Origin: Candidatus Dormiibacterota bacterium
GTDB taxonomy: Bacteria; Chloroflexota; Dormibacteria; Aeolococcales; Aeolococcaceae
Assembly: GCA_003131685.1 (NCBI GenBank)
Contig: PKWB01000036.1
Coordinates: forward strand, 3,846-38,530
Length of the DNA stretch: 34,685 nucleotides
Reading direction: 5' to 3'
The notes below the pieces were generated by a model. That model was not told the origin of the DNA and searched no databases. It saw nothing but the letters and a program-made list of their open reading frames with translations. Positions 1 to 34,685 of this stretch are shown piece by piece (within the stretch, counting starts at the first letter, position 1; every line of letters begins with the position of its first letter). Made by a program: the position numbers and the translations under genes.

Positions 1-1
1 G

Positions 2-1174
2 GCGGCCGCGGGTCTTGTCAGCGTGGTCACGTTACTCCTGCTGGTCGGGGCCTACGTGAGCGTGCCGGCGGCGACGATCCCGCTGGGAGCGGTCGCCGCG
101 GGCCTCGGCCTGGTTGCACTCGTCCGCGCCGGGGCGCGGAGACCGGCATCTCGCGCAGTCCCAGTGGCAGCGATCCTGGCAGGGGTGGCGACCTTGGGCA
201 TGACCGCGGTCATGGCATCGACGGGCGCCGAGATCCAGAGCATCGCCTGTCCGACCCTGAGCAACTGCGTTGGGGTCGGCTGGGCCCCAGGGGGCGGATT
301 CGTCGTACCGGTGATCAATGGCACTCGGGGGAGCGTCATGTCGATCCCTGGATCCGACGCGCTGAGCAGCATCTCATGCCCGACCGCGACCCGTTGCATT
401 GCCGTCGGGTCGGGGTCCGGCAATGATCGTGGGGTCCTGGTGACCCTTGGCAAGGCGACGTCACGCACCTGGACCTTCGGCCCCGTGCAACGCGTTGCAA
501 CCGCCCTCAACGGGATCGCGTGCCCTTCGATCACCCGGTGCGTGGCTGTTGGTGATGGCGCGGTGGTGATCGCGGCGGGCGGTGCTCTTTCCCTTCAACG
601 GTTACCAGCCCAAGTCACCTTGGACGCAGTTGCGTGCCCGACGCCCGACGAGTGCGAAGCGGTCGGAGCGATCAATCCCGACGCTGACAACGGCCCAGCC
701 GTTTGGCTCGCTATCAGCAACGGCGTCATCGGCCCCGTCAACCGCGTCCACGGATCGAATTCGCTGGACGCGATCGCATGCCCGTCGGCGACAACATGCA
801 TAGCGGTGGGCCAAGGAAATCAGTCGATCACTCTGTCTGGGACCGTCGCGGGCGGGACCTTCACGTATTGGGGGACGGTCGGAGCGGCGCTGCCGATAAC
901 CAATGGGGTAGCCGGCGGGTCGCAGATGATGACCGCCATCACGAACGGAGGATCGATCTCCTGCCCTACGCAAGACGTCTGTGTCGTGGCGGGCAGTGCG
1001 ACGGGCGAAGCAGCTCCTAACCCCGCATTGCTGGTACTAAACGATGGGCGGATCGACGCCACCAGCAGCTTGAGCGGCGGCTCCATGAACCCGGAAGTTG
1101 CGTGCGATTCGCACGCCTGTCTGGTCACAGGAGCGCCTCAGGACGAAGGCGTAACCACTCTGCCGACGCCGTGA
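2..1174 (+). CDS. Membrane-anchored Cys-repeat surface protein (probable 7-bladed beta-propeller), 5'-truncated by the window
   Basis: Frame is open from base 2. Hydrophobic N-terminal segments, then seven repeats of the form [SA]I[SA]CP[TS]xxxCx[AV]VG (QSIACPTLSNCVGVG to PEVACDSHACLVTG). Confidence 0.75.
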   Translation, partial: AAAGLVSVVTLLLLVGAYVSVPAATIPLGAVAAGLGLVALVRAGARRPASRAVPVAAILAGVATLGMTAVMASTGAEIQSIACPTLSNCVGVGWAPGGGFVVPVINGTRGSVMSIPGSDALSSISCPTATRCIAVGSGSGNDRGVLVTLGKATSRTWTFGPVQRVATALNGIACPSITRCVAVGDGAVVIAAGGALSLQRLPAQVTLDAVACPTPDECEAVGAINPDADNGPAVWLAISNGVIGPVNRVHGSNSLDAIACPSATTCIAVGQGNQSITLSGTVAGGTFTYWGTVGAALPITNGVAGGSQMMTAITNGGSISCPTQDVCVVAGSATGEAAPNPALLVLNDGRIDATSSLSGGSMNPEVACDSHACLVTGAPQDEGVTTLPTP

Positions 1175-1292
1175 CAGTCGTTCCGGACCGAAGCCACTTT
1201 TCCCATCGCATGCGGTCCCGGGAGACACGAGCCGACCGAGTCGAAGAACCGTGCAGCCGACCAAAACTCGACCCACCGAGATGATGGTGCGT

Positions 1293-1321
1293 CAGGCCAA
1301 CATGCGCCAACGTCTACTTGG
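1293..1321 (+). repeat. Dispersed intergenic repeat copy R1
   Basis: caggccaacatgcgccaacgtctacttgg matches 7970-7998 at 23/29 positions. Confidence 0.6.
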
Positions 1322-1410
1322 TTGTTTGGGTCGATCAGCGATGGGCCGCGGGGCGTGATGGACGGTGTCAAAGGCCAGTCGCCCTTCGCGGTTCACGCTG
1401 GTAGGAGGCG

Positions 1411-2025
1411 ATGGTGTTCCGACTAGGAGATCCAGATCCCTGGCACCTCAGCACGGACAACGACGTTGGCGTCAACTTCGTCGTGTCATGCCTGATCAAG
1501 GACGGCCTGCAGGTCGCCCCGTTCACCGATCATCCAGCCGGTGACGGGCAGTTGGAAGCGCTCGGCCTGAACGAGAAGATATGGAGAGACTGGCTTCATG
1601 AGGTTGTGCGGCGACGCGTCGCTGTCGAGCAAGCCTTCGCTGCTGGGGTGAGCTGGTTTCCGATCCCACACTTGCGAATGCCGAGGGGGAGCGGCAATCC
1701 GATGGATGTGCCCGGCGCCCTCGGCCCGGACGGTCCACTGAGGGCCGCAATTGCCCAACGATGGACGGCGTGGAGGAGTAGGCCAGACAGGCTATCTGCT
1801 CCGGGTGAGATGCCTGAGGCTCTGGGCCCCGGTCTCTACAACGAGTTCCGGAGCTCGCGCCCACGACCTCCATATCTATCGGTTCACTTGGCAGACTACC
1901 CGTCCGTCGCCGTAGAGCCCGTTCCACCGGGCTCGCTCGTGGTGGGCCGTCCAGTGCCGACTGATGACGTGTCATACGCTTCGGTGATTCGTCGCGGATT
2001 CGCGCTGCTCGTACATGCCAGGTAG
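1411..2025 (+). CDS. Hypothetical protein (204 aa)
   Basis: ORF preceded by AGGAGG (start may be GTG 1414). Protein-like composition; no family recognised. Confidence 0.65.
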   Translation: MVFRLGDPDPWHLSTDNDVGVNFVVSCLIKDGLQVAPFTDHPAGDGQLEALGLNEKIWRDWLHEVVRRRVAVEQAFAAGVSWFPIPHLRMPRGSGNPMDVPGALGPDGPLRAAIAQRWTAWRSRPDRLSAPGEMPEALGPGLYNEFRSSRPRPPYLSVHLADYPSVAVEPVPPGSLVVGRPVPTDDVSYASVIRRGFALLVHAR

Positions 2026-2145
2026 CGGACAAGCACCGCTCGATTCTCGGGTCAACAAACTACTCCCGTGCCAGCATCGCCGTAGCGTTCGCATTGGCGT
2101 GGGGCTGAGGAGCCGCCCGACACCTCAAGAAACGGTTGCTCATTC

Positions 2146-2165
2146 CAGGCCAGGGTCCGCCAATG
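2146..2165 (+). repeat. Dispersed intergenic repeat copy R2
   Basis: caggccagggtccgccaatg, identical over 20 bp to 7970-7989. Confidence 0.85.
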
Positions 2166-2196
2166 ATGCCAGAGGCTAAAGCTCAACCAGCCTCCC

Positions 2197-2700
2197 TCAG
2201 CGGAGAGGCAGTCGGTAGCGGAGGTCGGTGGGCGGATGAGTCTGGCGGGTTCCGTCGGGTTTCCAATCCAGTCGTTCGTAGAAGGCCCTGGCGCCCTGAT
2301 CCGTCTCGAGAACCCACAGGGTCGCTGTTTGCGCGCCGCCTTGGCAAAGGTGGCCCACCGACGCGGTGAGTAGTGATCGCCCGATCCCAATTCTCTGTCG
2401 TGCTGGGTGCACGTAAAGCCGGTGGATCTGTCCCACTTCCTCGGTGTTGTGATCATGGTCTTCACTCGGGCCGTACTGGCATAGGCCGACAATCCGCCCA
2501 CCGGATCTGGCGGTCAGTACCCCGCCACCTCGGTCAGTCTGAGAGCGCACAATCTCGCCCCAATCGCGGACAGAATGCGCGACGAGTCGCTCGCAGTACC
2601 ACGCCTCGGGCGCATAAGGCCGATACGTCACCTCCCAGGTAAGGAGATGCAGGTCTCGCAGCGCCTCCGCGTCGGCCGGGTCTGCGTGTACGAGCTCCAC
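2197..2700 (-). CDS. GNAT family N-acetyltransferase
   Basis: Motif A LYVHPARQRIGIGRSLL and LWVLETDQGARAFYERLDW. Likely start GTG 2700 (the ORF extends to ATG 2754). Confidence 0.9.
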   Translation of the reverse strand: MELVHADPADAEALRDLHLLTWEVTYRPYAPEAWYCERLVAHSVRDWGEIVRSQTDRGGGVLTARSGGRIVGLCQYGPSEDHDHNTEEVGQIHRLYVHPARQRIGIGRSLLTASVGHLCQGGAQTATLWVLETDQGARAFYERLDWKPDGTRQTHPPTDLRYRLPLR

Positions 2701-2826
2701 GGCTTCAGGTTGACAGAATGGGTCGAAGAACGTGATGGTGGCGCAGGCGAGCATCGTCTCTCTAGAGCCGATTGAACACCTGGGCGCGGTCGAGTGCGGG
2801 CCAAAATAGCTACGCCGCGTCTCGCC

Positions 2827-3555
2827 CTAATCGCTGTCGCTCAGGATCCTCCCGTCGCTGAGAACAAGAGTGCGGCCGCAACGTCTGGCGATGCTCGCAT
2901 CGTGGGTGGCGACGATAAGCGTGAGCCCCCGTTCAGTTCGCAGGCGGTCGAGCACAGCGACAATCTCGGTGCCGGTATGAGTATCCAGGTTGCCGGTCGG
3001 CTCGTCGGCCAACACGATGCCAGGATGATTGATGAGCGCCCGAGCGATGGCCACGCGTTGTTGCTCGCCGCCAGACAGCTGCGATGGTAGGTGTTTCACG
3101 CGATCTCCAAGCCCAACTGCACCGAGCAATTCGCGTGCACGAGCCACCTTGTCAAAGTCAGTACGATACGGAAGCACTGGGGCCAGAACGTTATCCAATG
3201 CGGTAAGAGCCGGAAGCAGATGGAAGCGTTGGAACACGAACCCGATGCGCCGGCGCAATGCGGCTCTCTCCGAGTCGCGTAAGCGCGCGATGTCGGTGCC
3301 GTCGATTGTGATTTGACCCTCGTCGGGAACATCCATCGCGCCGATCAGGTGAAGGAGAGTCGACTTCCCTGAGCCAGACCGTCCTGTGAGCGCGAGGCTG
3401 TGTCCCGGCAGGATGTCAAGTGTCACCGCGTCAACAGCGGTGACCGATTCGCTACCGCCACTGCGATAGGTCTTGCTCACGGCGACCAGAGATACAGCCA
3501 GACCCTCGTGCTGGCTTCGCGTTTGGTAGGACAGCTCTCTGTCGTTCGTATCCAC
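2827..3555 (-). CDS. ABC transporter ATP-binding protein (LolD/MacB type)
   Basis: Walker A GRSGSGKST, signature LSGGEQQRVAIARAL, LADEPTGNLD, ATHD. Confidence 0.95.
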   Translation of the reverse strand: MDTNDRELSYQTRSQHEGLAVSLVAVSKTYRSGGSESVTAVDAVTLDILPGHSLALTGRSGSGKSTLLHLIGAMDVPDEGQITIDGTDIARLRDSERAALRRRIGFVFQRFHLLPALTALDNVLAPVLPYRTDFDKVARARELLGAVGLGDRVKHLPSQLSGGEQQRVAIARALINHPGIVLADEPTGNLDTHTGTEIVAVLDRLRTERGLTLIVATHDASIARRCGRTLVLSDGRILSDSD

Positions 3556-3562
3556 GTCGACG

Positions 3563-6346
3563 CTACTCTTCGGCGAGGGTCGCCGCCAGAGGCAGGCGCT
3601 GGAGGGTCGTGGCCACGATGCTCGCTGCGACGACCGTCACTAAGATCCCGGCGACGAACGCCGCGACCGCAGCCGCTGCGAGGAGGGAAAGGTCAGCACC
3701 GAGTATCACTTCCGCGATCCCCAGTCCAAGTACAGCGCCGAAGAAGCTTCCCGCGATGCCAATCCCGACACCCTCGCCGATGGCGACTCGAGCCACATGC
3801 CCACGGCGCCAGCCCACGGCGCTGACGACCGCGAATTCCGAGGCGCGCTCGCGCAGGTTGATGTAGAGCACGTCCGCAACCGAAGCGGCGCCCAAGATGA
3901 TGGCGAGTGACGCGGACAGGTAGTCGACCGCGCGCACCTGGTTGGCTACGAAACCCCCGAGAGCGCTGCCGACGACACCCTGATCGAATGCCAGATTGAG
4001 CGCGAGCAGCACCGTGAGCGCGGCGATGCCCACTGCGAGCGCAGCCGCGGCGAGCGCGGCTCGAGCTGGCGCGCGGCGCAGGTTGACGAGCGCCAGCCCG
4101 GCGATATGCCGCACCGGATGAGGCCGTCGCGGTGCACGTACCGCGGGTGCCACCGCGTCGAGCGGCTGTCCATGCGCAGCTAGCAACGCCGGAACGAGAC
4201 CGGAGAGTCCCGCAAGGAGAATCGCCACGGGGATGACCAGGCCGACTCGCCACCAAGGAACCTCCAAACGAAGCAGGGCAATCAACAGAGCCGAGAGCCC
4301 CGTACCCACCACACCGGCCACAAGGCCAGTGAGCATGACCTCACCGAGAGTGAACATGAAAATCATCCTTCGCGGCCAACCCAAACATCGCAGCACACCG
4401 ATCTCCGTCCGTCGAGCTCGCACCGCGGCGAAGGCTGCATTGGCAAGGAAGAATCCGCAGACAATCAAGATCAGCACGAACAGAGCCAGGCTCTTGCCGT
4501 CGACTGCGTTGAGGATCACCAGAGCGACCGCCTTCCGAACCCACGATTCGCTCAAGGTTAGGGCTGGCCGCCCGTAACTCCCGGCCGGGAGCGCAATCGT
4601 CTCGGTGGTCGGGGAAGATCCTGCCGTGATGTCTACATCCAGCCCCGTCGCTTGACGGATCGCAGCCGCGACGTGCCCAATCTGTGCGAGCTGCTGGCGG
4701 ACGCTGCCATGCAACCCGCCCACCCGTACACGGACGACACTGATCGGCGCCGTCGCGTTGACCGTCGGGAAGTCCTGCTCGAATGCCGGCAATGCGTCGA
4801 GGGTGGTCAGGATGAGCGGCGGCTGCTGAAGGTAGCCAGCCATATTCGCGTTCGGGAGTAGCGGCTGGTTGCCGAGCGCCTTTTGGCTCGCTGCGTCGGC
4901 ACCGGTGACCTGGGGTGGGTAGTACGTTTCGAGCGGGACCTGTGATAGCGCGCTGAACCCGGGCAACTTACTTGGATCGAATTCGCCAACGGTGTGGAGG
5001 GTTAACAGGTGCTCACTCGTATTCGTCCGGAGTTCTTCGTTGAGCTGTCGAAACCCCAGGTCAGTTGAGTCGATCGAGGCTGCTTCATAGCCGGTGTCCG
5101 CGAACAGGCTCGAAGTCCATACGCTGCTGGGATTGGTCACCGGAAGAGGCGTCAGTTGCCCACCGGACAGCTGTCGGTAGGAGGTGGGGCCGCTGGTCCA
5201 ATACGCGTCCACGCCCGACAGCTGCAACGGGTCCGAGAGGATCTGCTGGTACGCCTGCTGCGCGGTGATGGTGACTTTCTCAACAGGGGTGGCCCTTTCT
5301 TTCGCCAAAGCCGCGGCCAGCTTGTCTGGGAGCAGTCCTTGGTGCAGCAGATCTACTGCCGAGGCGGGTAACCGGTTGACGGTGATTTGATCGGTGTCGT
5401 CGACGAACGGGTTCGTGGTAGCCAGCACAGGGACTTGCAACAGCGGCGCGAGCGACCCAACCGTCGGTTGCGATCCTATTGCAAGGGCACTGTCGGCAGG
5501 GCGTAGATATCTTCCACTCGTCACAGCATTGCCGAGCCCAACCAGCTGCTGCTCCGCAACCGGGTCGATCGCCGCGACCAGCATCGGAAACACGACATCG
5601 ACATAGCCGCCCACGTGCCCGGGTGGCAGTTGAACCGGAGCAGTGTTGGCGGTCAAGTCTTGGCGTGACCAGCAGGATCCGTCTTGAGCCTGATAGTCGG
5701 CGAAGGGCGAGGTGAGATTGGGCACGTGAAGATAGCTCGGACAGACGGTGACCTTTTGTCCAGTGGGAAGCACCTCGGTGCTCCCCCCAATTACGGTGGT
5801 AGGTGTGCCGATGAAGCTGGTGCCGGGCCCTCCCTGGGGCGCCAGTTGATCATTGGTCACGTACACGTACCCGATAGAGGAAGGCGGGAATCGAGTCAGC
5901 CCTCGGTCGGTCGTCCGATTGTCGGTAAGAGTGAGCACCTGCGAACCGGCAGACGTCAGAACGTTGGTCACATCTATGGGGACTCGCACGTCCTGCAAGA
6001 TGTAACCGATCATCGCGATCGGTGCTGCGAGCTGTACCCCAGACATCTTCTGAATTTGTGCATATTGTTGGAAGGTGATGCCGCCGAAGATTCCTGAAAG
6101 GTAGTTGTCCCGGACCAGTCCTTTGCTCGCTTCGAGTGGTGTGGTCGAGCCGGGCGGGCGCACCAGAATGTCGTAGGCGGGTCGGAGGTTCCGCGCCACT
6201 GTGCCCTGCACTTGAGCGGTGCTGGTCGTGGTCGCCGCAGTCAAGAGGGAGAAGCTCACCGACGCCACCAGGATTCCCGCAGCGACCGCTGCCGCCCGAC
6301 CACGGCGGTGCACCAACTGCGACCAGAGCGCTCGCAGCATCACCAT
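3563..6346 (-). CDS. FtsX/MacB-like ABC permease with large extracytoplasmic domain
   Basis: N-terminal TM, a long soluble region, then two FtsX-type units (RRTEIGVLRCLGW; ERASEFAVVSAVGW). Lies 7 bp upstream of the ATPase. Confidence 0.9.
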   Translation of the reverse strand: MVMLRALWSQLVHRRGRAAAVAAGILVASVSFSLLTAATTTSTAQVQGTVARNLRPAYDILVRPPGSTTPLEASKGLVRDNYLSGIFGGITFQQYAQIQKMSGVQLAAPIAMIGYILQDVRVPIDVTNVLTSAGSQVLTLTDNRTTDRGLTRFPPSSIGYVYVTNDQLAPQGGPGTSFIGTPTTVIGGSTEVLPTGQKVTVCPSYLHVPNLTSPFADYQAQDGSCWSRQDLTANTAPVQLPPGHVGGYVDVVFPMLVAAIDPVAEQQLVGLGNAVTSGRYLRPADSALAIGSQPTVGSLAPLLQVPVLATTNPFVDDTDQITVNRLPASAVDLLHQGLLPDKLAAALAKERATPVEKVTITAQQAYQQILSDPLQLSGVDAYWTSGPTSYRQLSGGQLTPLPVTNPSSVWTSSLFADTGYEAASIDSTDLGFRQLNEELRTNTSEHLLTLHTVGEFDPSKLPGFSALSQVPLETYYPPQVTGADAASQKALGNQPLLPNANMAGYLQQPPLILTTLDALPAFEQDFPTVNATAPISVVRVRVGGLHGSVRQQLAQIGHVAAAIRQATGLDVDITAGSSPTTETIALPAGSYGRPALTLSESWVRKAVALVILNAVDGKSLALFVLILIVCGFFLANAAFAAVRARRTEIGVLRCLGWPRRMIFMFTLGEVMLTGLVAGVVGTGLSALLIALLRLEVPWWRVGLVIPVAILLAGLSGLVPALLAAHGQPLDAVAPAVRAPRRPHPVRHIAGLALVNLRRAPARAALAAAALAVGIAALTVLLALNLAFDQGVVGSALGGFVANQVRAVDYLSASLAIILGAASVADVLYINLRERASEFAVVSAVGWRRGHVARVAIGEGVGIGIAGSFFGAVLGLGIAEVILGADLSLLAAAAVAAFVAGILVTVVAASIVATTLQRLPLAATLAEE

Positions 6347-6785
6347 GTGCGATCACCGACGCTATCTGAGGTTTCGAGCATCGACCTCACAAGGCAGGTC
6401 TTGGCGCGACGCCAGCAAGATCAGTGCTGAGGGTCGGTGCTTTGCCGCGAGCAGGTTCCGGCATAACAGCAGCGTAAGACCATCCACCAATAAAGTGGAG
6501 TGCGTCATGAGTGACGTAACCGTCAGCGGCGGCGCCACGCTCCAATAGCTCTGATCGTTGCACCGGGCACTACGCTGCTGCCATCACAGGTCTGGAGGGT
6601 AGCGTTCACGGTTCCTGACCGCCCATCGGCGCCCGTGGCGACGAGAACCCCTCAACCGATTGCCAGAGAACGTCGACAGCAAACATGGTGATCTTTGGCA
6701 AACCATCCTGGGTGCCGAGTCCATGCGGCCCGAGGACAGGTCATACGTACCGGGACGCCGGATATCAGCGTCGTGAAGTTGTGTT

Positions 6786-7922
6786 GTGCCCACACGGGCG
6801 ATCGATGCGTGGAGAATCGCAAGCGTGGGCGCGGAAGGTACGAACGCAAGCCACCACCGCTCTCGGTGGGTCCCGGCGGCGGGGCTGGGCGCGATCGCTA
6901 TCCTCGTCGCGGGGGTTGGATTGGCGATCGCCGCAGCGCAGCGTCCCCGAAGTCCTTTGATTCCGCCGCCACCCACCGCCTCAGCGACGCCATCCCCCTT
7001 CCCCACCCCGCCGGCGGCTGGTCCGGTCACGGCGTTGGGTGCCAGCGTCGCCGACGATCCCGCCATGCACCGGGTCGTGCTCTTCGGCGGCGTCGACAGC
7101 ACCAACAAGACGTGGCTCTGGGACGGTCGTCACTGGACGTCGACGACTCCGCCAGGTGGCCCACCAAACCGATTCGGGGCTGCGGCGGCCTACGACCCCG
7201 CGACCCGTGTCGTCATGCTCTTTGGGGGCAGCGGTTCCCTTGTCGGCCAGGCGGCTCCGCAATTCAATGACACCTGGGCCTGGAACGGCATCACGTGGCG
7301 TCGCCTGAACAGCGGAGGTCCGACGGGGCCGTTCGTCGGTGATGGAGGCCAGATGGCCTGGGACGCTGCCCGAGACGAGATGGTCCTGGTCACGTCCGCC
7401 GGGACTTTGACTGATGGGGAGACATGGATCTGGGACGGGACCCGGTGGGTCCGCGAGGTGCATGGCGACCTCGCGGCGATCGTCGTTGACGGCACTATGA
7501 CGTATGACCCGGTTACACAGACAGTGCTGCTGGTCACCCCTGCAATAGCGAACAATCTGCATACCGCGACGTTTGCCTGGAATGGGTCCACATGGCATGT
7601 GCTCGTGCCTGACGGACCTCAGTTTGACGGGCTTGCTGTGGACGAACAACTCGGTCGGCCGGTCGCGTGCGGGTCAACAACATCCTCAGCGGCCTTCGCG
7701 GTGCAGGCGAGCTGCTGGGAATGGGCGACCACGGCTTGGTTCCCGCTCCAAACAGCTTTTTCAACAAGGTCGGCGCGGGAGGTGTCAGTCGCGGCAGAGG
7801 TTGACGACGTTGATCGCGCCCAGTTGCTGCTGATCGGGTGGCTGGTCCCACCCGTTCAGAATCAAGCACAGCCGCTGTACGTCTGGGCGTGGGATGGCGT
7901 CACATGGAGGCTGGTGGCCTGA
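6786..7922 (+). CDS. Membrane-anchored Kelch-like (TWxWDGxxW repeat) protein
   Basis: TM anchor, Pro/Thr linker, six W-rich repeats (TWLWDGRHW, TWAWNGITW, TWIWDGTRW, TFAWNGSTW, CWEWATTAW, VWAWDGVTW). Alternative start GTG 6825. Confidence 0.85.
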   Translation: MPTRAIDAWRIASVGAEGTNASHHRSRWVPAAGLGAIAILVAGVGLAIAAAQRPRSPLIPPPPTASATPSPFPTPPAAGPVTALGASVADDPAMHRVVLFGGVDSTNKTWLWDGRHWTSTTPPGGPPNRFGAAAAYDPATRVVMLFGGSGSLVGQAAPQFNDTWAWNGITWRRLNSGGPTGPFVGDGGQMAWDAARDEMVLVTSAGTLTDGETWIWDGTRWVREVHGDLAAIVVDGTMTYDPVTQTVLLVTPAIANNLHTATFAWNGSTWHVLVPDGPQFDGLAVDEQLGRPVACGSTTSSAAFAVQASCWEWATTAWFPLQTAFSTRSAREVSVAAEVDDVDRAQLLLIGWLVPPVQNQAQPLYVWAWDGVTWRLVA

Positions 7923-8553
7923 GGCTCGGACGGCAACGCTGGGCCACTTGCGGCGAGATAAACGCTGTGCAGGCCAGGGTCCGCCAATGTCTACGTGGGT
8001 GCCCGGTGTGCGCCAGGATCTGTGCGACCACCTGGGCTTTGGCATCGGCGTACTCCTGCATGTAATTCCAATGCGACGCTGCCAAGGCGCACTTGGTGCT
8101 CTCATAGAGGTTGCGATCGCCATGGTCCCGGCGCAGCTGATCGCGGAAGGCGACGAGTCGGTCTACCTCGCCGCAGTCAGCTGGGAAGACGTGGAGATTC
8201 ACACGATCCCGGATCCGAAGTACCCGGTGCTGATACCAGTCTGGTTCGCGGATACGGAGTGTGTACCCAAGTGATTCAAGCTGCGGCACATAGGAGCTTT
8301 CATCGCCGGGGTTGGGCACGACGAGTGCGATATCGATGATTGGCTTGGCAGCAAGACCCGGGACGGACGTCGATCCGACGTGCTCAATCAAGAGTGCGTG
8401 ATCGCCCAAGGCCGAGAGTATCCGATTTGCCTCACGCTCGTAATCCTTTGCCCATGCCGGGTCGTAATTGGCAAGGTGGACCGGGCCGTCCAGCCGGCTT
8501 CTACCACCGATCCATTCCGCGCGCTCGCCTTGTCCCGCCACCGCATCACTCAC
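7900..8553 (-). CDS. GrpB/UPF0157 family protein (nucleotidyltransferase-like fold)
   Basis: YDPAW, IEHVGSTSVPGLAAKPIIDI, NLHVF, FRDQLR, Y.DAK. Start GTG 8553 inferred. The C-terminal tail runs through repeat R3. Confidence 0.9.
   Translation of the reverse strand: MSDAVAGQGERAEWIGGRSRLDGPVHLANYDPAWAKDYEREANRILSALGDHALLIEHVGSTSVPGLAAKPIIDIALVVPNPGDESSYVPQLESLGYTLRIREPDWYQHRVLRIRDRVNLHVFPADCGEVDRLVAFRDQLRRDHGDRNLYESTKCALAASHWNYMQEYADAKAQVVAQILAHTGHPRRHWRTLACTAFISPQVAQRCRPSLRPPASM
7970..7989 (+). repeat. Dispersed repeat copy R3
   Basis: Identical to 2146-2165. Confidence 0.85.
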
Positions 8554-8592
8554 AACAGCATTCTCCACCCTGCCGTGGCGACGAGCCTGGTC

Positions 8593-8612
8593 CAGGCCAG
8601 GATCCGCCGATG
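8593..8612 (+). repeat. Dispersed intergenic repeat copy R4
   Basis: caggccaggatccgccgatg, 18/20 to R2/R3. Lies between the divergent grpB and deaminase genes. Confidence 0.8.
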
Positions 8613-8687
8613 TCCCGCGAAAGGATCCTCGCCGCCTCAGTTGCCCCTCGCAGACGTCCGCGACCGGGCTTCGCTCAGAATCGGCCC

Positions 8688-9116
8688 GTGAACGACGAAC
8701 TCGACGCACCGGATCTTGCGCTTGTGCAGCGCGCGGTAGATCTCGTTAGGCAGCGCGGCAACGGAAGCTCCAACACGGTGGCCGCGGCAGCTCGCGCGAC
8801 AGACGGACGGGTCATGGCCGGCATGAACGTCTACCACTTCACCGGTGGGCCTTGTGCCGAACTGGTTGTTCTTGGCATGGCTGCGTCAGAGGGATTGGAG
8901 CGGCTGGAGATCATCGTCGCCGTCGCGGATGGTGATCGCGGCATCCTGGCTCCGTGCGGTCGGTGCCGGCAGATCCTGTTTGACTATCAGCCGGGTATAC
9001 GGGTGATCGTCACGGCCGGCGGCGCGCCGAGGGCCGTGGGCATCACTGACCTCCTGCCAAATGCAAATCGATGGAGTGCCGCATCGGGAACGCTCCCAGC
9101 TTTGCATCCAGCCTAG
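8688..9116 (+). CDS. bsd: Cytidine deaminase family protein, blasticidin-S deaminase (BSD)-like
   Basis: Zn motifs PCAE and PCGRC. NVYHFTGGPCAELVVLG and RGILAPCGRCRQ match my recollection of fungal BSD. Start GTG 8688. Confidence 0.85.
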   Translation: MNDELDAPDLALVQRAVDLVRQRGNGSSNTVAAAARATDGRVMAGMNVYHFTGGPCAELVVLGMAASEGLERLEIIVAVADGDRGILAPCGRCRQILFDYQPGIRVIVTAGGAPRAVGITDLLPNANRWSAASGTLPALHPA

Positions 9117-9696
9117 AACGATTCCCGCCTATCGCCAGGACCCTCAGGCAGGCGAGCGTCCTATCACTCGACCCATAATTGGCCGCCACCGGCGCTCACG
9201 GCAGTCGTGCCACAACCTACCTTCAAGTCCGTCTCAAAGAGCCTGAAATACGTTGGCCCATAAGCCGTCTGCGGCCGATTCTGTATTCGAAATCGCCGAT
9301 TTTCCGGCTGGCATCTTGGTAAGACGTATGCCGCGAGTTCAATCTCACCTTGGGCTCAAGTCTCTTCCAAGAGCATCATGGTCGTGGGATGGCCGAGAAG
9401 ATGCGGCAGATACAGATGCACGCAGAGACCAGCACCAGGAATCCGATCCCATCAGTACCCCACGCGTCCCCTACAGCACCGTCAGCCGGCACCAGGCAGC
9501 GGAACACAGCGTCACCGGCAACGTGTCCGCCGAATACGCGATGAGCGGGCTTGTCCCGCGATGAAACGCGCGAATGTTGCAGCCGGGTTCTCAAAACCGG
9601 CGATCTCGACATCCGTAGGTTCCAGTGACGAAAGAGCGACCTCGCAGATGAACCTGAGGTTGCAGCAAGGAACGCGACCCTCCGGGGGTGCTTTCT

Positions 9697-10617
9697 CTAC
9701 TCGACCTTGTGTGCGCGCAGGAATGCTTTCGCACGGCGCAGGGTCCCGCGGCCCTGCTCCACGAGGGGGCGCATGCATGCGACCTGACGCTCGCGCTCGG
9801 CAGGGGTGAGCGCTTGATGCAATGCCTCGTCCAGGGTGGGCGATAGCGGATTGCCCGAACTGTTCAGATACTGCACCCAGTCCTGCGGGACTTGCCGACC
9901 GATCTCCACTTCGTAGCTCAGATGGATCTCACCAAAGCCGGTCCTCCCCGCGATCGCAACAAGGTCACGCTCGTCGAAGTCCATCATGGGCGCAAGCGCT
10001 GGTGCCCTCTCATCAAACACCGCTTTGACCTTCGCGAGGATCGTTTCGCCGACCGCTCGTAGGTCGTAGCCATCGAAGACGCCTGGTGGCTCAGGGAACG
10101 TGAACGAGTTGATCGGCTCGAATATGGAGAGACGGCCGCCTGGCCGAAGCACGCGATGAAACGCTGCGAAGGCGCGCTCCTTCGCAGCGACGTAGATGAG
10201 CACCGAGCGAGTCGTTACCACGTCGATGCTCGAAGAGGCAATCGCCGTCAGGCCGTCCGCCGACGCCTCCACAAACTCGCAGCGCGACAGAACTTGGGCG
10301 CCGTCCGCCGTGGCCCGGCATCGATCCAACAGATCGCGCGAAGGGTCGCTGAAGATGACGCGACCCTGTTCGGAGAGGCGCTCAAGTGCACCAAAGCCGA
10401 TGAGCCCGTCCCCGCACCCGACGTCGAGCACAACGTCGTCGGGCTGCAGCCGCGCCCCGTCAAGGACGCGGTCGCGGACACCGCGCAGCCATTCAAGGGC
10501 CTCACTGGGCAGCTCGGAGCCACCCTGACGGCGAAAGAGAAGCCACGCTGCCCAGCGATCCAGTACCTCGGTCGAGGAGGCCGCCGCACCTCGTGGTTCA
10601 TTCTGATCATTCGCCAC
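9697..10617 (-). CDS. Class I SAM-dependent methyltransferase
   Basis: VLDVGCGDG, IDVVTTRSVLIYV, RVLRPGGRL. Confidence 0.9.
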   Translation of the reverse strand: MANDQNEPRGAAASSTEVLDRWAAWLLFRRQGGSELPSEALEWLRGVRDRVLDGARLQPDDVVLDVGCGDGLIGFGALERLSEQGRVIFSDPSRDLLDRCRATADGAQVLSRCEFVEASADGLTAIASSSIDVVTTRSVLIYVAAKERAFAAFHRVLRPGGRLSIFEPINSFTFPEPPGVFDGYDLRAVGETILAKVKAVFDERAPALAPMMDFDERDLVAIAGRTGFGEIHLSYEVEIGRQVPQDWVQYLNSSGNPLSPTLDEALHQALTPAERERQVACMRPLVEQGRGTLRRAKAFLRAHKVE

Positions 10618-10699
10618 GATCAGATGATGACCGACTACCGGCGCCGGATGAGCCGACCGCCACGAGCGCCCACCCGTCGATCACATAAGCACGGGCTTG

Positions 10700-11128
10700 T
10701 TATTCACAGCCTGAGGCTACGGCGGCTTCAGCTATCGCCCGCGCGATCACTGTGCGGTAGTCCGGGTGCGCAAGTGATAGTCCGAATAATTCATCGGAAC
10801 TGCACCAGCGCAGCTCATCGTGTTCGTCGGGAGCGCAGTTGGTGACTTCGCCTGTCCAATCCGTCACCAACCAGATCGCCAGTTCGAAGCTGGGTCCATG
10901 TTTTGTGAGCGGGCGGAGCCGTGCGATGGGCTCGGTCACAGGCCGGGGAACACTCACGCCGATTTCCTCGCTCAGTTCGCGAAGAAGTGCGTCAGTCTCA
11001 GACTCGCCCGGGTCGACATGTCCTCCCGGTAAATCCCAGACGCTGGGATACGAGCTGCGCTCCGCGGTGCGGTGCCCCAGAAGGACACGCTCGCCTTGAA
11101 TCAAAGCTCCGGCCACGATTCGATCCAT
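10700..11128 (-). CDS. NUDIX hydrolase (MutT-like)
   Basis: Nudix box GGHVDPGESETDALLRELSEEIG. Confidence 0.92.
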   Translation of the reverse strand: MDRIVAGALIQGERVLLGHRTAERSSYPSVWDLPGGHVDPGESETDALLRELSEEIGVSVPRPVTEPIARLRPLTKHGPSFELAIWLVTDWTGEVTNCAPDEHDELRWCSSDELFGLSLAHPDYRTVIARAIAEAAVASGCE

Positions 11129-11231
11129 GCCTCAGACTTCAACACACATCGCCCATGCGAGTGCGATGGCCGCAGGCTCGCTGAATGGCGACCGCGGTCC
11201 GGGGGCTAAATAGGGCATCGCGTCAGCATGC

Positions 11232-11251
11232 CCGGCCAGGATCCGCCGACT
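11232..11251 (+). repeat. Dispersed intergenic repeat copy R5
   Basis: ccggccaggatccgccgact, 17/20 to R4. Lies between divergent NUDIX and tetR. Confidence 0.7.
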
Positions 11252-11284
11252 ACACACCCGGTGCCCTCGACCCTCGTACCGTCG

Positions 11285-11316
11285 TATACTGATCGAATGA
11301 TCAAGTCAAATGATCA
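11285..11316 (+). promoter_or_regulatory. -10 box (TATACT) and probable TetR operator half-sites
   Basis: TATACT sits 6 nt before ATG 11297. TGATC-gaat-GATCA and TGATC-N9-GATCA inverted repeats overlap the start. Confidence 0.55.
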
Positions 11317-12091
11317 GATTACTGCGATATCGAAGCCAAAGGGCGAGCGGCGTCGACCCGGAGATTCCCGCCCGAATATTCCGCGCGCATCCACGGCGAC
11401 ATATGGCAAGCACCCGCTCAGCGCCGGCGTCCACAAGCGGCGTCAGCGGCGCAACGAGGCTGGTGATGAGATGCGGTCGCGCATCGTGGACGCGGCGTTG
11501 CGCACCGTGGTCGGTGGGGGCTATGCCTCGACATCGGTGCGCTCGATCGCCGCCACCGGTGGATTCAGTCCCGCGCTCGTGTTCTATCACTTCGGCAGCG
11601 TCGACGCGCTCCTCCTGGCGGTGCTCGATCGGGTCAGTGCCGATCGCCTCGCCCGCTACGAGACACGGCTCGCAAATGTCTCGGACCTGCGCGCGCTGGG
11701 AGCCGCAATGGAGGAGTTGTACTCTGAGGATCTCCGTCTCGGCCAGCTAACAGCTGTACAGGAAATTGTCGGGGCGATGGCGTTCGACCCTGTGCTCGGC
11801 GACGAGATCGGCCGCAGGATGCAGCCCTGGGTGACCTTTGCCGAGCAGCTCGCAGCCCGGATCATCGCTGGCTCGCCACTCGCGGGTTTCGTCGAGCCTG
11901 CCGTCATTGGCTCGGCGGTGATCGCCCTGTATATGGGGCTCGAAATCGTTGCGCGGATGCGCGGTGGTGACAGCAGTGGATCGAGCGCGCTGATGGCGAC
12001 GCTGGTGCAAGCGGCACCCTGGATCGATCAGCTGCTCAGTAAGGCAACGCCTGCGCGGCGGCGTCCGGCCACAACGGTGGCCATCGAGTGA
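11297..12091 (+). CDS. TetR/AcrR family transcriptional regulator
   Basis: RIVDAALRTVVGGGYASTSVRSIAATGGFSPALVFYHFGS HTH. Start is ATG 11297 (leaderless) or 11471. Confidence 0.92.
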   Translation: MIKSNDQITAISKPKGERRRPGDSRPNIPRASTATYGKHPLSAGVHKRRQRRNEAGDEMRSRIVDAALRTVVGGGYASTSVRSIAATGGFSPALVFYHFGSVDALLLAVLDRVSADRLARYETRLANVSDLRALGAAMEELYSEDLRLGQLTAVQEIVGAMAFDPVLGDEIGRRMQPWVTFAEQLAARIIAGSPLAGFVEPAVIGSAVIALYMGLEIVARMRGGDSSGSSALMATLVQAAPWIDQLLSKATPARRRPATTVAIE

Positions 12092-12693
12092 CGAGGAAGA
12101 CTGTCGCGGTTGCGCTGTCGGCGACCGCCGGCTGTGCGGCGATCTACGTCACGGTTGTCCTCGAAGCCCACCAGCATCAACCCGTGTACGCCATGCCCAT
12201 CACAGTGGTGATCGTCGCCGGAGTCTGCGCGGCGCTCACCGCGATCGGAGGTCTTCTCTCAGTTCGCTCCGGCCAGCTGGCGCCATGGCTCGCACCGGTT
12301 GCGACCGCGATCATCATGTACGGGTTCCTTGTCGCGGGCACCTTGATCCTGCTTCCGGCGATTGTGCTCATCGTGCTGGTATCCCGCCGGACGCAGTCCA
12401 GCCGCCGACGTGAACACGACTGGTTGAACGCCGGAGCAGCCGTCCTGCTTACCCTGGGACTCGTTCCCCTTGGTCTGCTGGCGCTCTGGGATCAACCCGT
12501 CGTGGAGTGCTTTCCGGGAGGGGTGTCACTAGCGGCGCCGATCTGGACGTCGTTTCAGTCAACCAGCGGGCACAGCGGTGCCTCGAGCTCGTCGTCCACG
12601 CCGCAGCAATCGTCCGGTGCCATCACGGCTGGAGGCGTGACCTACACATTCACGTGCAGCGGCCCTCACCTGGTCCGGTTCGCGTCGGGGTAA
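12088..12693 (+). CDS. Hypothetical membrane protein
   Basis: Several TM segments; GTGA overlap with the tetR stop; Cys pair in the C-terminal extracellular part. Confidence 0.75.
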   Translation: MTRKTVAVALSATAGCAAIYVTVVLEAHQHQPVYAMPITVVIVAGVCAALTAIGGLLSVRSGQLAPWLAPVATAIIMYGFLVAGTLILLPAIVLIVLVSRRTQSSRRREHDWLNAGAAVLLTLGLVPLGLLALWDQPVVECFPGGVSLAAPIWTSFQSTSGHSGASSSSSTPQQSSGAITAGGVTYTFTCSGPHLVRFASG

Positions 12694-12715
12694 GGCTCCT
12701 CAACGAGCCGAGTGA

Positions 12716-12735
12716 GTTAAGCGGATGTTGGCAGC
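12716..12735 (-). repeat. Possible degenerate repeat copy R6
   Basis: Minus strand gctgccaacatccgcttaac; only the core gccaacatccgc matches. Confidence 0.3.
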
Positions 12736-12842
12736 AGCGAACTGAGCGATTCATCCCCCATTTGAGTAAGAACGTCCCTGTATGTTCAGTACGGCCCTGG
12801 GACAAGGCCAATCAGCACCCCTATCTCAGCGAGGGATTGAAA

Positions 12843-13799
12843 TCATCGTCCTGCGAATTTCTCGAGCGCGTCATATACGTGCTCGTTCATCGTGTCGCTG
12901 CCCTTGTGACCTGAATCCGCGACGACAACGAGACGCGCGTCGGGCCAAGCACTTGCAAGCTCCCAAGCCGTGCTTAGAGGGCAACTCAGATCGAGTCGAC
13001 CATGGACCAGCACGCCTGGAATGCCGGCTAGGCGCCGCGCGCCGGCGAGGAGAGCGCCCTCTTCGAGCCATGCGCCATTCGAAAAGTATCGTGTGGTGAT
13101 ACGTACGAATGCGAGCAGGTCCGCCGGTGGGCGGACGCTGTAGGGGTTTGGTTTGCCGCTCGGCTCCAGAGAGAGCACGGCATCTTCCCAGGTGCCCCAG
13201 TCAATCGCCGCTCGGGTTCGGACTTCCGGGTTCGAATCCTCCATGAGCCTCGCGTACGCCGCCACGATGTCGCCGTCGCGGTCGGCCTCGGAAGCGCCAG
13301 CGCGAAACTGCTCCCATTCCTCGGGAAAGAACCGCGCAACACCGCGATAAAGCCAGTCGGTCTCCGAACGCCTGGTCATGGTGACGCTGCAAATGACGAT
13401 CTCCGACACCCGCTCCGGGTAACGTTCGGCATAGGCGAGGATCAGAGTGGACCCCCAGGAACCGCCAAAGAGTAGCCAGTGGTCGACTCCCAAATGGTGC
13501 CTCAAGCGTTCCATGTCAGAGATGAGGTGGTCCGTTGTGTTGCGGCTCATGTCAGTAGCGGGATCGCTGGCATGCGGAGTGCTGCCGCCGCAGCCGCGTT
13601 GGTCAAACTGAATGATTCGATAACGGCCGGGGTCAAGCCACTGACGCTGTCCTGTGGAGAGTCCCGATCCGGGTCCACCATGAACAATGAGCGCCGGCTT
13701 CCCAAACGGGTTGCCGCAGAGCTCCCAGTGGACGAGATTGCCGTCGCCCGTGTCGAGTAACCCTTGCTCGAATGGATCTATCGGCGGGTAGCGCGGCAC
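12843..13799 (-). CDS. pip: Proline iminopeptidase (alpha/beta hydrolase)
   Basis: HGGPG, FDQRGCG, nucleophile GGSWG, GRLDL, DSGH. Confidence 0.93.
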   Translation of the reverse strand: MPRYPPIDPFEQGLLDTGDGNLVHWELCGNPFGKPALIVHGGPGSGLSTGQRQWLDPGRYRIIQFDQRGCGGSTPHASDPATDMSRNTTDHLISDMERLRHHLGVDHWLLFGGSWGSTLILAYAERYPERVSEIVICSVTMTRRSETDWLYRGVARFFPEEWEQFRAGASEADRDGDIVAAYARLMEDSNPEVRTRAAIDWGTWEDAVLSLEPSGKPNPYSVRPPADLLAFVRITTRYFSNGAWLEEGALLAGARRLAGIPGVLVHGRLDLSCPLSTAWELASAWPDARLVVVADSGHKGSDTMNEHVYDALEKFAGR

Positions 13800-13813
13800 T
13801 GGTGGATTCTACA

Positions 13814-13833
13814 TGTCGGCGAATACTGGCTTA
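13814..13833 (-). repeat. Degenerate repeat copy R7
   Basis: Minus strand taagccagtattcgccgaca, 14/20 to R4/R5. Abuts the pip -10 box TAGAAT. Confidence 0.45.
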
Positions 13834-13849
13834 GGGTGCCTGTGGAGTA

Positions 13850-14412
13850 TCACGAGGAGGCGCCGTGGGCCAGCCAATCCGAGCGGGTCGTCCGCCACAC
13901 GTCTTGTACCCCAGTTTCGTTAGGTGCCTGAATCGGCTTCGTCTGCTGGCCGACGAGCGTGAACCCTAGCTTGCGCGGCACTCCTTGACTAGCGTGGTTC
14001 AGGTGATCGCAGTGGATCTCGACCAGCTCAACTTCCGGGAATGAAAATGCCAAGACCACGAGCATTGCGGCGGCGCGGGTCGCGTGACCTTTGCGCGCAT
14101 ACGCTGCGTGTACCCAATAGCCGATCTCGAGTCCATCTGGCCCGAGGCGGCGATGAAGCCCGCATCCACCGACGATGACGGTCCCAACGAACATGCCGAA
14201 GACCATGTCGCCGCCTGTGCGGCGCTCCTTCGCCCATCGGGCATCATCGATTGGCGGTCAGCGAGGGACCGTGGCTCCGTTGCGATCCAAGACATCCATG
14301 GCCGCAGGTGTTCGATGCTCTCAGCGATGGCGACGCTGAGTGCATCCGCGTCGCCAGTTCGCCACGGTCTGATAGCAAGCGTTTGCACAGCCAATTCGGT
14401 CATCCTCGGCAT
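13850..14412 (-). pseudogene. RimJ/RimL-type GNAT acetyltransferase, frameshifted near 14243
   Basis: N-half (IRPWRTGDADAL..EHLRPWMSW) and C-half (EIGYWVHAAYARKGHA..N.ASQGVPRKLGF) are in different frames. Restoring 1 nt gives the continuous ..QSMxARWAKERRTGGDMVFG.. Confidence 0.85.
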
Positions 14413-14444
14413 AGCATCGGGGGACGAAGCTGCTTAGTTCGGCG

Positions 14445-15110
14445 TTACAAGAGTGAGGCTCTCTCGCTGTTGGACGAACAGGTCAGGTCGTGGAGCGCGA
14501 TACGGACGTCATCGGTCGACCGAACGTGGACCGCCTGCATCCCGGCCGCTCGCGCGCCCATGACGTTCTCGAGAGTGTCATCAAAAAAGATGAATGCCGA
14601 AGTCGGAAACCCTGCGCCTTGGGCTACTTCTCTGAACGCATCGGGGTCAGGCTTGCGAAGGCCAAGTTCCGACGAGACGAAGATCGAGCGGAAGACCGAT
14701 AGCTCAAGTGCGTAGCGCGTGGCCCATACAGCCTGATGGGTCGGGTTCGAATTGGTAAAGGCGTACAGCGGTAGGCGTTCACTTGCCGCGGCCAACGCCG
14801 CTCCCACTCCAGGCAGGGGTCCGACGTAGAGTTCACCCCAGCCAGCGATGAAATCTTCGTCAGAGAGATCGATACGCAAGCTGCGGCGCAAGGATGCGAA
14901 GTAGCCCGCGGCGTCAAGCGCGCCTCGCTCGTGCTGCTCATATGCATCGTCGAACTTGAATCGTCGACGAATTACCTGGGGGTCACAGGACGCGCGAGCA
15001 CCCCAGGCGAGGAACACGCGGTCGAAGTCAATCTCGAGGACTACCCCGCCAAGATCGAAGAGTAGTGCTCGTGCCGGCCCGGTGTCGCCGCTGCTATCTG
15101 CGTCGTCCAT
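14445..15110 (-). CDS. HAD family phosphatase (YihX-like)
   Basis: LFDLGGV, FTNSN, LRKPDP, FFDD. Confidence 0.9.
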   Translation of the reverse strand: MDDADSSGDTGPARALLFDLGGVVLEIDFDRVFLAWGARASCDPQVIRRRFKFDDAYEQHERGALDAAGYFASLRRSLRIDLSDEDFIAGWGELYVGPLPGVGAALAAASERLPLYAFTNSNPTHQAVWATRYALELSVFRSIFVSSELGLRKPDPDAFREVAQGAGFPTSAFIFFDDTLENVMGARAAGMQAVHVRSTDDVRIALHDLTCSSNSERASLL

Positions 15111-15145
15111 ACGACGACTCTCGCATAGCTGTTGCCTTCACCTGT

Positions 15146-15601
15146 TTACAACGTGCTACTGGGCGGGTTGAAAAACGCTAAAGCCTGCTCGTAGCGTTGG
15201 ATTCTCTCGAGGACGTCTGACCTCGGCGACAGGCTCCTGTTATTGCGAAGGTTGTCACGTAGATCGGCAACCTTTACCAGCGTTGCCATAGGGTCTGTCG
15301 CGACTCGCTCGATGTATGCGGCATAGGTTTCGCCATCGCGGCGGGTGAGGCAATCCACCGCGTGGATGACCGGTCGTGGATAGCCCGCGCTTTGAAGGTC
15401 AACAAGGGTCACGTCTGTGTCTTCGATTACGTCATGGAGAACGGCCGCCATCCGCGCGTGGGCACCCTCGACAGCGCACATGACGCGAAGGGGATGCAGG
15501 ATGTACGGTTCGGGCTCGGGCGACGGATACTTCTGACCAGCATGCGCGTCGACAGCGCACGCGATTGCTCGTTCAAGCAAGTCCTGGGTACCGTCGTCCA
15601 T
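15146..15601 (-). CDS. HD-domain protein, SpoT/Mesh1-like small alarmone hydrolase
   Basis: AHAGQ, PYILHPLRV, AAVLHDVIEDT, VKVADLRDN; single domain. Start ATG 15601 or GTG 15610. Confidence 0.85.
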   Translation of the reverse strand: MDDGTQDLLERAIACAVDAHAGQKYPSPEPEPYILHPLRVMCAVEGAHARMAAVLHDVIEDTDVTLVDLQSAGYPRPVIHAVDCLTRRDGETYAAYIERVATDPMATLVKVADLRDNLRNNRSLSPRSDVLERIQRYEQALAFFNPPSSTL

Positions 15602-15724
15602 CCCTTTCACTTCAACGCTTCAACGTACCATTCGGACGCGAGGTCGAGGCGCGCTACGCGGGCGGAAGGCGGGGCATTGGCTGGCCCAGACTGGCGGATG
15701 ACCGTGACCAAGAACGATCCTCAA

Positions 15725-16567
15725 CTACGGAGCGTAAGCGCTGCCCGCCAGGATGGTGGCGGCCGGTGCGTCGACCAGCGAAGCGGCACTCGTTCCGGGA
15801 TGGTGTTGGATGTACTCCTCGGCGATGTGATAGCCGATCGTGAAGCCGGCCCACTTGGGAACACCATTCCCTCCGTAGAACCACTGCGAATACACCGGCA
15901 GCCCACCCTGGGTCAGCAAAGGCTGCGCCTGTTTCCAGAGCGTGTGCTCTTGGACGGGTGTAAGTGCTTTGTCCCAGGGGGCGTCGGTTCCGGGGAATGC
16001 CTGATGAAAGAAGGCACTCGCCATGCCCTCGCTCACAAGAAACGCACCAAGGGTGGTGCCGAATCCAGGGCCGGTGAGGGTGCGGACGCTGTGGTGGATT
16101 TCGTGGGCCAGCGCCTCGGGAAGCCACACGGCAAGCGTTTCGGAGAACGTGGTCTGACTACTAGGGTCTAATTGGATCAACACCTGGCCGGTCGTCGGGT
16201 CCGTGTACCCGAGCTCACCCGTCTCCGGGGTTACATTTGCGGTCTGCTCAATGATGATTACGGTGGAGGGCCCGGGGAGCAGCGCCGCGATGCGTGTTAG
16301 AGCCTTGGTCACGTCGCCTATGAGCGAGACGCCGGTGGCATCGGCAGACCGTGTCACCCGTGGATCGAATCCAACTTTGAACCTCCCTATGTCTGCGACA
16401 GTGAATCTTCCAATACCGACGTAAGAGCACGTCAGTGTCGGCGAGAGCTGGGCACAGACCAACGGTTGAGGAGTCGTGCCGTGAGCGGTCGCCGTAGGTG
16501 CACCCGAGGCGCACCCGGAAAGCGCCACCGCAAGCAACACATAGGTCTTGAGTTCCGACAACCCCAC
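15725..16567 (-). CDS. Putative lipoprotein with Zn-dependent protease (DUF2268-like) domain
   Basis: Lipobox LSGC after a hydrophobic stretch; HEIHH, SEGMA and GFTIGY motifs. Start uncertain (GTG 16567). Confidence 0.75.
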   Translation of the reverse strand: MGLSELKTYVLLAVALSGCASGAPTATAHGTTPQPLVCAQLSPTLTCSYVGIGRFTVADIGRFKVGFDPRVTRSADATGVSLIGDVTKALTRIAALLPGPSTVIIIEQTANVTPETGELGYTDPTTGQVLIQLDPSSQTTFSETLAVWLPEALAHEIHHSVRTLTGPGFGTTLGAFLVSEGMASAFFHQAFPGTDAPWDKALTPVQEHTLWKQAQPLLTQGGLPVYSQWFYGGNGVPKWAGFTIGYHIAEEYIQHHPGTSAASLVDAPAATILAGSAYAP

Positions 16568-16759
16568 GCGCTCGGTGAGGCGGGTGCCCAGCCGAGCAAT
16601 CCAGCCCCTGGCCTCCTCGGCTGACCCCCAACGTGCGAGTCCCGCGTTTCCGGGATCGGGCTCAGGCACCGCAGGAACCAACTCAGCCGCGTCTGCGCTA
16701 TCCAATGCTCGCAGAACGATCCATCCGTCGGTCCGATCGGGATGAGGAAGTTCAAGCAC
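16568..16759 (-). pseudogene. N-terminal remnant of a RimJ/RimL-type GNAT, in frame with the downstream lipoprotein
   Basis: VLELPHPDRTDGWIVLRALDSADAAEL..SAEEARGWIAR resembles RimL-type N-termini. Starts 4 bp after the VOC stop. Confidence 0.45.
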
Positions 16760-16763
16760 ATCG

Positions 16764-17150
16764 CTATGGGGCGACAAGTTCAACCTTGATGCGGTCTGGA
16801 TCTTCGAAGAACACGGCGTAAGAATCAGGTCCGCCGGCGTGCGGATGCCGGTCCTCGTAGAGGATGCGAACGCCGCGATCACGCAGGGCTTCAGTGACTT
16901 GGTTCACCTGATTGCGATCGTCCGCCGCGAACGCGAGATGGTTCAGACCAATGCGCCTTCGATGGTAGCCAGCGCCAACGTGCGCATGTGGCGTCTGAAC
17001 CAGGACAAGATAGAACCCGTTCAGGCGCCAACTCCGCCCTTCAGCCCACGATTGGAAGGGTTCGTAGCCGAGCAGACGCAGAAGCCAGTCCCAGAAACGC
17101 GCCGACCTCGCGAGGTCGGAGACGTAGAGCTCGACGTGGGAAATCATCAC
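16764..17150 (-). CDS. VOC/glyoxalase family protein
   Basis: ISHVELYVSD, GLNHLAF, FFEDPDRIKVEL. Confidence 0.92.
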   Translation of the reverse strand: MMISHVELYVSDLARSARFWDWLLRLLGYEPFQSWAEGRSWRLNGFYLVLVQTPHAHVGAGYHRRRIGLNHLAFAADDRNQVNQVTEALRDRGVRILYEDRHPHAGGPDSYAVFFEDPDRIKVELVAP

Positions 17151-17791
17151 TTGTCCCTTGGACTACGGCACCGAGCGTGGATCAGAACATGCCCTGTGTC
17201 ACCCTCCGGAATGAAGCGCTGCCAATCCAACATGAGACCTGCCTGCTGGACCCACTCAAGGGTAGTGGGCAGGCTAGTTTGGGACCAATACATATGCGCA
17301 CCGCCACCCAACCAGTTTTCTTCGGTTCCGGTGCCTGGGCTTGCGCCCACGATGGCCAAGAGCGGACCTCCTGGACGCAGCCAGCGAGCAATTCGCGACA
17401 GGACACCCGGCTGCTCGGCAACGGGCAGGTGGATCAACGCGTACAGGCTAACTACAGCATCGAAAGTGCCATCGTCGAAGGAGATGGCTGCCATATCCGA
17501 CTGGATGAACTCGGCACCCGGCACGAGAGCACGCGCTCGCTCAATCTGGCGCGCTGAAATATCAACTCCGGTAACCGTAAACCCTCGCGCCGACAGCCAG
17601 CGAGCTGCTGGGACCCCGCACCCGCACCCAAGATCTAGTACGTGTCCGCCTGGTGGCAGGGCGCGCGCGAACTCCGCAAGCCATTCGCCTTGCGAGCCGT
17701 CTTCGGCGTCATCTGCTCGGTAGATCTCCGAAATGGCGTCATATCCATCTCGGACAACATCTTTGGGATCGCGTGCAATCTCGTCTGTCAT
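17147..17791 (-). CDS. Class I SAM-dependent methyltransferase
   Basis: VLDLGCGCG, GVDIS, FDAVVSLYALIH, WLRPGG. Overlaps the VOC start by 4 bp. Confidence 0.92.
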   Translation of the reverse strand: MTDEIARDPKDVVRDGYDAISEIYRADDAEDGSQGEWLAEFARALPPGGHVLDLGCGCGVPAARWLSARGFTVTGVDISARQIERARALVPGAEFIQSDMAAISFDDGTFDAVVSLYALIHLPVAEQPGVLSRIARWLRPGGPLLAIVGASPGTGTEENWLGGGAHMYWSQTSLPTTLEWVQQAGLMLDWQRFIPEGDTGHVLIHARCRSPRDK

Positions 17792-18021
17792 GGAGTAGTC
17801 GCAGGCTACGACTGGTGAACGGACAGTGCCACAACGTGAACGAAGGCGCGGTCATGCCGCCACCTCGTCGGCGTTGGCGCGTTGTCTGGAGGGTGCGGTT
17901 AGCTGCCTTCTGGATGCGCTGCGCCTACCTTGTGACGGCGCGCTGCGCTTCGATCCCGCCGCCACTCCAGGGGTGGCACGGTACCCGAAGGAACCGGGCC
18001 ACAGCCGGTCCGGGGTCGGGA

Positions 18022-18082
18022 TTGACGGCGTCGATGCGCAGGAGATAGGATTCATCAATTCACTAGATCTCTACTGAATTGA
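18022..18082 (+). promoter_or_regulatory. Sigma70-type promoter with YtrA-type palindromic operator
   Basis: TTGACG(18022)-N18-TAGGAT(18046), then the 28-bp palindrome TCAATTCA-c-TAGA-tc-TCTA-c-TGAATTGA (18055-18082). Confidence 0.75.
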
Positions 18083-18094
18083 GGTGCAACGCCG

Positions 18095-18490
18095 ATGCTC
18101 GACTTGTATCTCGACGTCCGCTCTGGCGTGTCCGTGTATATGCAGATCGTTCATCAGGTCGAGCGCGCGGTCCGCTGCGGGCTTCTCACGCCAGGTGACC
18201 GACTGCCTGCTGCGCGTGAGGTTGTGGCAGCGCTCGCCATCAATCCGAACACCGTTCTCAAGGCATATGCGGAGCTGGAGAGCGGAGGCTGGGTGACCAG
18301 CCGCGCCGGGGTGGGCACCTTCGTGGCTGAAACCGCGCCTCGTGCTGTAGCCGCGGACGTCCACGACCGTCTTGTGCGCTCGCTCCGGGACTGGCTCTCG
18401 GAGGCGAGGAGGGAGGGCCTCGATCAGGGTGCAATCGAAGCGCTGTTCACCCTCACCGTGGAGGCGACTGCCAAGGAACGGGTGGCGTAG
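18095..18490 (+). CDS. GntR family regulator, YtrA subfamily
   Basis: VYMQIV..GDRLPAAREVVAALAINPNTVLKAYAELE..GVGTFV; short C-domain; followed by ABC genes. Confidence 0.93.
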   Translation: MLDLYLDVRSGVSVYMQIVHQVERAVRCGLLTPGDRLPAAREVVAALAINPNTVLKAYAELESGGWVTSRAGVGTFVAETAPRAVAADVHDRLVRSLRDWLSEARREGLDQGAIEALFTLTVEATAKERVA

Positions 18491-19371
18491 TGGCGATCGC
18501 TTTGGAGGCGTCTGGCCTCGGTAAGCGGTATGGCTCAACCTGGGCGGTCCGAGATCTCTGCATCTCCATACCCGCCGGCCGGGTCGTCGCCTTGGTCGGC
18601 CCTAACGGGGCTGGGAAGACTACCTTTCTCCAGCTTGCCATCGGCCTCCTCACACCCGACACCGGCGACCCCCAGGTCTTCGGCTGGTCGCCGAGGGACA
18701 ACCCAACCCTGGTGCTGGCCCGGGTGGGTTTCCTGGCGCAGGAACGGCCGCTGTATATGGGTTTCACGGTCGCCGAGACATTGCGGATGGGCCGTGAGCT
18801 GAACCCGAAGTGGGACCTGGCGCTGGCTGAGGCACGCATGCGTCGCCTCGAAATACCTCTGAATCGTCGCGTTGGCAAGCTCTCCGGCGGCCAGCAGGCG
18901 CAGGTCGCTTTAGCGCTGGCGCTGGGCAAGCGTCCAGAGCTCCTGCTGCTGGACGAACCCGTGGCAAATCTGGACCCGCTCGCCCGTCGGCAGTTTCTCG
19001 CGGAACTGATGGAGTCCGTCGCTGCCGAAGGCCTGACCGTCGTCCTCTCCTCCCATCTCATAGCTGATCTCGAGCGCCTGGCAGACCATCTCGTGATTCT
19101 CGCGGGCGGACGTCTCCAGGTAGCCGGGGATCTGGAGCCGCTGCTGGAGGACCACCGTTGGTTGGTCGGGCCCACGGAGGAGATCGGTCGGGTTGGGGGC
19201 ACCGTCGTTCAGGCTGGCACCGGCGAGCGGCAGTGCCGGATGCTTGTGCGCGGCCCGGCTGTCCCACGCGGGTGGACGGCGGCGCCGGTGACCCTCGAAG
19301 ACTTGGTCCTCGCGTACCTTGGCAATCCGGATGTAAGTGCTCTCGCGCAGCCCGAGGCTGTCCCGGCGTGA
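18490..19371 (+). CDS. ABC transporter ATP-binding protein (YtrB-like)
   Basis: GPNGAGKTT, LSGGQ, LLLDEP, SSH. Confidence 0.95.
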   Translation: MAIALEASGLGKRYGSTWAVRDLCISIPAGRVVALVGPNGAGKTTFLQLAIGLLTPDTGDPQVFGWSPRDNPTLVLARVGFLAQERPLYMGFTVAETLRMGRELNPKWDLALAEARMRRLEIPLNRRVGKLSGGQQAQVALALALGKRPELLLLDEPVANLDPLARRQFLAELMESVAAEGLTVVLSSHLIADLERLADHLVILAGGRLQVAGDLEPLLEDHRWLVGPTEEIGRVGGTVVQAGTGERQCRMLVRGPAVPRGWTAAPVTLEDLVLAYLGNPDVSALAQPEAVPA

Positions 19372-20213
19372 CGGTGTTGTCGGGCGCGACGTGGCTTGCC
19401 TGGCGAAACAATCGTCAGGCGGCGGTGATCGGCGGCGTTCTTGCCTTCGGCGTCGCCGCGGCGCTGGTGGTGGTGGCGATCCTGGAGATCGCCCAGCCGA
19501 CAGCATTGGTGCACACCATGAGTACCGCCTTCCAGCCGCTCTTGATCGGCGCTCCGGCGGCGGCCGGGGTATTCATGGGCGCTCCCCTTCTGTCCGCCGA
19601 CTTCGAACGCGGCACCCACCGCCTGACGTGGACGCAAGGAATGACACGCCGACACTGGGCGGCCGCCAACCTCTCGCTCCTGATAGCACTCTCTGCGCTC
19701 GCTGCTGCGGTCATGTCGGTTGGCGCTCAGATATGGATCGTGCACCTGCCGAATACCTTCGACTCGACGTGGGGAATGTACGACCTCCAAGCGCCGGTCT
19801 TCTTCTCATACGTGCTGTTCGCGATGGCCCTGGGCGCCGCCGCCGGAGCCGCGCTCCGCCGCACTGTTCCGGCGATGGCTGTCACGTTAGGGATCTTCAT
19901 CGCTGTCCGGGTTGCCTTTGCCGAGCTGGCGAGACCGCACCTGCTGCCAACGATTACCCGGGTGGTCGTCAGCGGCACGGGCAACAACTCCGTTGTGCCG
20001 CCGGGTGCCGGCTACCTTGATGCGACCTTCCTCGATACGCAGCTGAATCCACTGCCGCCGGGCAGCCCCATCGGCGCCAATACTCCGATCAGCCTCGTCT
20101 ACCAGCCAGTCAGTCACTTTTGGCCGATGCAGGGGATCGAAGCCGGGATCTTCGTGGTCCTGGCGCTAGCACTCTTGGTGGCCGCTCTCAGGTTCGCAAC
20201 CCGCGACGCCTGA
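19368..20213 (+). CDS. ABC-2 type permease
   Basis: About 6 TM segments, DFERGTHRLTWTQ motif; GTGA overlap with the ATPase. Confidence 0.88.
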   Translation: MTVLSGATWLAWRNNRQAAVIGGVLAFGVAAALVVVAILEIAQPTALVHTMSTAFQPLLIGAPAAAGVFMGAPLLSADFERGTHRLTWTQGMTRRHWAAANLSLLIALSALAAAVMSVGAQIWIVHLPNTFDSTWGMYDLQAPVFFSYVLFAMALGAAAGAALRRTVPAMAVTLGIFIAVRVAFAELARPHLLPTITRVVVSGTGNNSVVPPGAGYLDATFLDTQLNPLPPGSPIGANTPISLVYQPVSHFWPMQGIEAGIFVVLALALLVAALRFATRDA

Positions 20214-20377
20214 GTATTCCCGCAACATTCAGCGGGAGGTGTTTACGCGTGACGAATGTGGCGTCCTAGACTAGGTCAGTCACTCCTTGCCTGCGGGTGT
20301 CTCGCCGTGTCCACCATCGCGAGGGAACTGGTCAAACGGGCGCTCGCGGTACGCCCCGAATTCGAATCCGTACCCGC

Positions 20378-20425
20378 GCCCTCGCACGGCAGAGGTCAGG
20401 GGTTCGAATCCCCTCCGCTCCACCA
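20378..20425 (+). mobile_element. 3' fragment of tRNA-Ala(CGC), probable att site of a genomic island
   Basis: gcc-ct-CGC-ac-GGCAG-AGGTC-AGGGG-TTCGAAT-CCCCT-CCGCTCC-ACCA gives the anticodon loop, T-arm, acceptor 3' strand and CCA. No D-arm or 5' acceptor strand upstream. Confidence 0.85.
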
Positions 20426-20446
20426 CCGGCTTCCTGGAGCCGGTTT
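20426..20446 (+). terminator. Probable intrinsic terminator after the tRNA 3' end
   Basis: CCGGCTT-cctg-GAGCCGG hairpin followed by TTT. Confidence 0.5.
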
Positions 20447-20521
20447 CGAATTCGATTCTCAGCATGGACGCGCGCCATCGCGCTGCTCACTCGGTTCCTC
20501 CACGGTAGACTTGAAACAGAC

Positions 20522-20595
20522 GGCGATGGAGCTCGCCGAAACCGCCTTCGTGACTGATGGCTCCTGTTCACGGCCCTAGCTGGGAGAACAGGAGC
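20522..20595 (+). ncRNA. Fluoride (crcB) riboswitch RS1 with expression platform
   Basis: GGCGATGGAGCTCGCC..AAACCGC..CTGATGGCTCCT; pseudoknot GGAGC/GCTCC. GCTCCTGTTC(20560-69) pairs with GAACAGGAGC(20586-95), hiding the SD. -10 TAGACT at 20506. Confidence 0.9.
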
Positions 20596-20600
20596 ACGCC

Positions 20601-22229
20601 ATGGCAGACGGAACATCCCAGGACCCCGACCTGCTCGGCGGCCAACCGGGCAGCGCCAGCGGCGAACCGCCTTCGACGTCAGCGCCGCCCGCTCCTCACT
20701 TCACGAGCCTGCTGTTTGACGAGTCGTCGGGGAAGGCGGCTGTCCGACGCGAAGATCGCTCATCCGCATCTGACCTGAACCTCGACCAGATCGTCAAGAC
20801 CGTCACCGGAGTCCGGGAGGAGCGCGATTTCATCGCGGCCCTTCTTTACCAGCAGCTCGGCGACATCGATACTGTGCACTACCGCCACGAAGTCTATCGA
20901 GACTTGGAAGACCAGTCGCTCCTCGAACGGATTCAGCAATTTGCTGACCTGATGAGCAAGGTGCGCAGCCACCTGGGACAGGTCGAGAAGATGCAGTATC
21001 TTCATCAACGCGAGGGGTGGTTCCTGGACGCAGCCTCTATCTACTGTGATGCCGTCCGCGCCCTGGCGGATGGTCTGAGTTCTGCGCGACTCGATTCCCG
21101 CGCCCTTCGTGCTTTCAGCGCGTTCCTGACGGGTTATGTCGCGTCCGCGACATTCGAATCTCTCGTTGCCGATACGAGAGATCGGCAGGATGCGCTTGCT
21201 CAGATCCGCTATTGCATCCGCATCCGGGGCGGAAGAGTCGACGTGAGCCGCTACGAGGACCAAGCCGACTACAGCGCTGAGGTGCTGAAGACGTTCGAGC
21301 GATTCAAGCAGGGTGCCGTCAAAGACTACCGACTCAACTACCGCACGTGGCCGGGCATGAACCACGTCGGGGCACAGATCCTTCAGCTGGTGGCGCGGCT
21401 GTTCCCTGACGAGTTCTCGGCATTGGATGACTACTGTCGCCAGCACGCCGAGTTCCTGCACGAGACCGTCCGGCGCTTCGAGCGTGAGCTCCAGTTTTAT
21501 CTCGCCTATCTCGATTACATCGGCCCGCTCCGAGCAGCCGGACTCAGCTTCTGCTATCCGGATGTGACCGCGGCCTCGAAAGAGATTTTCGCCAACGACA
21601 CCTTCGACCTGGCGCTCGCCAAGAAACTGGTCTCGGAGGGCAAGCCTATCGTGCGTAACGATTTCCGCATGGAGGGTCCCGAGCGCATCTTCGTGGTCTC
21701 CGGGCCGAACCAGGGAGGCAAGACGACGTTTGCCCGAGCGTTCGGTCAGCTCCACCACCTGGCCAGCGTTGGCTGCCCCGTTGCCGGCACTGCCGCTCGT
21801 CTTTTCCTCTTCGACCGGCTCTTCGTCCATTTCGAGAGGAAGGAGGATCTCACGAACATGCGCGGCAAGCTGGAGGACGACCTCGTGAGGATCCGAAAGG
21901 TACTGCAGGCGGCAACGTCCAACAGCATCGTCGTCATGAACGAGATCTTCACGTCGACGACGCTGAGCGACGCTCGCTTCCTGGGCAAGAAGGTGATGGA
22001 GAAGGTCATCCAGCTCGATGTGCTGTGCGTCTACGTGACATTCGTCGACGAGCTGGCGTCCCTCGGCGAGTCAGTCGTCAGCTTGGTAAGTACGATCGTT
22101 CCAGAGAACCCAGCCCAGCGCACCTACAAGGTGGTCAGGGGACCCGCCGACGGGCTCGCTTATGCGCTGGCTATCGCTGAGAAGCACAACGTCACTTACG
22201 AGCGTTTGCGGGCACGGCTGAGCGCATGA
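20601..22229 (+). CDS. MutS-related ATPase (domain V), first of a tandem pair
   Basis: GPNQGGKTT, FDRLFVHF, GKLEDDL, VVMNEIFTSTT. No mismatch-binding domain I or Smr domain apparent. Confidence 0.9.
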   Translation: MADGTSQDPDLLGGQPGSASGEPPSTSAPPAPHFTSLLFDESSGKAAVRREDRSSASDLNLDQIVKTVTGVREERDFIAALLYQQLGDIDTVHYRHEVYRDLEDQSLLERIQQFADLMSKVRSHLGQVEKMQYLHQREGWFLDAASIYCDAVRALADGLSSARLDSRALRAFSAFLTGYVASATFESLVADTRDRQDALAQIRYCIRIRGGRVDVSRYEDQADYSAEVLKTFERFKQGAVKDYRLNYRTWPGMNHVGAQILQLVARLFPDEFSALDDYCRQHAEFLHETVRRFERELQFYLAYLDYIGPLRAAGLSFCYPDVTAASKEIFANDTFDLALAKKLVSEGKPIVRNDFRMEGPERIFVVSGPNQGGKTTFARAFGQLHHLASVGCPVAGTAARLFLFDRLFVHFERKEDLTNMRGKLEDDLVRIRKVLQAATSNSIVVMNEIFTSTTLSDARFLGKKVMEKVIQLDVLCVYVTFVDELASLGESVVSLVSTIVPENPAQRTYKVVRGPADGLAYALAIAEKHNVTYERLRARLSA

Positions 22230-23812
22230 AAGCCTATCTCCTCCACCAGGAGCAAGACTTCAACTTCGTCGCTGACCTGCCCCCCAATCACGACGACCTG
22301 ATTCAGGACCTGGAACTGACGACGCTGCTCGAGGCGATGGCCCTCGGCGACAAGTTCCTCTACGAGGTGTCAGCGAGAGTCGTCCTGGCAAGCCTCGGCG
22401 ACCCGGAAGCCATCCTCTACCGCCAGCGAGTCCTCGCGGACTGCATCGCTGAGCCGGAGATCATCAGAGAGATGTACGCCATCGCCGTGGGCGCGCTCGA
22501 GGACAAGCGAGGAATCTGGGGGTACGGCTCCCAAAGCCCTTCGCTGATCCTCTCTGCCGCGGTCCGCCAGCTCGAGGCCGCCGTCATCCGGCTCAAACAA
22601 CTGCGAAAGATAGCCGACGACCGCGCGGAGAGGTTCCACTCCGCCGGCTTGACGACGCTCTTTCGCACTCTGCAGCGTGAATTGGACGACGAGTACTTCA
22701 TGACGATGGGCTACCACCTGAAGCAGCTCCGCTTCCGCAATGGGGAGCTGCTCAGTGCGGAACTCGATCGGGACAACAGTGGGATCGGCTTCGTGCTCCG
22801 CTCATCTGGCAGCGTGAAACGGAACTGGAAGGAACGCCTGGGAATGGGCTCTCGTTCCTCGTACTCGTTTACCATCCCGCCGCGTGACGACGCGGGTGCC
22901 AACGCCCTGTCAGATCTCACCAGTCGAGGGATCAACCTCGTCGCCAACGCGGCGGCCCAGTCCGCAGACCACATTTGGAGCTACTTCACGATGCTCCGCG
23001 GGGAGTTGGGCTTCTACGTAAGCTGTCTCAACCTTTGCAACCGGCTCGCAGTCAAGGAGGTGCCGATCTCGTTTCCCGCACCGTCATCGTGGTCCCAGCG
23101 CGTGCTTTCGTTCTCCGGCTTGCGCGATATCTGCCTCGCGCTGCGTGCGGAGCAGCGGGTCGTTGGAAACGACATCGAGGCGAACGGAAAATCGCTGATC
23201 ATCATCACCGGCGCGAACTCCGGAGGAAAGTCGACGTTCCTGCGCAGCGTCGGTCTGGCTCAGCTCATGATGCAGTGCGGCATGTTCGTGGCCGCGGAGG
23301 CCTATTCCGCGAGGGTGTGTGGCGGAGTCTTCACGCACTTCATCAGAGAAGAGGACTCCACCATGACCAGCGGGCGACTCGATGAGGAGCTGAGCCGCAT
23401 GAGCTCGATCGCGGATCAAATCCGTTCCCATTGCCTCATGCTCTTCAACGAGTCCTTCGCCGCTACCAACGAGCGCGAGGGATCCGAAATCGGGCGCCAA
23501 GTTGTCCGTGCGCTGCTGGAGGCTGAGATTACGGTGTTCTTCGTCACCCATCAGTTCGATTTTGCGAACGGATTCCACAGCCAGCGCGCAGAGTCCACCC
23601 TCTTCCTGAGAGCCGAGCGACAATCCGAGGGCCAGCGCCGCTACAAGCTCGCGGTAGCCGAGCCACTTCCGACGAGCTTTGGCGAAGATGTCTACTACCA
23701 GCTCGGCGGGTGGCTGGACAGCGACGAGGACCCCGACTCGCCCTCGGGGAGCGCGAGGGAGGCCTCGGCCAGCAACCTCGACACCAGCGGTCGCGTCCGA
23801 CAGGCTGAATAA
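22226..23812 (+). CDS. MutS-related ATPase (domain V), second of a tandem pair
   Basis: GANSGGKST, AQLMMQCGMFV, GRLDEEL, LFNESFAATN, VTH. ATGA overlap with the partner gene. Confidence 0.9.
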   Translation: MKAYLLHQEQDFNFVADLPPNHDDLIQDLELTTLLEAMALGDKFLYEVSARVVLASLGDPEAILYRQRVLADCIAEPEIIREMYAIAVGALEDKRGIWGYGSQSPSLILSAAVRQLEAAVIRLKQLRKIADDRAERFHSAGLTTLFRTLQRELDDEYFMTMGYHLKQLRFRNGELLSAELDRDNSGIGFVLRSSGSVKRNWKERLGMGSRSSYSFTIPPRDDAGANALSDLTSRGINLVANAAAQSADHIWSYFTMLRGELGFYVSCLNLCNRLAVKEVPISFPAPSSWSQRVLSFSGLRDICLALRAEQRVVGNDIEANGKSLIIITGANSGGKSTFLRSVGLAQLMMQCGMFVAAEAYSARVCGGVFTHFIREEDSTMTSGRLDEELSRMSSIADQIRSHCLMLFNESFAATNEREGSEIGRQVVRALLEAEITVFFVTHQFDFANGFHSQRAESTLFLRAERQSEGQRRYKLAVAEPLPTSFGEDVYYQLGGWLDSDEDPDSPSGSAREASASNLDTSGRVRQAE

Positions 23813-23947
23813 CAGCATTACGCTGCCTCGGACGACATCGCTCCGACCCTGTCTCTCGAGCGCTAGAACGCATCTGACGTGACGAGATGATTCTCAACCG
23901 AATCGACCGAGGCGTCGGATCCGATGTTCAGTGGTAGAGTCCCGGCT

Positions 23948-24031
23948 GGCGATGGGGCTCGCCACGGCACCGTGGGTGCCGGAAACGCGCTGAGCTAATA
24001 GCCCCTGACCACCATTAATGTGGAGGTTAGG
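23948..24031 (+). ncRNA. Fluoride riboswitch RS2 with expression platform
   Basis: GGCGATGGGGCTCGCC..AAACGC..GCTAATAGCCCCT; pseudoknot GGGGC/GCCCC. The CCTGACC..GGTTAGG hairpin covers GGAGG. Extended -10 TGGTAGAGT at 23932-23940. Confidence 0.85.
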
Positions 24032-24073
24032 GTGCCCGTCGCCATCGCAGTTGGACGACCAGCCGGATGCTAG
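24032..24073 (+). CDS. Putative 13-aa leader ORF (MPVAIAVGRPAGC)
   Basis: GTG lies 5 nt after GGAGG; the ORF end overlaps ATG 24067 (ATGCTAG). Confidence 0.4.
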   Translation: MPVAIAVGRPAGC

Positions 24074-25014
24074 CGGCCGCACTCGGCCAGTGCGTTGCAG
24101 TGGCGACCGTCCTGCTGCTCGCGCCACTCCTCAAAGGAGGCATCGACAACCTCAAGGCGAAGATCCAGTCGCGGCGGGGACCGTCCCCGTTCCAGCCCTA
24201 CTTCGACCTGCACAAGCTCTTTCGCAAGGAGCGTTCGGCGAGCCGGGATGCCTCCTGGGTCTTTCGGAGCGCACCCTACGTGGCGTTCGCAGCGCCGATA
24301 GCCTTTGCGATGTTGATCCCGGTGCTCACCGCAGCGCCACTGAGCTGGGCGTTCATGGCCGATATGGTGGGTAGTGGGTTCGTCATCGGCATCGGTGGCT
24401 ACTTCACCAACCTCGCTGCTATGGACAGCGCCAGCCCCTACGGTGGACTCGGAGCAAGCCGCTCCCGGCTTGTGTCATCCCTCGCGGAGCCGACGCTCAT
24501 CCTCATCTTCTTCGCGATCGGGTTCATCTCGGGTGGGACGGTCCCGTTCGTCGCGAACAACATCCTATACACCACATCCGCGCTGATCTCACCCAGCCAC
24601 GCGTTGATAGCGGTCGCGTTTTTCCTGGTCGTCCTCGCTGAGGCGGGCCGCCTCCCGATCGACAATCCGAGCACGTCACAGGAGTTGTCGATGATCGAGG
24701 CCTCCAGGCTCTTCGAATATTCAGGGCCCGACCAGGCACTGATGGAGTGGGGAGGATGGATGAAGCTGTTCGTGCTCCTCATCGTCTGGCTCAACGTTCT
24801 GATTGCCCCGGACGGCCTCGCCACTCAGTTGACCGTCTCTGCATTCGCCATCGCGATCGCGAGCCTCGCAGCCAAAATGCTGTGCGCTGCATTACTCATC
24901 GTGGGGGTGGAGTCGGCTCTTGCCAAGATCCGCATCCTGCGAGTGCCCGAGTATCTCGGCGGCACTTTCGTGCTCTCGTTCCTGGCGGTCGTGATGTACA
25001 GCCTGGGGCGCTGA
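24067..25014 (+). CDS. hyfC: Ehr/Hyf membrane subunit, NuoH/HycD/HyfC-like
   Basis: KAKIQSRRGPSPFQPYFDLHKLFRKE, LAEAGRLPIDNP, EYSGPD; multiple TMs. Confidence 0.92.
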   Translation: MLAAALGQCVAVATVLLLAPLLKGGIDNLKAKIQSRRGPSPFQPYFDLHKLFRKERSASRDASWVFRSAPYVAFAAPIAFAMLIPVLTAAPLSWAFMADMVGSGFVIGIGGYFTNLAAMDSASPYGGLGASRSRLVSSLAEPTLILIFFAIGFISGGTVPFVANNILYTTSALISPSHALIAVAFFLVVLAEAGRLPIDNPSTSQELSMIEASRLFEYSGPDQALMEWGGWMKLFVLLIVWLNVLIAPDGLATQLTVSAFAIAIASLAAKMLCAALLIVGVESALAKIRILRVPEYLGGTFVLSFLAVVMYSLGR

Positions 25015-25661
25015 TGGCACTCGCAGAGGCGGTGCTCGCCACGCTCATCCTCATCGCCACGTTTGGGCTCCTGATCGCGCGACAAGTCCGCGGCGCGATC
25101 ACCGGGTATGCGGCGCAGTCGATCCTCCTCGGGGGGCTCGCGATCGCGATGTTCGCGGGCTCGCGTTTGCCACATCTCCTTGCCTTGGGACTCCTCACGA
25201 TCGGCATCAAGGGTTTCGCCATACCGGCGGTCGTCAGGTTCCAGGTTCGGGGGCCCACCTACCGCCGGCGCGAGATCGCCTATTACGTCGGCTTTCCGAC
25301 AGCGTTGCTCGTCGGCGCCGGCCTCTCGCTCGTCGGATTGGTTGCCGCATCGCGCCTGCCGTTTCATCCCTATCTGTTGTCGGAGCCCGTGCTCGGCCTG
25401 GCCATCGCGGTGATTTTGCTCGGCCTATTCACCACCATGGCGAGACGTGACGCGGTGCTGCAACTCGCAGGCCTCCTCGCCGCGGAGAACGGAGTGCTGC
25501 TCGTCGGGTTGGTGGTGAGTCCGGAGTTGGGCTTGCTGATCGAGTTCGCGCTTGTCCTCGATGTCGTCATCGGGGTTGCGGTGATGGGGTTTCTCATCGC
25601 TCGGATGCACGAGACGGTCGCGAGCACGGACACGTCTGAACTTTCGAGGCTGCGCGGATGA
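25014..25661 (+). CDS. hyfE: Ehr/Hyf membrane subunit HyfE-like
   Basis: YAAQS, IKGFAIP, LLAAENG, C-terminal LSRLRG. TGATG coupling at 25012-25016. Confidence 0.88.
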   Translation: MALAEAVLATLILIATFGLLIARQVRGAITGYAAQSILLGGLAIAMFAGSRLPHLLALGLLTIGIKGFAIPAVVRFQVRGPTYRRREIAYYVGFPTALLVGAGLSLVGLVAASRLPFHPYLLSEPVLGLAIAVILLGLFTTMARRDAVLQLAGLLAAENGVLLVGLVVSPELGLLIEFALVLDVVIGVAVMGFLIARMHETVASTDTSELSRLRG

Positions 25662-27133
25662 CCGACCCCGGACTGCTCGTACTGGTGGTGGCCCTCCCAC
25701 TGGTGGCCGCGCTCATCAGCCTCGTCTGCTCCGCTCGTCTTCAGATAGCGCTGGCGCTCGTGTTCCAGGTCGGGACGTTCGGCGTCGCGCTGGCGCTGAT
25801 CGCCCGCATATTGGTGGTGGGGAGGATCGATGCCTTCGCGCACTGGCTCTACCTCGACAGCCTTTCGGCCGTCGTCATGCTCGTAGCGGCGGTCGTGTCT
25901 GTGCTCGCAACGTTTTACTCCGCGGGATATCTTCGCCACGAGCTGCAGCATCGAGTCATCAAGACCGACGAGCTGCGCAAGTACTTCGTCCTTTTTCATC
26001 TGTTCGTCTTCGCCATGCTGCTGGTCACCATTGCGGGGAACCTCGGGTTGCTCTGGACGGCGATCAGTGCCACGACGTTGGCGTCAGCTCCTCTCGTGGA
26101 CTTCTATGGCTCCCACGAACCGCTCGAGGCCGCCTGGAAGTACATCGTGCTCACCGTCGCCGGCAGCCTGCTCGCGCTTCTCGGACTGCTCCTGCTCTAC
26201 CAGTCCGGAGTGGCATCGCTCGGCAACTCATACGACTTCTCGATCCCTGTGCTCGCCGGCGCGGCATCGCATCTCTCCCCGACACTGGCGTCCACAGCCT
26301 TCCTGCTCATTCTCGTCGGCTTCGGCACCAAGGCTGGGCTGGCTCCCATGCATACCTGGCTCCCCGACGCGCATAGCCAGGCGCCATCACCCATCTGCGC
26401 GATGCTGTCCGGTGCCGAGCTGAACTGCGCGATGCTCGGTATCTTTCGCGTCTACACACTCACTGCACCGGCCGCAGGTGCCGCGACGCTGCGCACCGGC
26501 ATGCTCGTCTTCGGGCTCGTGTCCATGAGCGTCGCGGTCGTTTTCTTGATCAGCCAGCGCAACTTCAAACGCCTGCTTGCGTACTCCTCCGTCGAGCAGA
26601 TGGGGTTGATCTCGGTTGGCGTCGGGCTGGGGAACCCGGTGGCGCTGATCGGCGCACTCCTTCTGGTGGTCACGCACGGCTTTACCAAGTGCCTCATGTT
26701 CTTTGCCACCGGCAATCTGGTGCTCCGGTTCCGGAGCACCACGATCCCGGAGATACGAGGAGTCGTCAGGGCGATGCCGTGGACTGCGGTGCTCCTGATC
26801 GGCGGCGCCCTCGCCATTGCCGGGGCACCGCCCTTCGGCGTCTTCATCTCGGAGTTTTCCATCATCGCAGGCGCATTTGCAGGCCATTTCTGGGTGCTGG
26901 GCGCGCTTGTCGCGGCGCTCCTCCTGCTCGGGTTCATCCCGCTGGTCGCGCCATTCCACAGAATGACGTTCAGCAACGCGGACACCGGTGGCGAGGTGGC
27001 TCAGGCAGAGCTGAGCGCCGTGACGCTGCTGCCGGCGCTGGTGCTGCTGGGCGCAGTCCTGGTGATCGGCGTGTGGATCCCGAATCCCCTCAATCAGTTG
27101 CTCCACCACGCCGCGGCGGTGATGACGAGATGA
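25658..27133 (+). CDS. hyfF: Ehr/Hyf antiporter-like subunit HyfF
   Basis: LEAAWKY, GFGTKAGLAPMHTWLPDAHSQAPSP, KRLLAYSSVE, GAPPFGVFISEF. Confidence 0.92.
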   Translation: MTDPGLLVLVVALPLVAALISLVCSARLQIALALVFQVGTFGVALALIARILVVGRIDAFAHWLYLDSLSAVVMLVAAVVSVLATFYSAGYLRHELQHRVIKTDELRKYFVLFHLFVFAMLLVTIAGNLGLLWTAISATTLASAPLVDFYGSHEPLEAAWKYIVLTVAGSLLALLGLLLLYQSGVASLGNSYDFSIPVLAGAASHLSPTLASTAFLLILVGFGTKAGLAPMHTWLPDAHSQAPSPICAMLSGAELNCAMLGIFRVYTLTAPAAGAATLRTGMLVFGLVSMSVAVVFLISQRNFKRLLAYSSVEQMGLISVGVGLGNPVALIGALLLVVTHGFTKCLMFFATGNLVLRFRSTTIPEIRGVVRAMPWTAVLLIGGALAIAGAPPFGVFISEFSIIAGAFAGHFWVLGALVAALLLLGFIPLVAPFHRMTFSNADTGGEVAQAELSAVTLLPALVLLGAVLVIGVWIPNPLNQLLHHAAAVMTR

Positions 27134-28668
27134 CCACACTGCGCGAACTGGCCCAGAAATTCGGCCTCGCGATCGAAGGGGGCGCGCCTCAGGAGCTGCG
27201 GACCCAGTGCGCTCCAGAAGAGTTCCTGGGCGCCGTCACAGCGCTCGCGGCCGAAGCTGTGCTTGCGGACCTTTTTGCCGTCACAGGCCGCGGCCAACCC
27301 TCGCTGACTGTTGTATTCGAGTTGGCGGGCGATGCTGAGTGGCTCGTGCTCCGCACCCAGCTGAGCGGCGATTCCTTCCCATCGCTGACACCCTCCACTC
27401 ACGTCGCGAGCTGGTATGAGCGCGAGATCCGCGAGATGCACGGTTTGAATCCGGTGGGACACCCGGCTCTGGCGCGACTGCGCCTGCACGACTGGCCCGT
27501 GGGTCAGCCGCCGATGCGCGCGGCGCTGGAACGCAGGCTCGACGTCGGGCCCGGCGTGCCGAGCCCGGTCCCGATAGTCCATGGGCAGGGCGTGTTCCAG
27601 CTGCCCCTCGGGCCGGTGCGAAGCGGTCCGCAGGAATCCGGTGAATTTCTCTTCAACAGCGGCGGGGAGGATCTCGTCGCGGTCAGTCAGTTGCTGGGCT
27701 TCAAGCTCCGTGTCGTCGAGCGTTTGGCGGAGGGGCGCACCGTCGATCAGGCGCTCATGCTCGCGGAGCGGCTCGCGGGTGTCTCCGCGTTCTCCAACGC
27801 GCTCGCGTTTGTGCAGGCAGTGGAACGGGCGATGGCAGTCGACGTCGGTGAGCAGTCCCGGGCGGCGCGGACCCTGATGAACGAGTTGGAACGCTTGCAC
27901 AATCACTTCGGCGATATCGCTCGTCTCGCTGACGCGACCGGGCTGATGGTCGCGGGTGCGCAGTACGCGTCCCTGAAAGAAGAAGTGCTGCGCCACTGTG
28001 CCGCCTTGACCCAGCATCGGTACCTGCGCGGAATCCTGGCTGTGGGAGGCCTGCAGGCGCCGCTCCCTGATGCTGCGTTGCACGCCCTGCGAAGGCGGCT
28101 CGCGGACTGGCTTCGGCGCAGCGAGCGGCTGGAGCGGCTGCTGGAGGACACGGCAGTCTTCGTCGACCGTGTGGAAACCACCGGCGTGCTCACCAAGGAG
28201 TACGCGGCACCACACAACCTGGTGGGCCCGATCGGACGCTCCACCGGGGCGGACAGGGATTGTCGCCGCGATCATCCGTATGCGGGATACGACCGGGTGA
28301 CTTTCGACGTGCTCGTCAAATCGCAGGGCGACGCGCTGGCGCGTCTCAGCGTCCGTCTGTTCGAGATCCGACAATCGATCCGGATCATCGAGCAGGTTTT
28401 GGAGGCATGGCCGGGATCGGACGTGGCGGCGTCAGTGAGCGCGCCCGCCACCGGGGAGGCGCTCGGATGGTCCGAGGGCGCCGGCGGCGAGACCCTGCAC
28501 TCGGTGGCGCTGACCGCCGATGGGCGGATCGCGCGCTGGCGCGCCCGCCCTCCTGCGTTCGTCAACTGGCATCCGTACGCAGAGGCATGTGCGAGCGGCA
28601 ACAACCTGACCGATTACCCGGTAATCGAGGCGAGCTTCGGGCTTTCGCATGCGGAGTTCGACCGGTGA
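27130..28668 (+). CDS. Ehr large subunit (NuoC+NuoD/HycE-like) lacking Ni-binding cysteines
   Basis: WYEREIREMHG (NuoC-like), ELERLHNH, GPIGRSTG, GDALAR. The L1 site reads ERLAGVS and the L2 site SFGLSHAEFDR (no CxxC). Start ATG 27130. Confidence 0.9.
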   Translation: MTTLRELAQKFGLAIEGGAPQELRTQCAPEEFLGAVTALAAEAVLADLFAVTGRGQPSLTVVFELAGDAEWLVLRTQLSGDSFPSLTPSTHVASWYEREIREMHGLNPVGHPALARLRLHDWPVGQPPMRAALERRLDVGPGVPSPVPIVHGQGVFQLPLGPVRSGPQESGEFLFNSGGEDLVAVSQLLGFKLRVVERLAEGRTVDQALMLAERLAGVSAFSNALAFVQAVERAMAVDVGEQSRAARTLMNELERLHNHFGDIARLADATGLMVAGAQYASLKEEVLRHCAALTQHRYLRGILAVGGLQAPLPDAALHALRRRLADWLRRSERLERLLEDTAVFVDRVETTGVLTKEYAAPHNLVGPIGRSTGADRDCRRDHPYAGYDRVTFDVLVKSQGDALARLSVRLFEIRQSIRIIEQVLEAWPGSDVAASVSAPATGEALGWSEGAGGETLHSVALTADGRIARWRARPPAFVNWHPYAEACASGNNLTDYPVIEASFGLSHAEFDR

Positions 28669-29501
28669 GCCGCTGGATTGCGCTGGGGATCCGCACGGGT
28701 GTCCGGAGCACACGCTATCCCTCGCGTCCCGATCCCGAAGCCGAGATCGCTCCGTCGGCTGTGACCGTGGACATCGCGGCGTTGTCAGCGGTGCAGGCTC
28801 TGGAGGCGGCTGACATGTGCCCGACGACCGCGATCACCGCGGCGGGTGACCGCGACAAGGGCAGCATCGCATTCGATGCCGGCCAATGCGTGATGTGCGG
28901 TCGGTGCGTGCGCGCCTTTCCGGCCGCATTCTCGTATGGTCACGGTCCGGAAGTTGCGGTTCACTCAAGGGAGGCCCTTCGGGTCGCCGCGCACTGGGCC
29001 GACGGCTCTGGTCCCGCGGTCGACGAGACGGCCGTGACCGACGAGTTGCAACGGCGTTCCCAGGCCCTCTTTCGGCGTTCTCTTCACATCCGGCATGTGG
29101 ACGCCGGATCGTGCAACGGGTGTGAGTCCGAACTGCAGCTCCTCGGCAGCCCGCAGTACGACCTTAACCGGCTGGGGCTCTTCTTCACGCCGACGCCTCG
29201 CCACGCCGACGCGCTGCTCGTGACGGGCGTGGTGACGCGGCAGATGGAACAGCCCCTCAAGGACACGTACGAGGCGATGCCCAGTCCAAAGCTTGTCGTG
29301 GCAGCGGGCGTCTGCGCCGTCGGCGGTGGAGCTTTCGAGGGTGGGTTCATGGTCCGCGGACCGCTCGACCGGATCCTCCCCGTCGACGTCTATGTCCCCG
29401 GGTGTCCGCCGACGCCGCTCGCTCTGCTCCATGGGCTCCTGCTCGCCGTCGGACGCGCTGAAGAACGCTATCGCCCAGGTGGAGGCCCCCATGGCGCTTA
29501 G
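28665..29501 (+). CDS. Ehr small subunit (NuoB/HycG-like) with N-terminal ferredoxin (HycF/NuoI-like) domain
   Basis: GSCNGCE, PRHAD, GVCA, PGCPP; N-terminal MCP..CVMCGRC. Start GTG 28665. Confidence 0.9.
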   Translation: MSRWIALGIRTGVRSTRYPSRPDPEAEIAPSAVTVDIAALSAVQALEAADMCPTTAITAAGDRDKGSIAFDAGQCVMCGRCVRAFPAAFSYGHGPEVAVHSREALRVAAHWADGSGPAVDETAVTDELQRRSQALFRRSLHIRHVDAGSCNGCESELQLLGSPQYDLNRLGLFFTPTPRHADALLVTGVVTRQMEQPLKDTYEAMPSPKLVVAAGVCAVGGGAFEGGFMVRGPLDRILPVDVYVPGCPPTPLALLHGLLLAVGRAEERYRPGGGPHGA

Positions 29502-31578
29502 CCTGCTGTGGTACGGACTTGGCTGCCTCGGGATCGGCGTTGTCGGCGCTCTGGCCGTCCTGCGGCTGCCGTGGTTCATCTACGTCTCAGCCGCGGCCGG
29601 CGCCGTCGGGTGCGCCGTGCTCGCGTCCGCGGCGGGAGTGTGGCTGACCGGTGCGAGCGTCACGGCCAAGCTGCCCGCGAGCACGCCCATCGGTGCGTTC
29701 GAACTTCGCTCATCAACGCTCGGCGGCTTGTTCCTCCTCCTGATCGGGCTGGTCGGGATCGGCATCTTCGTGTACAGCGCCGCATACACCGCGCGACTCG
29801 GCGGGTATCCGCGGCAAGCGGCGAGTCTTGCGCTCCTCAATCTGACCTTCGCCGCCATGGTCATCGTGGTCGCCGCAGGCACCGCGCTCACGCTGCTCCT
29901 TGCGTGGGAGGCGATGTCCATCCTCACCTACGTCCTCGTCACGGTCGAGTTCGATCACCCGGGCCGACCTCAGGCAGCCTTTCTCATGCTCGCGCTGAGC
30001 GAGGTGGGCTTCGTGCTCATGGCCGTCGCTTTCGCGCTCATCGGCGCGCTCGCCCCGGGAGTGGATTTCGCCTCGGTCTCGGCCCATCACCTCACAGCGG
30101 CAACTGCGGGAACGGCATTTGTGCTCTTCTTCTTCGGCTTCGGTGCGAAGGCGGGGTTGGTGCCCCTGCAGGGCTGGCTCCCCGAGGCCCATCCCGCGGC
30201 TCCATCACACGTGTCGGCGCTGCTCTCAGCCGTGGTGGTGAAGATGGCGATCTACGGTCTCGTCCTCTCGGCCACCGTGCTGCTCGGCCCTCCGGCCTCG
30301 TGGTGGGGATACCTCGCCATCGCCGCGGGGGTGGTCACCGCTGCCTATGGGATTCTCTTCTCCTTGCTGGCATCGGACCTCAAACGGGCGCTTGCCTACA
30401 GCACGATCGAGAACCTCGGGTTCATGATCGCCATGCTCGGGGTCGCTTTGGTCTTCGCCGCTGCGGGACAGACTCTGCTTGCGGGCATGGCATTGCTGGT
30501 GGTCTGCTTGCACGCTCTGTATCACTCCCTCTTGAAGGGGGCGCTGTTCTTGGGCGCGGGCTCTGTCGATGTCGCCACCGGCATCCGCGACATGGACCAG
30601 CTGGGCGGACTCGCGAAGCGGATGCGGTGGACGACGCCACTCTTCTTCATCGGCGCCATGGGTCTCGCCGGCATCCCGCCGCTGAACGGCTTCCAGAGCG
30701 AGTGGCTCGGGCTGCAAACGCTGATCCGCGCCCACGACCTTGTCAACCCTGGAGATCGTGTGTACCTTGCGGCGGCCGGCACGGTGTTGACGCTCACGTT
30801 TGCGCTTGCGGTCACCACGTACGTCCGCATCGTTGGCGGAGCGTTCCTCGGCGCCCCGCGCACGCATTTCGCCAAGGAGGCGCGCGAGGTGCCGCGCGCC
30901 ATGGTGGTGGGGATGGCAATTCCGATCGTCGCAGCTGTGGCGATGGCGTTGGTGCCGCCGCTCGGGATCGGTGCAGCAGCGGCAGCCGCCCAGAGCGCAA
31001 GTGGAGCGCACGGGCTGTTGGACGCAGTGCTTCCACCGATCTTCACGCACCCGGACCAATTCGCCCCCGTGGTGCAGCTGGGTGGGTCGTTCCTCAGCCA
31101 GATCATTCCAGCAAACGGTCTGGTGATCGTCCCAACCAGCCTCAACTTCGCCTTCATCTCCCCGACCTACATCTTCCTCACGTTCGTCTTCGTGATCCTG
31201 GTCACGGCAGCCGTGTTGCGCATGCTATGCAAGCCGGGACGCCGCGAAACGCCAGTGTGGGTAGGGGCGGTGGCACAGCGCACGCCAACGATGCAGTACA
31301 CGGCGACCGCGTTTACCAACCCGTTCCGGTCGATCTTCGGAGGCGTCTACCGATCGCAACGCGAGGTCGAAGCGGACTACCAACAGGCGCCATTCTTCAT
31401 CCGAGGCATTCGCTACACACATCGCTTTGTCGAGCCCGTCGACACCTATATCTACCAGCCCGTGGTGCGCGCTGCACGGTGGATGTCTGATCGGTTTGCG
31501 TTTGTACAAGGGGGCAGTCTCAGTGTGTACGTGCTCTATCTCTTCGTGGTGTTCCTGATCGTTTTGCTGCTGCGTTAA
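29491..31578 (+). CDS. hyfB: Ehr/Hyf antiporter-like subunit HyfB/HycC
   Basis: GGAGG SD; AWEAMS, KAGLVPLQGWLPEAHPAAPSHVSALLS, LAYSTIEN, PPLNGFQSEW, MQYTATAF. Confidence 0.92.
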   Translation: MALSLLWYGLGCLGIGVVGALAVLRLPWFIYVSAAAGAVGCAVLASAAGVWLTGASVTAKLPASTPIGAFELRSSTLGGLFLLLIGLVGIGIFVYSAAYTARLGGYPRQAASLALLNLTFAAMVIVVAAGTALTLLLAWEAMSILTYVLVTVEFDHPGRPQAAFLMLALSEVGFVLMAVAFALIGALAPGVDFASVSAHHLTAATAGTAFVLFFFGFGAKAGLVPLQGWLPEAHPAAPSHVSALLSAVVVKMAIYGLVLSATVLLGPPASWWGYLAIAAGVVTAAYGILFSLLASDLKRALAYSTIENLGFMIAMLGVALVFAAAGQTLLAGMALLVVCLHALYHSLLKGALFLGAGSVDVATGIRDMDQLGGLAKRMRWTTPLFFIGAMGLAGIPPLNGFQSEWLGLQTLIRAHDLVNPGDRVYLAAAGTVLTLTFALAVTTYVRIVGGAFLGAPRTHFAKEAREVPRAMVVGMAIPIVAAVAMALVPPLGIGAAAAAAQSASGAHGLLDAVLPPIFTHPDQFAPVVQLGGSFLSQIIPANGLVIVPTSLNFAFISPTYIFLTFVFVILVTAAVLRMLCKPGRRETPVWVGAVAQRTPTMQYTATAFTNPFRSIFGGVYRSQREVEADYQQAPFFIRGIRYTHRFVEPVDTYIYQPVVRAARWMSDRFAFVQGGSLSVYVLYLFVVFLIVLLLR

Positions 31579-31701
31579 GCCCGTGCTCATCGCGATGCAG
31601 TCGATCGAACGAGCGCCAGCCATCCTCGCCGTGGCCACCCTCAGGGTCGCCAATTCGACATCCACCCCTGTGAAATCGAGGTACTCACAACCGGTGGCAG
31701 C

Positions 31702-33342
31702 TCAGCCTCCACGCAACGAGTGGCGAACGGACTCGACCCGGGCCCGAACATCGCTGGAATCAGCGATGGTCGCTTCGTGCCGTTCCGCCGCAAGCTCGGC
31801 CCGGGCAACCGCGCCGGCCAAGGCCTCACTGAGCCCGCGGGAGGATCGTTCCGCCTCGCGGATCCATGCACGAGCCGTCCGATCGACGCTTTGCAACGCC
31901 GCGTAGCGCAGCCGACCGGCAAGGCGGTCGGAGTCCTCGACCGCGCGTTGTTTGCGAGCTCGCTCCCGCCACCTCCTACCGACACCGCCGGGGACGCGAG
32001 CCCGGACCTGGCGTAGACCCATGGCCAGCGCACCCGGGTCATCCGCCAAGTCCACCCTGACGGCGTCCACGTTGACACGAGGTGAGACGTCGAACCCAGT
32101 GGGGAGAATCACGCCGTAGGCCTGACCGACCTCCGCGACAAAGCGCGTGGCCAGCTGCTGTACCCGCGCCGTATGCCGGTCGACCGGGCCACGCATTGCT
32201 GCAATGAGCGCTTCGCCCACCTCACGCCGCCACGAACCGGCGGCAGCTGCGGTTTGATCCGACCATGCAGCATCTGTCGCCGCGATCAGCCGAGGAGGTA
32301 GCGCTTCGCGCAGTTCGTGCGCTCTCGGCTCGATGACCGTGTCCGTCGCGCGCCGGCATGCTGCGAGGAGCAGCGCCGACTCCTCGTCGACTGCGACTGC
32401 GAGCGTGGCTTGCGCGGCTGCGAACGCCGTGCGCGCCGCCACTGCATCTCGTGCCGGCTTGGCTGCCGCCGCCGCTTCGAGTTGGAGCGTTGCGTCGACG
32501 AGCGACAACAGTGTCGTGGCAACGCGGACGCCACGCTCCTCCGAGAGGTTGGTCTGAGCAGCGGCGACATCGGTTTTTAGCCAGGCCGTCAGCGCTCCCA
32601 GACCGGTATCCCCACCTCCGCCGCGCGCTGATACGGCGAACACGGTGACATCCGACGTGCTGCACGGCTCCGCCACCCGGGCACGTACGAATTCAACCGC
32701 CTCCCGCGTCTCGCTCGGCGTCAGCCGATCGACCTTGTTGAGGCAGACGGCGATACGCGCGGCTGTGCGTGCCACGTCTCCGAGCAGTCGTGCTTCCGAG
32801 TCGGAGAGCGGGGCGTCCACGCTCAAGACGAGCAGCGCGACATCGACTCGAGGCAGAAAGTCAATTGCAGCCTGGGTGTTGTGGAGGTGGACACTGCCGG
32901 TGCCAGGCGTATCCACGAATATCAGGCCGCTCTCGAGCACCGCGGCCGGAAACTCGATGATCGCCTCGCGCACACCCTTACGGTTTCCCGGGTTCTCCTG
33001 CTCCGTGAGGTAGCCGTGTAGCCCCGCGATGTCGCTCGCCTCCTCCGAGCCGTCCAGGAGGCGGACCACTACTCGTGGCCGCATGCCGAAGCGCACCAGT
33101 GCCGGGACCGCAGTCACCGGGAGCACTCCCGTCGGCAGCAGCTCCGCACCGAGGAGTGCGTTGATGAGCGTCGTCTTGCCACGGTTGAACTCGCCGATCA
33201 CGGCGACATACAGGCCGCTCCCGGCGAGCTTGTCGGCTGCCTCCTCGGCAAGCTGCCGCTGCGCAATCGGCAGCAGTTCCAGCGATGCGAGCGTCCGGAG
33301 CCCCGCTTCGAGGGAGGCTCCGGCGGTGTGCGTGTCTCTCAC
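31702..33342 (-). CDS. Bacterial dynamin-like GTPase
   Basis: G1 GEFNRGKTT, G2 GVLPVT, G3 DTPG, G4 NKVD; helical Ala-rich C-terminal stalk. Confidence 0.9.
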   Translation of the reverse strand: MRDTHTAGASLEAGLRTLASLELLPIAQRQLAEEAADKLAGSGLYVAVIGEFNRGKTTLINALLGAELLPTGVLPVTAVPALVRFGMRPRVVVRLLDGSEEASDIAGLHGYLTEQENPGNRKGVREAIIEFPAAVLESGLIFVDTPGTGSVHLHNTQAAIDFLPRVDVALLVLSVDAPLSDSEARLLGDVARTAARIAVCLNKVDRLTPSETREAVEFVRARVAEPCSTSDVTVFAVSARGGGGDTGLGALTAWLKTDVAAAQTNLSEERGVRVATTLLSLVDATLQLEAAAAAKPARDAVAARTAFAAAQATLAVAVDEESALLLAACRRATDTVIEPRAHELREALPPRLIAATDAAWSDQTAAAAGSWRREVGEALIAAMRGPVDRHTARVQQLATRFVAEVGQAYGVILPTGFDVSPRVNVDAVRVDLADDPGALAMGLRQVRARVPGGVGRRWRERARKQRAVEDSDRLAGRLRYAALQSVDRTARAWIREAERSSRGLSEALAGAVARAELAAERHEATIADSSDVRARVESVRHSLRGG

Positions 33343-33346
33343 ACCG

Positions 33347-33400
33347 TCACAGCGCCAATTTCGCGCGATCCCCGATGGGGAGGGCTCGACAACTACCCAT
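33347..33400 (-). CDS. Putative 17-aa leader ORF (MGSCRALPIGDRAKLAL)
   Basis: ATG follows the hairpin-sequestered AGGAG; the stop is 4 nt before the dynamin GTG. Confidence 0.4.
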   Translation of the reverse strand: MGSCRALPIGDRAKLAL

Positions 33401-33404
33401 GCGT

Positions 33405-33473
33405 CTCCTACCAGTGACGCGGCTGGTAGGGCCCATCAGGCTCGCACGGCCATTGACGGCGGGACCCATCACC
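33405..33473 (-). ncRNA. Fluoride riboswitch RS3 with expression platform
   Basis: Minus strand GGTGATGGGTCCCGCC..CTGATGGGCCCTAC. CCTACCAG/CTGGTAGG hairpin overlaps AGGAG. TGtTATTCT -10 near 33497-33505. Confidence 0.85.
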
Positions 33474-33552
33474 GGGTCGCACTTCGCGGCGATCTCAGAA
33501 TAACACCGGCCGCCGCTCATGCAGGGCCGGCAGCGAGAGTACACTCAGACCC

Positions 33553-33618
33553 GGCGATGAGGCCCGCCTAAGCCGGGGTCCGGATGATGGCTTCTACCCA
33601 TGTCGATGCTGGGAGAAG
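33553..33618 (+). ncRNA. Fluoride riboswitch RS4 with expression platform
   Basis: GGCGATGAGGCCCGCC..ATGATGGCTTCTAC; pseudoknot GAGGC/GCTTC. CTTCT-a-CCCA/TGGG-AGAAG hairpin lies over the SD. -10 TACACT at 33540. Confidence 0.85.
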
Positions 33619-33622
33619 ACCA

Positions 33623-33649
33623 ATGCTGACACGCCACGGCCGTGCATGA
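33623..33649 (+). CDS. Putative 8-aa leader ORF (MLTRHGRA)
   Basis: ATG after GGGAG; the stop overlaps the USP start (GTGCATGA). Confidence 0.35.
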   Translation: MLTRHGRA

Positions 33650-34118
33650 GGTCATTGTCGTCTGCGTTGACGGCTCGCCCGGGGGCTATGCGGCCGTCGC
33701 CGAAGCCGCCGAACTCGCCTGCCGTTTCAACGCGCGACTGATCTCGCTCTCCGTCGAAGAGAAGCTACCAAAACATCCCGCCACCATGGGCGAGGTCGAC
33801 GAGTCCAAACGCGAGCAGGACTGGTACTTCGAAGGCGTCGAAGCGAAGGCCGCGGGGATCGCTCGCGAACATCACGCCACGCTGACATCTGAAGTGCGCA
33901 TGGGTTCTGCCGCGGAGGCGATCGTGCGTTTTGCCACCGAGGTCGGCGCAGATCTGGTCGTGCTCGGCTACAAGGAGCATTTCCGGATTCTCAATCTCGT
34001 GATGGGGACAACTGCCAGGAAGGTCAGCGCGGCAGCAAATGCGTCGGTGCTGATCGTCAAGACAGCGCGTGCAGACGTCGGGCGTCAACGTCTGCGTGAG
34101 TTGTACGGCTTGAAGTAG
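33642..34118 (+). CDS. Universal stress protein (UspA family)
   Basis: IVVCVDGS, GSAAEAIV..ADLVVLG, VMGTTARKV, SVLIVK. Confidence 0.92.
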   Translation: MHEVIVVCVDGSPGGYAAVAEAAELACRFNARLISLSVEEKLPKHPATMGEVDESKREQDWYFEGVEAKAAGIAREHHATLTSEVRMGSAAEAIVRFATEVGADLVVLGYKEHFRILNLVMGTTARKVSAAANASVLIVKTARADVGRQRLRELYGLK

Positions 34119-34136
34119 CTACGGGGACACGTCGAC

Positions 34137-34152
34137 TGGTACTATTAGTACC
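34137..34152 (+). promoter_or_regulatory. Extended -10 (TGGTACTAT) overlapped by a 15-bp palindrome
   Basis: GGTACTA-T-TAGTACC at 34138-34152, upstream of RS5 and the IclR gene. Confidence 0.6.
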
Positions 34153-34171
34153 GTCTCGCGTGTCGCGGTCC

Positions 34172-34236
34172 GGCGATGGGTCTCGCCGTGAAAGGCTTCG
34201 TGCCTGATGGGCCCTACCAGCTACCCCTGGTAGGAG
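34172..34236 (+). ncRNA. Fluoride riboswitch RS5 with expression platform
   Basis: GGCGATGGGTCTCGCC..CTGATGGGCCCTAC. CCTACCAG(34213-20) pairs with CTGGTAGG(34227-34), overlapping AGGAG. Confidence 0.88.
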
Positions 34237-34248
34237 AACCATCGAGCG

Positions 34249-34685
34249 GTGCCCAGACCGATTCAATCCATCGAACGAGCCTCGGCCGTCCTTCGATTGC
34301 TGTCGGGGCGCACCCGACGGCTCAGCCTCGCCGAGGTGGCGGGCGAGTTGGGCCTTCCCAAGGGCACCGTCTACGGGATCATGCGCACCCTTCTGTCGGT
34401 CGGCTTCGTCGAGCAGGATCCGGAGTCGGGCAAGTACCGGATGGGTGCAGCGCTCCTGCACCTCGGCAGCAGTTATCTTGACGGCAACGAGCTGCGCACC
34501 CGAGCGCTCAACTGGGCGGACTGGCTGGCCGCGCGTACCAACGAGAGCGTGCGTCTCGGCACCCTGCACGACGGTCAGGTGCTGCTCGTGCACCATGTGT
34601 TCCGCCCGGACAACAGCCCGCAGGTGCTCGAGGTGGGCGCGCTGCTGCCCATGCACGCGACGGCGATGGGCAAGGTGCTGCTCGC
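34249..34685 (+). CDS. gylR: IclR family regulator, GylR-like (glycerol operon regulator); 3'-truncated, absent from the ORF track
   Basis: Manual translation: VPRPIQSIERASAVLRLLSG..LSLAEVAGELGLPKGTVYGIMRTL..GFVEQD..HHVFRPDNSPQVLEVGALLPMHATAMGKVLL, closely resembling Streptomyces GylR as recalled. Confidence 0.85.
   Translation, partial: MPRPIQSIERASAVLRLLSGRTRRLSLAEVAGELGLPKGTVYGIMRTLLSVGFVEQDPESGKYRMGAALLHLGSSYLDGNELRTRALNWADWLAARTNESVRLGTLHDGQVLLVHHVFRPDNSPQVLEVGALLPMHATAMGKVLL

Follow-up and report, generated by a model that had tools for sequence, protein, structure and literature searches.

A conserved intergenic repeat in Candidatus Dormibacterota as the probable joint of a lineage-specific, non-integron gene-cassette array

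What is a repeat of some 20 bp doing at successive gene boundaries in the accessory region of a Candidatus Dormiibacterota genome? The window (the whole stretch analysed, 34,685 nt, GCA_003131685.1 PKWB01000036.1:3846-38530) carries copies for which a preliminary description offered two readings: recombination sites or scars left by gene capture of a non-integron kind, with the recombinase outside the window, or else a regulator-binding site. We compared the repeat across the window, the rest of its genome (G000) and other genomes (further G numbers; contigs have C numbers). The repeat is probably the joint between units of a lineage-specific, non-integron gene-cassette array, with the recombinase encoded elsewhere.

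Statistical support is solid for four copies in the window, with cores starting at 1293, 2146, 7970 and 8593, all on the plus strand. The 20-mer CAGGCCAGGGTCCGCCAATG is exact at both 2146 and 7970, as earlier claimed, and is matched at 18/20 by the copy at 8593; allowing up to three mismatches, the window holds three matches versus 0.02 expected from shuffles. The repeat is real, beyond chance. A position weight matrix (PWM) was derived from 266 sites of other genomes (positions -21 to +28). Since its top score in the reversed window is 1.8 bits, the copy at 1293, with 23.2 bits, is a diverged but genuine one. Two decayed sites with internal deletions, absent from the preliminary description, each fall exactly where homology to the same unit in other genomes ends. 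Past about 25 nt, the flanks of the window copies are unrelated to each other. Other proposed copies did not hold up: that at 11232 has five mismatches to the consensus and a PWM score inside the background, and the minus-strand ones match the exact copy at 10/20 (12716-12735) and 12/20 (13814-13833), scoring -7.4 bits or lower. The TetR block next to the latter has orthologues in G031 and G003 with no site nearby. The sites and units are listed here.

Site S1, diverged: 1272..1321 (core 1293-1313), plus strand; PWM 23.2 bits, three mismatches to the wider consensus.
Unit U1: 1293..2145, plus strand; orphan ORF 1411-2025 (+), no Pfam family.
Site S2: 2125..2174 (core 2146-2166), plus strand; exact 20-mer, PWM 37.7 bits.
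Unit U2: 2146..2743, minus strand; GNAT acetyltransferase ORF 2197-2754 (Pfam PF00583, 3.8e-15).
Decayed site S3: 2744..2766, plus strand; seen in the alignment with orthologous GNAT units, PWM alone -3.5 bits.
Large unit or units U3: 2767..7969, minus strand; from Pfam, with ABC ATPase 2827-3555 (-), FtsX permease 3563-6346 (-) and an unknown ORF 6786-7922 (+).
Site S4: 7949..7998 (core 7970-7990), plus strand; exact 20-mer, PWM 35.4 bits.
Unit U4: 7970..8592, minus strand; grpB, GrpB domain about 8011-8484 (Pfam PF04229, 8.5e-47).
Site S5: 8572..8621 (core 8593-8613), plus strand; 18/20, PWM 36.0 bits.
Unit U5: 8593..9144, plus strand; cytidine/deoxycytidylate deaminase-like, frame 8610 or 8689 to 9116 (PF00383, 1.1e-06).
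Decayed site S6: 9145..9175, plus strand; core with internal deletion, recognised in the sequence.
Doubtful copy (R5): 11232..11252, plus strand; PWM -2.8 bits, excluded from the sites.

S1 and S2 bracket the single orphan gene, and S4 and S5 bracket grpB, both as first described; the GrpB domain forms residues 76-233 of ORF 8709-7900, whose open frame crosses S4 to 7900. Homology blocks of the window begin or end at sites. Window positions 1-2062 are 92% identical to G064:C4:546816-548883, where different units come next. At S2, homology with the GNAT unit of G034, G003, G008 and G009 begins at 2146/2147; this unit is 93-95% identical in arrays of G034, G003, G008 and G031, where its neighbours differ. 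S3 retains core positions 0-11, lacks about 7 nt and resumes at position 19, and the orthologous GNAT units of G031 and G008 have a full site at this position. G016 has three copies (C7, C12 and C14) of block 2809-6339 of U3, at 83-86% identity, and a site precedes the C7 copy. U5 is 97% identical to a unit within the G016:C22 array (159001-159564), with homology beginning at 8593, in S5, and stopping at 9157, within S6. Assembled contigs of public runs have the window's own arrangement, with no circular unit or excision joint, no reliable joints (sides of at most 28 nt) and no noteworthy uncovered stretch; contigs of an independent study span 2146 and 8593 in the same way as the window. A multicopy element of about 140 nt lies at 9215-9360, and an Rfam search of 9000-9600 gave no match. 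ARAGORN gives no tRNA for what had been called a tRNA fragment.

The exact CAGGCCAGGGTCCGCCAATG variant is limited to the window's contig in the source genome. PWM hits of at least 8 bits number 15 there, versus three in the reversed control; they are grouped on few contigs, with a second small array on contig C35, and are not spread over the core genome. REP- or BIME-type dispersed repeats were rejected on this clustering, seen in G000 and relatives, and on the absence of a palindrome. Of 36 other genomes of the genus, 31 carry the site pattern at up to two mismatches, as do 2 of 24 from a sister family; a reversed control pattern gave isolated matches only, none of them in same-genus genomes. 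Among 401 genomes drawn from the phylum, clustered matches are confined to one Candidatus Dormibacterota family. Across all species genomes there are 82 exact-match loci, about 65 of them titled Candidatus Dormibacterota, and the count outside is near the roughly 13 calculated to arise by chance. One match in a viral contig, inside an AAA_25 gene, is discounted as chance or a coding look-alike because similar matches in two metagenome loci also sit within AAA_25 genes. Terminal repeats, looked for as a mark of circular contigs, were found in none of 79 metagenome loci.

The sites form arrays, several loci per genome, in which 200 of 203 sites (17 loci) lie on the majority strand of their locus. 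Spacing has a median of 661 bp (interquartile range 456-1009), and units (median 0.66 kb) usually hold one gene, in either orientation. Up to 36 sites occur on one contig; an array in G004 has 28, and a closed chromosome 27. The units are discrete and recur in different contexts between same-orientation sites, and the breaks fall inside the site. The GNAT unit is present in five copies whose flanks are unrelated. Flank sharing among 270 sites gave 15 clusters alike in the right flank only and six in the left flank only; 167 units include 21 families of at least two members, and none of the 13 testable adjacencies is conserved. Unit order is not collinear between arrays, and polarity to the site is retained in 43 of 46 alignments. 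Unit GC (62.8%) equals that of the flanks (61.3-65.3%), which therefore suggests exchange within the lineage. An argument for recent transfer was abandoned because the units are no more alike between species (93-95% identity) than rpoB is (88-94%).

The site in relatives spans roughly 50 nt, with core CAGGCSAGSRTCCGCCAATGT. Each unit starts with a strongly conserved 28-nt head, consisting of this core plus MSCYNGA, and finishes with a weakly conserved tail of ~21 nt; where two units adjoin in an array, the first one's tail and the second one's head together form one asymmetric duplex site of ~50 bp. In the consensus an 8-bp centre separates the left arm TNGCNCA, which is weak, from the strong right arm TCCGCCA, with weak two-arm symmetry over 7 bp and no covariation; in its sequence the site resembles a tyrosine-recombinase core. 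Variable core positions show a period-3 pattern. Use of the site as a translation start was rejected, ORFs in the frame of the core ATG numbering 36/169 versus 34/169 and 39/169 in the other frames. Apparent inverted partners ~75 nt upstream in two copies suggested an attC-like palindrome, which was rejected because systematic tests on 125 sites gave no excess: the reverse-complement 12-mer of the site finds no better match on the upstream side (7.54) than on the downstream side (7.47), and inverted 7-mers have at most seven occurrences. Local hairpins (-21..-17 with 23..27; -5..-1 with 12..16) were rejected for want of covariation, and a search for palindromes of the right arm gave only an unrelated 10-6-10 palindrome. 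Folding energy of the site equals the control, and Watson-Crick covariation is nil. The earlier statement that attC structure is absent thus stands, and the site is a non-palindromic duplex site with no hairpin.

Homology between shared units breaks inside the core, in its first ~10 nt. Fitted by maximum likelihood across 21 clusters, the common boundary is at core position 3-5; placing it elsewhere in 0-9 costs up to about 7 lnL, anywhere past 15 more than 24 lnL, and at 19/20 38 lnL. This likelihood supersedes an early guess of positions 5-8 based on five GNAT units. Single clusters give estimates anywhere between -7 and +23, so that the crossover has no sharply defined position.

No recombinase was found on the window's contig, where the window's left-flank gene encodes a membrane repeat protein, or in the flanks of about ten arrays, and no conserved recombinase occurs in array flanks of G018, G016, G004, G010, G064, G184, G014, G027 and G002. 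IntI (TIGR02249) exceeds the 265-bit cut-off in none of 42 genomes of the genus (best 110.5 bits). PF00589 has no hit on G016:C12, G004:C3 or G000:C125, and no serine recombinase was found near arrays. Array gaps contain no recombinase but an IS110-type transposase, the sole recombinase gene recurrent inside arrays. Two tyrosine recombinases, unrelated to each other, lie 4-8 kb from arrays of G018 and G019 and score 22 and 46 bits against TIGR02249. The G018 type was rejected as the array enzyme, being neither linked to nor correlated with arrays; it has orthologues in site-less G029 and G007, and none was found in array-bearing G003 and G019. A generic dif pattern, which may not be that of the host, matches no more often than the control in four genomes.

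The preliminary reading of gene capture without an integron, by a recombinase outside the window, is supported by the co-oriented arrays, the mobile units, the hairpin-free site, the lack of IntI and the failure to find a recombinase beside the arrays. We propose that strands would be exchanged near the start of the core, in roughly its first 10 bp, by a site-specific recombinase, most plausibly of the tyrosine type, whose gene lies elsewhere in the genome. Two direct sites would recombine to free a unit as a circle bearing one whole site, and this circle could insert at any site in any of the arrays, its polarity constant. It is possible, though we consider it unlikely, that the site is conserved for another role (protein binding, insulation) and that the units are shuffled, with no dedicated recombinase, by RecA short-homology recombination between the 21-28 nt heads, possibly after natural transformation. 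Strict co-orientation and retained polarity are compatible with both readings, and the scattered boundaries, the equal GC of units and flanks and the failure to find a dedicated recombinase all suit RecA. Against it, boundaries gather at core positions 0-9 and not at the best-conserved positions 10-20, where homology is longest and where the 19/20 boundary pays its 38 lnL; and a stretch of 21-28 nt that includes several variable positions barely reaches, or falls below, the usual minimum homology for RecA exchange.

The transposase inside the arrays belongs to an insertion sequence (IS) of about 1,315 bp with a DEDD transposase (PF01548 and PF02371) and a 226-nt non-coding region upstream of tnp. 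All seven copies are inserted at core position 19|20 in one orientation, with identical left junctions in 7/7 and right junctions in 5/7; terminal inverted repeats are absent, and the element would class as IS110-type. It apparently uses the conserved right arm as a specific landing site. Rfam gave no match on the IS loci. IS1111-attC and other IS110-type elements, as described in the seekRNA paper (PMC11187229), share the DEDD transposase, the long non-coding region upstream of tnp and the fixed point and orientation in a repeated recombination site; as in elements with a seekRNA or bridge RNA, the non-coding region here has short matches to both target strands, with predicted guide segments at its positions 44-75. 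The likeness concerns the IS alone, and its target is a new site, not attC or REP. Could this IS or a relative, an RNA-guided DEDD recombinase with a guide programmed for the site, move the units? It recurs in the arrays and matches both site strands, and the same paper describes movement of cargo between IS ends (PMC11187229). We nevertheless judge this improbable: the IS enters at 19|20 and unit boundaries fall at 0-9, units are without IS ends, and the transposase is found (E≤1e-10) in 18 of 42 genomes, G004 with its 28-site array having a fragment only.

Cargo in the arrays includes WapI, Imm74 (twice), Imm5-like, Tdi1_C, GNAT, glyoxalase, DinB/MST, SnoaL, MFS and ABC proteins, and also methyltransferases; the toxin-immunity units (WapI, Imm74, Imm5-like, Tdi1_C) account for the smaller part of the units that have a Pfam match. 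From these families the arrays appear to store accessory genes, namely immunity against polymorphic toxins, small-molecule-modifying enzymes and efflux pumps. The mixed gene orientation first described is borne out, with seven Pfam-supported genes in the same orientation as the site and 11 opposite (longest ORFs 63 plus, 66 minus), and we therefore infer expression from the units' own promoters. That the repeat is solely an operator or regulatory site of accessory genes, in a mosaic made by unrelated processes, is suggested by its place between genes and by the TetR gene nearby in the window. We think this very improbable because site orientation is constant whatever the gene orientation and the position is at unit joints; the site is moreover non-palindromic, shared-unit homology breaks inside it, its core ATG is not an enriched ORF start, and, as a repeated sequence, the site serves as the target of an IS. 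Just as remote is the idea that a succession of small integrative elements, each with its own integrase, entered one attachment site and left the copies as att scars: direct repeats at element borders are a trace of tandem integration and the G018 and G019 arrays have tyrosine recombinases 4-8 kb away, but the units are mostly single small genes with no integrase, those two enzymes are unrelated, and there are up to 36 units per array and several loci per genome.

To our knowledge, integrons are almost the sole well-understood system for capturing and stockpiling single genes. Like integrons and CALINs, the present arrays have mostly single-gene units between recombination sites of one orientation, units recurring in different arrays, and accessory cargo such as acetyltransferases and glyoxalase-fold proteins; many of them, like CALINs, have no adjoining integrase, and integron sites are likewise parasitised by site-specific IS. 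Unlike integrons, the arrays have no IntI and a site conserved in sequence and without a hairpin, most of which travels at the 5′ end of the unit and not the 3′ end; genes face both ways, and the GTTRRRY box of integrons is not seen. In pdif modules of Acinetobacter plasmids, small gene modules are likewise bounded by short recombinase-type sites, with host XerC/D encoded elsewhere; those sites flank their modules inversely oriented and take the 11-6-11 dif form, whereas ours are direct repeats, and the generic dif pattern matched no more often than its control.

Two further systems centre on immunity genes. The rAID-1 arrays of Bacteroidales are described as orphan immunity-gene arrays, thought to acquire genes actively, with intergenic repeats 'reminiscent of integrons' (bioRxiv 10.1101/471110). 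The repetitive sequence between genes is shared, here as a conserved site between units; from that account rAID-1 differs in having a conserved XerD-family recombinase at the array (none is adjacent here), skewed GC (here equal to the flanks) and immunity genes as cargo (here wider). Polyimmunity loci resemble our arrays as tandem heterogeneous immunity genes, which differ between close strains and sometimes lie beside XerC/D-like recombinases (PMC3482391). In the available part of that source they are defined by gene content, with a conserved joint site unmentioned, mostly as one locus per genome, and are reported only from some proteobacteria, Bacteroidetes, Firmicutes and Actinobacteria. 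Titles and opening lines of abstracts on Dormibacterota integrons or Dormibacter cassettes contain no description of such arrays.

Taken at its fullest, the cassette reading would make this a second, independently evolved cassette platform of one Dormibacteria family, with a sequence-defined duplex site whose larger part lies at the cassette head, an unlinked recombinase of a type so far without a known role in cassette capture, immunity and detoxification genes banked in either orientation, and its own RNA-guided IS110-type parasite; we put the chances of that whole picture at about even. If true, cassette platforms have evolved more than once, and a second system with a different site logic exists in a phylum known from metagenomes only. 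The arrays may yield a new recombinase-site pair, and the IS110-type element would be a natural example of a (probably RNA-guided) IS specialised on a cassette joint, in parallel with IS1111-attC. Integron finders seek attC structure and IntI, to which these arrays are invisible, and similar systems may be overlooked elsewhere. The arrays would also give a handle on the trade in immunity and detoxification genes among uncultured soil bacteria.

The 20-mer CAGGCCAGGGTCCGCCAATG is present exactly at 2146 and 7970 and with two changes at 8593, against 0.02 matches of this kind expected from shuffles. Copies in the window are alike over ~22-25 nt, and their flanks farther out are unrelated. Candidates were scored with a PWM built from 266 sites of other genomes (positions -21 to +28, core position 0 being the first C).

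PWM scores of sites and candidate copies in the window
Core start 2146, site: 37.7 bits
Core start 8593, site: 36.0 bits
Core start 7970, site: 35.4 bits
Core start 1293, site: 23.2 bits
Top control, reversed window: 1.8 bits
11232, candidate copy: -2.8 bits
12735, minus strand, candidate copy: -7.4 bits

The preliminary description of the repeat is partly confirmed by these scores: the variant it placed at 1293 is a copy, and the one at 11232 falls under the best control. The minus-strand copies also claimed, at 12735 and 13833, are 10/20 and 12/20 identical to the exact copy, the latter lying outside the best 22 PWM matches of the window, and neither is supported. Two decayed sites had been overlooked because each has an internal deletion; at 2744-2766 core positions 0-11 are retained and the next base is position 19, and 9145-9175 is similar. 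Both are exact endpoints of homology with corresponding units (a unit runs from one site to the next) in other genomes.

Arrays of 36, 28 and 27 copies lie, respectively, on contigs G016:C12 and G004:C3 of related genomes and in the closed chromosome of another relative, G018. Over 17 loci the majority strand holds 200 of 203 copies, and the spacing of sites has a median of 661 bp (interquartile range 456-1009). The G018 arrays, being in closed long contigs, speak against assembly artefacts. The motif is also neither a chance occurrence nor a REP-like repeat spread through the genome, since in the window's own genome (G000; 3.78 Mb, 210 contigs) the exact 20-mer variant is confined to this contig and there are 15 PWM matches of at least 8 bits versus 3 in the reversed control; three of these matches are co-oriented sites on contig C35. 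The pattern (≤2 mismatches) was found in 31 of 36 further genus genomes and in 2 of 24 from a sister family, the latter being the level of the reversed-pattern control (the tally takes in the unpublished genome G044). In a species-genome collection, ~65 of 82 exact-match loci are titled Candidatus Dormibacterota (Dormibacteraeota) MAGs, and the scattered rest is near the ~13 chance matches calculated. In a 401-genome draw from the phylum, clustered matches were confined to three genera of the window's family, g1, g10 (G184) and g15 (one unpublished genome, G336), with singletons only and no clusters outside the family.

Alignment of 125 sites reveals three zones: a near-invariant core, CAGGCSAGSRTCCGCCAATGT; seven further semi-conserved positions, MSCYNGA; and a weakly conserved upstream part (-21 Y, -20 C, -18 R, -17 G, -14 A, -5 T, -3 G, -2 C). 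Variable positions have a period of three (2, 5, 8, 11, 14, then 22, 25, 28), with a phase that differs before and after the core ATG; despite this pattern, reading frames that cross the site show no enrichment. The site is not an attC, in line with the first reading. Its reverse complement has no excess of nearby partners (mean best 12-mer match 7.54 upstream, 7.47 downstream), its own 7-mers recur at most seven times among the 125 sites, its folding energy is no different from that of controls, and no column pair of the alignment has Watson-Crick covariation. An integron integrase above cut-off was found in none of 42 genus genomes. In their workings the arrays are akin to an integron, or to attC clusters that lack an integrase, but of the defining features of an integron they have the array of mobile units and lack every other.

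Window 1-15200 was aligned against 42 genus genomes, and its homologous blocks start or stop at sites.

Window blocks with homologues in other genomes
2146-2773: GNAT; arrays of G034, G003, G008 and G031; 93-95% identity
2809-6339: ABC/FtsX; three copies in G016; 83-86% identity
8593-9157: deaminase; G016:C22; 97% identity

The left flanks of five aligned GNAT units are unrelated, and on the right divergence starts ~11 nt into the next site. Among 270 sites, 15 independent clusters have a common right flank with different left flanks, 6 have a common left flank with different right flanks, and no pair has both in common. Right-sharing pairs have background identity through position -1 and high identity from 0 onward; in left-sharing pairs identity is high through -8 and at background again at positions 8-9. 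For a single common boundary the likelihood is maximal at core positions 3-5, positions 0-9 lying within ~7 log units of the maximum and 19/20 being worse by 38, while per-cluster estimates spread from -7 to +23. The 28-nt head of the site therefore moves with the right-hand unit and the weak 21-nt tail with the left-hand unit. Among 167 units, 21 families are represented in at least two arrays. Of 13 testable adjacencies, none is seen a second time. Unit order between arrays is not collinear, so that differential loss alone is insufficient as an explanation. The polarity of common units to the site is retained in 43 of 46 alignments. Units that reappear among different neighbours, breakpoints within the site and the lack of an integron integrase support the main interpretation of the preliminary description, a non-integron gene-capture system.

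No tyrosine-recombinase matches were found on the window contig, G016:C12 or G004:C3, and no serine recombinases near arrays or in G004; the flanks and gaps of >10 arrays hold only housekeeping or cargo genes. The G018 and G019 arrays each have an integrase 4-8 kb away; the two enzymes are mutually unrelated and are not IntI. The G018 type was rejected as the array enzyme, as it is found in site-less genomes, is not found in some array genomes and is mostly distant from arrays. Xer-like genes are present throughout the genomes; matches to a generic dif pattern were not above control. A site-specific recombinase encoded in trans most likely accounts for the arrays by strand exchange near core positions 0-9. 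The enzyme is probably a tyrosine recombinase, as judged from the consensus, whose 8-bp centre lies between a weak (TNGCNCA, -5..1) and a strong (TCCGCCA, 10..16) arm; the R64 shufflon has asymmetric sites with a single conserved arm. Direct sites would yield excision circles, each with one whole site, and these could re-enter any array. Separately, G000 has 34 tyrosine-recombinase matches versus 11-21 in relatives, and its contigs C123 and C138 carry three to four consecutive tyrosine-recombinase genes, the layout of recombinase-in-trio elements.

In a metagenome locus, an IS110-family DEDD transposase adjoins the site. Relatives with 75-77% identity lie within arrays of G010, G016, G015 and G002, and matches occur in 18 of 42 genomes. 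The insertion sequence (IS), ~1,315 bp, is placed between core positions 19 and 20, its transposase always antisense to the site in aligned copies. The left junction is identical in 7 of 7 copies, and in 5 of 7 core positions 20-28 come directly after the right junction.

Loci with IS copies
L248, L249, L250, L252, L120, L030 (G010:C13, G016:C17, G015:C18, G002:C4, G016:C14)
Also L148/L156

The 226-nt region upstream of the transposase has short guide-like matches to both strands of the two target halves, as in seekRNA-guided IS110-type elements, and IS1111 members targeting attC are a parallel to an IS in an array site (both from the parts of PMC11187229 on these elements). Since its insertion point is not the unit boundary, we regard the IS as parasitic on the sites, and not as the builder of the arrays. 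On G016:C14 a second IS110-type gene, 33% identical, is inserted within the first IS's non-coding region. Three decayed sites (window 2744-2766 and 9145-9175, and a G034 copy in L115) each lack 5-7 nt from core positions 12-19, adjoining the IS insertion point; candidate causes are chance decay, an IS footprint and selection against IS landing.

Units in the window carry an orphan ORF, a GNAT, an ABC/FtsX pair with an unknown ORF, GrpB and a deaminase-like gene. Those of relatives carry immunity proteins (WapI, Imm74 twice, Imm5-like, Tdi1_C), DUF6869, DUF7660, SHOCT, GNATs, glyoxalase, pentapeptide, Kelch, DinB/MST, SnoaL, MFS, ABC, methyltransferases and ECF sigma; most small ORFs of units have no Pfam family. 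Unit GC, 62.8%, is that of the flanks. The mixed gene orientation remarked on earlier recurs (7 Pfam-supported genes in the site's direction, 11 opposite) and would imply a promoter in each unit. The GrpB frame (window 7900-8011, minus strand) has no stop past the domain and continues for 36 codons through the site at 7970 into the preceding unit's end; the joint may be where the end of the gene was truncated or exchanged. A unit that immediately follows a perfect site on a metagenome contig (L187:346-1179) has a gene for a rolling-circle replication protein (PF23343, 5.9e-15), a single case. The largest array (G016:C12) is adjoined by a CBASS-like defence set, SMODS, SAVED-TIR, ThiF and JAB (L022:14083-18386).

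Other elements were noted.

Positions of these elements
9215-9360: ~140-nt element, 82-93% identity in many genus genomes, second copy in G000:C208
20513-20573, plus strand: fluoride riboswitch RF01734, 46.1 bits
20601-22229 and 22226-23812: two MutS domain V genes downstream of the riboswitch, an unusual context
G003:C2:96356 and 97635; G006:C2:1652180 and 1653458; G029:C1:1317649: perfect 10-6-10 palindromes, ATTGGCTCTT, six bases, AAGAGCCAAT

The ~140-nt element, probably the 'tRNA fragment' reported previously, yields neither a tRNA call nor an Rfam match. Tyrosine-recombinase frames of 243 or 329 aa are found 8-15 kb from a copy in G026, G031 and G001, and hence the element may be what is left of the attachment site of an integrative element. 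In G003 and G006 the palindromes are paired, ~1.28 kb apart; they may mark the termini of a further small element, or be a site for a recombinase or an operator.

The arrays resemble the recombinase-associated immunity-gene arrays (rAID-1) of Bacteroidales, but lack the adjacent Xer-type recombinase and GC skew of the latter (as set out in portions of bioRxiv 10.1101/471110), and also resemble polyimmunity loci, again without their adjacent Xer-type recombinase (from portions of PMC3482391). Supplements aside, no published description of such arrays for this lineage was found in the literature searched, and the wider literature on non-integron cassettes, judged by title and abstract start, yielded integron papers only. 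The Dormibacteria system belongs with known cassette arrays built on site-specific joints, and the machinery behind it stands a fair chance of being new.

Follow-up and report, generated by a model that had tools for sequence, protein, structure and literature searches.

What does a tight cluster of fluoride riboswitches control in a bacterium that shows no fluoride exporter nearby? The window analysed here, 34,685 nt of a Candidatus Dormiibacterota contig, had been read in a first-pass annotation as carrying five such riboswitches at the heads of the units of one fluoride/HF stress regulon. Our analysis makes it very likely that this region forms an accessory island for the response to fluoride, that its aptamers are translational ON switches and that the lineage has neither Fluc nor CLC-F.

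Six crcB-type aptamers within 14.7 kb

When the annotated motif was run as a regular expression over the 3.78 Mb assembly, 16 matches were found, six of them on the window's contig, and all five claimed starts, 20522(+), 23948(+), 33473(-), 33553(+) and 34172(+), were recovered. The pseudoknot forms five of five pairs in all six contig matches and in none of the ten elsewhere, and its strands in RS1 to RS5 are as previously listed: GGAGC/GCTCC, GGGGC/GCCCC, GGGTC/GGCCC (GGGUC/GGCCC as RNA), GAGGC/GCTTC (GAGGC/GCUUC) and again GGGTC/GGCCC. With P1, P3, the pseudoknot, the conserved cores and a 5'-UTR position, the architecture is that of the crcB motif (RF01734), and the window's five units are each headed by one aptamer. 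The sixth, RS6, lies about 460 nt beyond the window end, upstream of a conserved 81-aa ORF, so that six aptamers fall within 14.7 kb of one contig. A TANNNT hexamer is present 13-32 nt upstream of P1 in all six (background, 2.8% of random 30-nt windows), bearing out the −10 boxes claimed for the window: TAGACT at 20506-20511 for RS1, and TAGAGT, TATTCT, TACACT and TACTAT for RS2 to RS5.

Against the Rfam cut-off of 34 bits, only RS1 (aptamer 20513-20573, +) passes in the window, at 46.1 bits. RS4 (33544-33603, +; 32.8 bits), RS2 (23939-24014, +; 25.1 bits), RS5 (34163-34223, +; 18.9 bits) and RS3 (33420-33482, -; 12.8 bits, E 0.25, surfacing only in a 151-nt search) score below it, and therefore the suggested check, in which five Rfam hits were expected, returned one at that threshold. 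The Rfam model is built without the pseudoknot and penalises covarying pseudoknot variants. A covariance model trained on 39 aptamers, all from other genomes (R1), scored RS1 to RS5 at 69.3, 32.9, 40.2, 45.3 and 46.6 bits, with 16 bits for the next-best match in 54.7 kb; its E-values are rough and its training aptamers were chosen by an expression that demands pseudoknot pairing. Across the whole genome it found seven sites (27-69 bits), the seventh heading a Na+/H+ exchanger on contig C179. Among 95 R1 hits (91 distinct), P1 is 100% and the pseudoknot 99.1% paired, with two-sided changes in four of five pseudoknot pairs; none of 500 shuffles reached these pairing and covariation values. A fully paired pseudoknot is found in 40 of 47 rows from other genomes (shuffled mean 22.3, maximum 30). 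The dense aptamer cluster is real, and the original observation is confirmed and extended.

Two sequence subtypes set this cluster apart from published fluoride riboswitches by scoring under the Rfam cut-off (12.8-30.5 bits): a GGGUC type (RS3, RS5 and C179; P1 of RS3 is GGUG/CGCC) and an insert-bearing UAAUNG type (RS2 and RS6). In the latter the 3' core UGAUGG is replaced by UAAU(A/G)G and an extra hairpin of 15-25 nt is present, placed in RS2 between P1 and P3. RS1 itself has one C.A mismatch in P3. The low scores and altered cores would fit variants that sense another ligand or have decayed, an explanation we consider improbable: the variants retain intact GAUGG and CGCC cores, they control genes of the classes found behind canonical copies, and they are kept in several genomes with compensatory changes in P1, P3 and the pseudoknot. 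RS3 orthologues in L039, G004 and G001 carry such changes in P1 and P3, RS2 orthologues precede the Ehr operon in G007 (L086), and the RS2 type is found in G039/G034. Moreover, a Na+/H+ exchanger follows the GGGUC type both in G001 and in our genome, and the Ehr operon that RS2 heads here is preceded elsewhere by canonical-looking GAGGC-type aptamers.

That the cluster is an assembly chimera is ruled out by an independent metagenome assembly (X3), which spans 20360-30039 and 30205-34398. Its contig departs from the window left of 20360, close to 53 nt (20378..20430, +) that match the 3' part of an intact tRNA-Ala(CGC) on contig C161 with 100% identity and are followed by a hairpin and a T-run; ARAGORN called no tRNA in this stretch. 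This remnant, on the left edge of the island, may be an integration scar.

Predicted translational switches and leader ORFs

In minimum-free-energy folds of short constructs, the 3' strand of the pseudoknot pairs with the Shine-Dalgarno sequence in all six contig aptamers. The predicted hairpin masks AGGAG before ATG 20601 in RS1 (20506..20600, +) and GGAGG in RS2 (23935..24031, +); in RS3 (33401..33512, -) it is CCUACCAG/CUGGUAGG, RS5 (34140..34248, +) has one of the RS3 type, and one is also predicted in RS4 (33540..33622, +). A terminator scan showed no excess (seven sites, 7.8 expected), and the sole site touching any aptamer lies on the opposite strand, over P1 of RS1. On the basis of predicted folds and conservation, all seven aptamers look like translational ON switches, each of which appears to begin its own short transcript. 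In the ligand-free state, the Shine-Dalgarno sequence would pair with the 3' strand of the pseudoknot and the nucleotides that follow it; binding of Mg-F would lock that 3' strand in the pseudoknot and expose the ribosome-binding site. Published fluoride riboswitches differ in that the platforms here all look translational rather than terminator-based, three of them acting through coupled leader ORFs.

For the Ehr operon, the dynamin-like gene and the universal stress protein (USP), the exposed site would serve a leader ORF of 13, 17 and 8 codons, respectively. As read from the sequence, the first (24032..24073, +) has its stop TAG at 24071-24073, overlapping the start codon of the first Ehr gene (ATG 24067); the second (33347..33400, -) ends 4 nt short of the dynamin-like gene's GTG and the third (33623..33649, +) overlaps the USP start, GTG 33642. 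Since the stop of each leader overlaps the main start codon or adjoins it, the main gene would be translated by coupling. The place and length of the leaders are conserved in G007 and L039: the G007 leader before Ehr has the same length and start/stop overlap with a different peptide, and L039 keeps 11 of 17 residues of the dynamin leader (hand count) and has MLTRHDHA for our MLTRHGRA in the 8-codon leader. Separately, metatranscriptome contigs (X20) that are 90-99% alike cover the Ehr genes and 33448-33709; since DNA carry-over is possible, they hint at transcription weakly at best.

Gene products behind the switches

The annotated MutS pair is borne out by Pfam as two MutS_V proteins behind RS1, MutS_V being the only domain hit in the first (20601..22229, +; 542 aa), whose stop the second (22226..23812, +; 528 aa) overlaps by 4 nt. 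An AF2 model of the first (pLDDT 79.9) matched MutS, MSH and MutS2 structures in Foldseek (TMq about 0.5-0.57), and is predicted to comprise MutS core, clamp and ATPase. The pair resembles MutS2 and the MutS/MSH clamp ATPases in its predicted core/lever, clamp and ABC-type ATPase domains, and MSH heterodimers in having two paralogues side by side, but differs from MutS2 and MutS/MSH in the predicted absence of mismatch-binding, connector and Smr/KOW domains. It also differs in being confined, within the genus, to aptamer-bearing genomes: the first protein occurs in 15 of 41 relatives, and its carriers within the genus coincide exactly with the six genomes that have Rfam aptamer hits above the cut-off. 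The products are probably a heterodimer-like pair of MutS-family clamp ATPases that lack a mismatch domain.

Behind RS2 lies an operon for a NuoH/HyfC-like membrane subunit (24067..25014, +; Pfam NADHdh), a HyfE-like small membrane subunit (25014..25661, +; NCBIfam hydrogenase-4 membrane subunit, 60.8 bits, under its cut-off), an antiporter-like NuoN/M or HyfF/D-like subunit (25658..27133, +; Pfam Proton_antipo_M), a HycE-like NuoC+NuoD fusion (27130..28668, +), a ferredoxin-like plus NuoB/HycG-like small subunit (28665..29501, +; Pfam Oxidored_q6 and Fer4_7, NCBIfam NuoB family) and a 695-aa HyfB/NuoL-like large antiporter-like subunit (29491..31578, +; NCBIfam hydrogenase-4 subunit B, 503 bits against a cut-off of 667). 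An ORF in another frame over the last gene (29508-31490) gave no Pfam hit. These subunits, with HycF+HycG-like parts joined in the small subunit, parallel E. coli formate hydrogenlyase/hydrogenase-4 (HycE, PDB 7z0s; Hyf), and the best PDB match of the fusion protein is HycE (7z0s_E, E 1.4e-53). In contrast to the E. coli enzyme, however, the NiFe-binding cysteines are replaced, the CGIC motif of HycE aligning with AGVS, and inspection of the C-terminus found no CxxC; therefore, hydrogenase chemistry is not expected. Formate dehydrogenase and hyp genes are likewise absent nearby. The small subunit has one 4Fe-4S motif, and its NuoB/HycG-like part keeps four Cys. The 'Ehr'-type reading of a complex-I/hydrogenase-like operon without NiFe ligands holds, the operon fitting what we take to be the complexes called Ehr (energy-converting hydrogenase related). 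Its product would be a six-subunit HycE/Hyf-like membrane complex with Fe-S ligands and no NiFe site, most plausibly, we infer, one that uses redox energy to translocate H+/Na+ and thereby counters HF acidification.

The remaining products are a dynamin-like GTPase behind RS3 (31702..33342, -; 546 aa; Pfam Dynamin_N), a USP behind RS4 (33642..34118, +; 158 aa; Pfam Usp, E 3.2e-22), a regulator behind RS5, the conserved 81-aa protein without an assigned fold and the Na+/H+ exchanger on C179. The dynamin and USP identities stand as annotated; the dynamin-like protein has no strongly hydrophobic segment (hydropathy maximum 1.46). For the regulator (34249..34685, +; continuing past the window, with NN interrupting the gene in the contig), which had been named GylR, the evidence (Pfam HTH_IclR and IclR_C) reaches the IclR family only; it could extend the regulon. 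An MFS transporter, with orthologues in only four of 41 relatives, is encoded just past the window end and may contribute to tolerance. Its role, like the roles given to the dynamin-like protein, the two MutS-like proteins and the Ehr-like complex, is inferred.

Probable shared regulation in a lineage with no Fluc or CLC-F gene found

As had been anticipated, other genomes too carry these genes together with fluoride aptamers. Comparison of 57 loci with 90 aptamers found the next gene to be MutS-like in 32 cases, Ehr in 11, dynamin-like in eight, the 81-aa ORF in three, MFS in three, USP in two and other in 31; genes that follow this type of aptamer in related loci include those for enolase, pyrophosphatase, CrcB, a Na+/H+ exchanger, USP, a phosphoglycerate-mutase-like protein and DUF190. 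The set recurs across phyla with 2-6 aptamers per locus, and at least two aptamers are present in 15 of 40 MutS-like loci elsewhere, so the arrangement is not unique.

The alternative to one cooperating system is that independent fluoride-regulated genes happened to accumulate in one accessory island, to which we give somewhat less than an even chance. Each partner is found in only part of the 40 MutS-like loci (Ehr 16, dynamin-like 14, MFS 7, USP 3, small ORF 1), gene order differs between our genome, L039, G004 and G039, about 1.1 Mb separates the MutS-like pair from the small-ORF/dynamin unit in G006, and the Ehr operon and the MutS-like/dynamin unit are on different contigs in G007. On the other hand, the second MutS-like gene accompanies the first in 38 of the 40 loci, G004 has dynamin-like, MFS and MutS-like genes in line behind a single aptamer, and MFS adjoins the dynamin-like gene across phyla (L050, L052/L053, L059). 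Since the units are dispersed or reshuffled in relatives, the proposal of one co-located, multi-component regulon is supported as to co-regulation and not as to physical or functional unity.

As first reported, the window holds no Fluc or CLC-F gene, and neither was found in the rest of the assembled genome; that picture had left out the adjacent MFS transporter and the aptamer-headed exchanger on C179. As the genome is 76% complete, its own assembly is weak evidence of absence, and the genus-level count carries the claim. A six-frame Pfam CRCB search found CrcB in none of 25 genus genomes (63-91% complete) and none of 16 sister-family genomes (0/41 including the unpublished genome G027, 0/40 without it), but did find it in 11 of 14 control genomes. 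Our genome's only CLC proved ClcA-like (ClcA E 6e-53, CLC-F 2.5e-13). Orthologues of this ClcA-like gene account for the CLC hits in the order, whose presence does not track the aptamers; G001, G006 and G007 have aptamers and lack both CLC and CrcB. The 24% of the genome left unassembled could hide a canonical exporter, or its sequence could have diverged too far for the Pfam CRCB model: short CrcB proteins can be overlooked, and CrcB occurs in other genera of the family (2 of 6) and in 75 of 151 sampled phylum genomes (a count including the unpublished G078). Given the search's success on the controls and the ClcA-like nature of the CLC hits, we think there is little chance of this. In a lineage without Fluc and CLC-F, tolerance is therefore probably achieved through pH and ion homeostasis, plus further functions of the NTPase module.

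Association of MutS, hydrogenlyase and USP genes with fluoride riboswitches is already published. The crcB motif has been linked to mutS and formate hydrogen lyase (Weinberg et al. 2010, PMC2864571), Na+/H+ antiporters and formate hydrogenlyase are among the commonest associates (PMC11139923), a USP of E. cloacae FRM is induced 120-fold by fluoride (PMC5533749), and gene associations are credited to Baker et al. 2012 (cited in PMC11139923 and PMC5533749). The genes here match these mutS-like, formate-hydrogenlyase-like, USP and antiporter associations. GI3 is likewise a horizontally acquired, riboswitch-controlled fluoride-resistance island that includes a USP, but there one riboswitch serves six genes including crcB, enolase and pyrophosphatase, whereas here each unit has its own riboswitch, and an exporter and fluoride-inhibited glycolytic enzymes are absent. 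Multiple fluoride riboswitches per genome, termed 'extensive riboswitch-based regulation', are described in PMC11139923 for Methylobacterium DM4 and Streptomyces cattleya, which make or degrade organofluorines; here the copies are packed in one island of a peat/soil lineage.

To conclude, what appears new is the density of switches (six in 14.7 kb, one to a unit), the connection with dynamin, MFS and small-ORF genes, and the absence of a Fluc or CLC-F partner in the sampled genus. A soil or peat bacterium with a six-switch island and neither of the known exporters offers a clean system in which to probe genes whose link to fluoride has long been unexplained.

Fluoride-type aptamers on and beyond the contig

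The first-pass annotation had read five fluoride aptamers from the window, at 20522(+) (RS1), 23948(+) (RS2), 33473(-) (RS3), 33553(+) (RS4) and 34172(+) (RS5), and a regular expression for its motif matched at exactly those starts, with the same pseudoknot strands it had listed and 5/5 pseudoknot pairs at all five sites. Across the whole 3.78 Mb assembly the expression gave 16 matches, six of them within 14.7 kb of the contig carrying the window (C125, on which the window spans 3846-38530); the pseudoknot was complete (5/5 pairs) in 6/6 of the C125 matches versus 0/10 of the remaining ones. The sixth aptamer, RS6, lies on the minus strand at C125:38992-39072 (window-equivalent 35147-35227), with its regex match at window-equivalent 35218(-), about 460 nt past the window end. 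The annotation's observation is confirmed and its interpretation is partly supported.

The Rfam Fluoride model (RF01734, gathering cut-off 34 bits) gave 46.1 bits for RS1, 32.8 for RS4, 30.5 for RS6, 25.1 for RS2, 18.9 for RS5 and 12.8 for RS3, the last being visible solely when its 151 nt were searched alone. The five Rfam hits that had been expected in the window did not appear at the gathering cut-off, which RS1 alone passes, likely because the pseudoknot variants are penalised on both strands by the covariance model. Rfam was ruled out as the sole test since only 1/5 window aptamers reach its threshold. Covariance models do not model pseudoknots. A second model, R1, was built from aptamers of relatives' genomes and of loci that carry a homologue of the first of two MutS-like proteins (MutS-like 1); its training alignment (A2) holds 39 short-type aptamers, none from this genome, and took the place of a MAFFT alignment of 53 aptamers (A1) that was dropped for its misaligned P3. 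Run unfiltered over the window and the 20 kb that follow it (54.7 kb), R1 gave 69.3 bits for RS1, 46.6 for RS5, 45.3 for RS4, 40.2 for RS3, 32.9 for RS2 and 27.2 for RS6, with 16 bits as the best non-aptamer score, values to be read knowing that the training copies were picked by a regex demanding pseudoknot pairing and that R1 E-values are rough. The 16-bit match, at 14145-14191, was judged by eye to be noise, having neither a pairing P1 3' strand nor a complementary pseudoknot. In the R1 scan of the assembly there are seven aptamer sites, the seventh at C179:6389-6442 on the plus strand of another contig (41.3 bits); it was absent from the Rfam genome scan and from the first regex result.

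As R1 cannot reward pairing between pseudoknot columns, pseudoknot covariation was checked separately, in a set of 95 R1 hits at E<=1e-6, 91 of them distinct. Among the 91 distinct sequences, pairing in the five-base-pair pseudoknot between the P1 loop and the 3' tail is 99.1%, and 4/5 of its pairs show two-sided changes. The P1 helix, which encloses the GAUGG-containing loop, is 100% paired and shows two-sided changes at 4/4 pairs, and the P3 hairpin is 79-90% paired in a model-fitted alignment. The observed pairing values were reached in 0/500 shuffles, and pairing in slid controls does not exceed 54%. The sites of this genome pair at 4/4 P1 and 5/5 pseudoknot positions using four different pair sets, and outside this genome and A1 the pseudoknot is fully paired in 40/47 rows (shuffled mean 22.3, maximum 30). 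In architecture and covariation the RNAs are fluoride-type aptamers, and they stand ahead of genes; they are new members of a known riboswitch class. Three subtypes can be told apart: the RS1 type, with a GGAGC pseudoknot, always ahead of a MutS-like pair; an insert-bearing UAAUNG type (RS2 and RS6); and a GGGUC type (RS3, RS5 and the C179 copy) with the platform CCUACCAG/CUGGUAGG.

That fluoride, as a Mg-F complex, is the ligand is probable, judging from neighbouring genes. Within 57 related loci (939 kb), R1 found 102 hits at E<=1e-3. After the 90 hits of at least 25 bits, the next gene was MutS-like 1 in 32, the first gene of an Ehr-like (hydrogenase-related) operon in 11, a dynamin-like gene in 8 (four of which come after an 81-aa ORF), the 81-aa ORF in 3, a major facilitator (MFS) gene in 3, a universal stress protein (USP) gene in 2 and another gene in 31; the MutS-like class is over-represented because the loci were chosen by MutS-like homology. 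Fifteen of the 31 other genes were run against Pfam and 14 had a family: enolase, inorganic pyrophosphatase, CrcB, Na+/H+ exchanger, two USPs, histidine-phosphatase (phosphoglycerate-mutase-like), DUF190, DegV, GPR1/FUN34/YaaH, DUF6062, metallophosphoesterase and two HTH proteins. These are the genes classically tied to fluoride, and CrcB, enolase, pyrophosphatase and the Na+/H+ exchanger in particular lend indirect support to fluoride as the ligand.

Promoters, expression platforms and leader ORFs

The annotation had also seen a -10 box upstream of each aptamer. This holds in that a TANNNT hexamer lies within 32 nt upstream of all six C125 aptamers, four at -13 to -16 from P1, against a background of 2.8% of random 30-nt windows in this genome. 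Transcripts are predicted to begin 1-4 nt upstream of P1. A simple promoter scan found 0 sigma-70 consensus promoters, and the seven terminator-like sites (7.8 expected) include none that forms an expression platform; the one touching an aptamer is on the opposite strand, over P1 of RS1. The hexamer and fold analyses were used in place of these scans. In minimum-free-energy folds the 3' pseudoknot strand and the bases next to it pair with a Shine-Dalgarno sequence in 6/6 platforms; at RS1, GGCUCCUGUUC pairs with GAACAGGAGC. Because of these folds the aptamers may be read as translational ON switches. The ribosome-binding site exposed would be the main gene's own for RS1, RS5, RS6 and the C179 copy, and that of a short leader ORF for RS2, RS3 and RS4.

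The RS2 leader (24032-24073, plus strand, 13 codons) has a TAG that overlaps the ATG at 24067 of the first Ehr gene, the RS3 leader (33347-33400, minus strand, 17 codons) stops 4 nt short of the dynamin-like gene's GTG, and the RS4 leader (33623-33649, plus strand, 8 codons) overlaps the USP start, GTG 33642. The main starts behind these three leaders have no Shine-Dalgarno of their own. Position and length of the leaders are kept in a related genome (G007) and a related locus (L039), as is the peptide for 2/3 of them. From this arrangement, translational coupling would be the means by which the leader ORFs drive the main genes.

Aptamer-headed genes and fluoride exporters

The two MutS-like proteins behind RS1 (542 and 528 aa) match MutS domain V (MutS_V) as their sole Pfam family, and their NCBIfam MutS/MutS2 scores of 50-71 bits compare with cut-offs of 400-642. 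An AlphaFold2 model of MutS-like 1 (pLDDT 79.9, from a 34-row alignment) matched MutS, MSH and MutS2 structures in Foldseek at E ~1e-16 and TMq 0.46-0.57, aligning to the core, clamp and ATPase domains only. The pair thus shares these domains with the MutS mismatch-repair protein but lacks its N-terminal ones: neither the mismatch-binding domain I nor the connector domain II was found by Pfam or NCBIfam, or by Foldseek for MutS-like 1. Both proteins are clamp ATPases that have lost or never had these two parts of MutS.

RS2 heads six genes: four for membrane proteins (NuoH/HyfC-like, HyfE-like, an antiporter-like subunit and a HyfB-like subunit of 695 aa), a NuoC+NuoD fusion and a ferredoxin+NuoB fusion, the domains being NADHdh, HyfE-like, Proton_antipo_M (x2), Complex1_30kDa+49kDa and Oxidored_q6+Fer4. 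The best solved relative of the NuoC+NuoD fusion is E. coli HycE (7z0s_E, E 1.4e-53). The nickel-iron motif CGIC of HycE aligns with AGVS in the fusion, and CxxC is absent from its C-terminal 60 residues; four cysteines are kept in the NuoB-like part of the small subunit. The operon therefore shares the membrane arm and Fe-S small subunit with group-4 [NiFe] hydrogenases and formate hydrogenlyase, whereas its large subunit lacks the NiFe-ligating cysteine pairs of the hydrogenases, making it hydrogenase-related rather than a hydrogenase. Such a six-gene set fits the annotation's label of an Ehr complex, which we take to be the name for a hydrogenase-related complex of this kind. An ORF at 29508-31490(+), 660 aa, that overlaps the HyfB-like gene was rejected as a high-GC shadow ORF; it lies in another frame, and its translation is arginine-rich and of low complexity. 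At a related locus (L047; CAWBNK010000030.1, 1611-20776) a single MutS-like pair stands between two Ehr-like operons of six genes, each of which has a separate aptamer; there are four aptamers in 19 kb.

The RS3-headed protein is dynamin-like (Dynamin_N, E 1.6e-23, residues 46-193), and the RS4-headed one a universal stress protein (Usp) by Pfam. The RS5-headed regulator belongs to the IclR family (HTH_IclR and IclR_C); the label GylR given to it earlier is not supported, and no glycerol genes were seen near it. The window ends at 34685 inside this gene, where NN stands at C125:38531-38532 and the frame runs on; at about 200 aa, and with IclR_C split over two matching stretches, the protein seems short and sequence may be missing. 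RS6 heads the conserved 81-aa ORF (C125:38729-38971, minus strand), whose 68 homologue clusters are all called hypothetical. It has no Pfam or NCBIfam match, its best ESM Atlas score (0.75) is uninformative, and its AlphaFold2 model (pLDDT 81) drew 0 Foldseek PDB matches at E<=0.001. The ORF stands directly ahead of the dynamin-like gene in four relatives (G007, G011, G022 and G006); a complex prediction for the two proteins scored 0.00, which says nothing either way.

Divergent from RS6 and the 81-aa ORF is an MFS transporter gene of 428 aa (C125:39118-40401, plus strand; L010:1119-2405), ahead of which no aptamer of its own was found. Its orthologues occur in 4/41 relatives (this genome, G004, G007 and G039), all aptamer-bearing, and in all four the gene lies in or adjoins the island; in G004 a single aptamer stands ahead of a group in which the MFS gene separates the dynamin-like gene from the MutS-like pair. 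Distant homologues of the MFS in L052, L053 and L067 have an aptamer immediately upstream. The missing transporter may be this MFS protein. The seventh aptamer heads a Na_H_Exchanger gene of 403 aa (C179:6464-7675, plus strand; L106), an arrangement also found in G001. The Ehr-like complex and this exchanger may act on the balance of protons and ions that incoming HF disturbs.

The window had been described as having no Fluc (CrcB) or CLC-F gene, and this stands; the suggestion to locate fluc or eriC elsewhere in the genome yielded neither a Fluc nor a CLC-F gene in the assembly. The CRCB family (PF02537) gave 0 matches in the genome (76% complete), window included, and 0/41 in the order (25 genomes of the genus including this one, 16 of the sister family). 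The same search was positive in 11/14 control genomes, in 75/151 genomes sampled across the phylum and in 2/6 from other genera of the family; these tallies include two unpublished genomes (G027 and G078), without which 0/41 becomes 0/40 and 75/151 becomes 74/150. The one CLC in the genome (708 aa, its C-terminus reaching well past the CLC core) resembles ClcA (1kpl, E 6.4e-53) much more than the solved CLC-F (6d0j, E 2.5e-13). CLC-F genes are usually linked to a riboswitch; neither Rfam nor R1 matched an aptamer on the contig of this CLC, CLC orthologue presence in relatives does not track aptamers, and in G001, G006 and G007 aptamers are present and neither CLC nor CrcB was found. The genus sample is without detected Fluc and CLC-F.

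Recurrence of the island and its significance

Contigs of an independent metagenome assembly (X3) bridge 20360-30039 and 30205-34398 at about 98% identity, which rules out a chimeric cluster. The only structural difference in X3 is a strain-level indel, shared with run X14, in which a 122-nt spacer within 31578-31701, where the Ehr operon and the dynamin-like gene converge, is replaced by about 20 nt. Metagenomes from 17 studies, on peat, permafrost and soil, contain the stretch. Metatranscriptome contigs (X20) on the Ehr genes and on 33448-33709 are a weak hint of transcription of the island, and parts of the stretch lacking such contigs are not evidence of silence. Just upstream of RS1 lies a 53-nt 3' remnant of tRNA-Ala(CGC) at 20378-20430, followed by a hairpin and T-run; it is identical to part of the intact gene on another contig (C161:3159-3211), and a second copy, 93% identical, lies at C2:4566-4636. 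The X3 contig matches the window only from 20360 rightwards, and the site has the look of an integration scar, or of a breakpoint between strains, at the left border of the island. A tmRNA-like Rfam match at 20323-20425 was this same remnant, the real tmRNA being on C95.

Among 40 loci with MutS-like 1, at least one aptamer occurs in 32, at least two in 15 and at least three in 9, with a maximum of six (L075, labelled Stellaceae). Dense arrays are therefore recurrent and not unique to the window. The partners in these loci are MutS-like 2 (38), the Ehr-like operon (16), the dynamin-like gene (14), MFS (7), USP (3) and the small ORF (1). By record title, related loci come from Actinomycetota-labelled MAGs, Dormiibacterota, Acidobacteriota, and Alpha- and Deltaproteobacteria. 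The synteny search proposed in the annotation found the gene set recurring with aptamers in other genomes. As for the single co-located regulon it envisaged, the units lie together in this genome, L039, G004 and G039 and apart in G006 and G007. In the genus sample, the genomes that have MutS-like 1 are the very six with above-cut-off Rfam hits, and the island is therefore accessory.

That mutS and formate-hydrogenlyase genes can follow crcB RNAs was already described by Weinberg et al. 2010 (PMC2864571). In a 2024 review (PMC11139923), formate hydrogenlyase and Na+/H+ antiporters are among the commonest fluoride-riboswitch associates, two organofluorine organisms show extensive riboswitch use, and the reasoning fits an antiporter role in HF-upset ion balance; another paper (PMC5533749) has a USP induced by fluoride in E. 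cloacae FRM. Our literature search found no link between a fluoride riboswitch and dynamin-like, MFS or 'MutS-like' genes; supplementary gene lists (Baker et al. 2012) may hold such. The kind of system is already known; the putative leader-coupled platforms, the island and the exporter-less setting appear to be a new variation on it.

Taken together, these data allow a joint reading that we consider improbable as a whole, in which a mobile, riboswitch-saturated island supplies fluoride tolerance without Fluc or CLC-F, one membrane component being a third, unrecognised route of fluoride/HF removal from the cytoplasm and the NTPase module a dedicated fluoride damage control. Its conserved core would be the MutS-like clamp-ATPase pair, the dynamin-like GTPase, the MFS protein and the Ehr-type redox-driven ion translocator, with the MFS and the Ehr complex as membrane candidates; L052, L053 and L067 have the MFS directly under an aptamer, and in G004 it shares an operon with the dynamin-like and MutS-like genes. 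Any role of the MutS-like pair, of the dynamin-like GTPase, of the 81-aa protein or of the MFS is putative.

MutS-like and hydrogenlyase-like genes have been fluoride-riboswitch associates since 2010 and were never explained. The Rfam cut-off misses most copies of the lineage-specific pseudoknot variants, and the regulatory picture gains anti-Shine-Dalgarno platforms that may act via coupled leader ORFs. Together with the related loci, this one outlines a module that recurs across phyla (the MutS-like pair, the Ehr complex, the dynamin-like GTPase, the MFS and the small ORF) and supplies a short gene list for functional testing. In a genus without either known exporter, some close relatives have the module and others do not, a natural presence/absence contrast.

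Follow-up and report, generated by a model that had tools for sequence, protein, structure and literature searches.

A fluoride-type aptamer marks one clade of nickel-free Hyf-type complexes with a putative role in ion pumping

The analysed stretch of 34,685 nucleotides (the window) carries, on the plus strand between 23939 and 31578, a fluoride-type aptamer, then a leader ORF of 13 codons and a run of six overlapping genes in the order hyfC, hyfE, hyfF, large subunit, small subunit and hyfB (Table 1). These six are the only genes between the aptamer and a convergent gene downstream, and the identical set occurs in all related loci that are long enough to show it. The first-pass annotation had described six coupled genes in this order, and indeed every junction overlaps: hyfC and hyfE share 1 nt in TGATG, the hyfE/hyfF and hyfF/large junctions are ATGA overlaps, the large and small subunit genes meet in GTGA, and the small subunit gene and hyfB overlap by 11 nt. 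The subunit assignments are each backed by matches among Pfam, NCBIfam and PDB entries; none of the six proteins reaches its NCBIfam equivalog cut-off.

Table 1. Features of the operon and its leader, with positions in the window.
Feature	Position	Strand	Description
Fluoride-type riboswitch aptamer	23939-24014	+	RF01734 25.1 bits; own model R1 57 bits
Expression platform (predicted)	24000-24034	+	aptamer 3' strand CCCCUGACCACC can pair with GUGGAGGUUAGGG
Leader ORF	24032-24073	+	13 codons, GTG start 5 nt after the Shine-Dalgarno sequence
hyfC-like	24067-25014	+	HyfC/HycD/NuoH-like membrane subunit, 315 aa
hyfE-like	25014-25661	+	HyfE-like membrane subunit, 215 aa, about 6 hydrophobic segments (hydropathy)
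hyfF-like	25658-27133	+	HyfF-like antiporter-like subunit, 491 aa
large	27130-28668	+	NuoC-NuoD/HycE-like fusion, 512 aa
small	28665-29501	+	half-HycF-like ferredoxin domain fused to NuoB/HycG-like domain, 278 aa
hyfB-like	29491-31578	+	HyfB/HycC-like antiporter-like subunit, 695 aa

A scan of positions 20300-34685 for promoters and terminators was uninformative (0 promoter-like sequences; 7 terminator-like sequences against 8.3 expected by chance), and an ARAGORN search found no tRNA. Sequences similar to the locus were present in one of four runs. This run, the peat metatranscriptome X20, yielded 23 short contig pieces (190-270 nt, 90-99% alike), which map to parts of hyfC/E, the large and small subunit genes, hyfB and the Usp leader. 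Such contigs cannot show transcription; DNA carry-over or relatives are possible sources. Run X23 contained no matching piece, and runs X12 and X13 probably consist of DNA.

The leader element is a divergent variant of the RF01734 aptamer. The match (E 4.8e-5 in a 301-nt search, 1.4e-4 in the whole genome) does not reach the Rfam gathering score of 34 bits; it starts 7 nt after position 23932, where the first-pass annotation had set the start of the locus. A 16-nt hairpin is inserted after P1, the pseudoknot is GGGGC/GCCCC, and CUAAUAG occupies the place of the Rfam consensus CUGAUGA. A scan of the full window at the gathering score gave a sole match, at 20513-20573 (46.1 bits); this is another copy, located before two MutS-domain genes rather than before the operon.

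Conservation and covariation show that the operon aptamer is more than a chance match. Immediately before hyfC, the R1 model finds an aptamer at 42 of the 43 related loci with at least 3.4 kb of upstream sequence; of these 42, the Rfam model also recovers 36 (E <= 0.01 per genome). Only four of the 42 leaders reach the RF01734 gathering score, so that the specificity of this variant for fluoride is an assumption; in other lineages the leaders of the operon score 34.6-56.8 bits. For P1 and the pseudoknot, 98.6% of the cells are paired and 99 cells are changed on both sides (as high in 0 of 500 shuffles), in an alignment that was fitted to our own model and leans towards P1, with the pseudoknot outside that model. 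Both-sided changes occur in 8 of 10 pairs, and slid controls were 38-54% paired.

The strand GUGGAGGUUAGGG, the potential partner of CCCCUGACCACC, contains the Shine-Dalgarno sequence GGAGG at 24022-24026. The hairpin between the two strands is present in the MFE fold, and type-A leaders at related loci are arranged alike. Depending on the clade, one of two ON platforms makes use of the same aptamer strand, which either sequesters the Shine-Dalgarno sequence or takes part in a U-run terminator. All 11 type-A loci have a leader ORF, 12-15 codons long, that always ends 4-7 nt past the hyfC start; the sequence of the peptide is not conserved. Translation of the leader ORF looks coupled to that of hyfC, because its stop overlaps the hyfC ATG. 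The element has the 5'-leader position and the platform competing for the aptamer 3' strand that are expected of a fluoride riboswitch. Of the fluoride riboswitch control originally proposed, the aptamer with an ON-type platform at the head of the operon stands, but this aptamer is divergent and sub-threshold, so that we can only infer fluoride as its ligand.

The switch is the mark of one clade with hyfC-first gene order and not of Ehr (energy-converting hydrogenase-related) complexes generally, a distinction that is new here. In the same-phylum sample, all 3 testable hyfC-first operons have the aptamer. A search of 13 hyfB-first operons (6 with and 7 without the Cys ligands) found none; the seven Cys-less operons had at least 4.5 kb upstream in view. 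Furthermore, no credible aptamer was found at 80 metagenome loci of other relatives, and likewise none at 57 Cys-less loci; the operons of these metagenome controls start with hyfB, and their 5' ends are often near or beyond the fetched flank, so we put the weight on the genome sample with 10-kb flanks. A count of aptamers before Ehr operons, suggested in the first-pass annotation, came out positive for this clade and negative for hyfB-first operons.

The membrane subunits have retained the features of an ion path. The HyfC-like subunit matches PF00146 (E 4.4e-30) and HycD (7z0s_D, E 1.2e-30) and has the HycD-like acidic loop motifs. The HyfE-like subunit has no Pfam match; NCBIfam NF008556 ('hydrogenase 4 membrane subunit') recognises it with 61 bits, under the cut-off of 136. 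PF00361 is found in both the HyfF-like and the HyfB-like subunit, which were aligned to MbhH, HycC and MrpA/D. In the HyfF-like protein (MbhH 6cfw_H, E 8e-36), K225, K304 and K344 are conserved in 50/50 sequences; the position of the TM5 Glu is occupied by S here and in the clade by T (21), E (12), S (9) or A (6) among 50 sequences. In the HyfB-like protein (HycC 7z0s_C, E 2.5e-48), E140, K220, K298 and K349 are conserved in 39-40 of 40 sequences. A role in the repair of pH or ion gradients or in ion export, as first suggested, would fit these conserved channel residues.

The small subunit, of the HycG/NuoB type, matches PF01058. Its NuoB/HycG-like domain contains C150, C153, C217 and C247, and the Cys of this NuoB-type cluster are conserved in 47-48 of 50 sequences. 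The N-terminal half-HycF-like ferredoxin domain contains C52, C75, C78 and C81; these Cys are conserved in 38-41 of the 50 sequences and across the Dormibacteria-type clade. The distal ferredoxin-type Cys were not recovered in Ktedonobacteria-type members, where trimming of the sequences may be at fault.

The large subunit matches PF00346, PF00329 and PF00374 and is similar to E. coli HycE (7z0s_E, E 1.4e-53). The first-pass annotation had noted ERLAGVS and SFGLSHAEFDR where hydrogenases have RxCxxC and DPCxxC and had proposed an alignment with HycE as a check. In this alignment ERLAGVS falls on RvCGiC of HycE, and SFGLSHAEFDR aligns to SLDPCYSCTDR or SFNLCYSCTDR of Cys-bearing relatives, which bears out the replacement. 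The four Ni-ligand positions are occupied by A216, S219, S506 and E509, with no Cys at any of them, and neither Cys pair of a group 4 [NiFe] hydrogenase (RxCGxC, DPCxxC) is present. The 121 close homologs likewise lack Cys at all four positions. The motifs found there instead are highly conserved, with an invariant Glu-Arg...Ser and Ser...Glu/Gly...Asp-Arg in the former Ni-Fe pocket; across the large-subunit alignment (40-87% identity) 76 columns are invariant. The C terminus is an Arg at the point where HycE-type proteins are cleaved, without an endopeptidase-type tail.

As had been claimed, there are no maturation genes nearby, at least among the window ORFs scanned against Pfam, and a profile search of the genome, which is 76% complete, did not find HypD (PF01924). 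The operon also contains no FdhF or HyfA/HycB-type partner. Since all four ligand Cys, HypD, the C-terminal extension and an FdhF/HyfA-type partner are missing from what was searched, the complex, judged from its sequence, cannot be a standard [NiFe] hydrogenase or formate hydrogenlyase, in agreement with the original proposal. To judge by the Fe-S ligands that are still in place, redox chemistry survived the loss of the Ni site. A quinone site of the complex I type is unsupported: in an alignment with T. thermophilus Nqo4, Gly217 and Gln168 stand at the positions of Tyr87 and His38, which we take to be the ligands of the quinone head group (numbering matched on the alignment).

A fluoride-type switch precedes the operon at nearly all checkable related loci (42/43), and the complex, a descendant of hydrogen-producing enzymes without their nickel-iron site, keeps the Fe-S clusters and ion channels; for these reasons the complex probably has an ion-moving role in fluoride survival. 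It is probably a fluoride-induced, redox-driven cation pump, and with middling confidence we read it more specifically as a nickel-free Ehr-type relative of Hyf-type hydrogenases and complex I, in which an electron donor drives the pumping of H+ or Na+. In the scheme that we infer for its ON logic, electron flow, pumped ion and physiological role, the 3' strand of the aptamer would pair with the Shine-Dalgarno sequence of the leader ORF when fluoride is absent. Bound fluoride would lock this strand in the aptamer pseudoknot and free the Shine-Dalgarno sequence, the leader ORF would be translated, and the six overlapping genes would follow in turn because the leader-ORF stop overlaps the hyfC start. 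The membrane arm would consist of the HyfB-like and HyfF-like antiporter-like subunits together with the HyfC-like and HyfE-like subunits, and in the peripheral arm the NuoB-type [4Fe-4S] cluster would be joined, in this lineage, by a second cluster of the ferredoxin type. A low-potential donor, e.g. ferredoxin, may then supply the electrons that drive H+ or Na+ out of the cell. Such outward pumping would restore the pH and membrane potential collapsed by HF influx, independently of the fluoride-sensitive ATP supply. Several observations count against a pump: neither an electron donor nor an acceptor was identified, a complex-I-type quinone site is not supported, and the TM5 Glu of the HyfF-like subunit is variable. 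Further points are the distal ferredoxin-type Cys unrecovered in Ktedonobacteria-type members and the operon aptamer below the gathering score.

Alternatively, the complex may be a redox-independent, Mrp-like antiporter that exchanges Na+ or K+ for H+ and holds the internal pH, with the peripheral arm as a structural or regulatory cap. The lost catalytic site, the missing canonical quinone ligands, the operon without a redox partner gene and the match of the antiporter-like subunits to Mrp A/D chains all agree with this; so do the simple Na+/H+ exchangers among fluoride-riboswitch targets in passages of a recent review (PMC11139923). We nevertheless consider it unlikely. A non-redox cap hardly accounts for NuoB-type Cys that are present in 47-48 of 50 sequences and for ferredoxin-type Cys that persist across the Dormibacteria-type clade. 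The large subunit with its 76 invariant columns also speaks against this reading. Moreover, the known Mrp antiporters need, to our knowledge, no NuoB/CD-like peripheral arm.

The redox-driven pump can also be viewed in its genomic surroundings. The operon sits in an island of about 15 kb with six fluoride-type aptamers, five detected by RF01734 and one by R1 only, and related aptamers precede the neighbouring MutS-domain pair, a Usp gene and a gene for a dynamin-like GTPase. The MutS-domain pair was considered as an ABC-type exporter and rejected, since it has no hydrophobic segments. In one related genome a Na+/H+ exchanger lies behind a fluoride aptamer. The fluoride channel CrcB (PF02537) was not found in the 76% complete genome itself, and it is present in only 5 of the 42 clade-carrying genomes and in none of the 22 with Dormibacteria-type record labels, figures that come from incomplete MAGs. 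The genome has a canonical NuoD elsewhere and one CLC gene, of either the F- or the Cl- type, on another contig. For Dormibacteria-type bacteria, which live in acidic peat and permafrost soils and appear to lack CrcB, the complex may be the core of a different, exporter-independent fluoride defence: a riboswitch-gated, ferredoxin-driven pump with a repurposed Ni-Fe pocket, co-regulated with the MutS-domain ATPase pair and the dynamin-like GTPase, and perhaps itself driving fluoride out. We regard this extended picture as rather improbable.

A direct removal of fluoride, in which the complex moves the anion itself or energises an unrecognised exporter in lineages that lack CrcB, is very improbable. 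The scarcity of CrcB speaks for it, as does the lack of any CrcB or CLC gene in a sample of 16 other regions under riboswitch control from such genomes. However, antiporter-like subunits are known to be cation or proton paths, and the sequences give no hint of an anion site. The incomplete MAGs and the CLC gene weaken the argument from missing exporters, and in the same-class sample 10 of 15 genomes have neither CrcB nor the complex.

Of equally low order is the chance that the leader element is a diverged relative of the fluoride riboswitch with another ligand, or one that regulates nothing now; its low score, inserted hairpin and altered CUAAUAG sequence could be read in this way, but core sequence, P1 and pseudoknot persist with compensatory changes, the operon's leaders elsewhere reach well-scoring matches, and the neighbours follow related aptamers, one with 46.1 bits. 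Finally, an active hydrogenase or formate hydrogenlyase whose metal ligands are unconventional, suggested by overall homology to HycE, HycC, HycD and HycG and by public names of relatives ('Ni,Fe-hydrogenase III large subunit', 'formate hydrogenlyase subunit 5'), is scarcely credible with 0/4 Cys ligands, no HypD in the 76% complete genome, no endopeptidase-type tail and neither a formate dehydrogenase nor a HyfA/HycB-type partner.

Among the Ehr complexes, which are widespread, related to complex I and membrane hydrogenases and without a known function, one clade is now tied to a defined signal. The aptamer link gives a direct experimental handle on Ehr function. Redox chemistry that outlasts the loss of the Ni site would bear on the evolution of complex I from hydrogenases, and if these soil bacteria do lack CrcB, as it appears, one must ask how they remove fluoride.

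The RNA class and the gene types of the locus match the fluoride riboswitch regulon. The gene list for the 'crcB motif' (RF01734) in Weinberg 2010 includes mutS, K+/Cl- transport and formate hydrogen lyase (PMC2864571). The 2024 review counts formate hydrogen lyase among the enzymes most often associated with the riboswitch, places Na+/H+ antiporters second in frequency among the genes linked to it, and ties fluoride to loss of pmf and cytoplasmic acidification (PMC11139923). In this clade, however, the genes called 'formate hydrogen lyase' since 2010 encode no hydrogenlyase, which corrects the label; a literature search that did not extend to Baker 2012 and Marreiros 2013 found no paper stating this.

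The complex most resembles Ehr, which is described in the literature as sharing homology with subunits of group 4 [NiFe] hydrogenase and of complex I, without Ni/Fe-coordinating residues, with Mrp-like antiporter subunits and of unknown function (PMC6349859); a cytoplasmic redox reaction coupled to charge translocation is suspected. Here, too, the large and small subunits are homologous to those of group 4 [NiFe] hydrogenase and to NuoD and NuoB, the Ni/Fe-coordinating residues are absent, and two membrane subunits are of the Mrp antiporter type. The complex is one distinct clade within the Cys-less Ehr relatives, from which it differs by the hyfC-first/hyfB-last order, the fused half-HycF/HycG small subunit and the fluoride-type aptamer. 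E. coli formate hydrogenlyase (Hyc, 7Z0S) and hydrogenase 4 (Hyf) are the best solved match for the large, HyfB-like, HyfC-like and small subunits, and the large subunit is a NuoC-NuoD fusion in both. In contrast to Hyc/Hyf, there are no Ni ligands, no C-terminal processing tail and no HyfA/HycB, HyfD or FdhF partner, and only half a HycF-like ferredoxin is present, fused to the small subunit. With complex I it shares the N2-type cluster ligands, the antiporter-like Lys/Glu set and a NuoH-like subunit, but it has Gly/Gln at the Nqo4 Tyr87/His38 positions, only two antiporter-like subunits and no NADH-oxidising NuoEFG genes in the operon. Unlike the seven-subunit Mrp antiporter (MrpA-G), which has no redox arm, it combines only A/D-like subunits with a NuoB/CD-like arm.

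The six genes of the operon (hyfC-hyfE-hyfF-large-small-hyfB) form one run of ORFs on the plus strand (24067-31578), in which the likely starts overlap the previous stops by 1, 4, 4, 4 and 11 nt. These boundaries and the family matches in the table confirm the gene order proposed in the first-pass annotation. None of the six proteins reaches the curated cut-off of an NCBIfam equivalog model that it matches, so they count as relatives of the named Hyf and Nuo proteins and not as members of these families. The genome that holds the window (contig C125, 3846-38530) has 3.78 Mb in 210 contigs and is 76% complete; the G+C content of the window is 61-68%.

Genes, fluoride-type aptamers (rs1-rs6) and neighboring features, in window coordinates unless a contig or locus is named
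Feature	Position	Strand	Match or score	Remark
hyfC-like	24067-25014	+	PF00146; HycD (7z0s_D), E 1.2e-30	
hyfE-like	25014-25661	+	NCBIfam 'hydrogenase 4 membrane subunit', 61 bits (cut-off 136 not reached)	
hyfF-like	25658-27133	+	PF00361; MbhH, E 8e-36	
large subunit	27130-28668	+	HycE (7z0s_E), E 1.4e-53	NuoC+NuoD fusion
small subunit	28665-29501	+	PF01058	weak half-HycF-like N-terminal domain
hyfB-like	29491-31578	+	HycC, E 2.5e-48	
rs1	20513-20573	+	46.1 bits	before MutS-domain pair
rs2	23939-24014	+	25.1 bits	before hyfC-first Ehr-type operon
rs3	33544-33603	+	32.8 bits	before Usp gene
rs4	34163-34223	+	18.9 bits	before IclR-type regulator gene
rs5	C125:38992-39072 (= L009:2993-3073), outside the window	-	30.5 bits	
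rs6	33420-33482	-	38 bits, R1 only	before dynamin-like GTPase gene
MutS-domain paralogs	20601-22229; 22226-23812	+		542 and 528 aa
dynamin-like GTPase	31702-33342	-		
tRNA-like element	20323-20425	+	RF00023, 19.5 bits	far under gathering score

The large subunit has other residues where group 4 hydrogenases bind Ni. RLAGVS aligns onto RvCGiC of E. coli HycE, and in an alignment of 150 sequences (the query and 149 of the best 150 representatives) SFGLSHAEFDR aligns onto SLDPCYSCTDR or SFNLCYSCTDR of the Cys-bearing proteins. None of 121 sequences (the query and its 120 best homologs) has a Cys at any of the four ligand positions, and the replacing motifs are conserved as ER[LI][AS]G[TVI]S and SF[GAS][LI]S.A[EG].D[RC]. 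The replacement of Cys motifs by ERLAGVS and SFGLSHAEFDR, read earlier from the sequence alone, is borne out by both alignments. Furthermore, 76 columns are invariant in 25 large-subunit members of 40-87% identity, and this subunit is therefore under constraint. A Pfam scan of window ORFs detected no maturation genes, in agreement with the first-pass annotation, and HypD has no match in the 76% complete genome; a canonical NuoD is encoded on another contig. These data support the view that the complex is a Ni-free Ehr-type complex and not a standard [NiFe] hydrogenase.

A gathering-threshold Rfam scan of the full window reported a single Fluoride riboswitch, rs1, and not the operon leader. The leader aptamer rs2 matches RF01734 at the score in the table versus a gathering score of 34 bits; P1 is followed by an inserted hairpin of 16 nt, and the pseudoknot is GGGGC/GCCCC instead of GGAGC/GCUCC. 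Our own model R1, built from five local aptamer copies, found a plus-strand match directly before hyfC, 3.1-3.7 kb 5' of the large subunit, in 42/52 related genome loci; L042, among these 42, belongs to a genome that carries an 'unpublished' flag. Of the ten loci without a match, nine have under 2.7 kb of upstream sequence; the tenth, L046, has 3.46 kb with no hyfC, hyfE or hyfF there and was counted as the one negative, giving 42/43. When the Rfam model was run on the 42 whole genomes, it recovered 36 leaders at E <= 0.01 per genome, of which only four reach 34 bits. P1 and the pseudoknot, the latter outside the model used for alignment, are 98.6% paired over 103 matches, and in 99 cells both sides of the pair have changed. 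Not one shuffle out of 500 was as high, and slid controls were 38-54% paired. The window's clade uses an SD-sequestering hairpin as expression platform, and Ktedonobacteria- and Bacillota-type loci use a terminator with a U-run, overlapping the 3' strand of the aptamer. Because of its position, the independent Rfam model, the covariation and the fact that differing platforms follow the same logic, the leader aptamer is not a chance match. The claim of a fluoride-type riboswitch in front of the operon is supported accordingly.

In the MFE fold of the window leader, CCCCUGACCACC pairs with GUGGAGGUUAGGG. GGAGG (24022-24026) serves a GTG at 24032, and the resulting 13-codon ORF ends at 24073, over the hyfC ATG. 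A leader ORF of 12-15 codons, whose end always lies 4-7 nt into hyfC, occurs in all 11 loci of the window's leader type, with no conserved peptide among them. We infer an ON switch that would act through a leader ORF coupled to hyfC. Seven Dormibacteria-type loci (L022, L025, L027, L030, L031, L038 and L057) have a short aptamer 121-294 nt before hyfC; between the two come AGGAG and then a conserved small ORF that starts with TTG and whose N-terminal peptides are similar. This ORF may encode a seventh small protein or represent an extended leader ORF. In the Bacillota-type loci L063 (6375-6679) and L062 (5043-5238, 7417-7629), the operon is preceded by two or three fluoride aptamers in tandem.

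Next we consider how far this association extends. A search of 1.84 billion representatives with the large subunit gave 5709 relatives at E <= 0.001, of which 462 have E <= 1e-30. All four Cys are present in 24 of the 150 aligned sequences, and most of the others lack them in many different ways. A credible aptamer (model R2) was found in none of 80 metagenome loci of other relatives (23 with and 57 without Cys), and none at Rfam gathering level in 11 of these; these control loci are hyfB-first operons, many with 5' ends near the edge of the fetched sequence. A same-phylum genome sample with 10-kb flanks is the cleaner control. Here the aptamer lies directly 5' of hyfC in 3/3 testable hyfC-first/hyfB-last operons, and it is absent before all 13 hyfB-first operons (six with Cys, seven Cys-less from small genomes), in each case over 4.5 kb or more of upstream sequence. 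In a FastTree phylogeny of 139 large subunits, a branch with an SH-like support of 99 separates the 54 that come from hyfC-first operons from all the others; this tree has no root, and its details are unsure because of the long branches of L063 and L168. The aptamer association is a property of one clade and not of Ehr complexes as a whole.

In the same phylum, small genomes that consist of a single contig (loci L173-L176 and L179-L181) encode hyfB-first, Hyc-like operons whose large subunit lacks the four Cys and reads E.[IV]SGDESAAN ... S[LM]NLSYAG.D. No fluoride aptamer was found at these operons; therefore the Cys seem to have been lost more than once.

Contig C125 contains six fluoride-type aptamers within about 15 kb. 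The Rfam model gives no match to rs6 at E <= 1, and it matches the rs6 counterpart in L014, the closest full-length relative, at 20.2 bits (RF01734). Rs5 closely resembles the operon's leader aptamer and shares its inserted hairpin and 3' tail. It has an IclR-type gene on one side, into which it points antisense, and an MFS transporter gene on the other, with no convincing minus-strand gene after it; a similar copy is found at L013:9857-9937. Rs1, the strongest riboswitch, precedes two overlapping paralogs whose only domain is a MutS domain V (ABC-type ATPase) at the C-terminus; neither has hydrophobic segments. One of them also gives a match, below cut-off, to the NCBIfam model KamC (lysine 5,6-aminomutase reactivase ATPase). 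The dynamin-like GTPase gene converges on the operon's end. The set of MutS pair, dynamin-like GTPase, Usp and IclR-type genes recurs beside the operon in L014, L022 and L036. At the upstream edge of the window's aptamer-rich stretch lies a tRNA-like element that resembles a tmRNA 3' end (GGTTCGAATCC...CCACCA) followed by a hairpin; ARAGORN reported nothing there, and the element could be the remnant of an integration site. In L014 an enolase gene (5407-6836, minus strand) lies directly upstream of the operon's aptamer in divergent orientation, split over two ORFs and possibly frameshifted; enolase is a classic fluoride target.

Sixteen further riboswitch-controlled regions from related genomes contain MutS-domain pairs (7, the commonest), dynamin-like GTPases (6), a second copy of the operon's 5' end, a Na+/H+ exchanger and a DUF4129/AAA set (1 each), and no CrcB or CLC. 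CrcB has no match in the window's own genome (76% complete); it occurs in 5/42 genomes carrying the hyfC-first clade and in 0/22 of those labelled Dormibacteria-type. A same-class sample of 15 genomes has CrcB in 5 and the Ehr-type complex in none. Because the genomes are incomplete and related, this pattern is a lead and not a test.

The small subunit has eight Cys. Counted over the window and 49 related loci, its four NuoB-type Cys are retained in 47-48/50 (L020 is the exception), and the N-terminal ferredoxin-type Cys (C52 and CxxCxxC) in 38-41/50, where the misses are Ktedonobacteria-type sequences whose divergent N-terminus may have been dropped by our trimming. The HyfB-like subunit retains the Glu and three Lys aligned with the charged channel residues of MbhH/HycC in 39-40/40. 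Three Lys of the HyfF-like subunit are kept in 50/50 and its TM5 Glu position varies (T, E, S or A); the HyfC-like subunit retains the acidic loop motifs common to HycD. According to PMC11139923, the cytoplasm becomes acidic and the proton-motive force falls when HF enters, and the cellular response consists of exporters, Na+/H+ antiporters and changes in metabolism. A redox-driven cation pump induced by fluoride would fit best, because Fe-S clusters and a complete antiporter-like channel are kept under a fluoride switch; judged from the sequences, such a function is plausible. The main rival, an Mrp-like antiporter that works without redox input, is opposed by the strict retention of the cluster-ligand Cys.

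Ehr complexes are described in PMC6349859 as group 4 hydrogenase relatives without Ni/Fe ligands and with suspected redox-coupled charge translocation. In 2010 the crcB motif was associated with genes for mutS and 'formate hydrogen lyase' (PMC2864571), and papers of 2021 and 2024 (the latter PMC11139923) repeat this link. In the literature searched, no paper describes the product of these genes as a Ni-free complex or the riboswitch link as clade-specific; the supplements of Baker 2012, Ren 2012 and Marreiros 2013 may bear on both points.

The main gap in the pump model concerns the electron acceptor, since neither a Ni site nor the quinone ligands of complex I are present. E. coli HycE has the Ni-ligand Cys, and HycE-like proteins continue with a 29-32-residue tail after the Arg at which the window's large subunit ends; our protein has neither. 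T. thermophilus Nqo4 has Tyr87 and His38, the quinone ligands of complex I, whereas the large subunit aligns Gly217 and Gln168 at these positions.
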